Assembly: GCA_964597545.1 (NCBI GenBank)
Contig: CAZQXN010000003.1
Span: 691-64,690, forward strand
Length of the DNA stretch: 64,000 nucleotides
Reading direction: 5' to 3'
DNA from: an uncultured Planctomycetia bacterium
GTDB lineage: Bacteria; Omnitrophota; Gorgyraeia; 1-14-0-20-64-10
Shown: positions 1 through 64,000 of the stretch, piece by piece
Position numbering within the stretch: position 1 is the first letter of the stretch
Layout: each line of letters begins with the position of its first letter
Program-made: the position numbers and the translations under genes
Notes under the pieces: model-generated
Databases searched by the model: none
What the model saw: the letters and a program-made list of their open reading frames with translations, nothing else
Told to the model about the DNA's origin: nothing

Positions 1-417
1 TTCGTTATAAAACAGCTCATCCCGCTTTTGATCTTCCTTGTCCTGTCCGCCTTCCAAGACACAATCCTTATACGCCCACGCTAAGGCAACATCGTTTTTC
101 TCTTTCAAATATTCGCCGTTCGTCATCAAACCAATCTTGTTCTTAAAGCTTGTGAAGGAATCCGGAAGAAACTCTTTGTTGTTCACAAAGGCAATGAACT
201 TATCTTTGTCGAAAACAAGAACATCTTTGCCATTCAGCTTCTTGGCAATAAAGAAATGCTCTTTGGAGGTTTCGTCGGAGATGAGAAGATCGAGCAACTG
301 CTCATCCAGCTTAAACGCTAACTCGGTGAGCTTATTCTTTAACAGATGTCCCTTCTCATCAATAACTCGCTCGTCCTTCTCGAAAATCTTTGTAAGTTCA
401 GTCATTAGATTTTGCAT
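1..417 (-). CDS. mod: Type III restriction-modification Mod (adenine DNA methyltransferase), N-terminal 139 aa only; gene runs off left window edge
   Basis: Reverse-strand translation from ATG at 417 gives MQNLMTELTKIFEKDERVIDEKGHLLKNKLTELAFKLDEQLLDLLISDETSKEHFFIAKKLNGKDVLVFDKDKFIAFVNNKEFLPDSFTSFKNKIGLMTNGEYLKEKNDVALAWAYKDCVLEGGQDKEDQKRDELFYNE. From memory this matches the conserved N-terminal region of Type III Mod (and PglX-like) N6-adenine methylases. It is not in the ORF track because it is truncated by the edge. Confidence 0.6.
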   Translation of the reverse strand, partial: MQNLMTELTKIFEKDERVIDEKGHLLKNKLTELAFKLDEQLLDLLISDETSKEHFFIAKKLNGKDVLVFDKDKFIAFVNNKEFLPDSFTSFKNKIGLMTNGEYLKEKNDVALAWAYKDCVLEGGQDKEDQKRDELFYNE

Positions 418-634
418 ATCGCTTCTTTCCTCTCAAGAATTTCTCTATGTGATACTGCTGCACTTTTTGGGGCTTCGTTTTACCGTTGAGCCACCGGCTA
501 ACAGTTGAGAAGCTGACTCTCAATTCCCTGGCTAAAACACCCTGGGGAATTCTGTTTCGCAGGCGGTACAACTCCAATTGCTTTATCGTCTTGGAAGGAT
601 TAGACTTAGAGGTAACGGTTTGCATAGGTTGCAT
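398..634 (-). CDS. XRE-family helix-turn-helix transcriptional regulator (controller-like, immediately upstream of mod)
   Basis: 78-aa ORF with an HTH motif (LARELRVSFSTVSRWLNGKTKP). It overlaps the mod start by ~20 nt and is a paralog of ORF 8110..8301. Confidence 0.6.
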   Translation of the reverse strand: MQPMQTVTSKSNPSKTIKQLELYRLRNRIPQGVLARELRVSFSTVSRWLNGKTKPQKVQQYHIEKFLRGKKRYAKSND

Positions 635-671
635 TCTATGTCAGAAAGAAAAACTGGGCAAGACCTAAGAC

Positions 672-1835
672 ATGGCACGACAATACAAGCTGAAACAATT
701 CGTAAGATACTTGGATGATGCTCTGATTGCTGAGTATCTTCAGGCAAAGAGCATCCGGCAGGAATTACCCCCCAAGCATGAGAAGGAAACCCCTGCGGAC
801 TACTGGGAGCGTTTCATCAGGAACCTTCCGCAGGGTGCGGTAAATGTTGTAGAAGTCGGTTTTCAGGAGATCAATGAGCTGGCCGATGAGGGGGGTGTCC
901 TATCCCTGATTCAGATTGGGAGCGATCACGGCGTAGATATAGCGGGCGAGATTAAGGACATCGAGAACCCGTACAATCAAGCTTTCCACTGCTACTTGAA
1001 GCACCCGAAGATATTCGAGGAAGCCGCAACTCTCTATTGGATTGAGGAATTGCGCTCCAAGAAAGAACGGACAGGACTGCGGAGCAAAACCGCTAAAGAG
1101 GTCATGGAACGCAAGGGTGCGTTGGCGGAGGCGTTGCGTGAATACTTCATCACGCATGACGGACGGGGAACGCATTGTCAGATTGACGTTCATTCCTTTC
1201 AAGGTCGGGTTTGCTTCGTAGCGTATCCTGAAGACTACGCCAAATCGGATTTCCATTACGAAGGAGAGCAACTCAGGCGTGCCAGCAGAAGGCCTTGTTT
1301 TGAGGTGGTGTTTATTTACTACCCCAATACCGGGCGTCTTGAACTCTGGGCCAAGGGAGGCAAAGATCGGGAAAAAGAACTTTTGGATATTTTCAATCAC
1401 CAGGTCTTGGAAGATAAGAACCCCTTAGACCCCTCGCAAAAGGTGTATGACCTAAACCGGCTCTTTGATGAGAACCTCGTGCTGGCTCCGCAGCTTGAGG
1501 ATCAGATTGAAGATATTCGGGTCAAACAAATGCGGTTTGATTTCAAGTTTGGGGGCAGGCAACGGATCACGCTGGAAATGGATCAGGAAGGGGGCCTGAA
1601 GCCGATGCAGGAACTGATGAAAAAGAAAGGCATCAGTGCCGAGTATTTCAACATCACCCAGGCCCGAATCCACATTAAGTTTCCCGGAAAGGGCAAAAAG
1701 GGGAGTGTTACCCTCCAGATCACCGCTCCAGACAAATGCAACCTCAACAGTTCGCCACTCCATCTGAAGGCCGAAAAATACCTGAAGCTCTGGAACCTTG
1801 AAAATACTCCCGTCAGAGAAACGCAAGCTGTTTGA
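672..1835 (+). CDS. hypothetical protein (387 aa), mobile-element cargo
   Basis: Long ORF on the same strand as, and overlapping by 38 nt, the next ORF. I recognise no motifs. Low GC compared with the host region. Confidence 0.5.
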   Translation: MARQYKLKQFVRYLDDALIAEYLQAKSIRQELPPKHEKETPADYWERFIRNLPQGAVNVVEVGFQEINELADEGGVLSLIQIGSDHGVDIAGEIKDIENPYNQAFHCYLKHPKIFEEAATLYWIEELRSKKERTGLRSKTAKEVMERKGALAEALREYFITHDGRGTHCQIDVHSFQGRVCFVAYPEDYAKSDFHYEGEQLRRASRRPCFEVVFIYYPNTGRLELWAKGGKDREKELLDIFNHQVLEDKNPLDPSQKVYDLNRLFDENLVLAPQLEDQIEDIRVKQMRFDFKFGGRQRITLEMDQEGGLKPMQELMKKKGISAEYFNITQARIHIKFPGKGKKGSVTLQITAPDKCNLNSSPLHLKAEKYLKLWNLENTPVRETQAV

Positions 1836-2799
1836 TGCCCTATCCGCCAGCCATCCCCTCAAGTTCTCGGAGGCTGGCCTTGAGGACGACTTCCCCTCTC
1901 TTGCCCCTGTCCTGAAAAAAGCCGGTTTTCTCAGACCGGATCAACCCGGCCTGGAAACCATTTGCCCCGCCCTCCCCAACAATTGCCTTGTAACCGCTCA
2001 CCCATCCAATGGCCGGTATTATGTTCACTGCGAATGCTCGGAAGAAGTGGGGCTGGTACAGATAGACCCCAAAGAGCTTCGCCGCTTCCGTTTTGATCTG
2101 AACTCCTTTATGAACTGGCTTATATCCGCTTCCACTACTGAGTCTGATCTCAAGGAAATCGAATCGGGCAGACTTTGGCGTCTGGGCGAAAAGAGCCTGA
2201 AAGGAGAAACCGCCAAAGTGTATTTCATCAGGTCAAAAGAGGCGGAAGAAAGCGAAGGCCTGCTCAGAAGTCTCCGAAAAGACGAGACTCCTTTGATTCT
2301 CTTTTGGCTTGGCGAAACGCCTCATGGACGGCAATTCCCGCCGAACCTTGTTTCCCTCCCCGAAATTATAAATATCATCGGCAAAGAGTTCACGTTAGAC
2401 CGAAAACCGCTGGAACATCTGCTTGGAAAACGGCTGGTCGCAACGGTTGGCGGTGATCTTGTTCTTGATAGGGACATTGCCTTGCGCAAGGAAGGCGAGA
2501 AGCGCTTCTTGTTGCTCAAACGAGGGCAGAAAAACGCATTTCAGGTTGAAACCCGCATACGGCCTTTAGACTACCGGATCATCAGACATCTTTATCAGAT
2601 TCGTAGGTATCAAAACCGAGCGAGAAGCCTGGCCGAGATGCGAGATAGAGGCCTAGCCGAACACCGGCCCTCAATCTCCAGAAGCATTAAAACGGTAAAC
2701 GAGTTGTGCGAAAAACACGATGTGCCGTCCATTTTCCACAAATTCCCTGAGCAGAAATGGGGGCTCAATCCATCTCTCGACTGCTGTAACGAGCGTTGA
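1798..2799 (+). CDS. hypothetical protein (333 aa), mobile-element cargo
   Basis: Long ORF translationally coupled to 672..1835. Contains Cys/His clusters (HCECSEE). No known domain recognised. Confidence 0.5.
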   Translation: MKILPSEKRKLFDALSASHPLKFSEAGLEDDFPSLAPVLKKAGFLRPDQPGLETICPALPNNCLVTAHPSNGRYYVHCECSEEVGLVQIDPKELRRFRFDLNSFMNWLISASTTESDLKEIESGRLWRLGEKSLKGETAKVYFIRSKEAEESEGLLRSLRKDETPLILFWLGETPHGRQFPPNLVSLPEIINIIGKEFTLDRKPLEHLLGKRLVATVGGDLVLDRDIALRKEGEKRFLLLKRGQKNAFQVETRIRPLDYRIIRHLYQIRRYQNRARSLAEMRDRGLAEHRPSISRSIKTVNELCEKHDVPSIFHKFPEQKWGLNPSLDCCNER

Positions 2800-2971
2800 C
2801 CGAGCCGTTATCAATACTGCTTAGCTAACGCTCCCCATTCCTTCCACCCAGAAAAACTTCCTCTCGTAACCTACTCATCCCCAACGGGATAGAACGGTCA
2901 AAGAATATTTTTCACCATCCTCTTGACCTCCTTCCTCTGTTAACAGCATTCCTATTATGTAAGTCAAAACA

Positions 2972-3226
2972 ATGGGAATGCAGATGAATAACGACGATTT
3001 TCTTAAAACGCACGACCTGAACATCTCCGCCGTACTGGTGGCCTTCGGCCATCCGCTCGATCATATCGAACGCCAAGACAACGGAAGGGTCTTGTTCTGC
3101 TTCAAGGCCTCCCCCGCCGCAAAGAAAACCGCCCAGAGCTACTGGAAGCAGGAAATCAAGATTAACCCACAGAAACTTTTCGACAGTCTCAAGTTTCTGA
3201 AAAACCGCCTTTACAGCGATTTTTGA
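2972..3226 (+). CDS. DUF5659-like small protein (84 aa) typical of plasmid/phage elements
   Basis: Motifs KTHDLNISAVLVA ... GRVLFCF ... NPQKLFDSLKFLKNRLY resemble the DUF5659 family as I remember it. Confidence 0.45.
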   Translation: MGMQMNNDDFLKTHDLNISAVLVAFGHPLDHIERQDNGRVLFCFKASPAAKKTAQSYWKQEIKINPQKLFDSLKFLKNRLYSDF

Positions 3227-3420
3227 TCATGCTGACCAAGCAGGCGGTGGAGGAATTTCGGGAGATTTACCGGCGGCGGTACGGCGTAAGCCTGCCAGAA
3301 GCCAAAGCCTCGGAAATAGCGGCGAATCTCCTGAACCTCTACCGCTCTGTCTATGGGGAGGCCAATATGAAAAGGAATATGGAAAATGAACAACCTGAAA
3401 GAACAGATCAAAAACAGTAA
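3223..3420 (+). CDS. small hypothetical protein (65 aa)
   Basis: ATGA overlap with the upstream ORF and overlaps the primase start; helical composition. Could be a translationally coupled small gene. Confidence 0.3.
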   Translation: MIMLTKQAVEEFREIYRRRYGVSLPEAKASEIAANLLNLYRSVYGEANMKRNMENEQPERTDQKQ

Positions 3421-5983
3421 TCCGATTGCCGAGATCATCCGGGAAAAAGTATCTCTCCGCCAGATCGGAAACCGGCTTATCGGCCTATGCCCCTTCCACG
3501 CCGACCAAAGCAAACCCAACCTGAACGTCTTTCCTGAGACTGAGAGCTTCTTCTGCTTCGCCTGCGGGGCGGGTGGAGATGTTTTCAGCTTCATCATGCG
3601 GGACAGGAATCTGGGCTTCGCTGAAGCCATGCGGCTGCTCGCAGATCGCAAGGGCATCCCTTTCAGGGCAGAAGAATACGATCCCAAAAAGGAGGAGAAA
3701 CGCCTTTCCGCCGAGGCTGCCTTGCGGGAAACCGCCGTCCTGTACCACAAGGCCCTGCCGCCCGAAGTCAGAGAGTATCTTCGGGGCCGGAAGCTCACGG
3801 ATGAAACGATTGACCAATACCTCATCGGCTTTTGTGATGGCAAAACCGATCTCGGCCCACAAAAGGAAACCCTGATGGAAGCCGGTCTGATTTACGAGAA
3901 CGGCAGGCAGTATTTTGAGGGATTCATCACCTTTCCCCACCTTGTCGGGGGCCGTGTCGTCTACATGAGCGGTCGAGGCTGGCCCGAGAAGGCCCATAAA
4001 AAACTGCCAAAGGAGAAAGTCCCGTTGCTCCATCTCTACAACGAAGATGCTCTGAGGCAATCCAATGTCGTTGTAGCGGAGGGAGAGATTGACACCCTTA
4101 CCCTGTTGCAGAACGGCTTCAACGCTTGCGGCATCCTGGGAGCAAACAGCTTCAAGCAGGAATGGTCGGAAAGATTCGCCGGAATCGAGAAAGTCTACGT
4201 CTCTTTCGATGGAGATGAGGCGGGCAGTGAGGGGAACAGAAAAATAGCCGCTTTCATCGGCCCGCAAGCTCACATCGTGAAGCTGCCGGAAGGGGAGGAC
4301 ATCAACGCCTTTTTCCAGTCTAAAACAGCCGACGATTATCAGAAGCTTCTGGGCGATTCCATCAACCTGATCGAGACGAAGATCAAATCCATCCCTTCCG
4401 ACACCTCTCCCCTGGAACTCACCCGCCTGCTCAACCCCATTGTTGAGGAAATAGCGGGTCTGGAGGACACGGCATACGCAGACGCCCTGCTTCAACATTT
4501 CATCAAGGATCATTTCAATCTCAAGGCCAAAGACATCAAAAGCTACGAGAAAGTTCTGAAAGAAACACGCAAGACAAAGCAGTCTGAAGCGGAGCAAGCC
4601 CCGCCCGCTGAGAAGCTGGATCACTCGCAGCTGCTTGAGGTTTTGAAAACCGAAGAAGGAAGTCTGACGATCAATCCCGCTCAGGACTTCCGGGGCGGGA
4701 CATTCTACTTCACCGTGTTCATCAGACAGGCGCCCTATCTGCTGACCTCCAGCAGGCAACTGATAAGTTTCGAGGAGGCCCCCGACAGCGGCGTCATGCT
4801 CCGAAACGAGGACGTAAGCACGGCAAGATTCTCCGCCAAAGGTGTCGCCGGTTTCCTGGAGCAGTCGAACGAGATCGGAATCCCTGAGCTTTACCGGGAC
4901 ATCCACGCCTACATCAAGCGGTACATCTTCCTGGCTGATACCCGTGTCATTTCCTACCTGTCTCTTTGGATCATGGGAACATACCTTTTCTCGATCTTCC
5001 GATACTACCCCTACATCTGGCTGAACGCAGAAAAAGGGAGCGGAAAAACCCTTCTGATGGAGATTCTGGCCGCAGTCGCTTTCAACGGAGAGCTTGTAAC
5101 CAACCCGACCGAAGCCACCCTGTTTCGGGATGTGGCCTGCAACATGACCACCCTTTTCATAGATGAGGTGGAAAACCTTCGCAAGCAAGACAAGGATGCG
5201 GTTGGGGCCGTCATGGCCGTTCTCAATACCGGCTTCTGCAAGTCCGGGAGCGTCAAGCGGATGGAAAAAACGGGCGAAGGCAAATTTGTCCTCAAGGCAT
5301 TTCCGACCTATTCGCCAAAGGCTTTTGCGGGAATCAACGAAATCAACGACGTTTTGCAGGATAGAACCGTCCGCATCCGGCTCTTGAAGAAGCGGGACGA
5401 CGAGATTACCGAACGCTACAAGGGAACGGATGAGGTGGTGCGGCTTCAAGGGGCAATCCGGGACAAGCTCTATACCTTCGCCTTGATCTATGCGAATCAG
5501 ATTGCCCGGCTCTACAACGGGGAAGCCGGAACGATTGACGGAACCGAACACCTCTCAGGCCGGGAACTGGACATCTGGGAGCCGATCATACTTCTTGCCA
5601 ATGTCGTAGACGGCCTATCAGGAACCAGCGATCTGACGGATGCCATGAAGGCTTTGAGCGGCGAAGCCTTCAAGGAAAAGCAGGCCGACAGCGTAGCCCA
5701 GAACGACACCTACCAGCTTCTTACCGTTACACGGGCCATGCTCTCAGAGCTTGCCCCGATGGACACGGACGGGGACACGCTGGTTTTCAGCTCTGAGGCC
5801 GTATTCAAGTATTTCCAGGAAACCGATGAGTTTGGCTGGCTTCAAAGGAAAAACGCCCTGACCATGCGCCTGAAACGCATGGGGGCGCAGTCTGAGCAGC
5901 GGCGGGAAGGTTCTGGGCGAGTCCGGGTCTACGTCATCAATCGAAAGCAGGTGGAGGATTTATGCGAAAGACACAAAATTTGA
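3386..5983 (+). CDS. DNA primase (CHC2 zinc finger + Toprim) fused to a P-loop NTPase/helicase-like C-terminal domain; replication initiator of the element
   Basis: CHC2 Zn finger CPFHADQSKPNLNVFPETESFFCFACGAGGDVFSF; Toprim VVAEGEIDTLTLL...VSFDGDEAG; Walker A AEKGSGKTLLM and Walker B-like LFIDEV in the C-terminal half. Confidence 0.85.
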   Translation: MNNLKEQIKNSNPIAEIIREKVSLRQIGNRLIGLCPFHADQSKPNLNVFPETESFFCFACGAGGDVFSFIMRDRNLGFAEAMRLLADRKGIPFRAEEYDPKKEEKRLSAEAALRETAVLYHKALPPEVREYLRGRKLTDETIDQYLIGFCDGKTDLGPQKETLMEAGLIYENGRQYFEGFITFPHLVGGRVVYMSGRGWPEKAHKKLPKEKVPLLHLYNEDALRQSNVVVAEGEIDTLTLLQNGFNACGILGANSFKQEWSERFAGIEKVYVSFDGDEAGSEGNRKIAAFIGPQAHIVKLPEGEDINAFFQSKTADDYQKLLGDSINLIETKIKSIPSDTSPLELTRLLNPIVEEIAGLEDTAYADALLQHFIKDHFNLKAKDIKSYEKVLKETRKTKQSEAEQAPPAEKLDHSQLLEVLKTEEGSLTINPAQDFRGGTFYFTVFIRQAPYLLTSSRQLISFEEAPDSGVMLRNEDVSTARFSAKGVAGFLEQSNEIGIPELYRDIHAYIKRYIFLADTRVISYLSLWIMGTYLFSIFRYYPYIWLNAEKGSGKTLLMEILAAVAFNGELVTNPTEATLFRDVACNMTTLFIDEVENLRKQDKDAVGAVMAVLNTGFCKSGSVKRMEKTGEGKFVLKAFPTYSPKAFAGINEINDVLQDRTVRIRLLKKRDDEITERYKGTDEVVRLQGAIRDKLYTFALIYANQIARLYNGEAGTIDGTEHLSGRELDIWEPIILLANVVDGLSGTSDLTDAMKALSGEAFKEKQADSVAQNDTYQLLTVTRAMLSELAPMDTDGDTLVFSSEAVFKYFQETDEFGWLQRKNALTMRLKRMGAQSEQRREGSGRVRVYVINRKQVEDLCERHKI

Positions 5984-6011
5984 CCGGCCCTTGCCCCCTG
6001 CCCTGCTTTGA

Positions 6012-6170
6012 GGCTTTAAGCCGGATACGCCCAACCCCATGGAAGGACAAGCAGTTACGAGGTCTTAAATGTGGATTGAACTTCAAACAGGTGTTTAAGG
6101 CAGCTTTAAGACACCGTATCCGTAAAACACCATTGGAGATACGGAAAGTCCGCCTCAATGTCTTAAAGAT
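6012..6170. promoter_or_regulatory. putative replication origin / iteron region downstream of primase
   Basis: Five copies of CTT(T/A)AAG within 160 bp (ctttaagcc, cttaaatg, tttaagg, ctttaagac, cttaaag). Nested inverted repeats: CTTTAAGACA...TGTCTTAAAG flank CCGTATC...GATACGG. Confidence 0.3.
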
Positions 6171-6188
6171 TCGGAGGGGTATGTAGAG

Positions 6189-6467
6189 ATGGAAAATTTG
6201 CTCGATGCAGTAAAAACCCTGAAGGCCAAGCGGCAGGAAACCAGCCAGCCGTCCCTGGAAACGCTCAAGGCGGCGTACAACGACCTGATCCGACGGCAGA
6301 AGGCAATGGAAGCGTATCTGGATGACAACTCCATCCCGCTTGAGACACGGGAAGGCAAGCTGGACGAGTTTAAGAGCGTTCTACGCCGATTGAATCAACT
6401 GCTGTCCGAAATCCGGGGGATGGGATGCGCCATCACGGACAAGGAGATTTTGAACGGTTTCACATAG
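6189..6467 (+). CDS. hypothetical protein (92 aa)
   Basis: ORF with coiled-coil-like composition, in the element between the primase and downstream hypotheticals. Confidence 0.4.
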   Translation: MENLLDAVKTLKAKRQETSQPSLETLKAAYNDLIRRQKAMEAYLDDNSIPLETREGKLDEFKSVLRRLNQLLSEIRGMGCAITDKEILNGFT

Positions 6468-6539
6468 GAACTGGGTTCACAAAACCCTGTTGATTTAGGA
6501 ATAAACGGACGGGAAGTAAACCTGACAGGAGGATCAAAC

Positions 6540-7400
6540 ATGACAACCGAAAAACAGAGTACGGCCAACCAGCAGAACGCCCAGAAGTCTACCGGCCCGA
6601 AAACGGAAGCAGGCAAGGCCGTATCCAAGCTCAACGCAGCCAAGCACGGTATTTTAAGCGATGCGGTGGTTATCACCAGGGGGGAGGGGCAGGAGCGCAA
6701 GGAGGCCTATTTGCGGCTCTACGACGGCCTGAGAGGCTATTTCAAGCCCTCTGGAGCGATGGAGGAAGCTCTGGTGGAACAAATCACCGTTACCCTGTGG
6801 CGCAAGCGGCGTGTGCTTCGGTTTGAGCTTGGCTGTCTACGCAAACAGCTTGATACCTACCAGCAGGAGGCCAAAGGGGACGAAGATGAGGACTCCTCCT
6901 ACGAAAAACCCAAAACTGCCTACCAAAAGCTGGCGGCAACCCAGGGTCGTTTGGCTCACCATCGGCAGGAGAGAAAGTACCTGCAAGAGGGCTACGACAT
7001 CATGTCGGATGAGGAGGTGGAAAACTGGACGGACAGCTATTTCCGGCTGGCGGAGAAGAAGGATTTCGAGGCGGATGAGCCTTTGGAGGTGAGGAACTGG
7101 CTCAAGGAACAGGGCCTCTCAGAGGAACAAATCCGCAAGGAGATGATCGAAGTTCACGATGAGGTCATCCGCAACATTCAGGCGGAAATCAAGGAGCTGG
7201 AGCCCCAGGCGACCCTGGAGCTTGAGCGGGCGGCCCTGCTTGGCTCCGTGCCTGCTTTCGGCCCTGATCTGGACAAGATCATCCGATACGAGGCTTCTCT
7301 TGACCGCCAGCTTTACAAAGCGGTAAACCAGCTTGAACGGCTCCAGCGGAGCCGGGAGGGGGAAACCCTGCCCCCGCCGGTGGTGCTGGATGCGACCTGA
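6540..7400 (+). CDS. hypothetical protein (286 aa)
   Basis: ORF preceded by a GGAGG RBS (gacaggaggatcaaacATG). Upstream carries the shared TTGATTTAGGAA motif. Confidence 0.5.
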   Translation: MTTEKQSTANQQNAQKSTGPKTEAGKAVSKLNAAKHGILSDAVVITRGEGQERKEAYLRLYDGLRGYFKPSGAMEEALVEQITVTLWRKRRVLRFELGCLRKQLDTYQQEAKGDEDEDSSYEKPKTAYQKLAATQGRLAHHRQERKYLQEGYDIMSDEEVENWTDSYFRLAEKKDFEADEPLEVRNWLKEQGLSEEQIRKEMIEVHDEVIRNIQAEIKELEPQATLELERAALLGSVPAFGPDLDKIIRYEASLDRQLYKAVNQLERLQRSREGETLPPPVVLDAT

Positions 7401-7517
7401 AATGGGTTCGTTTCGCAGAATCACGCTGAACGGTTTGGGCTGTTTTCAAGGGGATCAAGTTCCGTTATTTCCGGTTTTCCCTATTGATTTAGGAAAGAAT
7501 CGGGGGCAAGTGCTTTA

Positions 7518-8069
7518 ATGGGCGGCTGGCGTTGGGACAAGAAAACAACGGTGGAGGAGTGTAAATCCATCAGCACGACTTTCCTGAACAAACACGGCTA
7601 CTTCCGCAACGGCTGGAATGCGGGCGGGATGAAGTGGACACGCAACGGTGAGCAGACAGGCAGTATCAGTTTTACGGTGTCTGTTCAGGATTGGACGGGT
7701 GAGATACGGTTTCAATACACTCAAACAGACAAGCAGACAGGCGAAAAGGAGGAAATGGACTACCCTGCCCGACTCTCCGCCACGCCCTGCCATTTTGGAG
7801 GCAAGCGGTGGTGGTTTATCTGCCCCCTGGTCAAGGATGGGATCGCCTGCAACCGGAGAGCGCTGAGATTGTACCTGGGAGGCGGGAAATACTTCGGATG
7901 CCGCCACTGCTACAATTTGACCTACGAGTCCTGCCAAGAACATGACGCCCGTGTAGACCGGCTGGCGAAAAACCCTGATCTGCTGGCCTCCATGCTCCAA
8001 GGGAATCCGATGGCCTCCCTAGTGGCTTTGAAAGCGGCCTTCAAAGTCCGAAAGGATTTGACGCTATGA
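7518..8069 (+). CDS. hypothetical Cys-rich protein (183 aa), possible zinc-ribbon protein
   Basis: Cys cluster CHFGGKRWWFICP...CNRR...GCRHCYNLTYESC. Upstream carries the TTGATTTAGGAA motif. Confidence 0.45.
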   Translation: MGGWRWDKKTTVEECKSISTTFLNKHGYFRNGWNAGGMKWTRNGEQTGSISFTVSVQDWTGEIRFQYTQTDKQTGEKEEMDYPARLSATPCHFGGKRWWFICPLVKDGIACNRRALRLYLGGGKYFGCRHCYNLTYESCQEHDARVDRLAKNPDLLASMLQGNPMASLVALKAAFKVRKDLTL

Positions 8070-8109
8070 AACGCTTGCAATTCGTTATAAAGCGTTATAA
8101 TATGGTTCC

Positions 8110-8301
8110 ATGCCTGATGATCTCATGGATCAACTCAACACCTATCGGCTGGAAAACAAGCTTACCCAGACCCAACTGGCGGAGAAGCTTGAGGTGACTT
8201 TCCAGACCGTCAACCGCTGGCTGAATCGCCGGATGAGGCCCAGACCCATTCAGGAGTATCAGATCAAGAAGCTGATCTCCGGCAAGCTGAGGGGGAAATA
8301 A
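8110..8301 (+). CDS. XRE-family HTH transcriptional regulator (paralog of 398..634)
   Basis: LTQTQLAEKLEVTFQTVNRWLNRRMRP aligns to the regulator at 398..634 at roughly 50% identity. Confidence 0.6.
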   Translation: MPDDLMDQLNTYRLENKLTQTQLAEKLEVTFQTVNRWLNRRMRPRPIQEYQIKKLISGKLRGK

Positions 8302-8302
8302 C

Positions 8303-8707
8303 ATGGCCTTTAGGTCAGGTGGTTATACACTACTGAACAAAGACAAGGTTCCTCCGGCATGGATTAAGCTCTTTGAGCAAGCATGGGAACGACTTCATAA
8401 TTTCGACGATCTCCACAACAAACAATGCACGGTTGTATTCGCCATTGGAGGAAAGCTCGTTGTTGATTTGGTGATTAAAGAGCGTATTGCCGAATATTGG
8501 AGAGACCTGATCGTCTATAACGTCGAAAAGATGCAGGGCAAAACCAACAAAGAACTTGAGGTCATTTTCCTGGAAGAGCTTGTCCACTGTTTCTTCGATT
8601 CGCTTGACGAAACCGCTGTTTCCCTCTTGGTTGCTTCCCAAATTCCCGGAATCAGCTTCGACCTCAAGACGAGGCAGTATGTAACTCAAACTGGTGGCTC
8701 GAAATGA
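8303..8707 (+). CDS. hypothetical protein (134 aa) upstream of and overlapping the recombinase start
   Basis: ORF sharing ATGA with the recombinase start, so an operon with the HTH and recombinase is likely. Confidence 0.45.
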   Translation: MAFRSGGYTLLNKDKVPPAWIKLFEQAWERLHNFDDLHNKQCTVVFAIGGKLVVDLVIKERIAEYWRDLIVYNVEKMQGKTNKELEVIFLEELVHCFFDSLDETAVSLLVASQIPGISFDLKTRQYVTQTGGSK

Positions 8708-10374
8708 AATTGCCTGAGAACCGCTTCGGGAAACCGGCTGGATTGAAGTACTTCGTCTACGCCCGGAAATCTTCCGAAAGCGAAGATAAGCAGGTGGCCT
8801 CAATCGCTTCCCAAATTGACGAACTCAAGACCGTCGCCAGGCGGGAAGGTCTGAAAATCGTCGAAACCTTCACGGAGGAAAAGTCCGCCAAGGCCCCCGG
8901 TCGGCCCGTCTTTACCCGCATGATCGAGCGTATCCATTCCGGCGAGGCCCAGGGAATCATCTGCTGGAAGCTGGACAGATTGGCCCGAAACCCCATTGAC
9001 GGCGGGACGATCAGCTGGATGCTCCAGCAAGGGGCCATCCAACACATTCAGACGTATCAGAGAAGCTACCTCCCTACCGATAACGTCCTGATGATGAGCG
9101 TTGAGTTTGGCTCTGCTAATCAGTTCATCCTCGATCTGAGCCTGAACACCAAGCGGGGTATCCGTCGAAAAGTCCAAGAGGGCTGGCTGCCTCACAAACC
9201 CCCCATCGGCTATTTGAACAACAAATACAGCGATCCGAACAAACCTCCGATCTACAAAGATCCCGAAAGATTCGATCTGATCAAGAAGATGTGGGGCGTT
9301 CTACTCCAACAACAGCATTCCCTTATGCAGATGAAGCAACTGGCGGATGATTGGGGCTTGAGGTCAACCAACGGCAAGAAGCTGTACCGAAGCAAAATCT
9401 ACGACATTTTCACCAACCCCTTTTACTACGGTGTCATCCGATGGGAAGGCGAAATCTACCCTGCCAAGCATGAGCCGATGATTACCCAAGCGGAGTTTGA
9501 ACAAGCACAGAAAATCCTCTCAGGCAGGTATAACGCAAAACCGCATTACAGAAGTTTTGCCTTCACCGGCCTGATGCGCTGCGGAGAGTGCGGAGCCGGT
9601 ATCACGGCAGAAGCCAAGACGAAGATTCAGAAAAACGGCAACGTCCACCACTACACCTACTACCGATGCTCAAAGGCCATAGACCCGCATTGCTCCCAAA
9701 AGACCCTGCGGGAGGAACGGCTGGAAGAACAAATCCTCGACACCCTGGGGCAGATCACGATACCGGCGGAGTTTCACCAGTGGGCGATCAAACACCTGAA
9801 AGAGGAACAGGCCAACGAGATCGAAGATCGGGAGAAAATATCAAAATCTCAGCAAACCACCCTGGATTCCTGCAAAAGACGGTTGGATGCCCTGCTCTCT
9901 CTGCGCTTGAATGACGAGATTGACGCCCAGGAATTTAAGCGGGCCAAAGCAGAACTGATCTCAGAGAAGAACCGTCTTGAGGAATTGATTGGGGACGCCA
10001 ACTACCGGATGGAGACCTGGCTGGACAGGGCGGAAAAGACCCTGGCGTTTGCCGAGACAGCCAAGGAGCGGTTTGAAGCGGGCGATTTGGAAGCCAAGAA
10101 GGAGATTCTTGCCTGCCTGGGGTCGAACCTGATTTTGAGGAATAGAACCCTTTCCCTCCGACTGAATCCCCCTCTGGAAATGGTGAGCCAGGTCGCACCG
10201 GAGGTACAGGCCCTTCATGAAAGCTTAGAACCTACGCAAGTGCCTGCCACACAAGAAGATTGGGAGGCTCTTTACGCCCAAAATGAGAAATGGGGTGGCC
10301 GAGGTGATGCTGATCGGACCCGGTACATTGATGGTGACGCTATGCACCTTATCATCGGTTTGAGCCATAGCTGA
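8704..10374 (+). CDS. large serine recombinase (resolvase/invertase catalytic domain + recombinase domain + zinc ribbon + coiled coil); element integrase
   Basis: N-terminus FVYARKSSESEDKQ...IICWKLDRLARN is a resolvase-type catalytic domain. Zinc ribbon CGECGAGITAE...YYRCS. 556 aa. Confidence 0.85.
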   Translation: MKLPENRFGKPAGLKYFVYARKSSESEDKQVASIASQIDELKTVARREGLKIVETFTEEKSAKAPGRPVFTRMIERIHSGEAQGIICWKLDRLARNPIDGGTISWMLQQGAIQHIQTYQRSYLPTDNVLMMSVEFGSANQFILDLSLNTKRGIRRKVQEGWLPHKPPIGYLNNKYSDPNKPPIYKDPERFDLIKKMWGVLLQQQHSLMQMKQLADDWGLRSTNGKKLYRSKIYDIFTNPFYYGVIRWEGEIYPAKHEPMITQAEFEQAQKILSGRYNAKPHYRSFAFTGLMRCGECGAGITAEAKTKIQKNGNVHHYTYYRCSKAIDPHCSQKTLREERLEEQILDTLGQITIPAEFHQWAIKHLKEEQANEIEDREKISKSQQTTLDSCKRRLDALLSLRLNDEIDAQEFKRAKAELISEKNRLEELIGDANYRMETWLDRAEKTLAFAETAKERFEAGDLEAKKEILACLGSNLILRNRTLSLRLNPPLEMVSQVAPEVQALHESLEPTQVPATQEDWEALYAQNEKWGGRGDADRTRYIDGDAMHLIIGLSHS

Positions 10375-10425
10375 AACTGCAGCCACCAACATAACAGCCA
10401 CAGACAGCGCAATTAACTTTTTCAT
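10225..10425 (-). pseudogene. 5' fragment (signal peptide + ~25 aa) of a paralog of secreted protein 11077..11643; truncated, overlaps recombinase 3' end on the opposite strand
   Basis: MKKLIALSVAVMLVAAVSAMAQTDDKVHSVTINVPGPISITSAT aligns with LALAGVAAADTDQATHSVSISVPKAPLSITDDTG of the downstream gene. Similarity stops after about 45 aa. Confidence 0.5.
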
Positions 10426-10724
10426 TGTTGCATCTCCTTGATTGATATAACTACCGTTGTTTTTGTTTCACCAAGACCGTCGCCCGATGCGCGGCAGGCC
10501 CCCCGCTCCCCAGGGGAGGCCTCCGGCAACGAGTTCGGGTCGCACCCACTTCACCAAAAAAATAGAAACGATGAAGCCGAAACAGCAACTGCATTCTTAA
10601 AAAACAAAGAACCCCAAGCGCCAGCCCTTCTCTTGAGGGTCCTGATGCTTGGGGTTCTTCGGTCCCCGATCAACCACTGCGGCTCTCCCGAGCTCCTTCT
10701 CGGCTCAACCGCTTTGACAAAACA

Positions 10725-10822
10725 GATTATGGCGTTCGGTAACCGGGCTACCATTATCAGGTCCCTCAGTTTTGCGTCCCTGGGTTTCCCCAGGTTTGCC
10801 TTTATCGCTCACCCAATTGTCA
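10725..10822. repeat. direct repeat copy A (~100 bp) containing hairpin CCTGGGTTTCCCCAGG
   Basis: Core tttgcgtccctgggtttccccaggtttgcctttatcgctcacccaattgtca matches 12193..12243 with a few substitutions. Weaker similarity extends ~50 bp further upstream. Confidence 0.7.
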
Positions 10823-11000
10823 AGTGTTTCTGTGTTGCAACCTAAATATACCCAAAATTCCCAGCTTTGTCAAGGGTTCATAAATATTTTTCTTAAGACT
10901 GCCTAAATATCCGGAATGAGCACGGATTTATATGTAATCTGTTGAGGATAAACAGGTTATGCTAAGTTAATGCAGGGATTTGTGCTGGGGATTGTGCTTG

Positions 11001-11046
11001 AAACCGAAAAAGCCGGCCTCCCTGGGTGCCCAGGGAAACCGGCTTT
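11001..11046 (-). terminator. rho-independent terminator for the minus-strand gene ending at 11077
   Basis: On the minus strand: AAAGCCGG-tttccctgggcacccagggagg-CCGGCTTT followed by TTCGGTTT. GC-rich stem plus U-tract about 30 nt after the stop. Confidence 0.6.
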
Positions 11047-11076
11047 GGTCGTGGGTGCGACCGGTCTTGCTGTCTG

Positions 11077-11643
11077 TTAGCTGTCTTTCAGTGTAACGGT
11101 AAGGTGGGCGGGATGAGCCCCGGCTGCCAGGTCCTGCTCTGCCTCTGCCCGCCAAGAGACAGTCAGGGTGCCGTTCAAAACCCTGGCCTGGTTACCGGTA
11201 GTTACTCCCTTGTCTGCCAAGGGGGTTAACTCATCCTCGATCTCCAGAAATCCCCCTCCAGACTCAATTAAGATGATGTTGCCGGCACTGCCCTCATTGG
11301 TAAAGCTGCCCACATCGGCTTGAACCTCTATATCCTCAAGCTCAGAACCAAGGCTTGCCGAGACCACCCCTTCCAGGGAGCTGGTTGGCAGACCATTGCC
11401 CTTGAGGCGGTAATTGACGACTTGGGTATTGGTCAGGGCGCCTTCAATGGGATCTTCAAAGGTGAGCGTAAAGTCGCCGGTATCATCAGTGATAGAGAGG
11501 GGGGCCTTAGGCACTGAAATGGAGACAGAGTGGGTCGCTTGATCGGTATCGGCAGCTGCCACCCCGGCCAAAGCCAAAAGCAGGCTTAAGGCCAGAGTGG
11601 CCTGCCTTCTTACCCCACCCATCCATCTGGAGGCTTGTTTCAT
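11077..11643 (-). CDS. secreted hypothetical protein (188 aa, signal peptide, Thr/Ser/Gly-rich beta-type composition)
   Basis: Signal peptide LALSLLLALAGVAAA, followed by its own terminator. A paralog fragment lies at 10225..10425. Confidence 0.6.
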   Translation of the reverse strand: MKQASRWMGGVRRQATLALSLLLALAGVAAADTDQATHSVSISVPKAPLSITDDTGDFTLTFEDPIEGALTNTQVVNYRLKGNGLPTSSLEGVVSASLGSELEDIEVQADVGSFTNEGSAGNIILIESGGGFLEIEDELTPLADKGVTTGNQARVLNGTLTVSWRAEAEQDLAAGAHPAHLTVTLKDS

Positions 11644-11764
11644 CGGGGAGCCGCGCCTCCTTTCACGCGAACCTATCCAGCTTACTTCCTCGGGTGCCGT
11701 CGGTCAACAAAAGAACTGTTTGGGGCTATGGGGCAAGCAGGGTCCGAATGGTGGCGCTCGCGCG

Positions 11765-11986
11765 CTAGCCTTCGGTCCCGGTTTTGCGGTGTCCGCTGTG
11801 CGGGTGGTTTGAGGAGGAGTCTGGGTGCTTGTGCTTCATTTCACGCGCTAACCATTGATCCAGAAGGGATTTCTTGAACCGCCACTGCCCGCCCAGCTTC
11901 ATGGCAGGCAGATCTGTCTCATGGATCAAGGTGTACAGCGTCATCTCGTGGATGGCCAAATAGTCGGCCACCTCCTTGATCGTCAT
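11765..11986 (-). CDS. excisionase-family (HTH_17 / MerR-like) DNA-binding protein
   Basis: MTIKEVADYLAIHEMTLYTLIHETDLPAMKLGGQWRFKKSLLDQWL is the classic excisionase-family HTH. I placed the start at the internal Met. The longer track ORF 11765..12136 extends into repeat B. Confidence 0.6.
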   Translation of the reverse strand: MTIKEVADYLAIHEMTLYTLIHETDLPAMKLGGQWRFKKSLLDQWLAREMKHKHPDSSSNHPHSGHRKTGTEG

Positions 11987-12139
11987 GAGATGGTCCTCTG
12001 GGTTATTCTCCAGCGGTACCGGTCCTTTTCCTTCCTCAGGTAGCGACCTATCCTTCTTGTGTGTCACGAAAAACTCCTTCCTGTGTCCCACAAACACAAA
12101 GCGGTCTGCCTCTCCGGTAACTGCCCGGCGAAGCAAACC

Positions 12140-12243
12140 GCGTATGACTCGTTTGGTTTCGGCGGCCGGGCTGCCACGTGAGAGGCCCCATAGCTTTGCG
12201 CCCCTGGGTTTCCCCAGGTTTGCTATTATCGTCCCAATTTGTT
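12140..12243. repeat. direct repeat copy B (~100 bp) containing hairpin CCTGGGTTTCCCCAGG
   Basis: ctttgcgcccctgggtttccccaggtttgctattatcgtcccaatttgtta matches copy A. Lies upstream (minus-strand sense) of the excisionase-like gene. Confidence 0.7.
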
Positions 12244-12355
12244 ATTGCACTTAACGTTCCTAATGCACTTGAAGGATACCTGAAAAACAGTGAAAATACA
12301 AGGCCAGTTGATAAAAATCTTGCAACCTTATGTAGAATAACGGGTTAGGTGCTAG

Positions 12356-13483
12356 CTATTCGTAGAATCGGGGGATCCTGGGGGTCAGCCCCGCCAGGAT
12401 CTCATAGGGGATGGTCCGGGCATGCCTGGCCAGCTCCCCGGTGGTGATCCGCTCCTGTCCCTGGGAGCCGATTAATACTACCTCATCACCAATCCTAACC
12501 TCAGGAATATCAGTGACATCCGCCATGAGGTCCTCCATGGTGATCTTGCCGACTACCGGAGCGCGCCTGCCCTGGATTAGGAGACAAGCCCGGTTAGAGA
12601 GGGAGCGGGGATAGCCGTGCGCATAGCCAATCGGGATGGTGGCCACCCGGGTAGGACGCAAGGCTTTAAAGGTGCCGCCGTAGCTGACAGACTGCCCCGC
12701 AGGGAGGGTCTTCAAGAAGCGCACCTGGGCCTTGAGGGTTAAGGGGGCCTTAAGCTCCAGGGGAAGCCGTCCTTCCCGAATGGGGCTGATCCCATAGAGG
12801 AGGAGACCGGTCCGCACCAGATCCAAGCGGGAGGCCGGAAATCTGACAAGCCCCACGCTGTTGGCCAGATGCCGGATGCCCGCCTCCAAGCCTGCCTGCG
12901 GCATCTTCTCCAGTAAGCGGGAAAAGCGGTTGATCTGGGCTGTGGTGGCCTCGGCACTTTGCCCGGCCATCGCCAAATGAGAGAAGATCCCCTGGAGTTT
13001 AATCCCTGGCAGGGTCGCCAGGTGCCGGGCAAGCTCAAGGGCCTCCTCATGCCAGACTCCATAACGGCCCATGCCGGTGTCCACCTTAAGATGCACATCG
13101 ACCTGGTGCTGGCGCCGGAGCCCCTCTTGGCTTAAGGCCTCGGCAATGGCGGCATCCCCCACCGCAGGGATGAGCCCATTCTCAACCACTCCGGGAACCT
13201 CATCCGGAAGAATCTGACCCAGGACAAGGATCTTTTGGCGCAGTTCATTCCGGCGGAGGGTAATCCCCTCTACGGCATGGGCGACACCCAATTGGTCGGC
13301 ACCTGCGGCAACCAGTGCGCGGGCCACCGGGAGCAAACCGTGGCCATAGGCATTGGCCTTGACCACGGCTAAAACCTGGGCCTTAGAGCCGACCAGCTGG
13401 CGGATCTGGCCAAGGTTATGCTCGAAAGCGCTCAGATCCACTTCGATCCATACCGGACCGCGGGAAATCGTTTTAACTACCAT
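12356..13483 (-). CDS. alr: alanine racemase
   Basis: PLP-binding motif AVVKANAYGHG near the N-terminus; 375 aa; typical length. Confidence 0.9.
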   Translation of the reverse strand: MVVKTISRGPVWIEVDLSAFEHNLGQIRQLVGSKAQVLAVVKANAYGHGLLPVARALVAAGADQLGVAHAVEGITLRRNELRQKILVLGQILPDEVPGVVENGLIPAVGDAAIAEALSQEGLRRQHQVDVHLKVDTGMGRYGVWHEEALELARHLATLPGIKLQGIFSHLAMAGQSAEATTAQINRFSRLLEKMPQAGLEAGIRHLANSVGLVRFPASRLDLVRTGLLLYGISPIREGRLPLELKAPLTLKAQVRFLKTLPAGQSVSYGGTFKALRPTRVATIPIGYAHGYPRSLSNRACLLIQGRRAPVVGKITMEDLMADVTDIPEVRIGDEVVLIGSQGQERITTGELARHARTIPYEILAGLTPRIPRFYE

Positions 13484-14148
13484 CCTGTGATGTTGCTCTC
13501 CTGAGAATAGAGATATTTTGGCACGAGGGCAGCCGTTTGCTCAAGGGCATTACCCGGCCAAGCCGATGCAGCCAATCGGCAAAGGTGATCGGCCCGGGGC
13601 ACCCATTGATCCTGCTCTGCGAGCTGCCAGTCTTGGGCTTGTTTCTCGGCGGCCAGCTGGTCATAGCGCTTCAAGCCGTCACCCACGAGGATGGCCGGCT
13701 CTGGGGCAAGCTTTAAGGCATCCTCTGGAAGGAGGAGCTGGTCCTCGATCAAGCGTCGGCCCTCAGAGGAAAAACGGGCGGTATAGACCTTGCCCTTTCG
13801 CGCATCCAAGAAGGGCTGAATGACGCCTAAAGCGGCTTGGACATTTTGAGCAATCACTTCCAGGCTCGAGACCGGTGCGACCGGTTTTTTCAGCGCCCAA
13901 GAAAGGGTTTTCGCCGTGGTCACCCCTACGCGCAAACCGGTAAAGGAACCTGGGCCGATGGAAACGGCAAAGCCGTCTATTTGCGCCAGCGTCAACCCGG
14001 CCTGTGTCAGGACCCGCTCAATGAGATCAGCCAACAGATCTGAGGCCCGGCCGGTCCCGGTCTCCTGCAGGAAACCCTTGGGGCGGCCCTCTTCGGCAAC
14101 CGCTACTGAGAAGGTGGGGCTTGAGGTTTCGATCCCAAGAAGGATCAT
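13477..14148 (-). CDS. tsaB: tRNA threonylcarbamoyladenosine biosynthesis protein TsaB
   Basis: N-terminus MILLGIETSSPTFSVAV with the YeaZ-like fold signature. Adjacent to tsaE. Confidence 0.8.
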   Translation of the reverse strand: MILLGIETSSPTFSVAVAEEGRPKGFLQETGTGRASDLLADLIERVLTQAGLTLAQIDGFAVSIGPGSFTGLRVGVTTAKTLSWALKKPVAPVSSLEVIAQNVQAALGVIQPFLDARKGKVYTARFSSEGRRLIEDQLLLPEDALKLAPEPAILVGDGLKRYDQLAAEKQAQDWQLAEQDQWVPRADHLCRLAASAWPGNALEQTAALVPKYLYSQESNITGW

Positions 14149-14229
14149 GAGGATTCTCGCCGGAGTTCACCCTCGGCTACGACCGAGGACGAGAGCCTGC
14201 CCTCGGCCTGACCGAGGGATGACAAATTC

Positions 14230-14685
14230 TTAATTCCAGCTGCGCGCTTCATAGCTTTTCCCGTGGGGCACTAGGGTAAGGGTCCGGGTTTCGGTGCCGG
14301 TCACCTCAAAGCAAATCTCTAGGAACTCCGCGGGCAACACCTCGGGGATCCGGTTGGCCCACTCAATGACGGTCACCGCCTCCTGCTCGTAATGTTCCTC
14401 CAAACCCACGGTTTCGGCCTCGGGCATGCCCTCCAACCGAAACAGATCCGCGTGCACCAAGGGGATGCGACCACGGTAGAGGCGAATCAACACAAAGGAG
14501 GGGCTTGCCACTGAACGGGCATCGGCCCCCAAACCCTCGGCCAATCCCTGAACAAAGGTGGTTTTGCCGGCCCCCATCTGTCCGGTCAGGGCGATGACAT
14601 CCCGCGCCTGGAGCTTCTTGCCCAGGGCGCAGGCATATTGCCGGGTTTGATCGTCAGAGTCAGAGTAAAAGGGTGTTGGCTTCAT
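14230..14685 (-). CDS. tsaE: tRNA threonylcarbamoyladenosine biosynthesis ATPase TsaE
   Basis: P-loop GQMGAGKTTFVQG, SPSFVL and HADLFRL motifs. Start placed at internal Met (MKPTPF), giving a 4-nt overlap with the thiL stop. Confidence 0.8.
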   Translation of the reverse strand: MKPTPFYSDSDDQTRQYACALGKKLQARDVIALTGQMGAGKTTFVQGLAEGLGADARSVASPSFVLIRLYRGRIPLVHADLFRLEGMPEAETVGLEEHYEQEAVTVIEWANRIPEVLPAEFLEICFEVTGTETRTLTLVPHGKSYEARSWN

Positions 14686-15695
14686 TGAAAGTGCTGAAAT
14701 CCCCCGAAACGTATCGAGAGGCGCTTTCCCTTCGCGTCCACGCAAACCACCTGCTCCTGTCCAGAGCGCCGAGCAACCACGTGGCCCACGCAGGTTAAGC
14801 CGCTCTTGAGATTCTGCTTTGCCCAGCGCAGAAGCGGACCTGCCTGGGGCCTCGCAACCGCCATCAGCAGCTCAAAATCCTCTCCGCCACAGAGGGCTGA
14901 TTTTAGCTCAACGCCCCGGTGCCGAGGGACGCAGTCTGCTTCAATGACCGCCCCCACTTTACTCGCTGAGCAGATCCGTGCGCAATCGGTCAGCAAACCG
15001 TCAGAAAGATCGATCATGGCATGGAGCTTTGTCTGGATCCCCAAGGCGCGTCCCTCTGCAACCCGCGGGGTGAAGGTCAAGTGCCTGCCCGAGCGGACCG
15101 CCCCACCCAACCGACCTGTCACCAGCAGCAAATCCCCGGGTTGAGCCCCTGTCCGCTTGACCAGGTGCTTGGGCTCTACCTCTCCTAAGATGGCAACATC
15201 AAGCACAACGCCTCCGGATTGAACGGTGTCCCCTCCAACCCAGTTCACACCGAATCGCTCGGCGCATCGCCTCAAGCCCAAACTCAAGCGCTGCGCAGCC
15301 GCGTGCGGGCTTTTCTTGGGCAGCCCCATGGATACCACTGCATGGCGAGGCACGCCCCCCATGGCAGCGACATCACTTAAGGCAACTGCCATCCCCTTCC
15401 ACCCCACCGCCTCCAGGGAGGCCCCTTTGCGAAAGTGAACCCCTTCGACCAGCATGTCAGAGGCAAGCAGGGTGAGCTTTCCCCGTCCGCCAGAGAGAAC
15501 CGCGCAGTCGTCCCCTGCCCCCAAGAGGACGGACCGGTCCAATCGCAGACGGCGAGTCATCCGGTGAATAATCTCTGCTTCCGCATCCCGGAGGGTCTGA
15601 CCCTTTCGTACGTGATCGCTCCGCAGGCGCTGTACGAAAGGGTCTTGTACGAAAGGGTCTGACCCTTTCGTACTGTATGGGGCGCGGGCCATCAA
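14682..15695 (-). CDS. thiL: thiamine-monophosphate kinase (start uncertain; real start probably ~15575)
   Basis: AIR-synthase-related fold. GAGDDCAVL...LVEGVHF and GGDT motifs typical of ThiL. The N-terminal ~40 codons of the track ORF run through palindromic repeat B1. Confidence 0.75.
   Translation of the reverse strand: MMARAPYSTKGSDPFVQDPFVQRLRSDHVRKGQTLRDAEAEIIHRMTRRLRLDRSVLLGAGDDCAVLSGGRGKLTLLASDMLVEGVHFRKGASLEAVGWKGMAVALSDVAAMGGVPRHAVVSMGLPKKSPHAAAQRLSLGLRRCAERFGVNWVGGDTVQSGGVVLDVAILGEVEPKHLVKRTGAQPGDLLLVTGRLGGAVRSGRHLTFTPRVAEGRALGIQTKLHAMIDLSDGLLTDCARICSASKVGAVIEADCVPRHRGVELKSALCGGEDFELLMAVARPQAGPLLRWAKQNLKSGLTCVGHVVARRSGQEQVVCVDAKGKRLSIRFGGFQHFQ
15593..15674. repeat. palindromic repeat family B copy (GTACGAAAGGGTCTGACCCTTTCGTAC, duplicated)
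   Basis: GGGTCTGACCCTTTCGTACG ... TACGAAAGGGTCTTGTACGAAAGGGTCTGACCCTTTCGTAC, between the CPBP stop (15692) and thiL. Confidence 0.7.
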
Positions 15696-16789
15696 GGGAT
15701 CAGCACAGCCTTTAAGGTGGAGGCCAAGATTAAGATCGCGATGTTGTGAAAAACATGGATCGCAATGGGCGCTGCGAGGGAACCGGTCCGTTCATATACC
15801 CATCCAAACAAAAGCCCCAATCCAAAGATCGGAAAGAAGGCTGCCAGGTGCGCGTGAAGGGCGCCGAAGCAGACGGCTGTTAGAATCAACGCATGCCACC
15901 TGTGCACGCGGGTCCGAAGCCAGCCGTAGAGCACTCCGCGAAAGAAAAATTCCTCTGTGACCGGACCGACCACCGCAACCAAGACCAACAGCCATCCTAA
16001 GACTCCGGTGCGATCCTCAGACAAATACATGGTAACCACCGGCTGAGGCGGCGGTTCAATGGAGAGAGCCCGCAGTACCATCACGACACCCAAGAGAAGG
16101 ACGGCCAACAGGGGCAGTACAGTCAGGTAAGCGCCGAGTGCCAATTGAAGCTTGTCCCGAAGCTTCGGAGCGCCGGCTTCAGGTCTGGGGTAGCTGACAT
16201 CAGGGATTGGGTACCAGCAGGGATGGCACGGTGGGCCAGCCCTTCGAAAGAGGAGCCAAAAGGCCCCGACCAAAACCACGGCATCGATCAGGAAGGTGCT
16301 CATAAGGGCAACCCAATGGTGGTCAAATCCTGACATCTGCCCGCCCCTTGAGAAGAGCAGCGCCGTCACTGAGGCGAACTGCATCGCCACCAGGGCTACA
16401 AGCCCCAGGCGGAGGATCTGCCGAAATCCCCAAGTGGGCGGCGGGGGCGTTCCCAGCGGGCGGCTGACCGGAAGCCCGCGCAAAAGCTTCAAGATCCACC
16501 GCAGGAAAGCCGCGCCAGAAGCCAGCATCAAGAGGATGAGCCCAAAGAAAACCAGCTGCAGTCGTTGGCGCAGAGCCGGGTTGGTCTCCAATCGCGCCTG
16601 GAACTCAGCTTGATCCACAGCAAAGGTCTCTTGAATCTGCTCTTGAACAGCAGTCTCTTGCTGTTCCCAGCGCTGGACCCCTTCGGCACCCTGCTGCGCT
16701 TCCTGAACAGGTGGGTGGAGTGCGATCTCGGCAGACAACCCCAAACCAAACGCCACAAGCAGGGCAAGTTCCAATCGGCTGATCTTCAT
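15692..16789 (-). CDS. CPBP family (CAAX/Abi) intramembrane metalloprotease
   Basis: Multi-TM protein with EEFFFRG...FGALH C-terminal motifs. Confidence 0.75.
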   Translation of the reverse strand: MKISRLELALLVAFGLGLSAEIALHPPVQEAQQGAEGVQRWEQQETAVQEQIQETFAVDQAEFQARLETNPALRQRLQLVFFGLILLMLASGAAFLRWILKLLRGLPVSRPLGTPPPPTWGFRQILRLGLVALVAMQFASVTALLFSRGGQMSGFDHHWVALMSTFLIDAVVLVGAFWLLFRRAGPPCHPCWYPIPDVSYPRPEAGAPKLRDKLQLALGAYLTVLPLLAVLLLGVVMVLRALSIEPPPQPVVTMYLSEDRTGVLGWLLVLVAVVGPVTEEFFFRGVLYGWLRTRVHRWHALILTAVCFGALHAHLAAFFPIFGLGLLFGWVYERTGSLAAPIAIHVFHNIAILILASTLKAVLIP

Positions 16790-16792
16790 CGG

Positions 16793-18247
16793 TTAGCCCA
16801 CATCGTTGTAAGTGCGTACGCGAAAATTCACCTTGAGCTCCTCTGTGGCCACGCGGCGGACCGCCTCTAAGTCCACACCCGGAACTGCCACTGCTGTAAT
16901 CCCGGTCTTGAGCCTCGCGGCTTTACATTCCCGGACAAAGACCTTTATGGCATCGTAAGCCGCCTCCCCAAAGGTAGGCCGGCACATCTGAAGATACTGC
17001 TTAGGGTCTGCCGTATTGAGGCTCACCGATACTTCATCCACCACTGCGGCCAGCTCCGGGGCCACAGACCTGCGATGAATCAGATTACCATGGCCGTTGG
17101 TATCTAAGCGGATTCTCCGAGCCCCCTGTTCCTTGAAGCGCCGACCCGCCGCCAGGAGCGCCTCCAGCCGAAGCAGTGGCTCTCCATAGCCGCAGAAAAC
17201 AATCTCCTCGTAACGGGACGGGTCGTTGACCTCCGAAAAGATTTGGTCCACCGAAGGATCCCGCTCCATCTTCAAGTGGTGCCCCTTCACAAAGGGAGCG
17301 CGCCCCTTGCCTGTCTTAAAATCCTCAGTACTCAAGGCGCAGAAAACGCACCTTCCGGTGCAGGCGTTGGTGAGATTCACATAGAGGGAATTGCGGATAA
17401 CATAAGTGGCTTTTCCCTGGGCCGGGGCCGGACCCATCCCAAAAAGGGCGTGGGCATTGACGGTGGTGACCCGGGCAACATCCTCCAGGGTCACCCCATG
17501 CAGCTGGGCCAAGGCTTCGGCCAGGCTTTTAAGAAAAGCAGGCTCGTTGCGCTTGCCGCGGCAGGCTTGGGGAGCCAGATAGGGCGCATCGGTCTCCAAG
17601 AGGATACGGTCTAAGGGGATTGCCTGGGCCACCGAACGGAGGGCCTTGGCCTTGGGAAAGGTGAGATTTCCCGCAAAGGAGATGTACAGCCCTAGGTCAA
17701 GACCCCGACGGGCTGTCTCCAAATCACCCGAAAAACAGTGCAGCACCCCCCGGAGTGGGGGATTGGAAAATTTCGAGAGCAGCGCAAAGAGGTCCTGGTG
17801 GGCGCGTGCCCCGCTCCAAGGGACCTGGCCGCCAGCTGTCCCGGCCTCATCATTGCGGCAGTGCAGGATGACCGGAAGATCCTGCTCATGGGCAAGAGCC
17901 AGAAGCTTACGCAAAAGATCCTGCTGGAGCGGCACCGGGGTCAAGTGGCGATGGTAATCCAGGCCAATCTCCCCGATCGCCACCACCTTCTCCTGGGCCG
18001 CAAGGGATGCCAGGGACGCGAGCACATCGCCGCTCACCTTGTCCGCCTCGTGAGGATGGACCCCGACGCCGGCATAGAGCTGAGGGTGCTTGCCGGCCAT
18101 GGCGGAAACCGCTTGGGCCGATTGCAAATCGGTCGCGGCAAGGAGCAGGGCGACGACACAGGCGGCTTCCGCCCGCGCCAACACCTCATCCCGGTCCGGA
18201 TCAAACTTAGGGTCTTGAAGATGGCAGTGGCTGTCAATCAGCTGCAT
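16793..18247 (-). CDS. fusion of TatD-family metal-dependent hydrolase (N) and TatD-associated radical SAM protein (C)
   Basis: N-terminus QLIDSHCHLQD...VGVHPHEA...EIGLDYHR (TatD). C-terminus NLTNACTGRCVFCA (CxxxCxxC radical SAM). Start moved to MQLIDSH. Confidence 0.75.
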   Translation of the reverse strand: MQLIDSHCHLQDPKFDPDRDEVLARAEAACVVALLLAATDLQSAQAVSAMAGKHPQLYAGVGVHPHEADKVSGDVLASLASLAAQEKVVAIGEIGLDYHRHLTPVPLQQDLLRKLLALAHEQDLPVILHCRNDEAGTAGGQVPWSGARAHQDLFALLSKFSNPPLRGVLHCFSGDLETARRGLDLGLYISFAGNLTFPKAKALRSVAQAIPLDRILLETDAPYLAPQACRGKRNEPAFLKSLAEALAQLHGVTLEDVARVTTVNAHALFGMGPAPAQGKATYVIRNSLYVNLTNACTGRCVFCALSTEDFKTGKGRAPFVKGHHLKMERDPSVDQIFSEVNDPSRYEEIVFCGYGEPLLRLEALLAAGRRFKEQGARRIRLDTNGHGNLIHRRSVAPELAAVVDEVSVSLNTADPKQYLQMCRPTFGEAAYDAIKVFVRECKAARLKTGITAVAVPGVDLEAVRRVATEELKVNFRVRTYNDVG

Positions 18248-18304
18248 GGCAGAGTAGATTTCTTTTACAGACAAGATGCATGGTTACGAATCATTTAGTA
18301 TACT

Positions 18305-19186
18305 ATGTCTTACAATGACCAAAGGGGACAACCTGTGACGACAACATGCGCTTGGATCATCGCTGGAGTGCTCTTGGCCGGCCTTTCAGGTGTCTGGTTC
18401 TATCTGCACTTAATGACTCAGCGCCTCCGGGACCGCTCCCAAGAGCTGGAGCAGCTTAAATCTCAGGTCCTTGAGTGGAACCGCCGGCTCGAGCAGACCG
18501 TCTCCCACCGTACCGGAGACCTGGAGCAGGCCCACCGCCGACTTCAGGAAACATACCTCGAGACCGTCACCTCCTTGGTGGAGGCGATCAGCGCCAAGGA
18601 CAAATATCTCTTTGGGCACTCCCACAACGTTGCCTACTTTGCTCGAGCCATCGCCGAGGAGATGGGCTTTTCCAAGGACCGCATCTCCCGCCTGATGTAC
18701 GGCTGTGAACTGCATGATTTGGGCAAGATCGCCATCCCTGACGACATCCTGCTTAAACCCGGCCCCCTGACCGAAGAGGAGTTTGCCATTGTCAAGGAGC
18801 ACCCGGGATGGGGGGCACGAATCCTGGAACCGCTCACCTTCATGAAGGACATCATGGAGATGGTCCACCAGGAGCATGAGCGGTTTGACGGCTCCGGCTA
18901 CCCCAGAGGAATGAGAGGAGAGCAGATTCGCCTGGAGGCCCGCATCGTCACGGTGGCCGATGCCTTAGATGCGATGGTCTCTGACCGCCCCTACCGCAAG
19001 CGAGTTACACTGGAGGAGGCCTGCAAGGAACTGAAGCGCTGCTCAGGATCGCATTTTGATCCCAGGGTCGTAGAGGCGACCCTGAAGGCCTACGACGAAG
19101 GAAAGCTGTCGGCTCCGATCAGAACCACACCCCCGCCCCTGGGACCCAAGCCCCGCAAGCGCGGCTCTTCATCCCTGACCCCTTAA
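18305..19186 (+). CDS. HD-GYP domain cyclic-di-GMP phosphodiesterase-like protein with N-terminal TM and coiled coil
   Basis: Motifs HSHNVAYFARAIA, HDLGKIAIPD, HHERFDGSGYPRG. Confidence 0.8.
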   Translation: MSYNDQRGQPVTTTCAWIIAGVLLAGLSGVWFYLHLMTQRLRDRSQELEQLKSQVLEWNRRLEQTVSHRTGDLEQAHRRLQETYLETVTSLVEAISAKDKYLFGHSHNVAYFARAIAEEMGFSKDRISRLMYGCELHDLGKIAIPDDILLKPGPLTEEEFAIVKEHPGWGARILEPLTFMKDIMEMVHQEHERFDGSGYPRGMRGEQIRLEARIVTVADALDAMVSDRPYRKRVTLEEACKELKRCSGSHFDPRVVEATLKAYDEGKLSAPIRTTPPPLGPKPRKRGSSSLTP

Positions 19187-19246
19187 AGCAGATCCCCAAT
19201 CAAGTTGGGGATGACACCCCTTTCCCATGCGGAGGATAACCTCTCT

Positions 19247-20773
19247 TTATTTCTCTAAGCGGGGGAAGAGGGGTTTGCCTTTCTGGATGGCCTGCCCCGG
19301 AGGGATCGCTGTTTCCAGCGCCTGAGGAAGACGCTGTTCCGGCAGCGCGCTGCCAAATCCCAGTTGCTTCCAGATCGATTCTGCGGTCATCGGCAAAAAG
19401 GGCCAAAGGAGTAAGGCCGTAGCGCGCACCTGCTCTGAGAGCTGAACCATGAAATTTTCTAACTCATCGCGGCGATTCTCTCGGGCCAAGGTCCAGGGAG
19501 CTGCCTGCTCCACCGAACGATTGGCCTGCCCCACCAAATTCCACAACGACCGAACTGCCCGATCCGGAGCGAGTGCTTCTAAAGCGCGCCAAAGGTTCTG
19601 GGCTGTTTCTGTGATGTTTTGACGGGTTTGTCCGCTCAGCTGGCCTTCGGGGATCTTTCCGCCGGTATGCTTCTCGAGCATCGTGAGGGTTCGGTAGACG
19701 AGATTGCCCAGGTCGTTGGCCAAATCCGAATTGATCCTTTTGACCAGCGCCCCCTGCGAGAAGAAACCATCGTCACCCAAGGGGACCTCTGAAAGGAGGA
19801 AGTGCCGAAAGGCATCCAGCCCATAGGTGGCAATGACGGCCTCGGGCTCGATGATGTTGCCCTTTGACTTGGACATCTTCTCACCCTTAATCATCCACCA
19901 GCCGTGCGCAAAGATCGTCTTGGGCGGCGGTATCCCTGCCGCATGCAGGATGATCGGCCAATACAGGGCGTGGTGACGGAGAATGTCTTTCCCGATCAAG
20001 TGAATGGCACCCGACCCCATCCAATGTTGGCGGAAACGAGCCCCATCGGGCCAACCGAGCGCAGAGATGTAGTTGACCAGCGCATCCAACCACACATAGG
20101 TGACGTGGCCGGGGCTGAAAGGAACCTCAATTCCCCAGGAGACTCGTTCTTTGGGACGAGTGATGCACAGCGGGGGCAAGGGCTTTTCCAGCATGGCGAG
20201 CAGTTCATTGCGCCTCACCACGGGCAGGATAAAGTTTTTGTTTTTCTCGATGTGTCCACGAAGCCATGCCCGATGATTCTCCAGCGGCAGGAAGTAATCC
20301 TCCTCTTCCACCTGGGATATCGGGCGCTTGCAGCTGGGGCAAAGCGCTTTTGCTTTGTCCACCTCATCCGGGCCCCAGTTGGTTTCGCAGGGGACGCAGT
20401 ACCAGAAGCGATAGCTTCCCAGCTCCAGCTCGGGCCGCAGGCGCTCGAGCATGGCTTGAACAACCTTTTGATGCCGCGGCTCGGTGGTCCGGATGAAATC
20501 ATCGTAGGAGATGTTGAATGCGGCCCACAGCTTCCGGAAGGCCTCGGAGCCCCTGTCCACAAAGGCCTGGGGTTTTAATCCCTGTTCTGTGGCGGCCTGG
20601 GCGATCTTTTCTCCATGCTCATCGGTCCCGGTTAAAAGAAAGGTCTCCTCACCGCGTTGTCGATGGGCGCGAGCTAAGACATCAGCAATGATGGTTGTGT
20701 AGGCGTGTCCCAGGTGCGGCTTGGCATTGACGTAGTAGATGGGGGTTGTCAGGTAGCATGATTGGGGATTCAT
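19247..20773 (-). CDS. metG: methionine--tRNA ligase
   Basis: HIGH-type motif PHLGHAYT, KMSKSKGN, CPxC zinc knuckle; 508 aa. Confidence 0.9.
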   Translation of the reverse strand: MNPQSCYLTTPIYYVNAKPHLGHAYTTIIADVLARAHRQRGEETFLLTGTDEHGEKIAQAATEQGLKPQAFVDRGSEAFRKLWAAFNISYDDFIRTTEPRHQKVVQAMLERLRPELELGSYRFWYCVPCETNWGPDEVDKAKALCPSCKRPISQVEEEDYFLPLENHRAWLRGHIEKNKNFILPVVRRNELLAMLEKPLPPLCITRPKERVSWGIEVPFSPGHVTYVWLDALVNYISALGWPDGARFRQHWMGSGAIHLIGKDILRHHALYWPIILHAAGIPPPKTIFAHGWWMIKGEKMSKSKGNIIEPEAVIATYGLDAFRHFLLSEVPLGDDGFFSQGALVKRINSDLANDLGNLVYRTLTMLEKHTGGKIPEGQLSGQTRQNITETAQNLWRALEALAPDRAVRSLWNLVGQANRSVEQAAPWTLARENRRDELENFMVQLSEQVRATALLLWPFLPMTAESIWKQLGFGSALPEQRLPQALETAIPPGQAIQKGKPLFPRLEK

Positions 20774-21735
20774 CTGCGCGGCACCCGATGGCTTAAGAGG
20801 GCCCCCAGCGCCAAGCGACCGGAGGCGTTGCGTTGAAGGCAGCGCTCAACCCCATACACCTGTTGAATCCTCGCCATGAGCCCCTCGACTGAGAAAGGAC
20901 GTTCAGCGGCACGTTGAAGTTCGCGCAGTCGGTCCTGATGAATTACCCAGCGAGGGTCTCCTTTGAGCTTTAAAACCAAGAGATCCCGCCAGAAGCTGGC
21001 GGTCCACTCCAGAGCCGACTTGAGCTCCTCTCGGGGTGCAGCCCCCAAGGGCAGTTCAATCTCTCCCTTTTTAAGTGCTGCCAGGATCTGATCCAGGGCG
21101 GCATTTCTCTCGGCCAAGAGATCATCCCGGTGCAGGGCCAGGGCCAACCCGATCCGACCGCCCGAAGCATTGGCCAAGAGACAAGCCTGAGCGGAATCCA
21201 ACCCCTCCTGATCTTGAAGGAAGGACGCTACCGGATCAATCCCCTGAGGAAGACAGCGAACGACATGGCATCGGGAAAGCAGCGTTGAAGGCAGTCGATG
21301 CGGTTGAGCCGCAGTCAAAATCAAAACCGAACGTTCAGGCGGCTCTTCCAAGAGCTTCAAGGTCGCATGGGTTGCCTCTTCAGTAAGCTCCTCTGCCCCA
21401 TCAATGACCCCCACTTTGCGCCGGCCCCCGTGCGGAGTTAAGGACAAGGCCCTGATCAGCGCACGAACCTGATCAATCCCCAGCTTGCCCTCAAAGCGAG
21501 CAAGATCCGGTGAGGTATCCGCGGCGCACCGTTGACAGGAGGCACAGGTGCCGCAGGCATCCCCTTGGACAGGCTTTTCACACAGCAGGCTCTGTGCCCA
21601 GGCTAAGCCCAAGGAACGCTTACCGGTACCGGTCGCTCCCGTAAAAAGATAGGTATGGCTCACACGCCCTGTCATCAACTCCTGCTTCAAGAGCTGCTGG
21701 GCAGTCGCGTTACCGATCAGATCAGCGAATGACAT
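20770..21735 (-). CDS. holB: DNA polymerase III delta' subunit
   Basis: YLFTGATGTGKRSL P-loop and Cys cluster CGTCASCQRC. Start placed at internal MSFADLIGN. Confidence 0.8.
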   Translation of the reverse strand: MSFADLIGNATAQQLLKQELMTGRVSHTYLFTGATGTGKRSLGLAWAQSLLCEKPVQGDACGTCASCQRCAADTSPDLARFEGKLGIDQVRALIRALSLTPHGGRRKVGVIDGAEELTEEATHATLKLLEEPPERSVLILTAAQPHRLPSTLLSRCHVVRCLPQGIDPVASFLQDQEGLDSAQACLLANASGGRIGLALALHRDDLLAERNAALDQILAALKKGEIELPLGAAPREELKSALEWTASFWRDLLVLKLKGDPRWVIHQDRLRELQRAAERPFSVEGLMARIQQVYGVERCLQRNASGRLALGALLSHRVPRR

Positions 21736-22414
21736 ACTGCACGTGCTCCCGAATGATTCTCTGAACCTGTTGGGGAGGCGGAAGCGCAGAGAGGACTTTG
21801 ATCCGCTTGCGATTGCGACGAGCCAAGGCCAGATAGCCGGAGCGAACACGTCGATGGAACCCAAGGGGCATGGTCTCCATGCGGTTGGGCCGCCTGACGC
21901 GGCGCAACCCCTTGCGAGCCGGAAGATCCAGCAAAAGGGTCAAGTCAGGCTTTACGCCCTGTGTCGCGGCCTCTCCCATGGCATCCACCAGTTTCAGATC
22001 CAACCGGCCGGCAAACCCCTGATAGACCCAGGTAGAATCCTGAAACCGATCCAACACCACGGTATCGCCGCGCTGCAATGCCGGCAAGACAACCTCGGCC
22101 ACCAGGGCCGCGCGGCTGGCCTCAACTAAACACAGCTCCACCACAGGATCCATCTTGCCTCGGCCTTGTGAGAGAAAGATCCGCCTTAACCGGCTGCCCA
22201 GTGCAGTCCCGCCTGGTTCGCGGGTGAGCACTACCCGGTGCCCCCGGGAGCGTAGCCAAGCGGCGAGTCGCCGGCTGTGCGTAGATTTGCCTGAGCCTTC
22301 CGGCCCCTCAAGGGTGATCAGAAACCCCTTGCGGGGTTTCTGATCATCTCGAGGAGTCCGCCCTCGCTTGCTGGAGCGCGAACGGGCGACGAGAGATCTA
22401 TTGCGCTTAGGCAT
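21722..22414 (-). CDS. tmk: thymidylate kinase
   Basis: FITLEGPEGSGKST P-loop, DRF motif. Confidence 0.85.
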   Translation of the reverse strand: MPKRNRSLVARSRSSKRGRTPRDDQKPRKGFLITLEGPEGSGKSTHSRRLAAWLRSRGHRVVLTREPGGTALGSRLRRIFLSQGRGKMDPVVELCLVEASRAALVAEVVLPALQRGDTVVLDRFQDSTWVYQGFAGRLDLKLVDAMGEAATQGVKPDLTLLLDLPARKGLRRVRRPNRMETMPLGFHRRVRSGYLALARRNRKRIKVLSALPPPQQVQRIIREHVQYVIR

Positions 22415-22415
22415 C

Positions 22416-23825
22416 CTAGACGCCCTTGCGAATCACGGTGCCACCGGCGGTATCTTCCACAACGTATCCCTGTTCAGCCAACTGCAGGCGCAAGGCATCG
22501 GCCTTCTGAAAATCTTTTGTCTTGCGCGCTGCTTCCCGATCGATCACCAGTTGACGCACTGTTTTAGGCAGCTCCTCCTTCGGGAAGGTCAACCCCAGCA
22601 CTTCACCCAACTCACGAACCACCCTGACCGCTCGCTTGAGCCATCGACCATGCAAGCCGGGGTCCTGAGGAGAACGCGCTTGCAACCAAGGGAGCGCTTG
22701 ACTCACCAACTCAAATAAAGCGGAGAGTGCAACTGGGGTGTTGAGATCGTCCTCCATGGCCTCTAAGAACTTCTTTCGGGCCGACTTGATGGTAGCACTC
22801 TCCTCCTCCTGCTCTTGAGAGCTTAAGCGCTGCTCAACCTGTGTCAGGAAATCAAAGAGCCGTTCGTAGGCGCGGGCCGCCTCATCCAAACGCTCCCAGG
22901 TAAAATCAATCGGGGAGCGGTAGTGAGCACCCAGGAAAAAGAGACGCAAAACTTCGGCAGAATGCCTGGAGAGCACATCTTGGATGGTCACAATGTTCCC
23001 TAAGCTCTTGGACATCTTCTGCCCTGCCACCGACAAGAGTCCGTTGTGCAGCCAAATCCGGGCAAAGGCGTTTCCGGCACCCAAGGCCTGGGCCAGCTCA
23101 TTTTCATGATGGGGAAAGATTAAATCTTGGCCGCCGCCGTGAATATCAAAGGTGGGCCCGAGCAAATCCATGGACATGGTGGAGCACTCCATGTGCCAAC
23201 CGGGCCGTCCCGGTCCCCAGGGGCTCTCCCAGCTGGGTTCATCCGGTTTGGCCTGCTTCCAGAGGGCAAAGTCCAGCGGGTCCTGCTTGCCTCCGCCGCT
23301 CTCTTCCCGTGCACCCTCCTTCATTTGATCGGGATTCTGATGGGAGAGCTTGCCGTATTCCGGAAGTTTGCGGACCGCAAAATAAACCCCGTCTGCGCCG
23401 ATGTAGGCCGCTCCCCGATCAAGGAGCTCTGTGATGCGGTGAATCATGGGTTTTACGAATTCGGTTGCCTTGGGCTCTCGATCCGGAGGGACAAGTCCCA
23501 AACGTTTGTAATCGGCCTGGAACCGCTGGGTGTAGGTGGAGGCAATCTCCTGGGCGGCGTTCTTTAAGTTTGTCTTGCCGAGCTTGCGGGCCCGATCAAT
23601 GATCTTGTCATCCACATCGGTGATGTTGCGGATGTAAGTCACGGTAAAACCTGCATGCGCCAAGAAACGGCGCAGCACATCAAAGACCACGGCTCCCCGG
23701 GCATGGCCGATGTGGCAGTCGTCGTAGACCGTCACCCCGCAGACATAAAGGGTCGCGCAGGAAGCTTTAAGGGGGCGGAATTCTTCTTTCTTCCCGGTCA
23801 GCGTGTTTGTAAGCTTAAGGGGCAT
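22416..23825 (-). CDS. cysS: cysteine--tRNA ligase
   Basis: YVCGVTVYDDCHIGHAR (HIGH) and KMSKSLGN motifs; 469 aa. Confidence 0.9.
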   Translation of the reverse strand: MPLKLTNTLTGKKEEFRPLKASCATLYVCGVTVYDDCHIGHARGAVVFDVLRRFLAHAGFTVTYIRNITDVDDKIIDRARKLGKTNLKNAAQEIASTYTQRFQADYKRLGLVPPDREPKATEFVKPMIHRITELLDRGAAYIGADGVYFAVRKLPEYGKLSHQNPDQMKEGAREESGGGKQDPLDFALWKQAKPDEPSWESPWGPGRPGWHMECSTMSMDLLGPTFDIHGGGQDLIFPHHENELAQALGAGNAFARIWLHNGLLSVAGQKMSKSLGNIVTIQDVLSRHSAEVLRLFFLGAHYRSPIDFTWERLDEAARAYERLFDFLTQVEQRLSSQEQEEESATIKSARKKFLEAMEDDLNTPVALSALFELVSQALPWLQARSPQDPGLHGRWLKRAVRVVRELGEVLGLTFPKEELPKTVRQLVIDREAARKTKDFQKADALRLQLAEQGYVVEDTAGGTVIRKGV

Positions 23826-23854
23826 TGTGTCCTGTGCACGGCTAAGGGTTAGAG

Positions 23855-24568
23855 CTACTTGCTGTCCCTGCGGCGGTGCTCTTTGATCTCATGCTCGATA
23901 AAGTCAATCTCGCGCTGGAGCTTCTCCAGCGCCTGAGCCAAGGGATCGGGCAGCGTGGTGTGATCCAGATTGATCCCGGGAAAATGGCGTCCGGCCTGAC
24001 GCACCACCCGGCCCGGAACACCGACCACAACAGAGTTGGCAGGGGCCTCCCGAACCACCACGGCATTGGCGCCGATCTGAACATTGTCGCCGATGGTGAA
24101 GCTGCCAAGCACCTTGGCGCCCGAGCCCACCACAACGTTGTTGCCGAGAGTGGGATGGCGCTTGCCCCGCTCCTTGCCGGTGCCTCCCAAGGTCACCCCC
24201 TGGAAAAGGGTGACGTTGTCGCCGATCACTGCGGTTTCACCGATCACCACCCCCATCCCGTGATCAATGAACAGACCCTTGCCGATCGTCGCCCCCGGAT
24301 GAATTTCGATTCCGGTAAAAGCGCGGATGGTTTGGGAGATAAGGCGGGCCAGAAACTTCAAACCCAATTTGTGCAGCAGGTGGGCTGTGCGATGTGCCCC
24401 GATGGCCTGCACGCTCGGATAAACGGCCAGCACCTCCCACCCCGAGCGGGCAGCCGGATCACGCTCCATGGCGGCTCTGATCTCGCCTCTGAGCCACCAA
24501 CGCAAAACGCCCAGTGAAACCGCCAAAATACCAACAAACCAAAGTAGTGTCGTCATCGTAAGTTCCAT
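23855..24568 (-). CDS. cysE: serine O-acetyltransferase
   Basis: Hexapeptide repeat block [34 protein letters not shown]. Confidence 0.8.
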
Positions 24569-24571
24569 GCG

Positions 24572-25060
24572 CTATGAATCAGGTTTGTCCAACAGTACCG
24601 CAGCCTGTGCCGCGATGGCTTGACCTTCGCCGATGGGACCTAAGCCCTCCATGGTCTTGGCCTTGAGATTCACTTGGGCAGCTTCAACGCCAAGCAGCGT
24701 GGAAAGGGAGCGGATAATCTCGGGCCGATGCGGCGTCATCTTGGGGGACTCCGCAAAAATCGTCACATCCACGTTGGAGATCGAAAAACCCTCCTCCTTG
24801 ACCCACGCCACCGCCTGCTCGATGAAAAGGGTGCTGGCGGCATCCTTCCACTTGGGATCGGCATCCGGAAAATGACAGCCGATGTCCCCCTTCCCAAGGG
24901 CCCCCAGGAGGGCATCGCAGAGGGCATGCAGAAGGGCATCCGCATCCGAATGTCCTTGAAGGCCCCGCTCTGCGGGGATCGTTACCCCGCCCAAGATGAG
25001 GGGCCGCCCGGCCTCAAGCCTATGAATGTCAAACCCGACGCCGAGACGCACCATTGCCAT
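24572..25060 (-). CDS. ispF: 2-C-methyl-D-erythritol 2,4-cyclodiphosphate synthase
   Basis: GVGFDIHRL...GHSDADALLHAL motifs. Confidence 0.9.
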   Translation of the reverse strand: MAMVRLGVGFDIHRLEAGRPLILGGVTIPAERGLQGHSDADALLHALCDALLGALGKGDIGCHFPDADPKWKDAASTLFIEQAVAWVKEEGFSISNVDVTIFAESPKMTPHRPEIIRSLSTLLGVEAAQVNLKAKTMEGLGPIGEGQAIAAQAAVLLDKPDS

Positions 25061-25757
25061 TACGCATGAGGGCCTCGGCGCAAACCAAGTCCTCGGGTGT
25101 TGTAACCTTTAAATTCCTATGGGAGCCGACCGCCACTTGGACCGGATGGCCCAAGGCCTCCACCAAGGCGGCATCATCCGTTGCCTGAAGTTTTCGAGTG
25201 CGCCTGTTTTCGTGGGCCCGGCGGATCAGGTCATACCGGAAGACCTGCGGAGTTTGAACTGCCCAGAGACGATCCCGGTTGAGGGTCTTGGTAATGGTGC
25301 GCTGGGTCACCTCTTTTACCGTCGGGGCAACCGGCACAGCCGCTACCGCGGCTTGCGCTTTACGCGCGGTCCTCAAGGTGGTGCGAATCACCTCTGGGGT
25401 CACCAAAGGCCTGGCACCATCATGAATCGCGACCCATTGGACCTGCGGGGAGAGAGCCTTGATCCCCTGGTAAACCGACTCCCTGCGAGATGCCCCTCCA
25501 GGAACCACTCGGAGCACCTTCTTGAATCTCCAGGCGCGGATGGCCCGCTTGGCCCGGGAGAGATCGTTCGGATGGATCGCAACAACCACTGCCTTCACCT
25601 CCCGAGTCGCCTCCAAGGCCTTCAAACTCCAGTACAGCATGGGCTTGCCTGCCAGCGACACAAAGGATTTGCGCACGCGGCCTCCCAGCCGCTTGCCGAT
25701 ACCTCCGGCCACCACCACCGCTGCTACCAAAGGGGGACCCAAAGGGGGACGGTCCAT
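25029..25757 (-). CDS. ispD: 2-C-methyl-D-erythritol 4-phosphate cytidylyltransferase
   Basis: VVVAGGIGKRLGG nucleotide-binding motif. Overlaps ispF as in an ispDF operon. Confidence 0.85.
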   Translation of the reverse strand: MDRPPLGPPLVAAVVVAGGIGKRLGGRVRKSFVSLAGKPMLYWSLKALEATREVKAVVVAIHPNDLSRAKRAIRAWRFKKVLRVVPGGASRRESVYQGIKALSPQVQWVAIHDGARPLVTPEVIRTTLRTARKAQAAVAAVPVAPTVKEVTQRTITKTLNRDRLWAVQTPQVFRYDLIRRAHENRRTRKLQATDDAALVEALGHPVQVAVGSHRNLKVTTPEDLVCAEALMRNGNGASRRRV

Positions 25758-25838
25758 TCTGGGACACTCTGGCTTTCAAGTGCCGAAGCATCCCTGCTGA
25801 TAAGTGTAAGGTGTGTCCCCAAATGGACCGTCCCCATT

Positions 25839-26876
25839 TTATCGGCCGTTCTTCCAACCGGGACGGGGGTGCTCATTCTCCGGCTTGGCAAAGATCATCC
25901 GCCCTGCCGCGGTCTGGAGAACCGAAGTCACCATGACCCGCACCGTCTGTCCGATCAAAGAGCGGCCCTGCTCCACCACCACCATGGTGCCGTCGTCGAG
26001 ATAGGCCACCCCCTGGTTGTACTCCTTGCCCTCTTTAATGACCCGGGTTTCCATCAGCTCACCCGGCAGCACCACAGGCTTTAACGCATTGGCCAGCTCA
26101 TTGACGTTGAGCACTTGAACGCCCTGGAGTTCGGCGATCTTGTTCAGGTTAAAATCGTTGGTGAGCACCTTGCCGCCCATGAGCTTGGCCAGCTTCACCA
26201 GCTTGGCATCCACCTCTTTGATTTCCGGGAAATCCTCATCGTGGATTCGAACATCCAGATGGGGAATCTTCTGGATCTTGGCCAAGACATCCAACCCCCG
26301 GCGTCCCCGGTTGCGCTTGATCGGATCCTGGCTGTCAGCGATCTGCTGGAGCTCCTTCAAGACAAAGCGAGGTGCGATGAACCGGCCTTCCAGGAAACGG
26401 GTTTGGCACACATCTGCAATGCGCCCGTCAATGACAACGGAGGTATCGAGGATGACGATCTCTTCGTGCTGATCCTGCCGGGAAAACTTGACGTACGGGA
26501 TGATGATATTAAAATCGTCCCTCCCCCGCAGGGCAATGGCCATTCCAAAGTAACAAAAGATTACGGCAATGACCGTCCGGATGGGAGAGCTGATCTCGAT
26601 CGCCGTAGGGAGCATGTCCAGCGTGGAGAGCACCAACCGCGCCATGATGAGCCCGAAGAGCAGACCAAAGACGGCCGCCGAAAGCCCCCGAGTGGAAACC
26701 TTCTTGAGAGCCACTTCCAAAAGAATGAGCAACAGCGCAAAGACCGCCCCCAAAGCGCTTCCTGTCCACGCAGAAGAAGGTCCCATCCAGGTATTGAGCG
26801 CACCAATCTGATAGCCCACGGTAGCAATCACGAATACGAGGAAAAAACGAACGAGCCAAAGTGTCATGTAAACCAC
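25839..26876 (-). CDS. PIN/TRAM domain membrane protein (YacL-like)
   Basis: N-terminal TM helices, PIN domain ([12 protein letters not shown]), C-terminal TRAM-like beta region. Confidence 0.65.
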
Positions 26877-26949
26877 CTCCTTGATTGGAATTGATAATGA
26901 TGCCGAACAACATGGTCTTCATGTCATCCCCAAAAAGACGGGGACCTTT

Positions 26950-27717
26950 TCACCGTTTCTTTTTCTTGTCCTTGGTCCGGAAGAATAGCTTCCAGGGATG
27001 GGCCTTCACATCGGCAACAGTCTCTTTGACATCCTTGTAAATCTCCTCTTCCATGAGGAGCTTGCCGATCGTCCCTTCCCCTTTTCGAACCCGCTCCATG
27101 ATTTCGTTGGACTGCGCCAGCAGGCGCTTCAACTCATCCATGGCATCACTGGAGCTTGCAAATGTGCTTTTAAGAGACTCCTGTGTGGCTTCGTCGCCGA
27201 TCACCTCGTGGACGGCCGCGACGGTCTTTTCCATCTGCTTGACCGCGTCGTAGCCGGCCTCCACCAGCTTCTCAGCCGGAACAGAATCTTTGCCGATCAA
27301 GATGTCGTTGGCCCCCAGGGTTTCGGCGCCGGGGGTCCCAGGGATGATCTCCAAGTACTTTTCCCCGATGAAACCGAGCGTGTTGATGTAGGCGACGGAG
27401 TCGGTCTCGAGGATCGCGTCCTTAGAAACCCTTACCTTCACCTCTGCCAAAGTGCGCTGGTTTGCTTCGTCGCGATAGGTGCGCACCACGCGCACCTCTC
27501 CCACCTTCACACCGGCCAGGCGCACCGGGGCCCCCACCTCGATGCCGCTGACATAGCTGAAGCGGATCCGCAGGGGATAGGTATACTGCGCCTGAGTCGT
27601 GTAGAAGTCAGAGATCGAAAAAACCATCACGGCGAGCAGGATGAAGGCGATAAAAACGAAGAGCCCTATTTTGACTTCTCGGGTTCCTTGAGCCATGCCT
27701 CTTTTTTCACCTCCCAT
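26950..27717 (-). CDS. mlaD: MlaD (MCE-domain) phospholipid transport substrate-binding protein
   Basis: N-terminal TM plus MCE domain, in an operon with mlaF and mlaE. Confidence 0.75.
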   Translation of the reverse strand: MGGEKRGMAQGTREVKIGLFVFIAFILLAVMVFSISDFYTTQAQYTYPLRIRFSYVSGIEVGAPVRLAGVKVGEVRVVRTYRDEANQRTLAEVKVRVSKDAILETDSVAYINTLGFIGEKYLEIIPGTPGAETLGANDILIGKDSVPAEKLVEAGYDAVKQMEKTVAAVHEVIGDEATQESLKSTFASSSDAMDELKRLLAQSNEIMERVRKGEGTIGKLLMEEEIYKDVKETVADVKAHPWKLFFRTKDKKKKR

Positions 27718-28445
27718 TCATTCGATTGACCCAGAATAAATTGTTTCACAACGGGGTTGGGGGTCTGGCGAATCTCATCGGGAGACCCCACCTGGATGAT
27801 CTTGCCCTCGTGCAGCATTGCAATGCGGTCGGCCACCTTGTAGGCGCTGACCATGTCATGGGTGACGACGATCCCCGTCACCTTAAAGCGGTCATGAAGC
27901 GACTTGATGAGATTATTGATGACATCTGCCATGATGGGATCGACGCCGGTTGTCGGTTCGTCGTACAGCAAAAACCGGGGCCGCAACGCCAGCGCCCGGG
28001 CCAACCCCACGCGCTTGCGCATTCCGCCGGAGAGCTCAGCGGGCTTTAAGTTCTGGATGCCGCTTAGGCCCACCACCCCTAAACATTCCTGTACCCGATC
28101 CGCGATCTCCTTTTCGGTCATGGGGGTATGCTCCCGAAGGGTAAAGGAAACATTCTCGCTGACCGTCAGGGAATCAAAGAGGGCCGCCCCCTGGAAGAGC
28201 ATCGCAAACTGCAGCCGCAGCTGAATCAGCTTCTGCCCTTTAAGCCGATTCATCTCTTGGCCGTCGATGACCACCTGGCCCTCATCCGGCTCCATCAAAC
28301 CAATAATGTGCTTGAGGAGTACCGACTTGCCGCAGCCGGAGCGGCCGATGATGACCATGGTCTCCCCTTCGCGGATCGTCAGGTTCGCCCCCCGGAGAAC
28401 CGGCTGTTTGTTAAAACTCTTATAGAGATTGATGATCTCAATCAT
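27666..28445 (-). CDS. mlaF: phospholipid ABC transporter ATP-binding protein MlaF
   Basis: Walker A GRSGCGKS, ABC signature LSGGMRKRVGLARAL. Confidence 0.8.
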   Translation of the reverse strand: MIEIINLYKSFNKQPVLRGANLTIREGETMVIIGRSGCGKSVLLKHIIGLMEPDEGQVVIDGQEMNRLKGQKLIQLRLQFAMLFQGAALFDSLTVSENVSFTLREHTPMTEKEIADRVQECLGVVGLSGIQNLKPAELSGGMRKRVGLARALALRPRFLLYDEPTTGVDPIMADVINNLIKSLHDRFKVTGIVVTHDMVSAYKVADRIAMLHEGKIIQVGSPDEIRQTPNPVVKQFILGQSNEWEVKKEAWLKEPEKSK

Positions 28446-29308
28446 GGAAACATAAAGTAAAACAGGGCTGTGATAAAGCAGTTGGCTGCGATGATCAGGA
28501 TAAAGGAGATGACCACCGACAGGGTGGTTGCCCGTCCCACCCCTTCAGCCCCTCCGCCGGTCACAAAGCCCTCATGGCAAGCGATGGTGGCGATGATGGC
28601 CGCAAAGGTTCCAGCCTTAAAGAGACCGGTAAAGATGTCCTTCATCTGCATCGGATCCCATGTCATCTGCATGTAAAGGGCCGAACCGATCCCCAGCTTG
28701 TACACCCCGACCAGGTACCCCCCCAAGATGCCGATCATGTCGGCATAGAGAGTTAAGACCGGCAGCATGACAAGCAGCGCAATCAATCGTGGAACCGAGA
28801 GGTATTTAATCGGATCGGCGGCGGCGGTCTGCATGGCATCGATCTGCTCGGTCACGCGCATCGTCCCCATCTCCGCGGTGATGGCAGCCCCGACCCGGCC
28901 TGCTATGACCAGAGAGGTGAGCACCGGTCCGAGCTCCCGGGTCATCGAGAGGGCCACGAGAGAACCGATGAACTGTTCTCCTTCAATCTTCTGCAGCTGG
29001 TAGGCGCTCTGCAGGGCCAGTACCATTCCGGTAAAGAGGGCCGTTAGAAAGACCAGGGGGAAGCTGGCAACACCGACCTTCTGCATTTGGTCTAAGAGAT
29101 TGGTCCACCGACGATCATGCGCCAGGCGCTTCCAGCGCCAGGGGAGCGCCGCCGAGAGGGCCCAACCGCCCCAAGGCAGCGTCAAAGCTCCCACCAGAGA
29201 GCGCCAAAAGAGGACGGCCGCCCCGCCGATGTAGTTAAAGAAAGAGAGGGACCCCTCCCCCAGCTGCTCCAGCATGTTTTGAGGAACCGGCCCCAGAGAG
29301 AGTCTCAT
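28442..29308 (-). CDS. mlaE: phospholipid ABC transporter permease MlaE
   Basis: Polytopic permease with MlaE/YrbE-like length and position. Confidence 0.75.
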   Translation of the reverse strand: MRLSLGPVPQNMLEQLGEGSLSFFNYIGGAAVLFWRSLVGALTLPWGGWALSAALPWRWKRLAHDRRWTNLLDQMQKVGVASFPLVFLTALFTGMVLALQSAYQLQKIEGEQFIGSLVALSMTRELGPVLTSLVIAGRVGAAITAEMGTMRVTEQIDAMQTAAADPIKYLSVPRLIALLVMLPVLTLYADMIGILGGYLVGVYKLGIGSALYMQMTWDPMQMKDIFTGLFKAGTFAAIIATIACHEGFVTGGGAEGVGRATTLSVVISFILIIAANCFITALFYFMFP

Positions 29309-30792
29309 TAAAACCGCTCCCGATGTTCGATCCCCAGGAAAGTGCCCTCGCTGTCCATCTCAAGCTCCAGATGCTCCTCGGGTGAGAGGGCATACTCCAC
29401 CGCAACTTTTTCCCGGGTCACCGCCTCCGGCCCGGTCTCTGCATCCACGCCGTAGGAGAAGCCAACGGTGATGGGATCATCGGGATTGGCCTGGCGCACC
29501 TGTACCCCGCCAGCTGCTTTCCCAGTCGCACTTCCATTTAAGGCGCCCATGGAATAAAAGGTCTGCTTTGCCGGACTCATCTCCCAGCCGGCCATCTCCA
29601 GTGTCTTCTCCATGGAGGTCAACTTCACCCCCCGAAAGAAATCGTTCCGGCCCACCCGGCGCAAATCCACTGTCCCCTCTGCCAGCAAAATACCGTTTGG
29701 CCGGGTCAACTGCGAGTTGGCGATCTTGAGCAAAGGTCCAGCTCCCTCGAAGCGGAGTGCCATCCGGGGATAGGAAACAATCCCAAAGAGAACGTTCTGG
29801 GCAATCAACTCACCCTTGCTGTCAAGTTGAGGAGGAGTGCCCGAAAGCTGAACCGCACCGGAGAGTCGGCCCGAGAGCGTTCCGAAGTCCGCGCCTGAAA
29901 AGATCCAATCGGCCAGATCCATCACACTGGCTCCCCGGAACATCAAATTCAGATCGACGGGATAGGGATGCCGAAGATCCATCTGGCCGGAAAGCCGAAT
30001 CCTCTCGCTTAAGAAACTGATCTCAAGCTCCAGGGCTGAACGCTCCACCTGCCACTGTATGACAAGTTCCTGTGGAATCAAGTCTTCCTGATACAGCCAG
30101 AGGAGTGCCTTGCCGCCAACGGGTGCGACCCCTTCGACTTGAAGGGCGTATCGGCTGTTGAGACCTACCACCTCCAGGGACCCCCTGCGCTGAGCAGGAT
30201 CCATCTGTCCGGTTGCCCTCCATCCGCCGGTCACCTCCAGGCGTGAGAGCTGGAGCTTGCCGTCCGAAAAACCCAACTGACCTACAAAATGTCGGCGGCT
30301 CTGCCCCAATCCCTCGAGCCACCCCAAGAAGACCGGTGTTTCAATGGCGCCCGACACCTCTACCTCTCCACTCAAGAAGGCATGCTCAATGGCAAGCCGG
30401 CCATCACACTTCGCAGTACCGTCAGGCTGAGTGGTCACGAAAAGCCGCCCATCGGCCTCAAGGGGAACCCCCGCGATATTCAAACGAATACCGGTGACGG
30501 TAGCGGCCTGCATCGTGGGTTTTAGGAATCCGAGTGAGCCTTTTAACTTCAAGCGCTCAATGGCAAAAGCAGAAGGTGTCTTCAGGCGCGCTGAGGCAGG
30601 GTCAGGATGAAAGGTAACACCGTAGAGGGTCAGGTGGGTGGGCGAAAAGGTGAGCTTTCGAATCTGAACGTCCACGCCCAGCATGCGGGTCAGGCGGCCC
30701 TGCGCGATCAACCGCCCCGCCTCCATGGCGAAGAGGGTCCCCCCTCCCAACAAGAGGAGCAATCCCAACACCCAGAGCCCGGGTCGCTTCAT
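29308..30792 (-). CDS. exported hypothetical protein (494 aa), possibly AsmA/TamB-like, co-located with the Mla operon
   Basis: N-terminal signal/TM MKRPGLWVLGLLLLLGGG. Beta-rich repetitive composition. No catalytic motif. Confidence 0.5.
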   Translation of the reverse strand: MKRPGLWVLGLLLLLGGGTLFAMEAGRLIAQGRLTRMLGVDVQIRKLTFSPTHLTLYGVTFHPDPASARLKTPSAFAIERLKLKGSLGFLKPTMQAATVTGIRLNIAGVPLEADGRLFVTTQPDGTAKCDGRLAIEHAFLSGEVEVSGAIETPVFLGWLEGLGQSRRHFVGQLGFSDGKLQLSRLEVTGGWRATGQMDPAQRRGSLEVVGLNSRYALQVEGVAPVGGKALLWLYQEDLIPQELVIQWQVERSALELEISFLSERIRLSGQMDLRHPYPVDLNLMFRGASVMDLADWIFSGADFGTLSGRLSGAVQLSGTPPQLDSKGELIAQNVLFGIVSYPRMALRFEGAGPLLKIANSQLTRPNGILLAEGTVDLRRVGRNDFFRGVKLTSMEKTLEMAGWEMSPAKQTFYSMGALNGSATGKAAGGVQVRQANPDDPITVGFSYGVDAETGPEAVTREKVAVEYALSPEEHLELEMDSEGTFLGIEHRERF

Positions 30793-30805
30793 TCCGCTTT
30801 CCGTC

Positions 30806-33277
<2,472 letters not shown>

Positions 33278-33443
33278 TCCCCCTAATGATAAATTCCAAT
33301 AAATAGGATGCTCACAGCTGCTTACCGGATTCGGATAGAGAAACTCAGCGTCTATTATCCCATAAACCCCTGATGCGCCAAGGGGATTTTGAAGAGAGAG
33401 AGGCTTTGTAACCCGTTATGGAATGGTCTGTTAGGAAATTCTA

Positions 33444-34493
33444 CTACAAAGATTCCCGCAGGAGCTGTGCCCGCCGGGAATCTCGCTCAGCCGGGCTTAG
33501 GGGGCGACCTTCCAGCTTCTGAAGGTGTGCCGGCTGTGTTTGGATGAAGAGTTGGTTGACCAAACCGCGCTTGAGGTTGGGGATGATGGCCAAATCCACC
33601 CCAAGCCGAACCAGGGAGAGCATCCCCACGGTCTCATTGGAGGTGATCAGGTGTGCTGACTTCAAGGTACCGTAGGCGCGCCAGATCCGATCCTCCAGGG
33701 CTTCCCGACTCTTCTGGAGGAGGGCGCGGCGCGCAGCCTCCTCCTGCTCAATAACCTGCTGGATGAGCCGCTCCAGATTATCTAAGATCTCTTCTTCGGA
33801 GAGGCCCAAACTCACCTGGTTGGACAGCTGAAAGAAGTTGCCGGTTGCCTCGGTCCCCTCCCCGTAGAGACCGCGTGCAGTCAAGCCCAGCTTGGAGATG
33901 GCATGCAGGACCCTATTGATCTGCTTGGTCATGACCAAGCACGGCAGGTGCAGCATACAGGAAGCTCGCATGCCGGTTCCGATATTCGTCGGGCAGGCAG
34001 TCAGATACCCCCAGTCAGACTCAAAGGCATAGGAGAGCTTGCTCTCGAGCTCGGTATTGACCTGCGAAAGCATTGCCCAAGCCTCTTGAAGATTGAAACC
34101 AGACTGGAGCACCTGCAGGCGCAGGTGGTCCTCCTCGTTGATCATCAGTGCCATGATCTCTCGATCGCTGATCACCGTCCCCTTGGAGGCAGCTGCGTTC
34201 CCTAAGGCATGCTCCCGGCTGATCAAGTGGCGCTCCACGAGAAAGAGCCGATCCAGCTCTGAAAGGACCTCCATCTTGAGAATCAAAGAGCCTTTCAGAA
34301 ATTTGCTGGCTTTGACCGCGGCAATGACCCCTTCAAGGGTCTGGCGGCGCTCGCTGGGGTTGCTGCGTTGGTAAAATCGGCAGCGGGCGAGATTCCGGGC
34401 CAAGCGAATCCGGGAAGACATGACGATCTCCCCGTGCGGTCCACCCCCGCGCAGCCATTCGCCGGTCTGTGTTACGAGATCGTTAAGCGTCAT
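33444..34493 (-). CDS. mcsB: protein arginine kinase McsB (ATP:guanido phosphotransferase)
   Basis: Phosphagen-kinase C-terminal domain motifs (EEDHLRLQVL, CPTNIGTGMRAS). Confidence 0.8.
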   Translation of the reverse strand: MTLNDLVTQTGEWLRGGGPHGEIVMSSRIRLARNLARCRFYQRSNPSERRQTLEGVIAAVKASKFLKGSLILKMEVLSELDRLFLVERHLISREHALGNAAASKGTVISDREIMALMINEEDHLRLQVLQSGFNLQEAWAMLSQVNTELESKLSYAFESDWGYLTACPTNIGTGMRASCMLHLPCLVMTKQINRVLHAISKLGLTARGLYGEGTEATGNFFQLSNQVSLGLSEEEILDNLERLIQQVIEQEEAARRALLQKSREALEDRIWRAYGTLKSAHLITSNETVGMLSLVRLGVDLAIIPNLKRGLVNQLFIQTQPAHLQKLEGRPLSPAERDSRRAQLLRESL

Positions 34494-34503
34494 GGGAACA
34501 ACA

Positions 34504-34563
34504 GGGGTCAGACCCCTTTAGGTTTCTTGGGGATCGGCTTCTTAGGGGTCAGACCCCCTTTGG
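34504..34563. repeat. palindromic repeat family B copy (two GGGGTCAGACCCC units)
   Basis: GGGGTCAGACCCCTTTAGG...TTAGGGGTCAGACCCCCTTTGG. It overlaps the mcsA 3' coding end (KGGLTPKKPIPKKPKGV-stop) and the mcsB start region. Confidence 0.65.
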
Positions 34564-35065
34564 CTTCCAGCGCTCGAATTTGGTCTCTCAGCCGAGCCGC
34601 CTCTTCAAAGGCTTCGGCAGCCACTGCTGTTTTGAGCTGCTCCTTAAGTTGGTTCAATTCATCAGGTGTCTGCACGGGCTTTCTTCCCTTTCTTCTCTGT
34701 GACAGGGTTGTTGGAATTCGACCCACATGCTGAGTAGAACCATGGATGTGCTTCAGCAGGGGTACCAGGAAGGGGCGAAAAGCGGTGTAGCAGCCCCCGC
34801 AGCCCAATCGGCCGGACTTACGAAAATCTTCGTAAGTGAGCCCGCACTCGGGACAGGTGGGTTTTGGGGTGCGCTTACCGGAGGGCTTGATCCCGAAGTC
34901 GGTGAGTCCCGCCAAAAGACCCGCCAACCCAAACTCCTGAGCTGCTCCGGCCCCCTTCTCTCGGGCGCACGCTTCGCACAGGTGCAGCTCGCGGGATTCA
35001 TCGTCAATGATCTCGGTCAGATGGACCGTCGCCGCACTCTGACCGCACAGATCACATTTCATCAA
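34508..35065 (-). CDS. mcsA: McsA-like activator of protein arginine kinase (zinc finger + UVR domain)
   Basis: CDLCGQ...CEAC zinc fingers; UVR motif AAEAFEEAARLRDQIRALE. The stop codon is provided by palindromic repeat B2. Confidence 0.7.
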   Translation of the reverse strand: MMKCDLCGQSAATVHLTEIIDDESRELHLCEACAREKGAGAAQEFGLAGLLAGLTDFGIKPSGKRTPKPTCPECGLTYEDFRKSGRLGCGGCYTAFRPFLVPLLKHIHGSTQHVGRIPTTLSQRRKGRKPVQTPDELNQLKEQLKTAVAAEAFEEAARLRDQIRALEAKGGLTPKKPIPKKPKGV

Positions 35066-36054
35066 TACTTCACGCCCTCACTTCGGGTGAGGGATCGAAA
35101 CGCTTTCATGAGCTTCAAGGTCACCTTGCCGGGACGGCCCTCGCCGATTCGGCGGCCGTCAATCTTGACCACCGGTGCAATCTCGGCAGCCGTTCCGGTC
35201 AGGAAACACTCCTCAGCATTGAACAGATCGTGCCGGGTCAGCATCTCCTCGCGGGGGCGCACCTTGGCCTTGGAGGTCAGCTGCATGACGCAGTCTCGCG
35301 TGATCCCCTTTAAGATCCCAGCATGGGCAGGGGGGGTAATCAATTCTCCCCGGCGCACGATAAAGAGATTCTCCCCGGTGCACTCCGCCACATACCCGTG
35401 CGCACTCAACATCAGCGCCTCTTCCACCCCGGCGTTGATCGCCTCGATCTTGGCGAGGATGTTGTTGAGGTAGTTGAGGGATTTGATCTGAGGGTTTAAG
35501 GCCTCAGGCAGATTGCGCGGTGTGGGAACGGTCACAATCTCCATCCCCTCCCGGTAGAGCTTCGCTGGATACAGGACGATCTTGTCGGCGATGATGAAGA
35601 CGCTGGGTTTGTCGCATTTTCTGGGATCTAACCCTAAGTCCCCTACGCCGCGGGTCACCACCACCCGGATGTAGGCATCCTTCAAGTGATTGGCCTTGAG
35701 GGTGCTGATAACAGCCGCAATCATCTCCTTCTTGCTCATCGGGATCTTAAGCATCAAGGTGTGGGCGGATTCATACAGCCGGTCCACGTGCTCAGCGAGC
35801 TTAAAGACCAACCCCCTGTAGGAGCGGATCCCCTCAAAGACACCGTCGCCGTAGAGCAATCCGTGATCGAAAATCGAAACCTTCGCCTCGGTGCTGTCCA
35901 CCAACTTGCCGTTTAAGAAAATTTTCACCCCACCACCTGCCTTTCTGCCTTTGGCAGACGAACCCTCACCAACTCCCCGCTCTGCCAAAGGCAGATCCAA
36001 TCTCCGATTGGATGGGCCTAAGGGGCCCAAGTCAGGTGGTGGGGTCATGCCCAT
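35062..36054 (-). CDS. ilvE: branched-chain amino acid aminotransferase (class IV); start uncertain, probably near 35920
   Basis: KIFLNGKLVDSTEAKVSIFDHGLLYGDGVFEGIRSY, class IV aminotransferase fold motifs. Confidence 0.75.
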   Translation of the reverse strand: MGMTPPPDLGPLGPSNRRLDLPLAERGVGEGSSAKGRKAGGGVKIFLNGKLVDSTEAKVSIFDHGLLYGDGVFEGIRSYRGLVFKLAEHVDRLYESAHTLMLKIPMSKKEMIAAVISTLKANHLKDAYIRVVVTRGVGDLGLDPRKCDKPSVFIIADKIVLYPAKLYREGMEIVTVPTPRNLPEALNPQIKSLNYLNNILAKIEAINAGVEEALMLSAHGYVAECTGENLFIVRRGELITPPAHAGILKGITRDCVMQLTSKAKVRPREEMLTRHDLFNAEECFLTGTAAEIAPVVKIDGRRIGEGRPGKVTLKLMKAFRSLTRSEGVKY

Positions 36055-36770
36055 AGTTGACCATCCTTTAAAGAGAGTACGCGCCCGGCCATCTTAAGCA
36101 TTGAGGGCTCGTGCGTCACCATCACAAACGACATCTGCTCTTGCCGACTAAACTTCATGAGTAACCGAAGAATTTCGTCTCCGCTCTTTGCATCCAGGTT
36201 GCCGGTCGGCTCATCGCAGAAGACAAGCTTCGGCCGGTTGATCAGTGCCCGGGCGATGGCGCAGCGCTGCTGCTCACCCCCTGAGAGTTCGCTCGGGCGG
36301 TGGCCCACACGACCTTCCAACCCCACCGCCTTTAAGAGATCGCGCGCTTCAGCCTTGAGCTCCTTGAGGCTTCGGCTCTTCTCGCCCTTTCCTGAATCAG
36401 AAAAACCGGGCATCCAGCCGGGAATCATGACGTTCTCAAGGGCGGTCAGCTCCGGCACCAAATGATAGAACTGAAAGACAAAACCAAAAGCCGCATTGCG
36501 AATCCGGGAGACCTCTGCATCCTGCAATCGATAGAGGGACTTCCCCTGGAACTTTACCTCACCTGAGGTGGGGCGATCAAGTCCCGCCAGCAGGTACAGG
36601 AGGGTGGACTTCCCTGACCCCGAGGGGCCAATGATCCCCACCCATTCACCCGCCCCAACCTCAAGGTCAACGCCCCGGAGCACCTCGAGCGGTTTGGGCC
36701 CCGCGTAGCGCTTCTTTAAACCAGTGCCTTTAAGCAACGGTATCGTCATTTCGATCCCGCCAGCATCCAA
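36045..36770 (-). CDS. lolD: lipoprotein-releasing ABC transporter ATP-binding protein LolD
   Basis: Walker A GPSGSGKST, signature LSGGEQQRCAIARAL; paired with an FtsX-type permease. Confidence 0.8.
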   Translation of the reverse strand: MDAGGIEMTIPLLKGTGLKKRYAGPKPLEVLRGVDLEVGAGEWVGIIGPSGSGKSTLLYLLAGLDRPTSGEVKFQGKSLYRLQDAEVSRIRNAAFGFVFQFYHLVPELTALENVMIPGWMPGFSDSGKGEKSRSLKELKAEARDLLKAVGLEGRVGHRPSELSGGEQQRCAIARALINRPKLVFCDEPTGNLDAKSGDEILRLLMKFSRQEQMSFVMVTHEPSMLKMAGRVLSLKDGQLWA

Positions 36771-36836
36771 GGGTCAGGCACTTTTGTACCGGTTTGTACC
36801 AAAGGGTCTGACCCCTTGGTACAAAAGTGCCAGACC
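36771..36836. repeat. palindromic repeat family B copy (66-bp near-perfect palindrome)
   Basis: GGGTCAGGCACTTTTGTACCGGTTTGTACCAAAGGGTCTGACCCCTTGGTACAAAAGTGCCAGACCC; abuts the lolE stop codon. Confidence 0.75.
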
Positions 36837-38021
36837 CTATTCATAGCGCAGCGCCTGAGCCGGATTTAAGCGTGAAGCAAGCCACGCCGGATACAGGCAG
36901 GCCCCCAGGCTGATGCCGAGTGCCGCCGCCATTACCGTAAGGGCATCGACCCACTCGAGCTTCACCGGCAGATGATCAATATAATAGATCTCCGGCGGCA
37001 GCTGAACAAATTGGTATTGGGAGAGGGCCCAGCACAGCCCCAAACCCACCAACAGGCCGAGGGTCGTTCCCAAAGCGCCCAAGGTCAGCCCCGCCCAGAT
37101 AAAGATCCGCCGGATGCTTCGACCGGTCGCCCCCACTGAGCGCAGGATACCAATCTCCTTGGTCTTCTGCACCACCAAAGTCAACAAGGTCGCCACGATG
37201 TTAAAGCAGGCCACCAGAACAATGAGGGTCAAGATCACAAACATCGTGGTTTTCTCAAGCTTGAGCGCGGCAAAGAGATTTTTATTGCGATCCATCCAGC
37301 TGGTCACCCAATGGGGGTAGCCGAGCTCGCGTTGAATCGAACGCTTCATGGTGCGGGCCTGGATGGCGTGCTGAAGCCTTACCCCGATCCCGGAGACGGT
37401 GCCCTCGATGCCTAAGATCTGCTGCGCCGTTGCCAGTGTGCAGAGGGTCAGGTGGAGATCGTACTCGTACATGCCGGTCGTGAATATCGCCCCCACCTTG
37501 AGCGCGTGCGGCTTTCCTTTTTTTCCGGCAACCACATCAACGGAGTCCCCCAGGCGAAGCCCCCAGCGGCGGGCAAGCTCTGATCCGACCACCAGGCTCC
37601 CTTCCTCGGGCGGCCAAGCACCCCGCTGGATCGCCTGCTCGAGGCCCGTAACCTCAGACTCCCGAACCGGATCGATGCCGCGCAGCAGCACGCCGAACCC
37701 TTCTTCCCTGCGACGCACCAGGATCTGCGTCTGGATGAAGGGTGCGGCTGCGGTTACTCCGGAGACCGCCTTGATCTTTTGGATGAGCAGTTCAGCCTGA
37801 TCAATGCCCCCATCGGCCTCTACCGTCAGATGCGGATTGGAACCGATGATCTTGGCCTCCAGCTCCGCATCAAAACCGCTCATCACCCCCAGCACCACCA
37901 ACAGGGCGGCCACCCCGAGGGCGATCCCCAGGATGGAGATCGCGGCAATGACCGAGACAAAGGGTTGGGAGCGTCGCAATCCCCCCAAATATCGAAAGGC
38001 CAAAAAGAGCTCGTATCTCAC
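36837..38021 (-). CDS. lolE: lipoprotein-releasing system permease LolC/LolE (FtsX family)
   Basis: Four-TM FtsX-like permease with a large periplasmic loop, directly upstream of lolD. Confidence 0.75.
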   Translation of the reverse strand: MRYELFLAFRYLGGLRRSQPFVSVIAAISILGIALGVAALLVVLGVMSGFDAELEAKIIGSNPHLTVEADGGIDQAELLIQKIKAVSGVTAAAPFIQTQILVRRREEGFGVLLRGIDPVRESEVTGLEQAIQRGAWPPEEGSLVVGSELARRWGLRLGDSVDVVAGKKGKPHALKVGAIFTTGMYEYDLHLTLCTLATAQQILGIEGTVSGIGVRLQHAIQARTMKRSIQRELGYPHWVTSWMDRNKNLFAALKLEKTTMFVILTLIVLVACFNIVATLLTLVVQKTKEIGILRSVGATGRSIRRIFIWAGLTLGALGTTLGLLVGLGLCWALSQYQFVQLPPEIYYIDHLPVKLEWVDALTVMAAALGISLGACLYPAWLASRLNPAQALRYE

Positions 38022-38054
38022 TTCACATCATCCCCAACAGTCGGCAGCGATCCA

Positions 38055-38483
38055 TTACGGTGCCACGGGGAGTCCCCGGTTGGACTCAAAATCTTCGCTG
38101 CCTATCAAGGATTGCGCGCGCTGGATCTTGTTGTTCACATCCAATGCTTCAATGTTCTCAAGCTTTTTCCGCATCTGAGCTTTGTGGTCATCCGAGGTGT
38201 TTGGATTCTTCAGGCACGCCCCAACCGCCCGCCTGGCCTGCTGCAGCGCCCCTTGAATCGTCCACTGCATGAGGGAAGTTCTGCACTGATACACCAACAC
38301 GGCCAACAGAGCGCCTGAGAGCGCAGTCAGGGCCGGAGCGGCATACAGAAGCCACGGCTTCCACCATAAACCGTCGGGCAACCCCAAGGCATAATTCACC
38401 AGAAAGGTCCCGCCGCCGACACCCACAACCCCTGCGCCAATCTTTGTCTTGGTGGGCTTGTGCGCCCCTTCGACATCGGACAT
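38055..38483 (-). CDS. hypothetical membrane protein (142 aa)
   Basis: Two predicted TM helices; no known motif. Confidence 0.4.
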   Translation of the reverse strand: MSDVEGAHKPTKTKIGAGVVGVGGGTFLVNYALGLPDGLWWKPWLLYAAPALTALSGALLAVLVYQCRTSLMQWTIQGALQQARRAVGACLKNPNTSDDHKAQMRKKLENIEALDVNNKIQRAQSLIGSEDFESNRGLPVAP

Positions 38484-38484
38484 C

Positions 38485-38943
38485 TTATGCCTCGCCGGCT
38501 GCTCCGTTGTCCTTTTTCATCTTTTCGTTGTCCTTTTTCATCTTTTCAACGAAGTTGCGTACGGCATTCTGGAGGGCAGACATGCATCTTGAAAAGATCG
38601 GTTTAAATCCTTCCGGATCATCCACGAAAATCTCAACACTGCCCCAGACGTCGTCGTGGACGGTGAAGATCTTCGCAACCTTGGAGAGGGCGTTGGCATA
38701 ATCGCACGCGGCGAGAACGTTTCGGCGCTCTTCGTCATTCTCGATCTCCCAGAAATTCGGGAAGCAGATGCGAAAGAATGCCTCGTCCTTCTCATCCACC
38801 TGGATGAAGTACGTCTTGCCCTCTTTTTTAAACCGCACATCACCATCCTCATCAATGGCAGGCTGGTAGCCCTCTTCTTTCAGGTAGCAGTGGTAGAGCT
38901 GTGCCTTCAGGTCCTTGGTCTTCTCATGCGATTTGGTCTTCAA
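38485..38943 (-). CDS. YbjN-like (T3SS-chaperone-like fold) hypothetical protein
   Basis: Composition and motifs (DEDGDVRFKKEGKTYFIQVDEKDEAFFRI) resemble the YbjN family. Confidence 0.4.
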   Translation of the reverse strand: MKTKSHEKTKDLKAQLYHCYLKEEGYQPAIDEDGDVRFKKEGKTYFIQVDEKDEAFFRICFPNFWEIENDEERRNVLAACDYANALSKVAKIFTVHDDVWGSVEIFVDDPEGFKPIFSRCMSALQNAVRNFVEKMKKDNEKMKKDNGAAGEA

Positions 38944-38971
38944 TGGAATCTCCCTTTTTGGTGGTAATGCT

Positions 38972-40429
38972 TTAAGTGGTGTCCGGTCGAAGCGTCGGAA
39001 AGAGTATGGCGTCGCGAATCGAGGTTTGTTGGGTCAAGAGCATCGTGAGCCGGTCCACGCCGATCCCCAGTCCCCCTGCAGGCGGCATGCCGTATTCCAG
39101 CGCTTCTAAGAAGTCCTCATCGATCCGCTGGGACTGTTCGCTGCCCAACCCCTGGCTGGATTCAAAGCGATGGCGCTGTTCTAAGGGATCATTCTGCTCG
39201 CTGTAAGCGTTGGCCACCTCTAGACCCCCAATGAACAGCTCAAACCGGTCTGCAATCTCCGGGTGCTTTGGTAAAGACTTTGCCAGCGGTGAGAAGGGGG
39301 CAAAGAACTCTGTGACAAAAACAGGTGACTTCTCATTTTGGCAGGTCACCTCATCCACCCAATCCATGATGAGATTGACCAGTTGGTTCTTTGGGATCTT
39401 TTCGACCGCTTCACCCTTAAGATGCCCCTTGGCCTTGAGCTTCTCGGCCATCTCCTCCAAGGAGTCCTCCGGCTTGATGCCGCACTTCTTCTGGGCGAGC
39501 TCGGCAAAGGAAACCCGCTTCCAGGGAGGGGTCAAATCCAGGGATTTATCTCCCCATTGAATCTGGAGTGTGCCCTTGAGCTCCTGCGTCAGGGCCGCAA
39601 TCATCTCTTCGGTGAGTGTCATCATCGAGGCACAGCTGCCGTAAGCCTCATACACCTCGAGCATGGTGAACTCCGGATTGTGCCGGGTGGAGAGCCCTTC
39701 GTTTCGGAAGCTTCGCCCCAACTCATAGACCTTGTCAAAACCCCCCACCAAGAGGCGCTTCAAGTACAGCTCCGGTGCTACGCGCAGGTACAGATCCATC
39801 CCCAGCGCCTGGTGATGCGTCTGAAAGGGCCGACCGGCGGCACCCCCGGGGATCGGCTGCATGATCGGAGTCTCCACCTCCATGAATCCCCGCCCGTCCA
39901 AGAAGCGCCGGACACCTGAGACAATCCGGCTTCGCATCGCAAAGGTTTCGGCAGCTTCGGGGTTGGCAATCAGATCCAGGTAGCGCTTCCGGTATTTGAG
40001 CTCCACATCTTTAAGACCATGCCATTTCTCCGGCAGGGGCCGCAGGCTCTTGGCCAGAAGGGACCAATGGCTGATCCTGAGTGTAGGCTCTCCGGTTTTT
40101 GTCTTAAAGCAGGTGCCGGTGAGGGCCACGATGTCGCCGAGGTCCAGTTCCTCGAGGCTGTCGTAGCGCTCCCCCAAGATCTCTTGAGAGAAGTAGAGCT
40201 GGATCCTTCCGCTCTGGTCCTTGAGATCCCCAAAGGTGGTCTTGCCGTGGGCCCTGAGGGCCGTCAACCGTCCGGCTGCACGAACCTGTTTTTCCTCGGA
40301 GAAGGCAGAGAGGATCTCTCCCACAGAACCGTCCCGTTCAAACGGAGTCAGGTAGGGGTCGAAGCCTCCCTGCTGTGCGACCTTCAATTTCGTAAGACGT
40401 TGTTTTATAAGCTGATCCAGTGTTTCCAT
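38972..40429 (-). CDS. lysS: lysine--tRNA ligase (class II)
   Basis: N-terminal OB fold plus class II catalytic motifs (FMEVETP, TMLEVYEAYG, GGLGIGVDRL). Confidence 0.9.
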   Translation of the reverse strand: METLDQLIKQRLTKLKVAQQGGFDPYLTPFERDGSVGEILSAFSEEKQVRAAGRLTALRAHGKTTFGDLKDQSGRIQLYFSQEILGERYDSLEELDLGDIVALTGTCFKTKTGEPTLRISHWSLLAKSLRPLPEKWHGLKDVELKYRKRYLDLIANPEAAETFAMRSRIVSGVRRFLDGRGFMEVETPIMQPIPGGAAGRPFQTHHQALGMDLYLRVAPELYLKRLLVGGFDKVYELGRSFRNEGLSTRHNPEFTMLEVYEAYGSCASMMTLTEEMIAALTQELKGTLQIQWGDKSLDLTPPWKRVSFAELAQKKCGIKPEDSLEEMAEKLKAKGHLKGEAVEKIPKNQLVNLIMDWVDEVTCQNEKSPVFVTEFFAPFSPLAKSLPKHPEIADRFELFIGGLEVANAYSEQNDPLEQRHRFESSQGLGSEQSQRIDEDFLEALEYGMPPAGGLGIGVDRLTMLLTQQTSIRDAILFPTLRPDTT

Positions 40430-40430
40430 C

Positions 40431-41930
40431 TCAGGAACGATTATATCGGCCTCGTCGACGGAAAGTCAATGCAGCCACCCCGAAAGCAAGTCCCACAAAC
40501 CAGTCCCCCCAGCGCAAATAGGGGCTCGGGAGTTTCGGGGTGTGCAGCAGCGCCTCTGCCGTCCCAGGCTTGAACCGAGGAATCTGATGGGGAGCCTTCA
40601 AGACCCGACCGGTGGGGTCAACAAACCCGGACCAGCCGGTATTTCCTGCGCGCACCACCCAGACCCGCCCCTCCACCGCGCGAAAAACAGAGGCCTGAAG
40701 ATGCTGCAGGGAGGCTGCCGTCTTCTCAAACCATGCATCGTTGGTAATGACAAAGAGAAACCTTGCCCCCTCCCTTACGAACCGCAGGCTCAATGCCGGA
40801 AATAGATCCTCAAAACAGATCAACACCCCAAAGGGGGTGACGGCACTGCCGGCGGGCGACTCAAAGACCGTGAAGCGCTCCCCGGGATTAAAACGGCCGA
40901 TGGGGTAGATGCGGTTGAGCCACCCCAAGAGCGGCTCTGCCGGAATGTATTCGCCGAAGGGAACCAAGTGAAGCTTGCTGTGCTTTTCAAGGATCTCCCC
41001 TGACGGCCCCAGCAAAACCGCGCTGTTGAACATCGGGTACGGCGCAAGGGGCGCCTCGGTGGGAATCCCCGCCAAAAGAAGGGTCCCGGTCTCTTGGCTG
41101 AGGCGCTTGAGACGCTGGGCGATCCCAGGATCATGCAGGAAACCAGGCACTGAGGTCTCCGGCCAAACGATCAAATCCGGCTTAGCTTTCGCTGCCTGAT
41201 CGGTTAAGGTTTCGTATCGGTTCCAGATCTTGGCGACGTAATCGCGGTCCCATTTCTCGGCTTGAGGGATATTTCCCTGGACCACGGCCACGCGGAATGC
41301 CTCCTCTCCTGGATCAGAAATCGCACGCTGGAATCGCGCAACCTGGGAAGCGCCGTAACCCAACGCCCCTGCCGCACAGAGGGCCGCCAAAATAAGCGGG
41401 ATGAACTTTCGCTTGCGCCAGGCGAGATACAGCGCCGCATTCACCAAAACAATCAGAAAAGAGACGCCGTAGACGCCTACAAGATCCGAGATTTGGATCA
41501 TCTCCAACCAGCGCCACTGGGTATGCCCCAACAGGTTCCAGCCAAAACCGCTGAAGAGATTGCCGCGCAGATATTCACTCACCGCCCAAGCCGATGGCGC
41601 GGCCACAAAAAAGGCCCACCCGCCCCGCTGCAGTGCCCCATGCATCAACACCACCCATAAGACCACCATGGTCGGCAGCACCGCGGCCAGGACAAGAAAT
41701 CCGGGAACCGCCAACACCACAAACCACGAAAGGGAACCTGCAAAGAAGAGCGCCCCGGCAAGATAGCCCCACAGGATCGCCTTCTCAAAGGAAAGCTGCT
41801 CGAGGATAGCGAGGAGCGGAAGAAAAGCCACCCAGGCCAGCCACCCCATATCAAACGGCGGATAGCAAAGGATGAGCAGGCCTGGTGTGGCCAGAGCAGC
41901 CAGCAGCTTCATGGAAAAAGCTGTGCGCAT
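40431..41930 (-). CDS. lnt: apolipoprotein N-acyltransferase
   Basis: N-terminal multi-TM region plus CN-hydrolase domain (VVQGNIPQAEKW, ICFEDLFP). Confidence 0.85.
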   Translation of the reverse strand: MRTAFSMKLLAALATPGLLILCYPPFDMGWLAWVAFLPLLAILEQLSFEKAILWGYLAGALFFAGSLSWFVVLAVPGFLVLAAVLPTMVVLWVVLMHGALQRGGWAFFVAAPSAWAVSEYLRGNLFSGFGWNLLGHTQWRWLEMIQISDLVGVYGVSFLIVLVNAALYLAWRKRKFIPLILAALCAAGALGYGASQVARFQRAISDPGEEAFRVAVVQGNIPQAEKWDRDYVAKIWNRYETLTDQAAKAKPDLIVWPETSVPGFLHDPGIAQRLKRLSQETGTLLLAGIPTEAPLAPYPMFNSAVLLGPSGEILEKHSKLHLVPFGEYIPAEPLLGWLNRIYPIGRFNPGERFTVFESPAGSAVTPFGVLICFEDLFPALSLRFVREGARFLFVITNDAWFEKTAASLQHLQASVFRAVEGRVWVVRAGNTGWSGFVDPTGRVLKAPHQIPRFKPGTAEALLHTPKLPSPYLRWGDWFVGLAFGVAALTFRRRGRYNRS

Positions 41931-41938
41931 ACATACAT

Positions 41939-41974
41939 CTGTACCGGGTACATCGTAGATGTACCCGGTACAGG
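41939..41974. repeat. GTAC-palindromic repeat family A, copy 1 (perfect 32-bp palindrome)
   Basis: GTACCGGGTACATCGTAGATGTACCCGGTAC between lnt and the Met-rich protein gene. Confidence 0.8.
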
Positions 41975-41982
41975 GTGCAGGA

Positions 41983-42381
41983 TCAGCGCTGTCCCCCGCC
42001 GGCCGACGGAAAACCGCTGGAGGTTACAATCTGCATGGCCTCCTCCTCAGAAAAGCCGCGCTCGATGAGGGCTGTATAGAGGTTTCGGCTGAAGCTGGCG
42101 AAATCATCGGCCACTTCCTGCTGAGCGAGGGCGTTGGCCATCCCGCGGATCATGACCTCCATCATCTGTCCCATCATCGGAATCATCATCGCCTGCATCA
42201 TCTGGCCGATCTCTTCGGGGGAGGGCTCCTCTTCGCCGCCCGGCCGCGCGGGTGCTGCCTGCCGGCTTCCCGGCTCCCATTGATCTGCGTCACCTTCCAC
42301 CGCAAAGGCCGCGCCCGAAGAAGCCACCAAGGCCGCAGCAAGCACTGCCGCTAACATCATCTGGAATCGCTTTGACATCAT
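41983..42381 (-). CDS. secreted Met-rich hypothetical protein (132 aa)
   Basis: GGAGAG RBS then MMSKRFQMMLAAVLAAALVASSGAAFA signal peptide. Met-rich segment MMQAMMIPMMGQMMEVM. The track ORF extends upstream through the repeat; start placed at the internal ATG. Confidence 0.55.
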   Translation of the reverse strand: MMSKRFQMMLAAVLAAALVASSGAAFAVEGDADQWEPGSRQAAPARPGGEEEPSPEEIGQMMQAMMIPMMGQMMEVMIRGMANALAQQEVADDFASFSRNLYTALIERGFSEEEAMQIVTSSGFPSAGGGQR

Positions 42382-42393
42382 TGCTCTCCTATT

Positions 42394-42477
42394 GGTTCGG
42401 TACCTGGTTCGGTACCTGGTTCGGTACCGGGTACATTGTACCCGGTACAATGTACCCGGTACCGGTTTTGGGTATGG
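42394..42477. repeat. GTAC-palindromic repeat family A, copy 2 (3x GGTTCGGTACCT tandem + 41-bp palindrome + GGTTTTGGGTATGG tail)
   Basis: GGTACCGGGTACATTGTACCCGGTACAATGTACCCGGTACCGGTTTTGGGTATGG abuts the secA stop codon. Confidence 0.8.
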
Positions 42478-42478
42478 A

Positions 42479-45346
42479 TTACGCACCGTGACACTTCTTG
42501 AATTTCTTTCCACTGCCGCAGGGGCAGGGGTCGTTGCGGCCCACCTTGGGCCCTTCCCTGCGCGCTGCTCCCGGAGGTGCGGCAGGGGACCTGGGCTGCG
42601 CCCCTCCCAGCGTTGAACTGATGGTGGGGGCTTGCGGGCTGCCGCTGGGCGGCGCAGCAGGTTCTCCTGCGCCAGGACCTTCGGTCGCGCTCGGAGCATC
42701 CGGGTGAATAAACTGCGTGGGAGCCATCACGCGACTCTGGCGCTCTTGGTGAGTCACCTGAATCCTGTAGAGCAGCTCCAACACCTGCGCCCGAACGGAT
42801 CCGACCATCTGGGTAAACATCTGATAAGCCTCGTGCTGATACTCCACCAGGGGATTCTGCTGGCCGTACACCCGGTAGCCGATCCCCTGTCTCAAGTGAT
42901 CCATGCTGAAGAGGTGATCCTTCCACTTGGAATCAATCACCCGCAGCATGACCCATCGTTCAAGCCGGCGCATCTCCTCAACCCCAAAGGTCTTCTCCCG
43001 TTCGGCATAGGTCTGGGAGGCCACAGTCTCAAGCCTCTCAACCAGCTCCCCGCGGCCCAAGGTCTCCAAACCGCTTACGACCACGCCGAACTGTCCCTGG
43101 AAAGCCTCGGCCATCTCTTTGAGGTTCCACTCCTCAGGCTCCTGGTGCTCTGGAGCGTAGAGATCGACGATCCCCTCAACCGCTTCATGGACTGACTTGA
43201 GGACCTCTGTTTTTAGATCGCCGCCCTCTAAAATCTCGCGCCGCTCCTTGTAGACCACCTCCCGCTGCCGGTTCATGACGTTGTCGTATTCCAACAACTG
43301 CTTGCGGATTTCAAAGTTGTGCATCTCCACCCGCTTCTGAGCGGTCTCTACGGCTCGAGTCAGCCATGGATGCTCAATCGCCTCCCCCGCCGGAATGGCT
43401 GCCTTGGTCCATTCCAAGAGGCGGTTCTCGCCAAAGAGCCGGATCAGCTCATCCTCCAGGGACAGATAAAAGCGGCTCGAACCCGGATCTCCCTGGCGCC
43501 CGGAGCGGCCTCGCAGCTGATTGTCGATCCGCCGGGACTCATGCCGCTCGGTACCTAAGACATGGAGGCCTCCCAGCTTCACCACCTTGTCATGCTCGCT
43601 CGAAGCCTGCTGCTGGAACTCACGCTCAATCTTGCCTCGCTCTTCCTCGGGCAAGGGGGCCTCGGGGTCGTCCCCTTGCCGGCGCTTACACTCCGCTTGA
43701 ATCAAGAAATCGGTGTTGCCGCCTAAGACAATGTCGGTTCCGCGGCCGGCCATGTTGGTGGCGATGGTCACCCCTTGGAAGCGACCGGCCTGAGCAACAA
43801 TCTGGGCTTCCATCTCGTGGTAGCGCGCATTGAGCACGGTGTGAGGAATCTGACGGGTCTTGAGCATCGCGCCCAACCGCTCTGATTTTTCAATCGAGAC
43901 CGTGCCCACCAGGACCGGGCGGCCGGCCTGGTGAAGCTCGGCAATCTCCTCCACCACCGCCTGGAATTTCTCCTCCTCGGTCTTAAGGATCACATCCGGA
44001 TGATTGGTGCGGGCGAGCGGCTGGTTGGTGGGGATGGAGGCCACATCCAACTTGTAGATCTCATGGAATTCCGCCGCCTCGGTGGAAGCGGTTCCGGTCA
44101 TCCCGGCCAACTTGTCGTACATCCGGAAGTAATTCTGGAAGGTGATCGTCGCCAAGGTCTGGTTCTCCCGCTCGATCTTGACCCCCTCCTTGGCTTCAAT
44201 CGCCTGGTGAAGTCCGTCGGACCAGCGCCTCCCGGGCATGAGCCGCCCGGTGAACTCATCGACGATCACCACCTGGTTGTCCTTGATCATGTAATCCACA
44301 TCCCGGCGATAGAGGGCATGGGCCCGGAGGCCCTGGTTGATGTGGTGAACCAGGGTGATGTGGGTATCGTCATAGAGGTTGTCCACCCCGAGGGCCTCCT
44401 CGGCCTTCTTAACCCCATCCTCGGTCAGCATCGCTGAGTGGGCCTTTTCATCCACCGTATAGTCGGCATCCCGTTTGAGTTTGGGGATCACTCGGTCGAT
44501 CTTGTAGTACAGCTCAGTGGATTCCTCGGCCGGCCCTGAGATGATGAGCGGGGTCCGGGCCTCGTCAACCAAGATGGAGTCGACCTCGTCGACAATGGCA
44601 TAGGAGAGCCGCCTTTGTACGCACTCGGCTGCTGAGATCGCCATGTTGTCCCTCAAGTAGTCAAAGCCAAATTCATTGTTGGTGCCGTACGTCACGTCAC
44701 AGGCGTAGGCAACCCGGCGCTCTCCGGGATCCATCCCGTGCTGGATGGTCCCGACGGTAAGTCCTAAGGTTTCATAGATCGGCCCCATCCAGTTGCGGTC
44801 TCGGCGAGCCAGGTAGTCGTTGACCGTGATCACATGCACCCCGCGTCCCAAGAGGGCATTCAGATAGACGGCCAAGGTGGCGACCAAGGTCTTGCCTTCA
44901 CCGGTGGCCATCTCGGCAATCATCCCCTGGTGGAGGACGAGCCCGCCGATCATCTGAACATCAAAGTGCCGCATCCCTGTTTTTCTGCGTCCGGTCTCGC
45001 GCACCAGGGCAAAGGCCTCGGGCAGAATCTCCTGCATGGCCTGCTCTTCGACCTTCAGGCGGCGCTTGCGCTCACGCTTTAGGAAATCTTCGTTCTCGAC
45101 CTCATCGGCTTCTTCGCCACGGCGAACCACCGGGACCGATCCATCCGGATTGAGGCCCCCTCCCAACGCTTCAATCCGTTCCTTGATCCGGGTTTTGAGT
45201 GCACGACTCTTCTCTGGAAGCTCACCGTCGGCAAGCTTCTGTATCTCGGGCTCAAAGGTCAGAATCTGCTCCACGGTGGGAGTAAGACGCTTGAGGAGCC
45301 GCGCATTCTGAGAGCCGACGATTTTTCTGAGAAACCAGGTGAACAT
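42479..45346 (-). CDS. secA: preprotein translocase ATPase SecA
   Basis: 955 aa. N-terminus [25 protein letters not shown]-like motifs, C-terminal zinc-binding [14 protein letters not shown]. Confidence 0.95.
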
Positions 45347-45351
45347 GGATC

Positions 45352-46468
45352 CTAAGCCTTTCCGGCTTTGCGCTGGGCTGACCAGCGCAAGGCTGCATCC
45401 AGGAAGAGGTCCAGCTCCTCACCGTCCAAGACCGCCTGGGTCTTTCCGGTCTCGGTGCCGGTGCGGTGGTCCTTCACCATCTGATAGGGCTGAAGCACAT
45501 AAGAGCGGATCTGACTGCCCCATTCAATCTTCTGTTTTTGGGCATGGGCCTGCGCCACTTTCTCATCGCGTTTTTTTCGCTCCAACTCATGCAAACGGGC
45601 CTTGAGCACCTTAAGGGCAGAGGCCTTGTTCTTGATCTGAGAACGCTCATTCTGGCACTGCACAACAATCCCGCTGGGCAAGTGGGTTACCCGTACCGCC
45701 GAATCGGTGGTGTTGACCCCCTGGCCCCCGGGCCCGCTGGCACGATAGACATCTACCCGGAGGTCCTTTTCCTGGATATCGATCTGGATCTCATCGGAGA
45801 TCTCCGGGATCACATCCACCGCCGCAAAGGAGGTGTGCCGCCTGCGGTTGGCGTCAAAGGGGGAAATCCTAACCAGCCGGTGCACCCCTGCCTCGCCCTT
45901 AAGCGAACCATAGGCGTAGTCGCCCCGGATGATTAGAGTGGCCGATTTGATTCCGGCCTCTTCGCCGGCCAAATAATCGATGACCTGTGGTGAGAAGGCC
46001 TTGGTCTCTGCCCAGCGGGAGTACATCCGAAACAGCATTGACACCCAGTCGCACGATTCGGTCCCCCCGGCGCCTGCGGCAATCGAGAGGATGGCTGGGT
46101 TCGGATCCATCTCATCCTGAAACAGGGTCCGATGTTCAAGCTGGCCGGCGGTCTTACCCAGGGCCTCCAGCGCCGCCTTCATCTCCGCCCTGGCTGCCGC
46201 ATCCTCCGGGTCGATCAAGGGGTTGAGCTCCTCCAAGGTTTGAAGCTCAGACCAGGCGGCGCGCCAGGGCTCGGCAACGGATTTAAGCCGTTTGAGCTCC
46301 TGGACGGTAACCTTGGCTTTATCTTGATCGTCCCAAAAACCTGGAGTGGCTAGCGATGCTTCAAGGGTTTGAATCCTGGACTCGGCTGAATCCAGGTCAA
46401 AGATACCCCCGAAGGTTTTGAAGGGTCTTTCGAAGGGCTGCGAGCTGCGCCGTAATCGATTCGAGCAT
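45352..46468 (-). CDS. prfB: peptide chain release factor 2 with programmed +1 ribosomal frameshift (shift site at 46397..46402)
   Basis: Frame 1: ATG at 46468 giving [23 protein letters not shown], then in-frame TGA inside CGG GGG TAT CTT TGA C. The +1 frame continues [10 protein letters not shown]...FWDDQDKA...SPF...GGQ. Confidence 0.9.
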
Positions 46469-46520
46469 AATGGATAATTATAGGGTGGGGATCTCTCGGA
46501 AGCAAGGGTGGAGGAACGTT

Positions 46521-46567
46521 CTTGGTACCGGGTACATATGTACCCGGTACCGGTTTTAGGTGTGGGG
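46521..46567. repeat. GTAC-palindromic repeat family A, copy 3 (28-bp perfect palindrome + tail)
   Basis: GGTACCGGGTACATATGTACCCGGTACC GGTTTTAGGTGTGGGG immediately followed by the stop codon of the 1466-aa gene. Confidence 0.85.
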
Positions 46568-49500
46568 TTACGCCAGCTCCTCTAACCAGCCAGCCAAGCG
46601 CTCGAGGTTAACTCGCTCGGCCACTGTTTTGGGAAGTAGACCGCTCATATTGGAGAGGAGCTTTTGAAGGACCTGCGCGAAGGCAGCCTGGCCTGCAACA
46701 TAGGTATCTGCAACTGTGACCAACGCTTTTTTGGCTTGGACCTTAAAACGCGCCGTCCACTCCTTGAAACCATAGACAAAGACAGTCCGGACACCTTGAC
46801 CAATGAGGCGCACAAGGGTCTGGTCGATATCGGGCTCGGCAACCATCACCCCTTCTTCAAGCCCCGCCAGCGCCTTTAAGCCCGGGTGCTGTCCCAAACC
46901 CGGCCCGATCAGATGAATCGCACCGGTATCTGCTCTGGGCAACTCTTGCAGTTCATCACGCACCCGCTCCTCCTGGCCGGCCTGCTCCGGCCCCAGCAAA
47001 TCATCAGCGGTAATCTCCGGGAAATGACGAACAACACTATAAGAAAGATCCATCGGCAGGGCTGCGGTATTCTCAACAAAGGCCATCTCCCCATTGGCCC
47101 TCACCACAAAGAAAGTCTCCGGCCCTGTCATCTCACTAAAGTCGCCATAGCCTCCCAGCGGAGTAGGAGTCCCGGCATCCTTTCTGACCATGAGGCCCGA
47201 TGCGTATCCCTCGGGTTGCTCGCTGTAGAGCTGGATGGTCTCTGTCTCCCCCTCCTGCAATACCCTCCTCAGCACAGTAATTCCTGCTCCATTGGAAAGG
47301 CGGCAATCCCTTCCGAGTGGATTCCTGACCCTTAAGTCATTTAATCCCATGACCTCTCGATACCGGCGGATCAGCGCCAAGAGCTGCTGCTCGTCATAGA
47401 GTCTGGCCAAAGGAATCCGTTGATCCGTGGCGGCCGCTGCAATCCTCATGCTGCCCTGTTGGCGAGCAAGCTCTAGAATGGTTCTGTCGGTGATGGTCTG
47501 AACAGTCAAATGCTGAACCGACAACACAGCCCCCAAGAAGGGAATGAGATTAAACAAAAAGACTTGCTGCGGCGTCACGATAGGGGGCTGAGGCGGAGCG
47601 TTCACATCCCAGTAGAGGTAACTGAGATCCCTAAACCGAAGCGAGGCCCTTTCCAACTGCAAGCTCAGTTTTTCCCCCGACCCAAAGAGAGTGCGGGCAA
47701 ACTGCTCAAATGGAGGTCGCTCTGTCCCTGCGGTCTTAAACCAGGTTACTGTGAGTTCTCGCGCAAAGAAATCAACGGCTGCAATTCGATCTTCAATCCT
47801 CTGCTCCTCCGGAGACAACGCCTGCTCCTCCAGACCGGTGCGATCGGCTGTAGCAACTTCTCCTCTCCCTGAATCCACCGAGGCATCTTCCCTTGGGAGA
47901 TCCGGCTCCGGCGCCTCATCGTCACTCCTGTCAAAATCAGAGGGGGGAGTCGTGGCGATGGCGGCAAGGGCGGTAAGAACAAACAGGGCGTTTGTCTGCT
48001 CTTCGGTTGCAAAGGGCACCTCTGGAGCTACAAACCGCGCCTCAACAAACGGATAAGCGGAGACTTGGGTTGGCATCTGATAAGATCGGTCTCCCCGGTT
48101 GAATCTGAGGTTAGCCGCCTCACCCGCAGGCATCGGTATCCCTCGAGTCACGAATTTGCTCATTGCCGTAGGGGTAAAAGTCTCGGGGACGCTAACGGCG
48201 AAAGCATCCTTTTCTGTGGCGTCGCCCTCTATTTGATAGCGGACCCACACAAAAATAAGCCCCCGAAGAGAAGTGTCGTCTCCCTGATACCTGTAAAAAA
48301 CGCGGCCCCCTTCCCGGGGAAAAGAAGAGGCGTGCAGCTCGCGCAACAATCTTGGCACCGGATCCGCCTCGTCTATACCGAAACCCAATCCGAGAGGGAT
48401 CGTCTCAAGGTCAAATTGGCCCTCTGTGATGGCCTTGCTCTGATCAATAACGCCATCGATCAACTCCTGGAAACGATCCTCTTCCACCGGCCCATGCAGT
48501 GAAAAATCAACGGCATTCTCCTCCAGCCCGGTCCCGTGCATTTTCAGATCGCTCGGCAAAACCAGTTCGACAAAGCGAACGTTCCAGTGTGATGCAACTA
48601 TTGGGAACCCGCTTTCCTCGCGCTGGTATGCCTCTAAAGTCGCATGCCTCCCACTCCCCCATGGCAGAACAAGGCGCCCACCTATGGCAAGCTGCCTACC
48701 CAGTGCATCCCGGGCTTCGAGATTGGGCGTAGCGGCAAAGGCAATGACAGCGTCAAAGAGCCCCTCATCCGGAAGGCCTAAGATTTCAGGGTCGCTTCGG
48801 CGGACCTCAACATTCCCGAAGTCTGCCAGTTTCCGAGCCGCATCCTGAGCGATCTCTGGATCCACTTCCAGGGCAATGACCCGGTTATCCCAATTTGGAC
48901 GCAAAAGTTCAAGATACCGGCTTAAGATGGCCGAAGAATAGCCGGGTCCTGCGCCAACCACCAAAATCCTTAAGGGTCTATCCTGGGCCAAGCTGCCGGT
49001 TCCCTCACCGTACAGTTGAGGCGGAACAGCTTGGTAAACCATCCAAGCAATCAGAGAGGGTAGGGTCACAGGTCCCTTGATGCCGTAATCGCTCCCGAAG
49101 GAATCGCGAAAGCTCTGTCCTGGGACAAAGTGTCCTCGGTCAACCTGCCGGAAAGCTTGCTCCAATGCTGGCGGCAATTCGGGTGCCCTGTCGCGCTTCA
49201 TCGCTCTCTGAAGGAGATCGATAAAGTGATCCTCTAGAGTCGGCCGCCCCTCCTCCAGGCCAGCTTTGGGCTCGGCTGAGGGACCGGAAGTGGTCGGACC
49301 AGCTTCGAAAAGGGGCGTTTCCCCCTCACGAAGCAGAAAATTCTTGATCTTTCGCTGTGCCAGCTCATTCTCGGCGGCGGCAGCTGATCCATCGTAGAGG
49401 ACAATCCCCTCAGGCCGAATGCCGACCCCGCTCACCTTAACCCACAAGAAACGGGAATTCCTGAAAGGTTTCCACTGATCATGCGCATTCATGATAACGC

Positions 49501-50968
49501 TGCCGTGAAAGCCGGGTTCCGGCTCAGCTCCTCCTTCTTCGAACGCCACGGATAGCGTCAGGTGCTCGGCCACTTCATGCAGCGTTACCCAAACCAGCCG
49601 TTCATCCCGGCGGAAAAGGTTAATGGCTGTCATCAGAACATCGACCTGCCCCGCAATGTCCTCGGAAAGCGCAAGGGCTGGGAGGGAAAAAGTGTGCTGC
49701 GTCCCTTGGCCCACGGTGCTGCTCACCCCTTCAAAGTCTCCCCCTGCCCCATGGACAATAGAGCGGATTATCCCCATCCCCCTGCCATGCCCACGAGCTT
49801 TTTCGCCGTCCTTGGTGGTAAAGGGCACCCCAGCCAGCAACCGCTGCAGGGTCTCCGGCTCCATGCCGCCGGCCTCATCAGAAACCTCCAAGCGAACGCT
49901 CCCCTCCTCGCCCCTGCTGAAAACAGCCCGAAAGGGGTTGCCTTTTCTTCCGTTTTCCTTCGCCGCGCGTGCGGCATTGTGGGCAAGGTTGTTGAGGACC
50001 TCATAGAGGCGGACCGGATCGATCCAAACATCAGGGGTATCTGGAGCTGCCAAGCACTCCACTTGAAGAGGCTGGCTGGATGGGGATGATTGAAGAATCG
50101 CTTCCATCTCCCCGGCAAACTGAACCAGGTCCACCCGCCTCGGTGTGCCCACCGGATCAAATCGGCCCCGCCGGTCAACAAAGTTGCGATGCAGCTGCTG
50201 AATCACGACATGGTGGATAACAAAATTCCGCGCCAACTGTCCCACCGGATGTGACAAGCCGGCGATGCGCACCTGATGGGTACGATGGATATGCCCCATG
50301 ACGAGAATGGCTCGGTCACTCAGCTCTTCCACCATCCGGCCAACTCGATGCTCTGTTTCGACGAGGCGCCGGCCAAGCTCATCGGCGCCCAAGCCTGCCA
50401 TGCCGTTTTCGATAGGCCAGGGTCTCGTCAAATTGCCCCACTCCTGCATATCGTCCACGAGCCTATCGTAAATAACGGTGTATCGCCGCATCGCCTCCCA
50501 GTTATCCATCTCCCGGATCTGTTCGGTTAAAGCAGCCCGAACCCCTGCAATTCTATTCAATTCGTTGCCCATGTCATGCAGAAGGTTGTCCAGTTGATCC
50601 ATATAGACCCAAACCGCCTGCTCGTCCCAGGTCTGCCCATCTGCCGAAACAGGACGATCGGCCGCCGCCTCATCTTGACTCGATGCCTCCTCCAATCCGA
50701 CCTGGAGCAGCTTGTGCAGTTCGCCCACAGCGGTATCTTCCTGGGGTTCGCGCAGGGTCCCTCGATCAAGCTGAGGATAGGCTCCGGCCGGGCTAGGCAA
50801 CCCAAGGCTCAGCGCCAACAAAAGGGCCAAGCATCTGGGCAAAAAAAGGCGTTTGAGTGTCAGATGGAGGCAGGCTCCGCCGTTCCTATTCATATAAGTA
50901 AGTTTACCTGATGGAAGGAGATATCGCCAAGGGTATAATTGGCTTTGTATTGCTACTAATTCAGCCAA
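46568..50968 (-). CDS. very large multidomain protein (1466 aa): signal peptide, possible degenerate metallophosphoesterase-like region, GHKL/HATPase_c domain, protein-L-isoaspartate O-methyltransferase (PCMT)-like domain, ~600-aa C-terminal region of unknown function
   Basis: HATPase: N-box LNNLAHNAARAA, G1 SDEAGGM, G2 GHGRGMG. PCMT: RGHFVPG...PSLIAWMV...ILVVGAGPGYSSAIL...NVEVRRSDPE...FDAVIAFAATP...GGRLVLPWG. GHIHRTH resembles the metallophosphatase GHxH motif. Confidence 0.65.
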   Translation of the reverse strand: MAELVAIQSQLYPWRYLLPSGKLTYMNRNGGACLHLTLKRLFLPRCLALLLALSLGLPSPAGAYPQLDRGTLREPQEDTAVGELHKLLQVGLEEASSQDEAAADRPVSADGQTWDEQAVWVYMDQLDNLLHDMGNELNRIAGVRAALTEQIREMDNWEAMRRYTVIYDRLVDDMQEWGNLTRPWPIENGMAGLGADELGRRLVETEHRVGRMVEELSDRAILVMGHIHRTHQVRIAGLSHPVGQLARNFVIHHVVIQQLHRNFVDRRGRFDPVGTPRRVDLVQFAGEMEAILQSSPSSQPLQVECLAAPDTPDVWIDPVRLYEVLNNLAHNAARAAKENGRKGNPFRAVFSRGEEGSVRLEVSDEAGGMEPETLQRLLAGVPFTTKDGEKARGHGRGMGIIRSIVHGAGGDFEGVSSTVGQGTQHTFSLPALALSEDIAGQVDVLMTAINLFRRDERLVWVTLHEVAEHLTLSVAFEEGGAEPEPGFHGSVIMNAHDQWKPFRNSRFLWVKVSGVGIRPEGIVLYDGSAAAAENELAQRKIKNFLLREGETPLFEAGPTTSGPSAEPKAGLEEGRPTLEDHFIDLLQRAMKRDRAPELPPALEQAFRQVDRGHFVPGQSFRDSFGSDYGIKGPVTLPSLIAWMVYQAVPPQLYGEGTGSLAQDRPLRILVVGAGPGYSSAILSRYLELLRPNWDNRVIALEVDPEIAQDAARKLADFGNVEVRRSDPEILGLPDEGLFDAVIAFAATPNLEARDALGRQLAIGGRLVLPWGSGRHATLEAYQREESGFPIVASHWNVRFVELVLPSDLKMHGTGLEENAVDFSLHGPVEEDRFQELIDGVIDQSKAITEGQFDLETIPLGLGFGIDEADPVPRLLRELHASSFPREGGRVFYRYQGDDTSLRGLIFVWVRYQIEGDATEKDAFAVSVPETFTPTAMSKFVTRGIPMPAGEAANLRFNRGDRSYQMPTQVSAYPFVEARFVAPEVPFATEEQTNALFVLTALAAIATTPPSDFDRSDDEAPEPDLPREDASVDSGRGEVATADRTGLEEQALSPEEQRIEDRIAAVDFFARELTVTWFKTAGTERPPFEQFARTLFGSGEKLSLQLERASLRFRDLSYLYWDVNAPPQPPIVTPQQVFLFNLIPFLGAVLSVQHLTVQTITDRTILELARQQGSMRIAAAATDQRIPLARLYDEQQLLALIRRYREVMGLNDLRVRNPLGRDCRLSNGAGITVLRRVLQEGETETIQLYSEQPEGYASGLMVRKDAGTPTPLGGYGDFSEMTGPETFFVVRANGEMAFVENTAALPMDLSYSVVRHFPEITADDLLGPEQAGQEERVRDELQELPRADTGAIHLIGPGLGQHPGLKALAGLEEGVMVAEPDIDQTLVRLIGQGVRTVFVYGFKEWTARFKVQAKKALVTVADTYVAGQAAFAQVLQKLLSNMSGLLPKTVAERVNLERLAGWLEELA

Positions 50969-51252
50969 TTTCCCTCTTTCTTCAACAGCCGGCGCTTGCG
51001 CGCCGGCCCCCCGGGGGCAGAATAGCCCCCCAGGTCGCCTGAGGAGGAGATGACCCGGTGGCAGGGGATCTTAGGTGCCCATTGGTTTCGCTTTAAGGCC
51101 TGCCCTACTGCCCGGGCTGCCTTCGGGCGGCCAATGGCTCGGGCGATCTGTCCGTAGGTGCGAACCTGGCCCTTGGGGATTTTCAAGACCGCCTCATACA
51201 CCTTGCGCTCAAACGGAGTCACTGACACTCGCCAATCGCGCAGCCGGCTCAT
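50956..51252 (-). CDS. ogt: methylated-DNA--protein-cysteine methyltransferase (MGMT/Ogt DNA-binding catalytic domain only, 98 aa)
   Basis: VPKGQVRTYGQIA...PCHRVI active-site motif. Confidence 0.8.
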   Translation of the reverse strand: MSRLRDWRVSVTPFERKVYEAVLKIPKGQVRTYGQIARAIGRPKAARAVGQALKRNQWAPKIPCHRVISSSGDLGGYSAPGGPARKRRLLKKEGNWLN

Positions 51253-52682
51253 CCTCTGGCAGGGCTCCTCAGCCTCTGGTGGACTCTCTGGGCGAGCACC
51301 GGCGAGATCCCCCGCACCTGGGTGAGGGTTTCCGGGGAGGCGCGGCGCATCGTCTCAACCGATCCAAAACGGACCAGCAGATCCTGTTTCTTCCTGGGAC
51401 CCAATCCAGGAATCTGATCCAAGGCTGAAGTCAAGGCATGCTTGCCCCTTAAGAGCCGGTGGTAGCCGATCGCAAAGCGGTGGGCTTCGTCGCGGATCCG
51501 CTGCATCAACTGAAGGGCGCGGGAGCTGGGGGGCAAGACAATGGGCTCTCTCTGCCCTGGGAGGAAGAGCTGTTCAAACTCCTTGGCAATGCCCACTGCC
51601 GGGAGTTGGAGCCCCCGGCCTTTGAGGACTTGCACCGCACAGCTTAAATGTCCCCTGCCCCCATCGATGACCACCAGGTCGGGTAACACAACGGTACCAG
51701 GTACCTTCGGTGCCTGGTACCTGGTTTTGGGGGCAAAGCGGCGCTCAACAATCTCCTGCATCATGGCATAGTCATCGATTCCGGAGACTGCTTTGATCTT
51801 GAAGCGCTTGTAGCCGTCCTTGTGGGGCTTGCCGTCGACAAAGGTGACCATGGAACCGACCGCCTCCCGGCCGAAGATGTTGGAGACGTCAAACCCTTCG
51901 ATCCTGCGCGGCAGCTTCTTCAACCGCAGCACCGACGCCAAATCTTCCAGCGCTTCAGAGGGAACCAGCCGCCGGGGCCGCACGGTCAGTTGAATGAGTC
52001 CTGCCACCTGGTCCCGGAAGCGGGCCGCATCCTCATACCGGCGCGCCTTGGAGGCTGAGAGCATCTTGCCCCTAAGCTCGTCGAGCACCTCCTCTTTCTT
52101 GCCCTCCATCAAACGAAAGACCTGGGCAAGCGCTTCTTCATAATCGGCCTGAGAGATCTTCTCCTCGCAAGGGGCAGAACAGAGCTTCAAGTGATAATCC
52201 AGGCAGGCCCGCTTGGGCAGTGTCCGACATGTTCTAAAGGGAATAATCCTGCGGATGGCCCGGAAGGCTTGGTGAAGCAGGGTGGCCTGGGTAAAGGGAC
52301 CCACGGCCCGAACTCCTGCCTCACTGGGGCCCCGCCCGACAAAGAGACGCGGAAAGGCCTCCTCTGCGGTGATCTTTAGATACGGATAGGATTTGTCGTC
52401 TTTGAGGGAGATGTTGTATTTAGGCTTATGCTCTTTGATGAGGGCATTCTCAATTAAGAGGGCCTCGGCCTCAGAGCCGGTGACAATCCACTCGAGATCC
52501 TCGGCATCCCGCACGAGCCGCATCTGCTTTTCGGCTTGGGGGCGTCCGGAATGAAAATAGGTTAAGATCCGCTTCTTTAAGGAGCGAGCCTTACCCACAT
52601 AGAGAATGACACCGGCGCGGTCCTTGAACAGATAGACGCCGGATTGATCGGGAAGTTGTTTTAGCCGCGCCTGAACAGCCAT
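51249..52682 (-). CDS. uvrC: excinuclease ABC subunit C (short form, 477 aa)
   Basis: GIY-YIG GVYLFKDRAGVILYVGKA; UvrBC-binding and RNaseH-like regions (DLVVIDGGRGHL, RIRDEAHRFAI); C-terminal HhH. A GTAC-palindrome copy lies inside the coding sequence. Confidence 0.85.
   Translation of the reverse strand: MAVQARLKQLPDQSGVYLFKDRAGVILYVGKARSLKKRILTYFHSGRPQAEKQMRLVRDAEDLEWIVTGSEAEALLIENALIKEHKPKYNISLKDDKSYPYLKITAEEAFPRLFVGRGPSEAGVRAVGPFTQATLLHQAFRAIRRIIPFRTCRTLPKRACLDYHLKLCSAPCEEKISQADYEEALAQVFRLMEGKKEEVLDELRGKMLSASKARRYEDAARFRDQVAGLIQLTVRPRRLVPSEALEDLASVLRLKKLPRRIEGFDVSNIFGREAVGSMVTFVDGKPHKDGYKRFKIKAVSGIDDYAMMQEIVERRFAPKTRYQAPKVPGTVVLPDLVVIDGGRGHLSCAVQVLKGRGLQLPAVGIAKEFEQLFLPGQREPIVLPPSSRALQLMQRIRDEAHRFAIGYHRLLRGKHALTSALDQIPGLGPRKKQDLLVRFGSVETMRRASPETLTQVRGISPVLAQRVHQRLRSPARG
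51693..51733. repeat. GTAC-palindromic repeat family A, copy 4, inside uvrC coding sequence (ORF unbroken)
   Basis: GGTACCAGGTACCTTCGGTGCCTGGTACC TGGTTTTGGGGG encodes KTRYQAPKVPGT within ...RRFAPKTRYQAPKVPGTVVLPDLVVIDGG. Confidence 0.7.
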
Positions 52683-54253
52683 CGGATGGTACGGCGCGAT
52701 TCTTCAATGCCCAGGATCGCCGAAAGACCAAAGAAACCTGCCGTACCGGTTGCAATCGTCAACCCCAGCCATCCCGCTCTTGCCAGGGGCATCGTAGAAC
52801 CGGCTGCGGGTGTCAACCCCCAGATCCACCACACCAAAATCCCCATCCCGGCGCCGGCTGCCATCAGCTTCACGGCCCATCCCCGCATTTGAGCAGGGAG
52901 CGGACCCAGCTTTCCGCGAAGCGCCCGGTAAAGATGCAGTGCATTCCAGGTGGCACTGAGGGAAGTTGCCAGCGCCAAACCGGCCAGCCCCATCACCCGA
53001 ATCAACAGGAGGTTGAGGATAATGTTGAGGCTTAAGGCAATGCCGGCTGCGCGAACCGGTGTCCAGGTGTCTCCAAAGGCATAAAGGGCATTGATCATCA
53101 CCTTGGCGGCACATAGGGAAGACAGCCCCACGGCATACCAGCTCAAGGCGGCCACCGTCATCTGGGTGGAGACCGAGGAGAAGGCCCCGTGTTCGAGCAA
53201 GGTCTGAATGATGGGTTGAGCCATCACCATCAGACCCACAGTCGAAGGCACGGCAACAAAGAGGGTAGAGCGCAGGGTCTCGATGAAGGTACTGCGTACG
53301 GCCGCGGTTTGCTGGGAAGCCACCTGGGCAGAGAAGGCAGGCAGGGAGGCCTGCGCTAAGGAGATGCCGAATAACGCCAGCGGGAGTTGGAGGAAGCGGT
53401 TTGCAAAGTACAGGGCCGCAACACCTCCAGGCCCCACCCAAGCGGCAAAGGAGGCAAAGATGGTGTCCACCAAGACAGAACCTTGATAGACAGCGGCCCC
53501 AGCCATTCGAGGGAGGAGGAGTTTGCGGATTTGGCTGACCGCAGGATGGCGCTCCATGGCAAGCTTGAGCTCAAGGCCGCATCGACGCAAGGCCGGCCGC
53601 TGAATCACAATCTGAAGCACCCCTCCTGCCAGAATCCCAAAGACCAATCCCATCGCATCCTGGCGCCAGAGCAAGATTCCGGTGATCATGCAGACATTGA
53701 GCACGATGGGGCCGAGGCTCGGACGGGCAAAATGCCGAACGCTGTTGAGCAATCCCGTCAAGAAGGCATAGACCCCCACCAGCCCCAAGAAAGGAAAGAG
53801 GATCCGGGTAAGTTTCACGGTCAAGGCCATCAAGGCAGGATCGGTTTCAAAGCCGGGGGCAATGAGGCGCACCGCCCAGGGGGCAACCCAAATTCCGATG
53901 AGGGAGACCGCGGCGGCACCGATTAAGAGCCGCACCCAGACGGCCTGCGCCAAGCGCATCCAGGAATCGTTCCCCTCCCGCTCGCGGATCCGGCTGAAGA
54001 CCGGGACGAAAACGCTGTTGGCAGCTCCTTCGCCGATCAGCACCCGCAAGAGATTGGGAATTCTAAAGGCCACCACAAAGGCCTGTGCAGTCAGGGAGGT
54101 GCCGTACAAGACGGCAATCAGCCAGTCCCGGGCAAAACCCAGAACGCGGCTTGCGGCCGTGGCAACCCCGAGGGTGCCGGCCGCCCTTAAGACTGATCCT
54201 GTTTCTGGTCTGGTTGACAACGGGGGATTCTTTGTGTTACGTTCAGGCACCAT
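52661..54253 (-). CDS. murJ: lipid II flippase MurJ
   Basis: 530 aa, 14-TM MviN family with N-terminal motif ASRVLGFARDWLIAVLYG. Confidence 0.85.
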   Translation of the reverse strand: MVPERNTKNPPLSTRPETGSVLRAAGTLGVATAASRVLGFARDWLIAVLYGTSLTAQAFVVAFRIPNLLRVLIGEGAANSVFVPVFSRIREREGNDSWMRLAQAVWVRLLIGAAAVSLIGIWVAPWAVRLIAPGFETDPALMALTVKLTRILFPFLGLVGVYAFLTGLLNSVRHFARPSLGPIVLNVCMITGILLWRQDAMGLVFGILAGGVLQIVIQRPALRRCGLELKLAMERHPAVSQIRKLLLPRMAGAAVYQGSVLVDTIFASFAAWVGPGGVAALYFANRFLQLPLALFGISLAQASLPAFSAQVASQQTAAVRSTFIETLRSTLFVAVPSTVGLMVMAQPIIQTLLEHGAFSSVSTQMTVAALSWYAVGLSSLCAAKVMINALYAFGDTWTPVRAAGIALSLNIILNLLLIRVMGLAGLALATSLSATWNALHLYRALRGKLGPLPAQMRGWAVKLMAAGAGMGILVWWIWGLTPAAGSTMPLARAGWLGLTIATGTAGFFGLSAILGIEESRRTIRWLFRRG

Positions 54254-54521
54254 GCCAAACGTTCATGCTGCAAAAAAACGGGTACGAGCCGATCGGAAGC
54301 GACACCAGCAGAATCTCAACATCACATCGGAGCTCAAAACCTTGACGCGATCCCTTCAGGCGCTGATCAAGGAGAAGAAGACCGATCACGCTCGCCAGAT
54401 CCTTCAGAAGCTGACCAAGCGACTGGACCAGGCCGCCAGCAAAGGACTCCTCCATCGCAACACCGCTTCCCGGAAGAAGTCCCGCCTGGCTCGCCTACTC
54501 GCCTCCGGCAGCGCTTCCTAG
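54252..54521 (+). CDS. rpsT: 30S ribosomal protein S20
   Basis: MPNVHAAKKRVRADRKRHQQN...ASKGLLHRNTASRKKSRLARLL. Start at the internal ATG of track ORF 53862..54521; divergent from murJ. Confidence 0.85.
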   Translation: MPNVHAAKKRVRADRKRHQQNLNITSELKTLTRSLQALIKEKKTDHARQILQKLTKRLDQAASKGLLHRNTASRKKSRLARLLASGSAS

Positions 54522-54542
54522 TATTCGCTTTCCGCCCTCAGC

Positions 54543-55532
54543 TTACGAGCCCAACCCCATCAGGAGTTGATCTGCCAAAAGCTCCGGTGCGGGGTGGCCG
54601 TATTTGACGTGTGAATCGGCCTCCATGGCATCGGCCAGCGCCTTCTCGAGTTTTGTCACCGGCCAGCGGGCCAACCGGCTTAAGGCCGCCTGTCGAGCCG
54701 GAGACATCCATCGAGCAACAGCCCCACCCTGCCGCGTCTTCCAGGCCATCCGGTAATACCAACCCATTGCGCCAAAGAACTGCTCAATCGAGATCCTGCC
54801 TGCGGCAATTCCCCGGTGCAGCCCGAGCAACGCATCCTCCATCTTGCCGGAGGCGGCGGAATCCAAGATCTCAAAGGCAGTCTCCTGATAGGAGGGGGGG
54901 ATAAGGGCCTCAACATCGCAAGCTTCAATGGGCTCAGCCGAATCCACTAAAAGGGAGAGGCTCTCCAGGGCCAGGCTTAAACTGTTGAGGTCTGCTCCGG
55001 CGCGCGCCGTCAACAGCGCCGCTGCCTGAGGCTTAAGCTGCTTGCCCAGCTGCTGGGCTTGAGTCACCAGCCAATCCTGAAGCGCCCTGCCCTTTAAGGG
55101 GTAGCACTCCATGATTTCAATCCCCTTAGAGCGCAAGGCAGCAGGAGAGAATCCTCCCCGCTTCTCATCTGTCGCATCAGCGCAGATGACCAGAAGGGTC
55201 TTGGGGTTCGGGTGGTTGAGATACCTTTCCAGCCAAGGGAGATGCTTGGGGGTAAGGACCTTAAGCCCCTCCACCACCACCAGGCGCCGCTCGGAACCAA
55301 AGGGGAGGGTCTGCAGTGCCTCGAGAAGGGTTTGCGATTCTTCCTCGGCGGGATTGTGGAAACGGGCAAGGTCCGTCTCTTCAAAACCGTCTGTGACCCA
55401 CTTGGATTTGAGCTGATCGACGGCCTGAAGTTGAAGGAGACGCTCCGGCCCTAAGCAGAGGACAACCGAAGGCCTACCAGTACTCAACGACCCACTCCAC
55501 GACGCGCCGGGAAAAATCCACCACCAGGTCAT
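54543..55532 (-). CDS. holA: DNA polymerase III delta subunit (start uncertain)
   Basis: Conserved lptE-holA gene order. Delta-subunit N-terminal domain pattern (VVLCLGPERLL). Helical C-terminal domain. Confidence 0.6.
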   Translation of the reverse strand: MTWWWIFPGASWSGSLSTGRPSVVLCLGPERLLQLQAVDQLKSKWVTDGFEETDLARFHNPAEEESQTLLEALQTLPFGSERRLVVVEGLKVLTPKHLPWLERYLNHPNPKTLLVICADATDEKRGGFSPAALRSKGIEIMECYPLKGRALQDWLVTQAQQLGKQLKPQAAALLTARAGADLNSLSLALESLSLLVDSAEPIEACDVEALIPPSYQETAFEILDSAASGKMEDALLGLHRGIAAGRISIEQFFGAMGWYYRMAWKTRQGGAVARWMSPARQAALSRLARWPVTKLEKALADAMEADSHVKYGHPAPELLADQLLMGLGS

Positions 55533-56046
55533 TGACCGCTGTCGACTCAGCTACAGCGGCCGAGCCTTGGACAAAGTAAGTGGTGTCGGCGATCAAGGCG
55601 GGCTCTTCCAGCACAAGCTCCCCTTTGGCGTCCCGGAGTGTTAGAGCGGCGACGAGATTGAGGCGATATTCTTCTACCGACTCGTCATTCAGCCGGCGGA
55701 TCGGCTGGCGGTAGAAATCCTTAAGCTCCCCATACAGGATGAGATCCGCCGTGGATCGCTCCGAGGTGACCCGGAGATTGCCGTCAAAGAGGAACCGTTC
55801 GTACAGCCCCTGGGTGACGTCCTCCTCAAGCTTGGGGATATTGCTGATGAAGCCAGTCCATTCGCTGGTTTCTTGGGCAATCGGAATCCGGTTTTGGATC
55901 GGCTCAATGTAGATCACCTGGTACTCGGCAGGAAGGAGCCGGGTCGCAGAGTAGCCGCACCCAGCCAGAGACAGCGCCAAGAACACCGAAACCACACCTG
56001 CGACACGCGTTGATCCAAAGAGGGTTTTCGTCCATCCGGCACTCAT
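55474..56046 (-). CDS. lptE: LPS-assembly lipoprotein LptE-like
   Basis: Lipobox LSLAGC, ~190 aa, located immediately upstream of holA as in the conserved lptE-holA arrangement. Confidence 0.5.
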   Translation of the reverse strand: MSAGWTKTLFGSTRVAGVVSVFLALSLAGCGYSATRLLPAEYQVIYIEPIQNRIPIAQETSEWTGFISNIPKLEEDVTQGLYERFLFDGNLRVTSERSTADLILYGELKDFYRQPIRRLNDESVEEYRLNLVAALTLRDAKGELVLEEPALIADTTYFVQGSAAVAESTAVNDLVVDFSRRVVEWVVEYW

Positions 56047-57026
56047 TCGGCGTCTAGCTCCTGCAGTTTGGAGACGGCCGTGGCCGCATAAGAGGACTCT
56101 GGATATAGGTCCACAATCTCCCGGTAATAAAAGACAGCGGATTTCGGCTTGCCCTGGATCTCATAGAACTGGGCGATCTCGGCAAGCCCTTTGGCTTTAA
56201 TCTCACGCAGCTGCACCAAGCTCTTTTTGGCCTCGGGTACCAAATCGCTGTCTGGGTGGCTCTCAATGAAGCTTTCGAACCATTCCATCGCCTCTTCGGT
56301 CGCTGACTGATCGTAGCTGGCCTTAAGGGAAAGTTGTCTGGCGCAGTAGGCCACCTTGAACTCCGCATCCTCAATCAGGTCAGAGGCGGGATATTCATCC
56401 ACCACCCGCTGAAACGCCCGGTTGGCCTCCTCAAAGCGGTTCTGTTTGAGATAGCACTCGCCCAGGCGAAGCTGAGCCCGCGCTCCAAAAGCACCGTACG
56501 GAGCGTGGTCCACCACATGCTGGTAAATCTCAATGGCGGTGCTCAGCGCCGGAAGTGTGACCGGTCCGATCAGCTCCATGCGCTTTCCGGCAAAGAAGCT
56601 CTCGGCGATCAAGAACTCCCGCTCCACCGCCTCCTTGAACTCAACGCTGAAAGGATAGACCTCTACCACCTGTTTGTAGGCCCTAAAAGCATGGCGGGGT
56701 TTGTTCATCAACTCATAGGAAAGGCCAGCCAGATACTGCGCCTTGGGGGCCAACTCTGAGCGGGGATAGGTGCGGACCAGCCGGATGAATTCCTTGACGG
56801 CGCGGGGATAATCCTGCCCCTCAAAGAAGTCCACCGCCCATTCCATCTGGTGCCCAGGGGTATCTTTCGCCGCATACTTAGGGTTAATCCAGCGGCGGGT
56901 TTGGGGGGTCCAAACCCAATCAGCAGCTGCCTCAACAGCCAGGAAGCTGATTAAAAGTGCGGCAAAGATAACGGGTCTTGGTTTCATGGGGACATTCCGG
57001 TGGATTCTGATCTGTAACGATACCAC
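56043..57026 (-). CDS. TPR-repeat outer membrane assembly lipoprotein BamD-like
   Basis: Signal peptide plus TPR-like repeats; ~320 aa, BamD/YfiO-like. Confidence 0.5.
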   Translation of the reverse strand: MVSLQIRIHRNVPMKPRPVIFAALLISFLAVEAAADWVWTPQTRRWINPKYAAKDTPGHQMEWAVDFFEGQDYPRAVKEFIRLVRTYPRSELAPKAQYLAGLSYELMNKPRHAFRAYKQVVEVYPFSVEFKEAVEREFLIAESFFAGKRMELIGPVTLPALSTAIEIYQHVVDHAPYGAFGARAQLRLGECYLKQNRFEEANRAFQRVVDEYPASDLIEDAEFKVAYCARQLSLKASYDQSATEEAMEWFESFIESHPDSDLVPEAKKSLVQLREIKAKGLAEIAQFYEIQGKPKSAVFYYREIVDLYPESSYAATAVSKLQELDAE

Positions 57027-57088
57027 ACTAAGAATCAGGGTGTAAAGGCTTGGCCCATGTCATCCCCGACTTGATCGGGGATCTCCTT

Positions 57089-57157
57089 CTGGTACCCGGT
57101 ACCGATTTTAGATCTGGTATCTGGTACCAAGTTTAGGTTTGGTAGCTGGTACCGACT
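57089..57157. repeat. GTAC-repeat family A, copy 5 (multiple GGTACC units with GATTTTAG / AAGTTTAGGTTTGG spacers)
   Basis: CTGGTACCCGGTACCGATTTTAGATCTGGTATCTGGTACCAAGTTTAGGTTTGGTAGCTGGTACCGACT immediately 3' of the PilZ stop codon. Confidence 0.75.
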
Positions 57158-57562
57158 CTACGCCGGAGCAGCCCCGGCCCTGGCTACAACCCCCTGGAGG
57201 ACATAATGGGTGATGGCAGAGCGGTCTTCCCCTTGAATCTGGGTGAATTGAAGGCCGCATTCGCAGCTTTTGGCGGGCCATTCCTTGCGAATCCACACCA
57301 CCTGAGCAATGGTTCGAATCGAGCGCTTTAGGCCCGGCAGGGACAGTTCCAGCACCAGCTGCGTTCCCTTAGACAAGAGGGAGGCAGCACTCATCCGGAC
57401 ACCGCCTTGGCTGATATCCTTGAGCCGAGACTCGGCAAAGGGCTCTTCGGGCTTTAAGAGCTCTCGGCTTTGGATTCGGCCGTCGACCTTGAGGCGGGGC
57501 TGGCGTCGGTCGGGAATATGCACACCGGGGATTAGAATGTTTTCGTCCATAGTTACCTGCAA
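57158..57562 (-). CDS. PilZ domain protein (c-di-GMP binding)
   Basis: RRQPR and DISQGGVRM PilZ motifs. Confidence 0.7.
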   Translation of the reverse strand: MQVTMDENILIPGVHIPDRRQPRLKVDGRIQSRELLKPEEPFAESRLKDISQGGVRMSAASLLSKGTQLVLELSLPGLKRSIRTIAQVVWIRKEWPAKSCECGLQFTQIQGEDRSAITHYVLQGVVARAGAAPA

Positions 57563-57599
57563 TTGTATTCATTTTATCACAGGGATGCCGCACCGTGTG

Positions 57600-57700
57600 C
57601 CGATTTTTGGGTTCTGGTACCAGGTACCGATTTCTGCTTCTGGTACCGGGTACACTCGCTGTTAAAAATTGTACCTGGTACCGATGTTAGGTGTTGTTTT
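57600..57700. repeat. GTAC-repeat family A, copy 6
   Basis: GATTTTTGGGTTCTGGTACCAGGTACCGATTTCTGCTTCTGGTACCGGGTACA...TGTACCTGGTACCGATGTTAGGTGTTG, ending ~13 nt before the comEC stop. Confidence 0.75.
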
Positions 57701-57712
57701 TGTGCGACAGCG

Positions 57713-59314
57713 CTACCACTGCCAGGCAGCGCCGGGTAGATCAGCTATCCAGTTGACCAGGCGGGTCAGCCCCCAGGCCAACAGTTCGAAACTGGCAGCA
57801 AAGGGCTTAGCCAGCACCGGGCTTACGAATCCGACGCCATATACCAGAAAACCTGTGGCGATCAAGAGGGAGGCCCAGGGGACCACCACCAGATTGGCCA
57901 AGGGGGCGATCAGGGTCACGGTCTTAAAATGCCAGGCGATAAGGGGCAAAACAGCGACCCACGCTGCACAGGAGACTGCAAGGGCCTGAGCGATGCGCCG
58001 CTGGATCTTTGCCCAGGCACCAGGTACCGGCTGTAAGATTTTGGTACAGATTTCGGTACCAGGTACCGATTTCTGATTTTGGTACCTGGTACCGATTTGA
58101 GGTGTTGATTTGAAGATGTGGGGGCCAACCAACAAAATCCCTAAGACCGCTGCAAAGGAAAGTTGAAAGCTGGGGTCCCAAATCGCTCTGGGCTGCAGCA
58201 CAAGAATGACCAGCGCGGCCAACCCCAATGCATTGAGTGCGCTGTGGGCCCGACCCAAGGCCAGATTCAGACAAAGGATCACCCCCATGATGGTGGCCCG
58301 AACAATTGGAAGGCGCATGCCGGTCAAAGTGCAGTAGACCACCAGAATCCCGGCCAGCAGGCAATAGCGCAAGCCCCGGGGAATGCACACAACCGAGAGG
58401 AGCAGGTTGCAGATAAGCCCAATCAACCCCACATGGAGGCCGCTGACTACCAAGACGTGGACCGTACCGGTCTTACGAAAAAGCTCCTTGAGGCTCTTGG
58501 GAATTCCCTGCCCCTCACCCAGGAGGAGTCCCTCCAAGTAAACGCGCGCCTCGGGCGATACCAAGGAGCGGCCTAGCTGAATAAGTTTCCAGCGCAAGGC
58601 GGCGATTGACTTGCGGTAGCGGGAATAGAGGCCGGAGGCAGCTTGCAGCTGCACGATCCCCTCGCGCGCTGAAACCGTCAATACCCCTTCTGCCCCTCTG
58701 AGCCACAGCCACCTCGTCTCATCCCAACCCTGGTACCGGTTTTCGTTTTTGGTACCGCTTTTGGTACCGGGTACAGTTATTGACAGCGCCTGTTGAGAAG
58801 TGTACCCGGTACCGGGTTTAGGTGTGGGGGTATGTCCTGCTCGGATTGTCCCGTAGGCTCGCAGGCGATCGCCGTATCCCAGAGAGTCATCCCACCGGGG
58901 CCACTTGAGCTTGAGCTTGCCGGAGGCGGGCAGCCAGCGATCCCCTTGCCGGATGGAATTGATCTTAAGCCACGCCGTTCGAATCCGTCGGTTGAAGGCG
59001 GGGGCGTGTGGGTCGCTGACCAGGACTCCCTCAATGGCTGCAGGGCGTGGTCCCGCCGTAAGGTAACGGGCAAGGGAATCCGGTGCAACTCGCTGATCCA
59101 CCCCCAACCGGAATGCCCCCAACAAGCAAACCAGCAGGGTCATCATCAGGTTGGCTCTCGGAGGATGGCGCCGGAACCAAAACGGCAGGGCAACTGCCAA
59201 AACGGTCAGGAGCCCCAGAAAAACGCATGGCAGCGCCAAGAATCCCTGCAGGCCAATACCTAATCCCAGCGAGAGGACCAACCAGAAGAGTGGCGAACGA
59301 ATGCGCTCAGTCAA
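57713..59314 (-). CDS. comEC: DNA internalization competence protein ComEC/Rec2 (533 aa, no beta-lactamase domain) carrying two in-frame repeat insertions
   Basis: Competence domain VHVLVVSGLHVGLIGL; polytopic. Protein segments PQIGTRYQNQKSVPGTEICTKILQPVPG and TPKPGTGYTSQQALSITVPGTKSGTKNENRYQG are encoded by repeat copies 7 and 8. Confidence 0.8.
   Translation of the reverse strand: MTERIRSPLFWLVLSLGLGIGLQGFLALPCVFLGLLTVLAVALPFWFRRHPPRANLMMTLLVCLLGAFRLGVDQRVAPDSLARYLTAGPRPAAIEGVLVSDPHAPAFNRRIRTAWLKINSIRQGDRWLPASGKLKLKWPRWDDSLGYGDRLRAYGTIRAGHTPTPKPGTGYTSQQALSITVPGTKSGTKNENRYQGWDETRWLWLRGAEGVLTVSAREGIVQLQAASGLYSRYRKSIAALRWKLIQLGRSLVSPEARVYLEGLLLGEGQGIPKSLKELFRKTGTVHVLVVSGLHVGLIGLICNLLLSVVCIPRGLRYCLLAGILVVYCTLTGMRLPIVRATIMGVILCLNLALGRAHSALNALGLAALVILVLQPRAIWDPSFQLSFAAVLGILLVGPHIFKSTPQIGTRYQNQKSVPGTEICTKILQPVPGAWAKIQRRIAQALAVSCAAWVAVLPLIAWHFKTVTLIAPLANLVVVPWASLLIATGFLVYGVGFVSPVLAKPFAASFELLAWGLTRLVNWIADLPGAAWQW
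58019..58112. repeat. GTAC-repeat family A, copy 7 (in-frame within comEC)
   Basis: CAGGTACCGGCTGTAAGATTTTGGTACAGATTTCGGTACCAGGTACCGATTTCTGATTTTGGTACCTGGTACCGATTTGAGGTGTTGATTTG. Confidence 0.8.
58731..58833. repeat. GTAC-repeat family A, copy 8 (in-frame within comEC; palindrome arms GGTACCGGGTACA / TGTACCCGGTACC plus tail GGGTTTAGGTGTGGGGG)
   Basis: TGGTACCGGTTTTCGTTTTTGGTACCGCTTTTGGTACCGGGTACAGTTATTGACAGCGCCTGTTGAGAAGTGTACCCGGTACCGGGTTTAGGTGTGGGGGTATG. Confidence 0.8.
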
Positions 59315-59672
59315 AACAGAGGAGAGGCTTTAAGCGCTGCAAGGTCTTTTGACCGATTCCCTTGACCCGCGCCAAATCCGAAAGGGTTAAGAACCGGCCG
59401 CTTTGGTTTCGCTCTTCGGCGATTCTCCTGGCAGTCGCCGGCCCCACCCCCGGCAGAGCAGCCAATTCCCCAACAGAGGCCCGGTTGACGGCAACGCGGC
59501 TAGGGAGCACATGGGAGGGGTGGGTGGGTGGCAAAATTCCGGTTGGAGTTCTTCCCAGCGCCATCACCCCCAACCCCAGCAGAGAGATTCCTGTCAGAAA
59601 GATGAGCGCCGTCCGCTCCTGGCGGGTAAACAGATCCTCCAGGAAACCGACGCGTGGTAAATGTTTCTTCAT
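59307..59672 (-). CDS. comEA: competence protein ComEA (helix-hairpin-helix DNA-binding)
   Basis: N-terminal TM plus tandem HhH (GELAALPGVGPATARRI...VKGIGQKTLQRL). Confidence 0.85.
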   Translation of the reverse strand: MKKHLPRVGFLEDLFTRQERTALIFLTGISLLGLGVMALGRTPTGILPPTHPSHVLPSRVAVNRASVGELAALPGVGPATARRIAEERNQSGRFLTLSDLARVKGIGQKTLQRLKPLLCFD

Positions 59673-59750
59673 GCCACATTATTAGCATAATCTGCAAACT
59701 TGGGTCAAATGAAACAACACATACAAGAAAACCGCTGAGCTTCTCTAGGG

Positions 59751-61589
59751 TTAAGCAGCCCTCAGGCGGGCAAGCAACCGCTCCAGGGCAACCAACGCGT
59801 TGGTTGTGGGTGTGACGCCGGAGAGATTGGTGACGAGCTGCTGGAAATACGGTCTAAAGGCCTGCTGCTCCTGGAGGGTGAGCTCCCGGACATCCAACTC
59901 CATCGCCCGGGCAATCCCAAGAAAAACATCCAGGCGGAGGTCTGAATCCTGCCGGGAACCATACCCCCGTACCACTGTTCTGCGCGCTCCGCTTTGACTG
60001 AACTGCTCTATCAGCAGGTTCTGCATCTGCTCTCTGGTCTCAGGGACAGCAACCAGGGTGATACTTCCGATGGAGACGGGGCCGGCCCGCAATCCTTCCA
60101 GGAAGGGGTTGCCTGAAATCGCCTGAGGGGAGACAGCAACCAGATGGTGTGCTTTGAGGTCAGCCAGTTTCCACCGGCTTGCGAGATCCCGGAGTGACTG
60201 GGGCTCTCCTTCCAAGCGGGTTGGCGTTTCGAGGGCAGCACCGTCCTCCCCCGGGCCGGAGGCATCAAAAACCAACGCACCGGAACCAGACATTGGGGCG
60301 GACAAGTCACTCAGGGTCACTGCTGCCTCTTCAACCCGTTCCTCCAGCCCAACAAATTCTCCTCCCTCCGCATCCATCAGAGGTTCAACCAACAACGCAT
60401 AGGGGGTGGCTTGTGCGCTAAAGGGATTGATAAGGGCAACATTAAATCGACTATCATTAATATTCGTACGAGCCCAACGCGGCAAGCGACTTTCAAGCGC
60501 CCGAAGGAGAGCTTCCGCGGAAGCAACCTCTCCCAACAGCTGCAGAGACACATAGGGTGGAGCGCCAGGGGCAAAAGCTTTCACGGGTGCTTGCCATGGA
60601 TAGGCTGCTGCAGGCTCATTTGGAGCAACCACCCAAGCCTCCTTTAATCTTTCAGGATCCCCCTGAAGAAGCGTCTTAATAGCACTCCAGCTCACTCCTC
60701 GCATGGGAGCTTCAAGAAGCTGAGCCTTGGGATATGTTTCCAGGACAGACTCAAATGCAGCAGGAATAGGGTTGTCACTCACCAATCGGCTGCCCATTTG
60801 AACGACCACCGTCTCTATGTGCTGTGCAGCTTCTGAGGTTACCAACCACAGATCAAACGGTTCGTCCCGCCAAACCTCTTTTCTGGGAGGAAGCCACCGC
60901 CCATACGCACGTGCAAGAGAATGCTCAAAATGCTCGGCCATCATAAGCTCTGCGGCTTCCAATCTTTCAACCAGTCCTTCAGGAGAAACCAAAACAACTT
61001 CCCCGGGGGAATGCTCCTGAACAAATGCGTGTAGATCTCTACCGACCACCCAACGCTTTCGGCTTACCCTGGAACCAGAACCGCCTGAATGAATCATCGC
61101 TCTGATTTGACGCTCGATCTTCTCCCGAGAAAGACGTCCTTCTCTCAACACATGAGGAACGCCGCCTTCCTGCAAGATCATTTTGCTTACCCGCCACAAG
61201 AATAACTCTATCCACTTCTCGCTATCCCCGCTCCAAGCAAACTCTTGCCACCGAGTCTGAATATCACGTAATTCACCAGCCATATCGGGGTTACCAGAGT
61301 TCTGATACTTTTCATACACATCGGGCCGCACTTCATCCACCAATCTGAAGGTTATCAAAACCTCAGCCAGCCACTCAACCGGTGACATGATGTCCTTGTC
61401 CTTCCCCGACAACTTAATGCCTCTGTATTCGCCGAAATCAAATACAAGCCAGCCCATGATTGTGGGCAAACCCCGGAAGAGGTGTCTGTCCCATTCTCGC
61501 CTGAAGTTTCGGTGGGTGCTTCTCGGCTCCACTCGGACTGGCCTCTTGGTATTCCAGACGGACATATTGCTTCTGTGGATCAACCTCAA
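59751..61589 (-). CDS. large hypothetical protein (up to 612 aa; real start probably internal because of a 150-nt overlap with the upstream gene)
   Basis: Long ORF in the same orientation as, and immediately downstream of, the GGDEF-motif protein. No recognisable domains. Confidence 0.5.
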   Translation of the reverse strand: MRLIHRSNMSVWNTKRPVRVEPRSTHRNFRREWDRHLFRGLPTIMGWLVFDFGEYRGIKLSGKDKDIMSPVEWLAEVLITFRLVDEVRPDVYEKYQNSGNPDMAGELRDIQTRWQEFAWSGDSEKWIELFLWRVSKMILQEGGVPHVLREGRLSREKIERQIRAMIHSGGSGSRVSRKRWVVGRDLHAFVQEHSPGEVVLVSPEGLVERLEAAELMMAEHFEHSLARAYGRWLPPRKEVWRDEPFDLWLVTSEAAQHIETVVVQMGSRLVSDNPIPAAFESVLETYPKAQLLEAPMRGVSWSAIKTLLQGDPERLKEAWVVAPNEPAAAYPWQAPVKAFAPGAPPYVSLQLLGEVASAEALLRALESRLPRWARTNINDSRFNVALINPFSAQATPYALLVEPLMDAEGGEFVGLEERVEEAAVTLSDLSAPMSGSGALVFDASGPGEDGAALETPTRLEGEPQSLRDLASRWKLADLKAHHLVAVSPQAISGNPFLEGLRAGPVSIGSITLVAVPETREQMQNLLIEQFSQSGARRTVVRGYGSRQDSDLRLDVFLGIARAMELDVRELTLQEQQAFRPYFQQLVTNLSGVTPTTNALVALERLLARLRAA

Positions 61590-64000
61590 GCTCTGCGGTT
61601 ACATCTTTGTCGTCCCCCGCCCATTCTGAGAATCCCATCAAGCTGCGCTCCCATTGATCAGCAGGCGTCGCTCCACCCCTGGGAAGATGGATGCGCTTAG
61701 CATGTAAAAGGAGCGTCCACAACTCCTCCCGCGCCTTCTCCAGAGCATAGGCAGAACGTCTTTGAAAGAGGGGAGTTGCATCATTTGCCTCCTCCAAGCC
61801 AGCGCCATCTTCACGCTCCCCCCCATCTGCCGACTCGTCTTCTGGGATGCGTTCGAGTTGAACCGATGCTTCTACCAGCTCCATGTCCGGCGTGCGCACA
61901 TAATTCCCGGCCAGCGCCGCCCCGGCAGCCTTGAGCAGATCCCTGCGGCTCATGCGAGAGATCCGCCCTTCCTCCAGGCCCGAGGGGGAGGGACGGATCT
62001 CCATCAACTTCCTTGCGTTCCGCCATGCTGCACTATCCACCTCTGCGGGGTACGGCGGATGGCCCAGGGGAAATATCTTCGCTCTATATTCCCGGAGCCC
62101 GCCCCCTGGCCTGGCTCGGTAATCATTGCCGTAGGCCCGAACGAATAACTCGCGGAGTTTTTTACCAGGATGCTCTTCCGGGATTAAATCAGCGCCCTCT
62201 GCTTCAACAACCTGCCGCCCTTCAAGCAAGTGGAATCTCATCGTTTCCATCGGGTAGCGCCTAATCGCTTTGAGAAGGTCCCCTGCGACTGCAGCGCCTA
62301 TAGTCTCCATGGGCTTAGGAGCTATAACCTCAGGGCCCTCATCGGTTTCCTCTTGGCCAGCTGTGGGTGCGCTGCCGGACAGACCAAGGAGAAAGGGGTG
62401 TGTGGAGGGAGCCGCCGGAGCCGCGTGGGGTGCATCCAGCCTGTAGGCAGGTTCGCGCTGGGTACCGGTTATCCCGAGGACAAGCCGGGCCTCTGCTTTT
62501 GCGCGATTGAGAAATCCTCTCTCCAGCCTTACCCTGGCCGCATCGATCTGGTCGCCGGTGACACCCGTTTCAATCGGATCAAAGAGAAAACCGTACTCCT
62601 GCCCCTCGGCAAGCTTTGGGTGATGCAAGAATCCAACCCTCTCTGGAGGGTTCTTCTGGCTGGAGCGCAGGTCTTGAGTGACCATAAGCGCGGCATCCAA
62701 CCGTTGGAAGTGGCGCGCTGCTCCAGCGTCATCGCGCTCCAGATCTGAAACCACCCCCGCCCAGTCCAGATGAACGCGAATGCCAAAGGGAGCAAATGCA
62801 TCGGTGACATAGCTGTCGAGATATTGGTTTGCTTGCGCTCGTGCCCGCTCGACCCGCTGCTCAATGGCTTCTCGCAACCGGATCCACGCCAGCTTTTCAT
62901 CAGGAGCCGGCAATGGCTTCCCCTCACCTTTTCGGTGGGGCCACCGCAGGTGAACTCGAATGACATCGGCAGAGATCGCCGGAGGAGCCCGGGAGACGGT
63001 CACCTCGAGCTGCTGATCCTCAAAAGAGAAACCCTTAAAAGCATCATGAGCGACCGCCAGGAGCAGCATGATCATGTTATCGCCGGCCTTGTAGGACTTG
63101 TCGTTGAGCCCTTTGAGACGCATGTTGCCGTGCTCGTCTCTATGCCTCTGCTGTGCCCCAGACGCCCAGCGGTAACCGGGACGTATCTCGACCGTAACGC
63201 TGGAATACCCCGCCTCGAAATCGTCGTATACCTGCTCGCGCACCTGTTCGGGCGGAAAATTTTGGAGCAGAACCGCGTCTCCTGAAATCTGAGGCGATAC
63301 GGTGAGCAACGATTTGCCCCCGTGGACATGGGTATTGACCTTCAGACCATCCCCAACGGCAACCGCATTCTTCCACCGGGTCGCGGTCTTGGCCTCGGCC
63401 AACCAATCATCGGCATTGAAGCGAAGGCGCTCATACTGCTCGAGGTTAAGCGCATCCTTATCCAACCTGCTGATCACCTGAGCGCCCAGGGAAACGGTCA
63501 CCGGAAACTGTTTAGGCTTCTCTCGTTCCCCTTTATGCAGCAAACCAAAGACCCCGTTATTGCCTTCAATCCGAAGCGGCTGCGGCTTGCCCAACCCCTG
63601 CTCTGCTGCCTTGGCCTGCAGATCCGGCAGAATGGCCAGGGGATCCTCGCGCTCTTCCTCCGGCACCTCCAGAAGATAGAGGGTTCTACCGGCATATTGC
63701 TCCTCAGCACGTCTCCTTGGCCAATATTCCGCGGGCAGATGTGAACGCTCTCCTTTGGCGAAGTTCTGAATAACGATGTAGCGGTTCTGAAATGCCTCCG
63801 CGACGCTCTGGAGAATCTCTTCGAGCATTGCATGGGCCTCGGTGGTCAGATCGGCCTCATCGGCAACGACATCGGACAGCGGCACCAAACAGGCGAATTC
63901 ATCTCCGCCGTGGCGGTAGATGATGCCGCCTCGCTTCTCAACCTCTCTTTTCAAGATGATGAAGATCTCCGCTAAGACCGGATTGACGATCCTCTTGGAG
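61438..64000 (-). CDS. large protein with an N-terminal GGDEF-like (nucleotide cyclase palm) motif and a long uncharacterized C-terminal region; 5' end beyond the right window edge
   Basis: In-frame translation continues past the track start with no stop up to the window edge (SKRIVNPVLAEIFIILKREVEKRGGIIYRHGGDEFACLVP). The RHGGDEF motif lies about 30 aa from the window edge, so the domain must start outside the window. Confidence 0.6.
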   Translation of the reverse strand, partial: SKRIVNPVLAEIFIILKREVEKRGGIIYRHGGDEFACLVPLSDVVADEADLTTEAHAMLEEILQSVAEAFQNRYIVIQNFAKGERSHLPAEYWPRRRAEEQYAGRTLYLLEVPEEEREDPLAILPDLQAKAAEQGLGKPQPLRIEGNNGVFGLLHKGEREKPKQFPVTVSLGAQVISRLDKDALNLEQYERLRFNADDWLAEAKTATRWKNAVAVGDGLKVNTHVHGGKSLLTVSPQISGDAVLLQNFPPEQVREQVYDDFEAGYSSVTVEIRPGYRWASGAQQRHRDEHGNMRLKGLNDKSYKAGDNMIMLLLAVAHDAFKGFSFEDQQLEVTVSRAPPAISADVIRVHLRWPHRKGEGKPLPAPDEKLAWIRLREAIEQRVERARAQANQYLDSYVTDAFAPFGIRVHLDWAGVVSDLERDDAGAARHFQRLDAALMVTQDLRSSQKNPPERVGFLHHPKLAEGQEYGFLFDPIETGVTGDQIDAARVRLERGFLNRAKAEARLVLGITGTQREPAYRLDAPHAAPAAPSTHPFLLGLSGSAPTAGQEETDEGPEVIAPKPMETIGAAVAGDLLKAIRRYPMETMRFHLLEGRQVVEAEGADLIPEEHPGKKLRELFVRAYGNDYRARPGGGLREYRAKIFPLGHPPYPAEVDSAAWRNARKLMEIRPSPSGLEEGRISRMSRRDLLKAAGAALAGNYVRTPDMELVEASVQLERIPEDESADGGEREDGAGLEEANDATPLFQRRSAYALEKAREELWTLLLHAKRIHLPRGGATPADQWERSLMGFSEWAGDDKDVTAELEVDPQKQYVRLEYQEASPSGAEKHPPKLQARMGQTPLPGFAHNHGLACI

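Follow-up and report, generated by a model that had tools for sequence, protein, structure and literature searches.

What is the DNA at the left of this 64,000-nt stretch (the window, i.e., the whole stretch of DNA that was analysed), and how did it come to abut the start of a gene for a secreted protein? From position 1 to about 10295-10298, the window is taken up by a non-conjugative mobile element in its integrated state, of which it contains the right-hand ~10.3 kb; the element is real, belongs to an undescribed family and is seated at an atypical site. The first-pass annotation had described this region as lower in GC than the remainder, and the base composition agrees: GC is 0.519 in 1-10298 and 0.581 in 10449-64000 (51.9% vs. 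58.1%), with none of the 10.3-kb intervals scanned across the host part falling below 0.575. Positions 438-10298 are colinear with the closest element (L001), in which ORF lengths are identical and which then enters a tRNA. Related elements are ~10-16 kb long, and the left end of the present copy probably lies ~3-5 kb past the window edge, beyond the Mod and Res genes of a restriction-modification (R-M) system. The element contains no virion genes, no helper-hijacking genes were recognised in it, and no relatives of it were found in phage or IMG/VR collections.

The core order is p387-p333-DUF5659-p65-primase/NTPase-p74-p92-p286-p183-XRE2-(variable gene)-LSR, the last being the large serine recombinase (LSR). 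At the far left, a cargo slot is occupied by an R-M system under XRE control, which is of Type III in the window copy. Here, the minus strand encodes the N-terminal 139 codons of Mod (1-417; PF12564, E = 6e-19; PADLOC MTase_III, E = 1e-26). Mod had been recognised as a truncated Type III gene; the assignment holds, but the truncation is the window edge and not decay. A 75%-identical relative of 634 aa in L002 precedes a ResIII gene. XRE1 (398-634, minus strand; HTH_3, E = 7e-6) is encoded upstream of Mod, the start of which it overlaps, and homologs of XRE1 stand directly upstream of Mod in three unrelated loci (L002, L004, L005) and precede other methyltransferases in L001 and L051. XRE1 is likely the controller of the R-M cargo, which may benefit or stabilise the element. 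The plus strand continues with p387 (672-1835; 79% identical in L001; phrog_37634, E = 1.5e-23) and p333 (1798-2799; 70% identical in L001), neither of which has a match in Pfam, NCBIfam or PDB, a DUF5659 protein (2972-3226; Pfam, E = 4.6e-9) and p65 (3223-3420), a candidate directionality factor or regulator a homolog of which directly precedes the LSR in >20 distant relatives.

At 3386-5983 (plus strand), Pfam domains delineate a DnaG-type primase (CHC2 zinc ribbon and Toprim) fused to a P-loop NTPase. The protein matches TIGR01391 (E = 1.6e-52, below the family cutoff) and the PHROG DNA primase (E = 1e-52), and its NTPase part has a Walker A motif, AEKGSGKT, at residue 548 (5027-5050) and a Walker B motif, LFIDE, at residue 590 (5153-5167); a match to DUF3631 is sub-threshold only. 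The primase may replicate the excised element circle. All further genes are likewise on the plus strand. The next four, p74 (5962-6186), p92 (6189-6467), p286 (6540-7400) and the Cys-rich p183 (7518-8069), are colinear in L001 at equal length, and many distant relatives have kept p183 together with the N-terminal part of p286. XRE2 (8110-8301; HTH_3, E = 2e-8) is a paralog of XRE1 with 45% mutual identity. It is followed by p134 (8303-8707; GC 0.454), which occupies a second variable slot where relatives have an SLFN_AlbA_2 gene. The tight spacing or overlaps between stops and starts of XRE2, p134 and LSR are consistent with one operon. The paired XRE regulators, the DUF5659-like protein and the primase/NTPase fusion had all been named in the first-pass annotation and are upheld by these matches.

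The LSR gene itself (8704-10374, plus strand; 556 aa), also correctly identified at first, encodes three Pfam domains (Resolvase, Recombinase and Zn_ribbon_recom). Its C-terminal tail had been suspected to be read from host DNA, with an alignment of homologs proposed as the check. In an alignment of 40 sequences, more than 90 positions besides S23 show no variation; there, as among 120 homologs, conservation ends at N527/W530 (...N-x-K-W-G). Residues 1-531, to about 10296, are native, followed by a foreign tail of ~26 aa (residues 532-556, 10297-10374; GRGDADRTRYIDGDAMHLIIGLSHS) that was found in 0 of 120 LSR homologs. Since conservation stops at N527/W530 and the tail is unique to the window copy, the suspicion proves right that the tail is read from non-element DNA; the LSR ends in ~26 host-read amino acids because the window copy is seated inside a host gene.

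The normal target of this subfamily is the 3' end of tRNA-His. ARAGORN places a minus-strand tRNA-His next to the LSR in L041, L042, L043, L049, L050, L051 and L135, and a partial tRNA next to the LSR in L001 brings the closest relatives with a tRNA-His flank to 8/8. In these relatives, the TGG that encodes the LSR's Trp reads, on the opposite strand, as the CCA end of the tRNA, so that the tRNA stays intact after integration. Across the wider family, 43 of 87 loci adjoin a tRNA (His, Ala, Asn, Trp, Gln, Tyr, Ser or Arg). As the subfamily normally targets the tRNA-His 3' end, the insertion in the window copy is atypical; there is no tRNA in the 64,000-nt window and none in the syntenic relatives. 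Family-wide, attP sits within the last codons of the LSR, as seen in relatives. Free forms and rebuilt attP sites encode a conserved LSR tail (e.g., WGRWLDDVRTCL), with a free-form consensus of about G-R-W-L-D-D-V-R-T-C-L. The tail is intact in L068, whose contig is circular, its ends overlapping by 127 bp; in L067, the gene order is permuted to LSR, R-M cargo, p387-p333-DUF5659-p65; and a ..[VI]R[TN].. tail is present in ~21 tRNA-less loci. Joining the P arm (attR) of L043 to its P' arm (attL) brings the tail back in frame (WGGRWLSLFRNACMVAA and stop), and the same operation restores an in-frame tail in L086 and L100. The tail's Arg is encoded now by CGA, now by AGA/AGG, which suggests selection on the protein level. 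A literature search returned no description of an attP inside an integrase ORF with a tail swap on integration.

The right junction, expected near 10290, maps to 10291-10298 (TGGGGTGG, the attR core region), with blastn homology to L001 ending at 10298 and the sequence AAATGGGGTGG running directly into CCGAGG. All tRNA-His relatives have aaaTGGGGTG and then part ways, each into its own tRNA, and in L043 AATGGGG is the sole sequence common to attL and attR; the crossover most likely took place within TGGGG. To the right lies, on the minus strand, the 5' fragment of a host gene (10297-10425), ~43 codons that comprise a signal peptide and the start of the mature protein. The ORF runs on mechanically through element DNA to 10225, in the codon phase of the LSR tail. 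The antisense overlap of this tail with the start of a secreted-protein paralog, noted in the first pass, is supported by BLASTP, as the first ~43 codons of ORF 10225-10425 resemble the neighbouring 188-aa gene (E = 3e-5). A secreted-protein HMM built solely from 9 external homologs aligns with the fragment over HMM positions 11-50 at E = 0.0048 and places it second among the window's 1505 six-frame ORFs (next best, E = 3.7). An AAGGAG ribosome-binding site (RBS) lies at 10434-10439, 8 nt from the fragment's ATG, and the leader of the interrupted gene (10598-10873, minus strand) holds a sigma70-like promoter (10845-10873; 11/12 positions match), a c-di-GMP-I-GGC riboswitch aptamer (10734-10809; RF03167, 64.1 bits with a gathering score of 59, E = 1.6e-13) and a terminator hairpin with T-run (10598-10659). 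The fragment beside the element is truly part of a host gene. Next to it, an intact unit on the same strand (11009-12233) contains a second riboswitch copy (12157-12233; RF03167, 56.4 bits, E = 2.7e-11), an HTH_17 gene (11765-12136; E = 5e-16), the intact 188-aa secreted-protein paralog (11077-11643), for which the protein database has no more than 9 clusters of homologs, and a terminator (11009-11046). What had been called a secreted-protein gene array is thus two copies, one intact and one fragment, but no array; the window contains no further copy.

The nearest genomes, L044-L048 (~92% nucleotide identity), have neither the element nor the interrupted gene. Synteny with them starts at 10449-10453, sequences left of 10449 being absent from all five, and 10449-15587 corresponds to L044 11199-6023 at 91.6% blastn identity. 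The riboswitch and leader remain in L044-L048 as orphans, and the leader is conserved in L044. An empty site of the element was not recovered in any retrievable genome. The first-pass annotation had held that its reading would fail if an intact paralog could not be reconstructed from any related genome; taken literally, this is the outcome, but the leader evidence shows that the gene existed. Promoter, riboswitch, terminator and RBS run into the fragment's ATG and, together with the orphan leader in relatives, indicate that the gene was present.

Taken jointly, the evidence is best explained by integration of the LSR element into a secondary (pseudo-attB) site in the riboswitch-controlled secreted-protein gene, a reading to which we give a probability of roughly 0.6. 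The element would be integrated and excised by its own LSR. In the free circle, the LSR ORF would continue past ...K-W-G into the P' arm, which would encode the conserved tail; integration would cut within TGGGG and swap this tail for target-encoded residues. In the window copy, the P arm is joined to codon ~44 of a small secreted-protein gene under control of a c-di-GMP-I riboswitch, which inactivates that gene and gives the LSR its ~26-aa host-encoded tail. The most likely cause is LSR-catalysed entry at a pseudo-attB that looks like the acceptor end of tRNA-His in the bases near its core. Indeed, TGGCCGAGG matches the degenerate tRNA-His consensus at 9/9 positions. Scored with a tRNA-His B' PWM, the host-side arm ranks in the top 0.23% of host positions, with -3.5 bits vs. 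31-40 bits for natural arms and 242 other host positions that equal or beat it. LSR integration at a pseudo-attB is reported for PhiBT1 (PMC5937489). With attL outside the window, we infer the direct LSR-catalysed insertion into the host gene, and the junction was probably made by the LSR itself. Like attL, the 3' remainder of the interrupted gene falls outside the window. The rest of the window yielded neither an HMM match to positions 50-190 nor a P'-type tail. Also speaking against this reading are the break of synteny at 10449 instead of 10298, the lack of the gene from the nearest relatives, the low GC of the 150-bp fragment and the loss of an acidic residue pair at the junction (both below).

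Canonical integration at tRNA-His could instead have been followed by a deletion or inversion that fused the att core to the secreted-protein gene, either LSR-mediated (attR x weak site) or by illegitimate recombination, with attL still beside a tRNA-His flank. We consider this possible but unlikely. Every close relative uses tRNA-His, the TGGC that follows the core also forms the acceptor bases of tRNA-His in L049, L066 and L073, and the locus is deletion-prone, as in the nearest relatives the gene is gone and nothing but the orphan riboswitch is left. Moreover, secreted-protein similarity ends at ...SIT, ~5-8 nt right of the core: S-A codons beside the junction replace a pair (D-D/E-D/E-E) that is acidic in 10/10 full-length family members, so that the breakpoint in the host gene could be a few bases right of the core. 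However, no tRNA remnant is seen except possibly 4 nt, the relatives have no tRNA within ~9 kb of the locus, and only a few bases at most separate the breakpoint from the att core, which is what LSR chemistry would produce. tRNA-His is usually single-copy and essential, and its deletion should therefore be lethal. In addition, LSRs act poorly on attL x attR-type sites unless a recombination directionality factor (RDF) is present (PMC5499577). It is doubtful, too, that 10299-10448 (150 bp) is non-native and part of a larger composite island with its true right boundary at 10449, for example if an older insertion had brought the secreted-protein gene and the LSR element entered later. While synteny with L044-L048 starts at 10449 and not at 10298, GC of the 150 bp (0.467) is below the host average of 0.581, and the fragment has no intact ortholog among 5.8 billion proteins, the family is very rare (9 clusters) and, apart from the fragment, is represented in the window by the adjacent host gene alone; the fragment's host leader is ~92% conserved in relatives and of the same class as that of the neighbouring operon, with only 28 nt from conserved leader to ATG.

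The source is a metagenome-assembled contig, and a chimera could wrongly link element and host locus. This is very improbable, as the join lies exactly at the family att core in a functionally coherent arrangement and no long assembler-misleading repeat is common to the element end and the host. Hardly credible is a native, full-length LSR of 556 aa, with the antisense fragment a chance ORF and the junction elsewhere, a case that the first-pass annotation had itself named as refuting its reading. In its favour, the tail has R-T where L054 and L068 have it in their free-form tails, and a ATCGGACC motif stands at P'-type register (+22..+29). The absence of the tail from all 120 homologs and the native tails of relatives, which read WG(G)RWL..., contradict it, as does an antisense ORF equipped with RBS, signal peptide, significant family HMM match and dedicated riboswitch leader. 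Host DNA also resumes only 150 bp after the junction, which rules out a P' arm that runs on into the left end of the element.

The LSR that probably entered the secreted-protein gene at a pseudo-attB has the domain set of phage-type LSRs (phiC31, Bxb1, A118/LI Int, SPbeta SprA, PhiBT1), i.e., a resolvase catalytic domain, a recombinase domain and a zinc ribbon with coiled-coil-like segment, at <27% full-length identity to deposited phage or plasmid integrases. It also resembles them in its short att sites with a small common core and in P/P' half-sites that differ from B/B' (PMC5499577). Unlike these systems, however, the window family targets the tRNA gene 3' terminus and carries attP inside the integrase ORF, with integration swapping the conserved C-terminal tail, and the window element is devoid of virion genes. 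SCC elements of staphylococci are non-conjugative, are moved by Ccr LSRs, leave intact the conserved housekeeping gene at whose 3' end they insert, and carry replication genes (helicase/primase) and variable defence or cargo modules including R-M. The window element likewise belongs to a family of non-conjugative LSR cassettes that insert at a gene's 3' end without destroying it and have replication genes and variable cargo, and the NCBIfam matches of its LSR include CcrB, CcrA and CcrC, far below equivalog cutoffs (78 vs. 900 bits). Yet the SCC target is rlmH and that of the window element's family tRNA-His, and in the window element one LSR and a primase of DnaG type stand among core genes that are unrelated to SCC. 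P4-like and PICI-like satellites share small size, an integrase, XRE-type regulators, a primase-helicase and the lack of virion genes; the window element differs in the absence of recognised helper-hijacking genes and in its serine-type integrase. Serine recombination at a tRNA gene 3' end is reportedly known from the phiRSM-type filamentous phages of Ralstonia studied by Askora et al., which are said to integrate at tRNA-Ser with a small serine recombinase. That enzyme is resolvase-like, without recombinase or zinc-ribbon domains, and the phages are a different kind of element whose att site is not embedded in the ORF. Mycobacteriophages BPs and Brujita, as Broussard et al. are said to have described in 2013, have integration-dependent immunity with attP inside a coding sequence. 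In these phages as in the window family, integrated and free states encode different protein C-termini; there, however, the affected gene is a repressor and the integrase is of the tyrosine type, whereas in the window family it is the integrase's own gene that is affected.

Analysis of the left end of the window revealed a widespread, so far undescribed family of mobile elements. The presence of an element in this 10.3-kb region had been proposed in the first-pass annotation and is confirmed by its lower GC content (0.519 in 1-10298 as compared to 0.581 in 10449-64000, with a lowest value of at least 0.575 for any 10.3-kb host stretch) and by the presence of all genes that were named at the time. 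The same annotation described a truncated Type III Mod gene at the left edge. A Mod gene is indeed located there (1-417, minus strand, first 139 codons; PF12564, E = 6e-19; PADLOC MTase_III, E = 1e-26), but the cut is made by the window edge and not by mutation; the Type III N-terminal domain is seen and the catalytic domain falls beyond the edge.

The large serine recombinase (LSR; 8704-10374, plus strand, 556 aa) has Resolvase, Recombinase and Zn_ribbon_recom domains in Pfam, namely a resolvase catalytic domain at residues 17-160 (PF00239, E = 3.4e-20) whose putative nucleophile S23 in YARKSS is invariant across 40 LSR homologs, a recombinase domain (PF07508, E = 2.8e-11) and a zinc beta-ribbon (PF13408, E = 2.1e-13). 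For the coiled-coil motif in the zinc ribbon only a weak bZIP-like match was obtained (residues 355-429, E = 0.004). In its predicted domains, the LSR qualifies as a large serine integrase. The 865-aa primase-NTPase (3386-5983) combines a CHC2 zinc ribbon (PF01807, E = 4.9e-23) and a Toprim domain (PF13155, E = 5.8e-9) with a C-terminal half that carries Walker A (AEKGSGKT) and Walker B (LFIDE) motifs; as its match to TIGR01391 (E = 1.6e-52, 178.7 bits) is below the cutoff of 283.6, it is not an equivalog of chromosomal DnaG. This protein would replicate the excised circle. The element further encodes a DUF5659 protein (2972-3226) and two HTH_3 proteins with a mutual identity of 45%, XRE1 (398-634, minus strand) and XRE2 (8110-8301, plus strand). 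XRE1 would control the R-M cargo, as it accompanies Mod in unrelated loci, and XRE2, p134 and LSR would form one operon, as these genes are tightly spaced or overlapping.

Eight element proteins named by their length (p387, p333, p65, p74, p92, p286, p183, p134) had no informative match in Pfam, NCBIfam, PADLOC or PDB; the sole exception among the unannotated ORFs was p387, which matched a PHROG without assigned function. AlphaFold models made from single sequences reached a pLDDT of 38 for p387 and 41 for p183. No virion or conjugation genes were recognized in the element, and none of its proteins had a PHROG, Pfam or PADLOC match to genes for helper interference or packaging redirection, as known from P4/PICI-like phage satellites, with six core proteins being unannotated. 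p65 (3223-3420, plus strand) may be a recombination directionality factor or a regulator because its homologs are located directly upstream of the LSR gene in more than 20 distant family members (L053, L056, L061-L064, L068, L076, L097, L099, L102, L103, L108, L111, L112, L114, L116, L117, L120, L130); the window copy of p65 is separated from LSR by 5 kb. A PF00589 tyrosine-recombinase-like gene occupies the position directly upstream of LSR in some family members (L067, 157-1278; L042, 8832-9944; L135, 8844-9956), with L042 and L135 being reduced elements that have lost the primase.

LSR homologs are found by the thousands in metagenomes, in Omnitrophota, Scalindua, Elusimicrobia and other uncultured lineages. 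The contigs of the closest LSRs (84%, 81%, 73% and 67% identical) keep the same gene order, and the closest element (L001) is colinear with window positions 438-10298 at 77-82% nucleotide identity and with equal ORF lengths. R-M genes to the left of XRE1/p387 differ between relatives, with HNH and C5 methyltransferase in L001, a 628-aa N6_N4 methyltransferase in L041, and an EcoO109I-like enzyme with a methyltransferase in L051. A second variable slot between XRE2 and LSR harbors p134 in the window (8303-8707, plus strand; GC 0.454), for which no homolog family was found, and an SLFN_AlbA_2 gene in relatives (L041, 9059-9979; L049, 3476-4393). The family thus has a conserved core with two cargo positions. 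No close relatives were found among deposited phages, plasmids or IMG/VR contigs; p387 had no match in deposited phages and plasmids, where the best LSR matches were below 27% identity. A scan of genome contigs with the Mod N-terminus recovered only relatives at 75% identity or less, and a homolog search with this Mod fragment yielded just short fragments, none of which gave access to the left end of L041. In one of these, L002, the 75%-identical Mod is followed by ResIII (E = 8e-27). Another MAG has a 75%-identical Type III Mod that is preceded by a partly related element (L003, 6200-9812), which encodes a 53% identical primase C-terminal half and homologs of p183 and p286, with a tRNA-His and a more distant LSR (27%) nearby.

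Across 120 homologs and in a 40-sequence alignment, LSR conservation extends as far as N527 and W530 and is lost beyond, and the last 26 residues of the window LSR are unique to this copy among the 120 homologs. DNA homology to L001 stops at 10298 (after AAATGGGGTGG), with the attR core at 10291-10298 and attL outside the window. In seven relatives (L041, L042, L043, L049, L050, L051, L135), ARAGORN detected an opposite-strand tRNA-His at the end of LSR, the 3' end of which coincides with the LSR Trp codon: the TGG codon reads CCA on the other strand, and the GG(T) behind it is complementary to the discriminator and to acceptor base one. At the end of L001 there is a partial tRNA, likewise of the tRNA-His kind, and the abutment holds in all eight closest relatives if this partial tRNA is included. 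Of 87 loci from the wider family, 43 directly adjoin an opposite-strand tRNA (His, Ala, Asn, Trp, Gln, Tyr, Ser, Arg), and the WGG-stop and WGE-stop ends or tails such as ERRDSNPQP of many homologs are read-through into the tRNA antisense strand. No tRNA gene is present in the 64-kb window, so the tRNA-His target of the relatives is missing here.

The LSR continues beyond the Trp with a conserved tail (WGRWLDDVRTCL, LHGLDDVRTCL, RGLNKVRTWIM and the like) in about 21 family loci without a tRNA. Three lines of sequence comparison show that these conserved-tail LSRs represent the free, unintegrated form. L067 is circularly permuted, its LSR being followed 5 bp past the stop by a convergent R-M pair and then by p387-p333-DUF5659-p65. 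The 10,614-bp contig L068 has a 127-bp terminal overlap, which indicates a circle, and an intact tail on an LSR that is 53% identical; it likely represents the complete free form of a family member, and nine other ORFs tested on it had no Pfam match. In addition, joining the P arm to the P' arm from the far end of the element restores the tail in frame in three integrated relatives, i.e., as WGGRWLSLFRNACMVAA and stop in L043 (tRNA-His, LSR identity 67%), ending in LLRLVKEVRTCLV and stop in L086 (tRNA-Asn) and ending in ILRGVLNDIRTYLITNINI and stop in L100 (tRNA-Ser). In L043, only AATGGGG is common to attL and attR, and the attB dyad, formed by GGGTTCGAA to the left and TTGAACCC to the right, is centered on the GG of TGGGG, which together place the crossover within TGGGG. 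As attP is thereby located inside the LSR ORF, integration always removes the conserved tail. The tail Arg codon switches between CGA and AGA/AGG, and this alternation suggests that the tail is under selection as a protein as well as at the level of the DNA site.

Two further cases were not counted as evidence for the tail. The attL candidate of L042/L135 has only a 2-aa tail (WGLR-stop) in a degraded element. At L076 (~3160-3230), the tail motif in the attL of a tRNA-Ala-targeting relative (ELDDVRTYF) is shifted by one nucleotide from the P-arm reading frame; the host-side arm at this attL is similar to the P arm (aaaaata.aa.ct), perhaps as a remnant of a previous tandem insertion.

In the full-text literature searches made, we found no description of the family, nor of a serine integrase whose own ORF contains attP. 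As a tentative and rather doubtful proposal, the family could use its own LSR ORF as a sensor of the integration state. Only the free circle would then make an LSR with the L-D-D-V-R-T-C-L tail, each integrated copy would make a tail-less or randomly tailed LSR, and the tail would serve to modulate stability, directionality or expression. The overlap between tRNA-CCA and Trp codon would be an evolved device that spares both the tRNA and the reading frame. If this proposal were true, the window copy would have arisen by a natural off-target event and would reveal how little sequence the enzyme minimally accepts.

On the host side of the junction, the minus strand past 10298 contains the start of a gene (fragment 10297-10425), with an ATG at 10425 and an AAGGAG ribosome binding site 8 nt away. 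The encoded fragment starts with the signal peptide MKKLIALSVAVMLVAAVSAMA, followed by QTDDKVHSVTINVPGPISIT, which matches the mature start of the neighboring intact 188-aa paralog (11077-11643, minus strand; BLASTP E = 3e-5). With a profile from nine external homologs, the fragment ORF ranked second of 1505 six-frame window ORFs (E = 0.0048), behind the intact paralog and ahead of a next best hit at E = 3.7. The secreted-protein family is rare, with nine clusters in a set of 5.8 billion proteins; when a profile of fragment and paralog was used to look for intact orthologs of the interrupted gene, 9 clusters were obtained, none of which matched the fragment N-terminus. A c-di-GMP-I-GGC aptamer (Rfam RF03167) was identified at 10734-10809 (minus strand; 64.1 bits, gathering score 59) and a second one, just under the gathering score, at 12157-12233 (minus strand; 56.4 bits), where it precedes the HTH_17/paralog operon; both are located upstream of same-strand genes. 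The first aptamer is preceded by a near-consensus promoter (10873-10845) and followed by a hairpin with T-run (10659-10598) and then by the ribosome binding site and ATG of the fragment. This order of elements identifies the fragment as part of a true host gene that has a regulated leader of its own. The two aptamers form 49-nt 'D1' direct repeats, each heading a unit for a member of the rare secreted-protein family. The 150-bp fragment region (10299-10448) has a GC content of 0.467 as compared to the host mean of 0.581, though the leader is host-like. The first-pass interpretation of an element inserted into a secreted-protein gene is supported, with corrections. For the host, an element of at least 10.3 kb with a putative R-M system has inactivated one of the two secreted-protein genes that are under riboswitch control.

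The most likely origin of this junction is an insertion into a secondary site, which would have been catalyzed by the LSR. This reading is favored by the host bases beside the core (TGGCCGAGG), which fit the degenerate tRNA-His consensus TGRSYRABG, and by the 25-nt host-side arm, which is in the top 0.23% of host positions as scored with a position weight matrix from 11 natural arms. Two observations count against it, as the arm scores -3.5 bits compared to 31-40 bits for natural arms and the junction codons S-A replace an acidic pair that is invariant in the family. Together with a left junction beyond the window, they leave some, clearly smaller, probability to a canonical tRNA-His insertion that was followed by rearrangement. 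It is less probable still that the locus is part of a larger composite island, and an assembly chimera is improbable. That the 556-aa LSR is simply native is hardly credible, being contradicted by its unique tail, the tail exchange in relatives and the genuine host-gene fragment. We also considered and rejected the host-side arm as a native P' arm. If the primary tRNA-His attB of the host were absent or already occupied, this would explain why a secondary site was used. The left end of the element would lie ~3-5 kb past the window, after Mod and a Res gene, as judged from the Mod-ResIII order in L002 and from L067, in which the cargo abuts P'.

P-type and B-type sites of serine integrases differ in domain organization (PMC5499577). 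Counted from the T of TGG, a TTCGAACC-like motif is located at +17 to +24 in tRNA-His B' arms (11 loci) and at +22 to +29 in the free-form P' arms of L054 and L068, i.e., with a 5-bp shift, while in the P' arm of L043 it is 3 nt further out. The host-side arm in the window bears ATCGGACC at the P'-type register (10313-10320). The 5-bp shift of the motif is reminiscent of the half-site model of serine integrases, in which a 5-bp figure was reportedly given by Rutherford and colleagues in 2013.

The nearest host genomes are represented by five JGI contigs (L044-L048) that are 92% identical to window positions 10449-21687 and carry alr, the HTH_17 gene, the paralog and both riboswitches. Neither the element nor the interrupted gene is present in these contigs, and the empty site can therefore not be reconstructed from them. 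They contain no tRNA within ~9 kb of the locus. After the leader that corresponds to that of the interrupted gene, the stop of a convergent HisKA_7TM histidine-kinase gene follows within 28 nt. The riboswitch and leader in L044 (10839-10914), and likewise in L045-L047, are orphans, which suggests that these relatives once had a gene behind them that has since been lost; either gene loss or antisense regulation of the kinase could account for the orphan leader.

The element itself is of an ordinary kind, and the novelty lies in the features of its family. Of possible interest for the study and engineering of serine integrases are a tRNA 3'-end target across subfamilies that use different tRNAs, an attP within the integrase coding sequence with removal of a conserved tail upon integration, and a probable natural case of integration into a secondary site with a weak match. 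How serine integrases work chemically is seen no differently in the light of these findings. A tRNA 3'-end target is known for the small serine recombinase of phiRSM, and coding sequences that span attP are known for mycobacteriophage repressors. The LSR is less than 27% identical to any characterized large serine integrase and fails the Ccr equivalog thresholds (CcrB, 77.6 bits versus a cutoff of 900). In lifestyle, SCC cassettes are nonetheless the closest known system: they share with the element family an LSR, their own replication genes, variable cargo and insertion at the 3' end of a housekeeping gene, which is rlmH in SCC and a different target in the family described here.

Follow-up and report, generated by a model that had tools for sequence, protein, structure and literature searches.

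A conserved overlapping gene pair of integrating elements as a candidate DNA-binding module of the immunity region

Between a restriction-modification (R-M) methyltransferase, with its neighbouring helix-turn-helix (HTH) gene, and the primase of an integrating element lie two overlapping genes, termed A and B here. A preliminary description of this DNA presented them as a candidate novel cargo or defence module. The locus raises the question of whether the pair is swappable cargo or part of the control machinery of the element itself. The window, the whole stretch of DNA analysed, is 64,000 nucleotides long, and the genes concerned are as follows.

1-405, minus strand: N-terminus of a site-specific DNA methyltransferase (open reading frame cut by the window edge)
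398-634, minus strand: Cro/CI-type HTH gene, 78 aa (HTH_3, E 7e-6), divergent from A
672-1835, plus strand: gene A, ATG start, 387 aa (from the open reading frame list)
1798-1835, plus strand: overlap of the end of A with the start of B, 38 nt (translational coupling)
1798-2799, plus strand: gene B, TTG start, 333 aa (from the open reading frame list)
2972-3226, plus strand: DUF5659 gene, start of the early operon
3223-3420, plus strand: orf65, early operon
3386-5983, plus strand: DnaG-type primase with Toprim and DUF3631 domains, early operon

Both A and B are genuine genes. The open reading frames, the homologues and the structural models agree on two co-directional, overlapping genes of the lengths first described. 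Homologue searches returned proteins with 28-79% identity to A and 48-66% to B, and the AlphaFold models are usable for both (pLDDT 86 for A and 77 for B). The TTG at 1798 is the first canonical in-frame start past the upstream stop in the frame of B. The next possible start is Met104, yet residues 1-100 of B are conserved in the alignment of homologues, and the overlap is therefore real. Tight packing recurs in every relative, with an overlap of 29-38 nt in the close clade and up to about 70 nt in distant relatives; a single relative has a 3-nt gap between the genes instead.

The earlier impression that no motifs could be matched was upheld by wider searching. Neither protein matched any model in Pfam, NCBIfam or PADLOC, including the defence and candidate-defence protein models of PADLOC-DB v2 (0 matches at E<=0.1), and searches of PDB sequences with single sequences and profiles returned nothing. 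The sole family match is that of A to phrog_37634 in PHROGs (E 1.5e-23), a family of unknown function. Pfam searches of 18 homologues of A (E<=10) and Pfam and PHROGs searches of 65 relatives of B gave nothing consistent. The pair stands, as originally described, as unannotated, translationally coupled and outside any known family.

The designation as cargo did not survive comparison with other elements. When the pair was sought elsewhere, as the preliminary description had suggested, each of the 28 non-redundant loci recovered proved to have a B-family gene right behind A, and the pair persists down to 25-30% identity. Besides the window, the set comprises 10 loci from metagenomes or MAGs, one plasmid and 16 IMG/VR contigs, likewise non-redundant. 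The gene order is fixed, running from A and B to DUF5659, orf65, the primase and a large serine recombinase. Identities within the close clade are 67-79% for A, 59-66% for B, 73-80% for the primase and 81-84% for the recombinase, and in the window clade A and B diverge about as much as the latter two. It is the surrounding genes that vary: the R-M genes to the left are type III Mod/Res in the window, L007 and L008 and type II EcoO109I in L005 and L006, while other variable slots hold SIR2, SLFN_AlbA_2 or a ubiquitin-like operon. The pair is fixed in the backbone of this family of related integrating elements and prophages and is not swappable cargo. Searches with tblastn using three A proteins (that of the window and two distant viral ones) found none in 50,697 phage records and a single weak match, from one query, in 72,556 plasmids; pattern scans of GTDB and metagenome collections added no further loci.

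The gene context as first reported was confirmed throughout, with the methyltransferase, the HTH_3 protein and, past the pair, the primase with its Toprim and DUF3631 domains. The end of the HTH gene, with its stop codon, and the beginning of the methyltransferase cargo gene share 8 nt, and the HTH protein had been called controller-like. That label had to be abandoned. The HTH protein is 51-76% identical in L005-L008 although the R-M cargo differs, and a role as controller of one R-M system was rejected because the protein is conserved across elements with different R-M types. Judged by these sequence comparisons, the HTH gene is a backbone regulator.

A large serine recombinase was found in the fetched flanks (7-10 kb) of 18 of the 28 loci, in at least five clades and with differing recombinase subfamilies. 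This recurrence would suit a directionality factor or accessory, in which excision would be triggered by A and/or B binding to the recombinase. The directionality factors known for large serine recombinases vary in fold and often are DNA-replication proteins that moonlight in this role (PMC12286644; bioRxiv 10.1101/2024.08.21.608926), which counts in favour of the pair. However, the known factors are single proteins, L004 and the plasmid L027 have the pair with tyrosine integrases only, and the small conserved open reading frames orf65 and DUF5659 are equally good candidates. Co-expression with a repressor, described below, would also drive constant excision. This role is considered very improbable.

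The protein encoded by A has two parts. An acidic helical N-terminal domain (residues 1-126, pI 4.9) precedes a basic alpha/beta domain (residues 127-375, pI 9.1) that is RdgC/RexA-like in the predicted structure (pTM 0.79). RdgC is a recombination-associated, ring-shaped DNA-binding protein. Foldseek searches of the PDB returned RdgC (2owl/2owy) at probabilities of 0.98-0.99 over 320-349 columns with TM-scores of only 0.33-0.45, together with CENP-N/L and Iml3. In BFVD, phage ‘RdgC/exonuclease’ proteins were matched (probability 0.97-1.0), and the RdgC-like fold was thereby returned by two independent structure libraries. No sequence signal was seen: the Pfam model for RdgC (PF04381) matched neither A nor any of its 18 homologues even at E<=10, and hhalign comparison of the A profile gave a probability of 0.26 with E. 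coli RdgC and 0.1 with lambda RexA. Lambda RexA is absent from the top 50 Foldseek matches of A. The structure of A is predicted with good confidence, and the RdgC/RexA-like fold is a putative assignment read from that model at low TM-scores. The most strongly conserved motifs are R165-G166..C169, P186-E187-D188-Y and F210-E211, and the conserved acidic cluster E187, D188 and E211 could have an enzymatic role. Lambda RexA has been reported to have an RdgC-like fold and to bind DNA non-specifically (PMC11077077). A literature search on RdgC-like proteins in mobile elements, and on DUF5659, found nothing.

B is modelled as a soluble alpha/beta protein with winged helices. A predicted N-terminal winged helix (about residues 1-55) leads into a Cys4 zinc-ribbon-like motif formed by C56, C63, C78 and C80. 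The preliminary description had pointed to a small Cys/His cluster (YYVHCECSEE) in this protein; its cysteines are part of the Cys4 motif, whereas His77 is not conserved. C78 and C80 are invariant in the alignment of the close family, and C56 and C78 are near-universal among 75 family members. Most members of the B family carry an extra Cys at the position of residue 59, while the window clade has C63 instead. The B family numbers 219 representatives at E<=1e-3.

Residues 101-190 of B form an alpha-beta-beta-beta-alpha-beta domain without conserved catalytic residues. A PD-(D/E)xK nuclease was considered for this domain and rejected, as no catalytic position is conserved within residues 100-215 among the 75 members; the best-conserved candidates there are E120 (63% acidic) and R145 (62% basic). 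Foldseek comparison with the nucleases Bax1, MspJI and EndoMS gave weak matches only, and no nuclease, NADase or pore-type effector signature was found in the pair. Residues 221-325 form a basic C-terminal winged helix (pI about 10) predicted to be OmpR/PhoB-like, with Foldseek matches to 1kgs (probability 0.95, TMt 0.36) and to the PhoP DNA-binding domain (TMt 0.56, 110 columns). B has no Pfam match, PF00486 included, and the C-terminal domain is not recognisably conserved in every clade. In one relative of B the C-terminal domain is fused to a reverse transcriptase.

Clades differ in which gene lies directly upstream of A. It encodes a LexA-like wHTH and Peptidase_S24 repressor in L015-L018 and an ImmA/IrrE Peptidase_M78 in L020 and L026, in each case pointing the same way as A and 12-27 nt from it. 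The window clade has the divergent Cro/CI-type HTH gene at this place. The pair is situated within a repressor operon in several clades, like rexAB, fully so in L015-L018 behind the S24 repressor and in part in L020 and L026 behind the M78 gene, and may be read as a Rex-like exclusion module expressed with the repressor. A would sense invading or replicating DNA, and the soluble B would replace RexB as a DNA-binding blocker of the invader or of the cell. The predicted RdgC/RexA fold of A is in keeping with this, and actinophage RexA-like proteins are of similar size, at 337-372 aa (PMC11077077). The pair also adjoins defence cargo, namely R-M, SIR2, DruA/HATPase and a ubiquitin-like operon. 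However, neither A nor B has a match in PADLOC, where the Rex system is presumably among the models, and the hhalign and Foldseek results given above do not connect A with RexA. B is soluble and not a RexB-like protein with four transmembrane segments (4-TM), nor did it match RexB in PADLOC. The absence of nuclease, NADase and pore-type effector signatures also argues against exclusion, and the backbone-like vertical conservation of the pair is atypical for shuffled defence cargo. An exclusion function is regarded as unlikely.

The other side of the pair is marked by repeats, which are candidate operators. The sites in the window are as follows.

2795-2829, strand not assigned: distal operator-like cluster of three degenerate GTTAAC sites
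2795-2800: GTTGAC, overlapping the stop codon of B
2807-2812: GTTATC, distal cluster
2824-2829: GCTAAC, distal cluster
2923-2958, plus strand: proximal region around CTGTTAACAG, with conserved TTGAC(C/A) at 2923-2928 and TATTAT at 2953-2958
2937-2946, plus strand: proximal site, the perfect 10-bp palindrome CTGTTAACAG, just upstream of the DUF5659 gene

The sites of the distal cluster are spaced by 12 and 17 bp, and in relatives the aligned positions hold perfect GTTAAC at identical spacing. The early operon may be driven from a regulated promoter in the proximal region, an assignment that is uncertain because the 24-nt spacing of its hexamers is non-canonical; a sigma-70 scan of 2923-2958 found no canonical plus-strand promoter. 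An Rfam search of the region between B and DUF5659 found no known RNA. The window clade has three GTTAAC sites plus one, directly after B and ahead of the next operon. Other clades carry repeats of their own after B: CCGTGGAATTTTCCACGG twice, 107 bp apart; GGTrATTTCTGACC twice, 121 bp apart; GCCACAn5TGTGGC twice; and GTGAAATCGACAA twice. In the plasmid CP013100, four direct repeats of TTCACACC follow B. The full motif is confined to the array after B in the four clades scanned over the whole locus, with the exception of one degenerate match in L026, and all three GTTAAC sites in the 21 kb of L001 fall within 150 bp. Some palindromes after B in distant clades (e.g. L035) resemble ordinary terminators.

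An array of repeats next to a gene, accompanied in the window clade by an A/T-rich tract, would also suit a replication initiation module. B would then be an iteron-binding initiator, the repeats and the A/T-rich stretch its origin, and A a remodelling or loading cofactor. Rep proteins carry multiple winged helices, and B likewise has several. The downstream modules (primase-DUF3631; AAA_24, DUF669 and helicase; ERCC4-primase-MCM) are without an obvious initiator, and PLSDB lists no replicon type for CP013100 with its four direct repeats. Against this, the S24 repressor or M78 gene points the same way as the pair and lies only 12-27 nt from it, and an initiator expressed with a repressor would fire in the integrated state. 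Mini-elements without replication genes still keep A, B and the repeat sites, the HTH gene being absent from them, and in L016-L018 a cargo gene separates B from the repeats. Searches of Pfam and other family collections found no match between the pair and Rep families. Replication initiation is judged quite improbable.

The repeats could instead belong to the S24, M78-partner or HTH repressor, by analogy with lambda OL, or to the product of the first gene past them, e.g. DUF5659. A and B are the only genes that adjoin the repeat arrays in every clade. The downstream genes in the plasmid are Multi_ubiq, JAB and ThiF, with no regulator there.

The preferred reading is that A and B are a DNA-binding pair of the immunity region that gates the early operon; it is put forward tentatively, with a chance of being correct that falls a little below even. 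The reading builds on the strict pairing, the backbone status, the predicted folds, the neighbouring repressor genes and the repeat arrays. The degenerate distal sites of the window, the missing canonical sigma-70 promoter, the terminator-like palindromes of some distant clades and the low TM-scores weigh against it. Which protein binds the repeats, which way regulation runs and what A does are inferred as follows. The two conserved genes, translated together, would form a DNA-binding pair within the immunity (lysogeny-control) region of this family of integrating elements and prophages, the majority of which use a large serine recombinase. B would be the sequence-specific component through its basic C-terminal winged helix, assisted by the N-terminal winged helix and zinc ribbon. 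Its targets would be the clade-specific repeats, both those that directly follow the stop codon of B and those some 100 bp beyond, where the next operon begins. By binding there, B would gate transcription of the early operon from DUF5659, orf65 and the primase onward to the recombinase. A, as an RdgC/RexA-fold protein and probably a dimer encircling or coating DNA, would work with B, as cofactor or as sensor, to stabilise the switch or to flip it, like RexA at CI/Cro.

More broadly, the two genes may constitute a previously undescribed and widespread module of temperate elements, combining a RexA/RdgC-fold sensor with a soluble zinc-ribbon/winged-helix effector, as either a paired-operator switch or a membrane-free Rex-type exclusion system. 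This wider claim is possible but doubtful. Little is understood of immunity regions in temperate elements other than the model phages, and even in lambda there is still debate over what RexA-fold proteins do. The pair would offer a second, independent system in which to study the function of this fold at genetic switches, with strict pairing, the predicted RexA fold and a lambda-like order but with a DNA-binding partner in place of the membrane protein. Concrete candidate operator sequences are now available. Two cargo slots have also been located, one past the HTH gene and one past B, into which R-M, SIR2 and ubiquitin-like defence genes are inserted, and both offer a useful place to look for new defence genes of serine-recombinase elements.

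Among known systems, RdgC (PF04381) and the phage RdgC-like ‘exonuclease’ are the best structural matches of the C-terminal two thirds of A in PDB and BFVD, and the basic character of the matched part is consistent with DNA binding. A differs in having no Pfam RdgC match, an hhalign probability of 0.26 and TM-scores of only 0.33-0.45, and it is set apart further by its acidic helical domain of 126 aa and by a partner gene that is obligate. Residues 221-325 of B resemble the OmpR/PhoB (Trans_reg_C) domain in their predicted four-strand sheet, helices and hairpin wing, but B has no receiver domain and no Pfam match, and the scores are modest (0.36-0.56).

ImmR/ImmA, CapH/CapP and BrxR/CapW are regulatory cassettes, each of two genes, that mobile elements and defence islands carry. 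Like them, A and B form a modular gene pair ahead of varied operons, here for replication, SIR2 or ubiquitin-like proteins, with candidate binding-site repeats between. However, HTH_3, M78 and WYL domains are absent from A and B, and in two clades the pair adjoins an M78 protease rather than replacing it.

The layout of lambda offers a further comparison. A has no sequence similarity to RexA, and where RexB is a small 4-TM membrane protein, B is a 333-aa soluble zinc-ribbon/winged-helix protein. The HTH gene of the window is divergent and lacks an S24 domain, and the repeats lie downstream of B only, whereas the lambda operators flank the repressor gene on both sides. Nevertheless, the predicted fold of A falls in the same RdgC/Iml3/Chl4 group as that reported for RexA, and the lambda order of cI (S24), rexA, rexB, OL1-3/PL and early operon is paralleled in L015-L018 by the S24 repressor, A, B, the repeats and the operon.

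Genes A and B are the two coupled genes considered here, and the two ORFs in the preliminary description were borne out exactly in size, strand and 38-nt overlap. The relevant features of the window are:

1-405, minus strand: site-specific DNA methyltransferase, N-terminus, cut
398-634, minus strand: HTH_3 protein (78-aa HTH)
672-1835, plus strand: gene A, ATG start, 387 aa
1798-2799, plus strand: gene B, TTG start, 333 aa
Downstream of B, in order: DUF5659 gene, 65-aa ORF (orf65), DnaG/Toprim/DUF3631 primase
8704-10374: large serine recombinase

The overlap is real, as residues 1-100 of B are conserved among homologues although the next start after TTG 1798, the first canonical in-frame start past the upstream stop, is Met104. 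The absence of recognisable motifs also stood: neither protein matched Pfam, NCBIfam, PADLOC or PDB sequences, and A matched only phrog_37634, full-length, a family of unknown function. A word-indexed search of 5.8 billion proteins returned only 20 relatives of A and about 10 of B, and a full HMM scan gave 219 representatives of the B family. The pair is real and uncharacterised. A few distant B relatives (P0083 and P0084 among the representatives) have the C-terminal winged-helix domain fused to far longer proteins, and in one B relative there is a reverse transcriptase domain (RVT_1, E 1e-12).

The neighbours initially named, a methyltransferase, an HTH and the primase, are present, but the reading of A and B as cargo is wrong. 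Close relatives do not vary in gene order: A, B, DUF5659, orf65, primase, ORFs of 92, 286 and 183 aa, and serine recombinase. Identities to the window are 67-79% for A and 59-66% for B, resembling those of the remaining backbone (DUF5659 80-83%, primase 73-80%, recombinase 81-84%). What changes is the block left of the HTH, which is type III Mod/Res in the window and in the relatives' loci L007 and L008; L005 and L006 have an EcoO109I-type system there. Across these elements the 78-aa HTH, previously taken as controller-like for the methylase, remains 51-76% identical. It is thus a regulator belonging to the backbone, and cargo has been inserted behind it.

The HTH gene's stop overlaps the start of the R-M genes behind it, which are type III Mod/Res in some elements and type II EcoO109I with a methyltransferase in others (window 1-634, minus strand; L005 8019-9948; L007 365-4869; L008 4922-8814), making this a cargo slot under a backbone regulator. 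A second variable slot separates the 183-aa ORF from the serine recombinase, containing a 63-aa HTH and a 134-aa ORF in the window (8110-8707) and a 305-306-aa SLFN_AlbA_2 protein behind an HTH in L006 (10446-11363) and L007 (13783-14703). In the distant relatives L017 (4969-6969), L016 (5153-5836) and L018 (6496-7212), B is directly followed by variable genes of atypically low GC3, one of them for a SIR2_2 protein. The region directly downstream of B looks like a defence-cargo hotspot beside the A/B module. Tandem or nested elements are suggested by L005 (5025-7075), where an additional serine recombinase, unrelated to the first and with a DUF2924 gene before it, lies to the left of the R-M cargo, and by L008 (2041-4885), which has a further recombinase with a LexA-like repressor.

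Near window 10300 the element reaches its right end, within a host gene. At 556 aa, compared with 525-545 aa in relatives, the recombinase ORF seems to extend over this junction. A 66-aa ORF (10225-10425, minus strand) opens with a signal peptide and '...TDDKVHSVTINVPGPISIT', a stretch that is paralogous to the N-terminus of a 188-aa protein (11077-11643, minus strand); from there it continues antisense into the recombinase gene. The interrupted gene has a c-di-GMP-I-GGC riboswitch (10734-10809, minus strand; 64 bits, E 1.4e-13) immediately upstream.

Relatives of A at 25-41% identity occur on 17 IMG/VR contigs (16 non-redundant), plasmid CP013100 (L027) and several metagenome contigs. Co-occurrence in other mobile elements, an initial suggestion for checking the pair, proved strict: in 28/28 non-redundant loci A is followed by a gene that HMMs built in this analysis assign to the B family. 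The two overlap by 4-70 nt in most loci, with a 3-nt gap in one; B is split in L004. In 18 of the 28 loci the fetched flanks include a large serine recombinase, and tyrosine integrases replace it in L004 and the plasmid. Loci that have the pair but no serine recombinase speak against a dedicated recombination directionality factor. Mini-elements of about 6 kb (L001 13209-15955; L010 4151-6948; L011 6846-10517) lack the primase; in L001 and L010 the retained genes are A, B, DUF5659, orf65, a tyrosine-recombinase-like one and that of the serine recombinase. The tyrosine-recombinase-like protein (368-370 aa; weak Phage_integrase match in L001 and L010) recalls, paired with the serine recombinase, YopR/SprA of SPbeta, in which YopR is a recombinase-fold repressor beside SprA.

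HMM and structure searches, also proposed at the outset, yielded no sequence family of known function but did yield structural matches, RdgC-like for A, at low TM-scores, and OmpR/PhoB-like for B. The model of B (pLDDT 77) is interpreted as an N-terminal winged helix, a Cys4 zinc ribbon, an alpha-beta-beta-beta-alpha-beta domain and an OmpR/PhoB-like winged helix of pI about 10 (1kgs, prob 0.95; PhoP DNA-binding domain, TMt 0.56). The Cys/His cluster noticed earlier, YYVHCECSEE, provides C78 and C80 of the ribbon. Conservation among 75 aligned B-family members is confined to the cysteines, W127-x-L-G130 and positions of the hydrophobic core, and includes no catalytic residues. From the modelled folds and this lack of conserved catalytic residues, the pair looks non-enzymatic and DNA-binding.

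In the model of A (pLDDT 86, pTM 0.79), residues 1-126 form an acidic helical domain, after which comes a basic alpha/beta region. Its top PDB matches are RdgC (prob 0.98-0.99), CENP-N/L, Iml3 and the RnlA NRD domain, and its top BFVD matches phage 'RdgC/exonuclease' proteins (prob up to 1.0), with low TM-scores of 0.3-0.45; neither RdgC nor lambda RexA was matched in profile-sequence comparison. The paper on the lambda RexA crystal structure gives the same set of structural relatives (RdgC, Iml3 and Chl4) and reports that RexA binds DNA non-specifically and modulates the CI/Cro switch, and that its actinophage homologues have 337-372 aa (PMC11077077). A Rex-like exclusion system is made less likely by the lack of an effector signature and by inheritance resembling that of the backbone.

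Six loci share a conserved spacer of 170 nt that separates B from DUF5659. Three GTTAAC palindromes, spaced 12 and 17 bp, run from B's stop codon; some 115 bp on there is a fourth, with a TTGAC(A/C) hexamer on one side and the DUF5659 start on the other. GTTAAC is almost absent elsewhere in loci of the window clade, the spacer holding all 3 copies of 21-kb L001 and all 4 of 8.4-kb L010. The window's sites, and the different motifs that other clades have in the same position, are:

Window, distal sites, all degenerate: GTTGAC 2795; GTTATC 2807; GCTAAC 2824
Window, proximal site, perfect: CTGTTAACAG, 2937-2946
L021-L025, after B: CCGTGGAATTTTCCACGG, two copies 107 bp apart
L016-L018: GGTrATTTCTGACC, two copies 121 bp apart, beyond the variable low-GC3 cargo gene (SIR2 protein in L017)
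L020, after B: GCCACAn5TGTGGC, two copies
L026, after B: GTGAAATCGACAA, two copies
Plasmid CP013100, after B: TTCACACC, four copies

Scanned end to end, L016-L018 and L021-L026 contain no further copies save one degenerate match in L026; the short motifs of L020 and the plasmid do not allow uniqueness to be judged this way. In further clades, some of the palindromes after B may be plain terminators. A and B are the sole genes accompanying the arrays in all clades; in the plasmid, a Multi_ubiq, Prok-JAB and ThiF operon (10746-13193) lies downstream, and the mini-elements have no HTH.

The gene next to A on its upstream side, co-directional and 12-27 nt away, is a LexA-like wHTH and Peptidase_S24 repressor in L015-L018 or an ImmA/IrrE-type Peptidase_M78 gene in L020 and L026; in the window clade the neighbour is a divergent Cro/CI-type HTH. 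Early genes follow B: the primase in the window clade; DUF3799 exonuclease, AAA_24, DUF669 and helicase in L016; PD-(D/E)xK nuclease and RecD2-like helicase in L024; AAA_24, DUF669, RecD2 and ERCC4-primase-MCM in L004. A replication initiator is argued against by the predicted co-transcription with the repressor. The most economical reading, which we favour only tentatively, is that B would bind the putative paired operators after its gene site-specifically and gate the early operon, with A as a RexA-like DNA-binding partner.

A promoter-like site by consensus match (TTGCCC, 17 nt, TAGAAT; window 633-661, minus strand) ends one base ahead of the HTH start codon. The predicted transcript would be leaderless or near-leaderless, and is likened to the leaderless-type transcript of lambda cI from PRM. 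The annotated lambda record has the same order as the relatives' loci: cI (S24), rexA, rexB, OL3-OL1/PL and the early left operon. The A/B arrangement is best described as a variant of the lambda-type immunity region, with a protein of predicted RexA-like fold, a novel zinc-ribbon/winged-helix partner and clade-specific putative operators.

What the first reader, a model, noticed from the sequence alone, without database searches (positions are those of the whole stretch)
15593..36836. Second palindromic repeat family (GTACnAAAGGGTCTGACCCTTTnGTAC), 3 copies, one of which supplies the mcsA stop codon
Copies lie at 15593-15674 (between the CPBP protease and thiL), 34504-34563 (overlapping the mcsA 3' end and the mcsB start region) and 36771-36836 (a 66-bp near-perfect palindrome abutting the lolE stop). 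In the mcsA copy the last codons plus TGA (K G V stop) are read from AAAGGGGTCTGACCCC, so the repeat creates the C-terminus and stop of a conserved regulator gene. The embedded GTAC tetramers suggest a relationship with family A.
Basis: seen in the sequence. Interest (0 to 1): 0.55.

Follow-up and report, generated by a model that had tools for sequence, protein, structure and literature searches.

The report
Tiny palindromic repeats remodelling gene junctions
A short hairpin-forming DNA repeat (core GGGTC-T/A-GACCC) was recently inserted at three tightly packed gene junctions of an uncultivated Omnitrophota bacterium, where it now supplies the last codons and stop of mcsA, extra N-terminal codons of thiL and a long hairpin between lolE and lolD; this is the kind of small selfish repeat known from other bacteria, but new for this phylum.

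Summary
The 11-nt core GGGTC[T/A]GACCC occurs exactly 5 times, at three loci (about 0.03 expected). Each locus is a cluster of 2-3 units, not a single copy. Loci 1 and 3 carry 27-nt units, GTAC-N-AAAGGGTC-W-GACCCTTT-N-GTAC. The mcsA locus carries two GGGG-type cores without GTAC arms.

A collinear relative (31.7 kb, 93% nt identity) is empty at all three sites, and outgroups have overlapping lolE/lolD and mcsA/mcsB. These are therefore lineage-specific insertions: +12 and +24 nt in mcsA (adding GGLT, then K-G-V-stop), about +88 nt between lolE and lolD, and +57 nt in frame inside the annotated ThiL N-terminus.

The same core, often as inverted doublets, occurs in other Omnitrophota, again at mcsA junctions. 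It also lies upstream of mcsA in a Planctomycetota MAG. In IMG/VR phage contigs it sits in frame in a portal gene and is absent from an 85%-identical phage.

Best reading: a REP/REPIN- or SDR-like miniature dispersed palindrome, tolerated only at permissive gene ends. The agent that moves it is unknown; no transposase lies in the window. It is not a terminator. The genome-wide copy number could not be measured. A specific link to mcsA remains possible.

The parts
15590..15611 (.). Locus 1, unit a: GGAGGGTCTGACCCTTTCGTAC. The core and right arm are intact; the left arm is degenerate.
   Evidence: (family D8)
15632..15646 (.). Locus 1, half unit GTACGAAAGGGTCTT. It pairs with the right arm of unit a across a 20-nt spacer.
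15647..15673 (.). Locus 1, unit b: GTACGAAAGGGTCTGACCCTTTCGTAC, a 27-nt palindrome that is perfect apart from the centre base. ssDNA hairpin -11.8 kcal/mol.
14682..15692 (-). thiL CDS as annotated (336 aa; P0121 is 100% identical). Its ATG overlaps the CPBP stop (TGATG). Codons about 8-35 (STKGSDPFVQDPFVQRLRSDHVRKGQTL) are read from the repeat array. Net +57 nt in frame relative to the close relative.
34547..34558 (-). Locus 2, 12-nt insertion GGGGGTCTGACC (minus strand) inside the mcsA tail. It adds G-G-L-T and completes the palindrome AGGGGGTCTGACCCCT with the pre-existing CCT.
34495..34518 (-). Locus 2, 24-nt insertion AAGGGGTCTGACCCCTGTTGTTCC (minus strand). It supplies codons G-V and the TGA stop of mcsA (stop at 34508-34510) and the new 14-nt spacer before the mcsB ATG (34491-34493).
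34508..35062 (-). mcsA (protein arginine kinase activator, UVR domain). The conserved part ends at ...RLRDQIRALEAK; the tail GGLTPKKPIPKKPKGV is lineage-specific.
36771..36836 (.). Locus 3, a 66-nt composite palindrome made of three units: 36771-36789 degenerate, 36796-36822 near-perfect, 36819-36836 degenerate. It overlaps the lolE stop TAG (36837-39) by 2 nt.
36742..36836 (-). The whole tract that separates the lolE stop from lolD and is absent from the relative. The relative reads TAG-CC-ATG, and outgroups overlap by 8 nt. The tract includes the new lolD start ATGACGATA (ATG at 36747-36749).

Best explanation
Family B is a miniature, hairpin-forming dispersed repeat of the REP/REPIN or cyanobacterial SDR type. 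It entered the window's lineage after the split from its 93%-identical relative.

Shown: the unit is a 19-27-nt palindrome, (GTAC-N-)AAAGGG(G)TC-W-GACCC(C)TTT(-N-GTAC). Units occur singly, as inverted doublets or as small clusters. New copies appear at sites that are empty in close relatives.

Inferred: in this very compact genome, where neighbouring genes overlap, copies survive only where constraint is lax. Such places are between a stop and the next start, in the variable Lys/Arg-rich McsA tail, and in the non-conserved ThiL leader. Only copies that keep the frame open, or that place the TGA of the T-centred core at a harmless position, are retained.

Consequences seen in the sequence: the ancestral lolE/lolD and mcsA/mcsB overlaps are lost; the mcsA stop is new; McsA gains 4+ and ThiL 19 residues; and stable hairpins now sit within these tightly packed, co-directional gene arrays.

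Speculative: how the repeat is copied. The GTAC-plus-hairpin architecture resembles the GT[A/G]G-plus-hairpin substrates of HUH/Y1 (RAYT, IS200/IS605-type) enzymes acting in trans. Short-patch recombination with other copies is an alternative.
For: - Non-random repeat: 5 exact cores at 3 loci against about 0.03 expected; shuffle controls.
- Empty sites: 31.7 kb are collinear with L001/L031 at 93% identity. The alignment breaks or gaps exactly at the three loci, and families A and B account for nearly all indels of 12 nt or more. No core occurs in L001-L006 or L031.
- Polarity: outgroups L026, L028 and L030 have overlapping lolE/lolD, and L026/L028 have overlapping mcsA/mcsB. Of the 120 McsA homologs scanned for core-encoded peptides and a GV terminus, only P0028 carries a core-derived tail (confirmed in DNA); P0020 also ends KGV but its DNA could not be read, and P0095's GV is not from the core. 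No other of the 120 ThiL homologs has the leader peptide.
- Same family elsewhere, with the same behaviour. L015 has two cores in the mcsA tail and its >=90% relative L032 has none. L030 has a doublet between the ilvE stop and the mcsA start, plus one core upstream of lolE. Phage L035 has a doublet in frame in its portal gene, absent from 85%-identical L039, while L039 has a core in frame in another gene, absent from L035.
- The core is read in all three frames (GV*, GSDP, GLT/GQT), so conservation is at the DNA level and not the protein level.
- Multi-copy contigs are seen only for this motif and not for two same-shape control palindromes.
- Units form stable hairpins. REP-like anatomy is described in PMC2817692 and doublets in PMC3116915.
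Against: - Copy number in the source genome is unknown. Only 64 kb could be read, and exact-pattern scans of the genome and metagenome collections returned about chance-level hits with no Omnitrophota.
- None of the 39 window ORFs scanned against Pfam matched a transposase or RAYT family; a large serine recombinase lies in the low-GC island.
- No target-site duplication or constant target was found at the three sites.
- The 12-nt mcsA insertion is not a complete unit; it forms a palindrome only together with its flank. This fits patchy recombination better than cut-and-paste.
- The mcsA cores lack GTAC arms, so B may be two related families.
- Cores lie next to mcsA in four lineages, more than random insertion predicts.
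Confidence: 0.65

Rival explanations
1. The core is a functional cis element, either a protein operator or an RNA hairpin, tied to the mcsA-mcsB-clpC protein-quality-control operon. It would be recruited or retained by selection to set transcription or the McsA:McsB translation ratio. The other copies would belong to the same regulon or be by-products.
For: - Cores adjoin mcsA in four lineages: the window and L015 (mcsA tail / mcsB start), L030 (directly upstream of mcsA) and L008.
- L008 is a Planctomycetota MAG found by a genome-wide pattern scan, not through McsA. Its unit GTACAAAAGGGTCTGACCCCATGTAC lies about 40 nt upstream of mcsA, in a divergent promoter region.
- In the window and L015 the second core is 10-14 nt from the next start codon.
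Against: - The element is absent from the 93%-identical relative and from most Omnitrophota mcsA loci (L001, L025-L029, L032).
- Its position differs between lineages.
- Other copies sit at unrelated junctions (lolE/lolD, CPBP/thiL) and inside phage structural genes.
- There is no match to the CtsR heptad direct repeat (own knowledge of that consensus).
- L015 and L030 were sampled through McsA, which inflates the association.
Confidence: 0.15
2. The repeats are copied not by a transposase but by short-patch homologous or illegitimate recombination. Junction cassettes or hairpins would be acquired from other copies or other lineages, possibly through phage DNA or natural transformation.
For: - The mcsA changes are a 12-nt and a 24-nt patch with dense substitutions around them. 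The first 9 nt of mcsB change from GTGAAACTC to ATGACGCTT.
- There are no TSDs.
- The same core occurs in phages.
- ComEA and ComEC are encoded in the window.
- Only the two genes downstream of insertions start with ATGACG (2 of 52).
Against: - No donor sequence was identified.
- The spacers between core and start codon differ at every site.
- Recombination alone does not explain why this one palindrome is the sequence that spreads.
Confidence: 0.12
3. The hairpins are intrinsic terminators or attenuators.
For: - In phage contigs the core is flanked by A and T runs (AAAAGGGGTCTGACCCCTTTT) and often lies between genes.
- On the + (antisense) strand of the window, the two mcsA cores score as terminator-like.
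Against: - On the transcribed minus strand no copy is followed by a U tract, and none is called terminator-like.
- All three loci lie inside tightly packed, co-directional gene arrays whose genes ancestrally overlapped.
- Two loci are translated.
Confidence: 0.04
4. The pattern is chance similarity, local de novo palindrome formation, or an assembly artefact.
For: - All sources are short-read MAG or metagenome assemblies.
- Palindromes can arise by template switching.
Against: - The same 11-13-nt core appears at 5 sites here and in independent assemblies (NCBI MAGs, Logan, IMG/VR) with different flanks.
- The reading frames stay intact.
- Shuffle controls give an expectation far below 1.
Confidence: 0.03

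Closest known systems
REP / BIME / REPIN elements mobilised by RAYT (Y1 HUH) transposases (PMC2817692, PMC3116915)
   Same: - Units of 20-30 nt.
- A GC-rich imperfect palindrome with a 1-3-nt non-complementary centre, preceded by a conserved tetranucleotide.
- Occurrence as inverted doublets and clusters.
- Presence/absence differences between close relatives.
- One published REP, from H. parasuis (GTAGGGTGGGTCTTGACCCACC), even has a similar GGGTC..GACCC stem.
   Different: - The head is GTAC, not GT[A/G]G. It is present on both sides as part of the palindrome, and is absent from the mcsA copies.
- Two of the three loci are inside annotated CDSs rather than extragenic.
- No RAYT was seen.
- RAYT/REP systems were described in Proteobacteria (PMC2817692) and, as REPINs, in Nostoc (PMC3116915), not in Omnitrophota.
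- Copy number is unknown.
Small dispersed repeats (SDR) of cyanobacteria (Elhai et al. 2008, Genome Res 18:1484; cited in PMC3116915; details from my own knowledge)
   Same: - Very small (about 21-27 nt) palindromic units.
- They appear as clean insertions in otherwise conserved sequence, can be nested in one another, and are found within genes as well as between them.
- No known transposase.
   Different: - A different phylum and a different sequence.
- Nesting here is only suggested: the core lies between family A arms in L008 and in the locus 3 composite.
Rickettsia palindromic elements (RPE) (reviewed in PMC10969869)
   Same: Palindromic selfish DNA inserted in frame into protein-coding genes, which remain intact and gain extra peptide segments.
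   Different: - RPEs are about 100-150 bp and encode a conserved peptide in one frame.
- Here the inserts are 12-57 nt and are read in all three frames.
- Here one insert also provides a stop codon.
Operon-internal MITEs such as Chunjie of Geobacter, and terminator-like elements such as SPRITE of S. pneumoniae (PMC10969869)
   Same: Insertion between genes of an operon without destroying it; hairpin-forming; terminator-like shape in the phage copies.
   Different: - Those elements are about 100-250 bp with TIRs and TSDs.
- No TSD was found here, and the window copies have no U tract on the transcribed strand.

Membership tests
REP/REPIN (RAYT-associated) | Short (about 20-40 nt) imperfect palindrome with a non-complementary centre | tested here: met
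   Units b and e are 27 nt and palindromic around a single T/A. ssDNA hairpins are -11.8 and -7.6 kcal/mol.
REP/REPIN (RAYT-associated) | Conserved GT[A/G]G head 5' of the palindrome (PMC2817692) | tested here: not met
   The head is GTAC, on both sides. The two mcsA cores have no such head.
REP/REPIN (RAYT-associated) | Organisation as inverted doublets or clusters (PMC3116915) | tested here: met
   Loci 1 and 3 are clusters of 2.5-3 units. L015, L030, L035 and L046 have an A-centred core followed by a T-centred core 26-36 nt apart. The window's mcsA pair is direct, not inverted.
REP/REPIN (RAYT-associated) | Extragenic location | tested here: not met
   Locus 1 lies inside the annotated 336-aa ThiL and locus 2 inside the mcsA tail. 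Phage copies lie inside portal and gpI-like ORFs.
REP/REPIN (RAYT-associated) | Tens to hundreds of copies per genome | not testable with these tools
   Only 64 kb of the source genome is available. The genome is not in the scanned collections, and look-ups of its proteins failed.
REP/REPIN (RAYT-associated) | Cognate RAYT gene flanked by the repeats | tested here: inconclusive
   None of the 39 window ORFs scanned against Pfam matched a transposase family. The rest of the genome was not seen.
MITE | Terminal inverted repeats plus target-site duplication, 50-500 bp, derived from an IS | tested here: not met
   The inserts are 12, 24, about 57 and about 88 nt. No duplicated flank was found at any of the three filled/empty comparisons.
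RPE-like in-frame palindromic insertions | Insertion inside an ORF that stays open | tested here: met
   thiL +57 nt and mcsA +12 nt. The L035 portal gains 9 residues net within a replaced core-encoded stretch, and the L039 gpI-like gene carries a core-encoded stretch (QKGSDPFFK) absent from L035.
RPE-like in-frame palindromic insertions | Element of about 100-150 bp encoding one conserved peptide | tested here: not met
   The units are 12-27 nt and are read in three different frames: GV*, GSDP, GLT/GQT.
Cyanobacterial SDR | Palindromic units of 21-27 nt that are present or absent between close relatives, including within genes | tested here: met
Cyanobacterial SDR | Sequence membership in SDR families / cyanobacterial host | not tested
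   The SDR paper (PMC2527708) is not held. The host here is Omnitrophota.
Intrinsic terminator | GC-rich stem followed by a U tract on the transcribed strand, at the end of a transcription unit | tested here: not met
   There are no terminator-like calls on the minus strand at any of the three loci. The loci are internal to tightly packed, co-directional gene arrays.
CtsR operator (clpC-operon repressor site of Firmicutes) | Tandem direct heptads (A/G)GTCAAA-NAN-(A/G)GTCAAA upstream of clp genes (own knowledge) | tested here: not met
   The core is an inverted, not a direct, repeat. GGTCAGA matches one heptad with 1 mismatch, but there is no second heptad.

The most novel reading that the evidence does not exclude
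The 13-19-nt palindrome AAAGGGGTC-W-GACCCCTTT may be a promiscuous, ultra-small mobile element shared by Omnitrophota, Planctomycetota and several unrelated phages. It would insert at stop/start junctions and in frame into coding DNA, be moved by an as yet unidentified enzyme, and have a real preference, by targeting or by selection, for the mcsA-mcsB junction, where it resets translational coupling of the arginine-kinase module.
Probability: 0.2. Interest if true: 0.75.

Novelty: new variant of a known kind. Interest (0 to 1): 0.5.

Why it matters
- It shows how selfish hairpin repeats can colonise a highly compact genome with overlapping genes. They use the only slack available: stop/start junctions and disordered protein ends. 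In doing so they rewrite stop codons, start contexts and translational coupling.
- For annotators, the McsA tail and the 27-residue ThiL leader are repeat-derived, not conserved protein features.
- For Omnitrophota, which have no genetic system, such repeats are strain-level markers and possible handles on mRNA processing.
- If the cross-phylum and phage distribution is real, it points to an unrecognised mobilisation mechanism for elements far smaller than MITEs.

Tried and rejected
- Exact-pattern scans with GTACNAAAGGGTCTGACCC of GTDB species genomes (8 hits) and JGI metagenomes (9 hits) were at about chance level. They did not retrieve the source genome, so no genome-wide count was possible.
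- Look-ups of the window's own McsA and ThiL products failed, so the remaining 56 kb of the 120-kb source contig could not be read.
- Rfam found only two c-di-GMP riboswitches and nothing at the repeats. No tRNA genes were found.
- The terminator hypothesis was rejected.
- P0095, which also ends in GV, does not contain the core (GGA GTT TGA). DNA for P0020 (ends AKGV) was not retrievable.
- An all-against-all comparison of ORFs from motif-bearing contigs found no shared candidate mobilisation gene, only phage tail and head genes.
- A full-text search for the core sequence returned only primers and unrelated sequences. No paper links Omnitrophica to such repeats.
- A resemblance of unit b to the 454 FLX paired-end linker (shared CGAAAGGGT/ACCCTTTCG, from memory) was judged coincidental. 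The centre differs, copies vary, and ORFs stay intact.
- The host of the phage contigs could not be established. The best named capsid relatives are a Tenuifilaceae-binned MAG (93%) and Desulfovibrionaceae (about 52%).

Full report
**Context.** The window comes from an uncultivated Omnitrophota (Candidatus Omnitrophica) genome. McsA and ThiL homologs are named so by their sources. A 100%-identical ThiL (P0121, 336 aa) sits on a 120-kb NCBI contig. All genes around the finding are on the minus strand. They are tightly packed and many overlap. Their order is CPBP protease, thiL and tsaE in one block, and lolE, lolD, ilvE-like, mcsA, mcsB and clpC in another.

**Observation.**
- The exact core GGGTC[T/A]GACCC occurs five times: at 15593, 15655, 34505, 34546 and 36804.
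- With up to 1 mismatch on the 11-mer there are 13 strand-matches, against 1.77 expected from shuffles. With up to 3 mismatches on the 17-mer there are 9, against 0.18.
- Each locus is a cluster of units, not a single copy.
- Loci 1 and 3 are built from the 13-nt half-site GTACNAAAGGGTC and its complement. Together these give 27-nt units, GTAC-N-AAAGGGTC-W-GACCCTTT-N-GTAC.
- Locus 1 has one unit with a degenerate left arm, a 20-nt spacer, a half unit and a perfect unit.
- Locus 3 is a 66-nt composite of three units that share GTACs. Its outer units are degenerate (GGGTCAGGCACTTTTGTAC).
- Locus 2 has two cores 41 nt apart. They are of the GGGG type, AAAGGGG(G)TCTGACCCCT, and have no GTAC arms.
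- As RNA on the transcribed strand, loci 1 and 3 fold at -58.1 and -43.4 kcal/mol (z about -7). Locus 2 folds only weakly (z -2.2).
- Single units form ssDNA hairpins of -4 to -12 kcal/mol with a 3-nt loop.

**The copies are insertions.**
- Contigs L001 and L031, from JGI sample 3300009373, are collinear with the window over 31.7 kb at 93% nucleotide identity. They contain no core.
- lolE/lolD: the relative reads TAG-CC-ATG. The window has about 88 extra nt there.
- mcsA/mcsB: the relative's mcsA ends ...AAG CCT AAG AAG CGG ACA AAG GAT ACG TGA and overlaps the mcsB GTG. The window has exactly two extra blocks, GGGGGTCTGACC (12 nt, adding G-G-L-T) and AAGGGGTCTGACCCCTGTTGTTCC (24 nt). The second block gives G-V, the TGA stop and a 14-nt spacer before the mcsB start.
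- CPBP/thiL: in both genomes the thiL ORF begins at the ATG of TGATG, overlapping the CPBP stop. The window ORF is 336 aa and the relative's is 317 aa, a net +57 nt in frame.
- Reading of the thiL leader: the conserved ThiL N-terminal motif (LGExxLI in homologs, DAEAEII here) lies downstream of the repeats, and no other start codon intervenes. The repeat array is therefore most likely translated, as STKGSDPFVQDPFVQRLRSDHVRKGQTL.
- Outgroups L026, L028 and L030 have lolE/lolD overlapping by 8 nt. L026 and L028 have mcsA/mcsB overlapping. The filled state is therefore derived.
- Across the 31.7 kb, family B and family A account for nearly all indels of 12 nt or more.

**The same family occurs elsewhere.**
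- L015 is a Logan assembly whose McsA is 61% identical to the window's. Its mcsA tail reads AAA AGG GGT CAG ACC CCT AAA GGC TCA AAA GGG GTC TGA. That is again two cores, with the second giving K-G-V-stop 12 nt before the mcsB ATG.
- Its relative at 90% identity or more, L032, has a different tail without any core.
- L030 (GCA_964603095.1) has a doublet between the ilvE stop and the mcsA start, where other genomes leave 1-3 nt. It has one more core upstream of lolE.
- The three doublets align.
- L008 is a Planctomycetota MAG, found only through the genome-wide pattern scan. It carries GTACAAAAGGGTCTGACCCCATGTACCCGG about 40 nt upstream of its mcsA-mcsB-clpC.
- In IMG/VR, the 19-mer AAAGGGGTCTGACCCCTTT gave 20 matches in 9 contigs, with up to 6 matches per contig.
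- Two control palindromes of the same shape gave 3 and 8 single hits.
- In the Mu-like phage L035, a doublet lies in frame inside the portal ORF (KGVRPLLDPQKGSDPF). It is absent from the 85%-identical phage L039. L039 in turn has a core in frame (QKGSDPFFK) in a gene where L035 has none.
- The core is read in all three frames at different sites, so what is conserved is DNA, not peptide.

**Interpretation.**
- The anatomy is a short palindrome with a tetranucleotide head, occurring as doublets and clusters.
- The dynamics are clean presence/absence between close relatives, in several lineages and in phages.
- Both match miniature dispersed palindromic repeats. The closest comparisons are REP/REPIN elements (PMC2817692, PMC3116915), cyanobacterial SDRs and, for the in-frame aspect, Rickettsia RPEs (PMC10969869).
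- In a genome with overlapping genes, the surviving copies sit where constraint is minimal. The T-centred core carries a TGA in one frame, and that TGA is what terminates mcsA.
- The elements are not terminators. None has a U tract on the transcribed strand, and all lie inside tightly packed, co-directional gene arrays.
- The mobilising agent is unknown. None of the 39 window ORFs scanned against Pfam matched a transposase family. No TSD was found. The 12-nt patch forms a palindrome only together with its flank, which leaves recombination-type copying open.

**Open points.**
- Cores adjoin mcsA in four lineages. One of these (L008) was found independently of McsA. A targeting or functional link to this operon therefore cannot be excluded.
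- Only two of 52 window ORFs begin with ATGACG. They are mcsB and lolD, the two genes just downstream of insertions.
- The GTAC arms, the GTACCGGTTT segment in locus 3, and the CGGGTAC...GTACCCGG flanks in L008 tie family B to family A. Family A, unlike B, is conserved in the relative.
- Copy number in the source genome could not be measured.

**Verdict.** This is a new variant of a known kind of element, of moderate interest.

Noticed in passing
window 57713-59314 (-), repeats at 58024-58112 and 58725-58832: Family A repeats (GGTACCNGGTACC...TTTTAGGTGTGGGG) lie inside an intact 533-aa ComEC ORF (Pfam Competence + DUF4131). Family A may therefore also sit in frame in coding DNA, as family B does.
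   Followed up: partly
window 42391-42470 and 41929-41971; L001 2885-2918: Family A downstream of secA is conserved in the 93%-identical relative. It differs in copy number: the window has two extra GGTACCGAACCA units (24 nt) and an extra 21 nt at 41929-41949. Its central palindrome GGTACATATGTACC (46531-46544) fits the cyanobacterial-type LexA box RGTACNNNDGTWCB (consensus from memory, not tested).
   Followed up: partly
window 33444-34493 (mcsB) and 36045-36749 (lolD): Only 2 of 52 ORFs in the window start with ATGACG. They are exactly the two genes immediately downstream of family B insertions. The relative has GTGAAA and ATGGAA at the same places. Unexplained.
   Followed up: partly
window 1-10450: A low-GC (50-54% against 58%) island. 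It encodes a DnaG-like primase (3386-5983), a large serine recombinase (8704-10374) and several ORFs without a Pfam match. Collinearity with the relative L031 stops at about 10449. It is probably an integrated mobile element.
   Followed up: partly
window 10734-10809 (-) and 12158-12234 (-): Two c-di-GMP-I riboswitch aptamers (Rfam RF03167 at 64 bits, RF01051 at 56 bits), 1.4 kb apart. They also appear as direct repeat D12. The second precedes an HTH_17 gene (11765-12136).
   Followed up: no
window 19186-19216 and 57058-57088: A third hairpin repeat, GATCCCCAATCAAGTTGGGGATG, present as two copies in opposite orientation (90% complementary) at gene ends. The first copy differs from the relative by 6- and 9-nt indels.
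   Followed up: no
window 25741-25839: An inverted repeat with 27-nt arms (89% complementary) and a 45-nt spacer, between the ispD start and the upstream PIN-domain gene. The relative differs by a 6-nt indel (TCCCCC) in the left arm.
   Followed up: no
window 38527-38547: A 21-nt in-frame tandem duplication (EKMKKDN twice) at the C-terminus of a YbjN-like ORF (38485-38943). It is absent from the relative.
   Followed up: no
L011 6653-6689 (Solirubrobacterales MAG): A perfect 36-nt palindrome, GGGGTCAGACCCTTTAGTACTAAAGGGTCTGACCCC, about 20 nt upstream of a gene start. It has the same half-sites as family B, but joined at the GTAC. It may be an unrelated operator or a distant family member.
   Followed up: no
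L021 23-70 (JGI Ga0315296 contig): A doublet, GTACGAAAGGGTCTGACCC-TCGCAAAAGTGCGA-GGGTCAGACCC. Its spacer shares CAAAAGTGC with the outer arms of the window's locus 3 (GTACAAAAGTGCC), which hints at a longer conserved element form.
   Followed up: no
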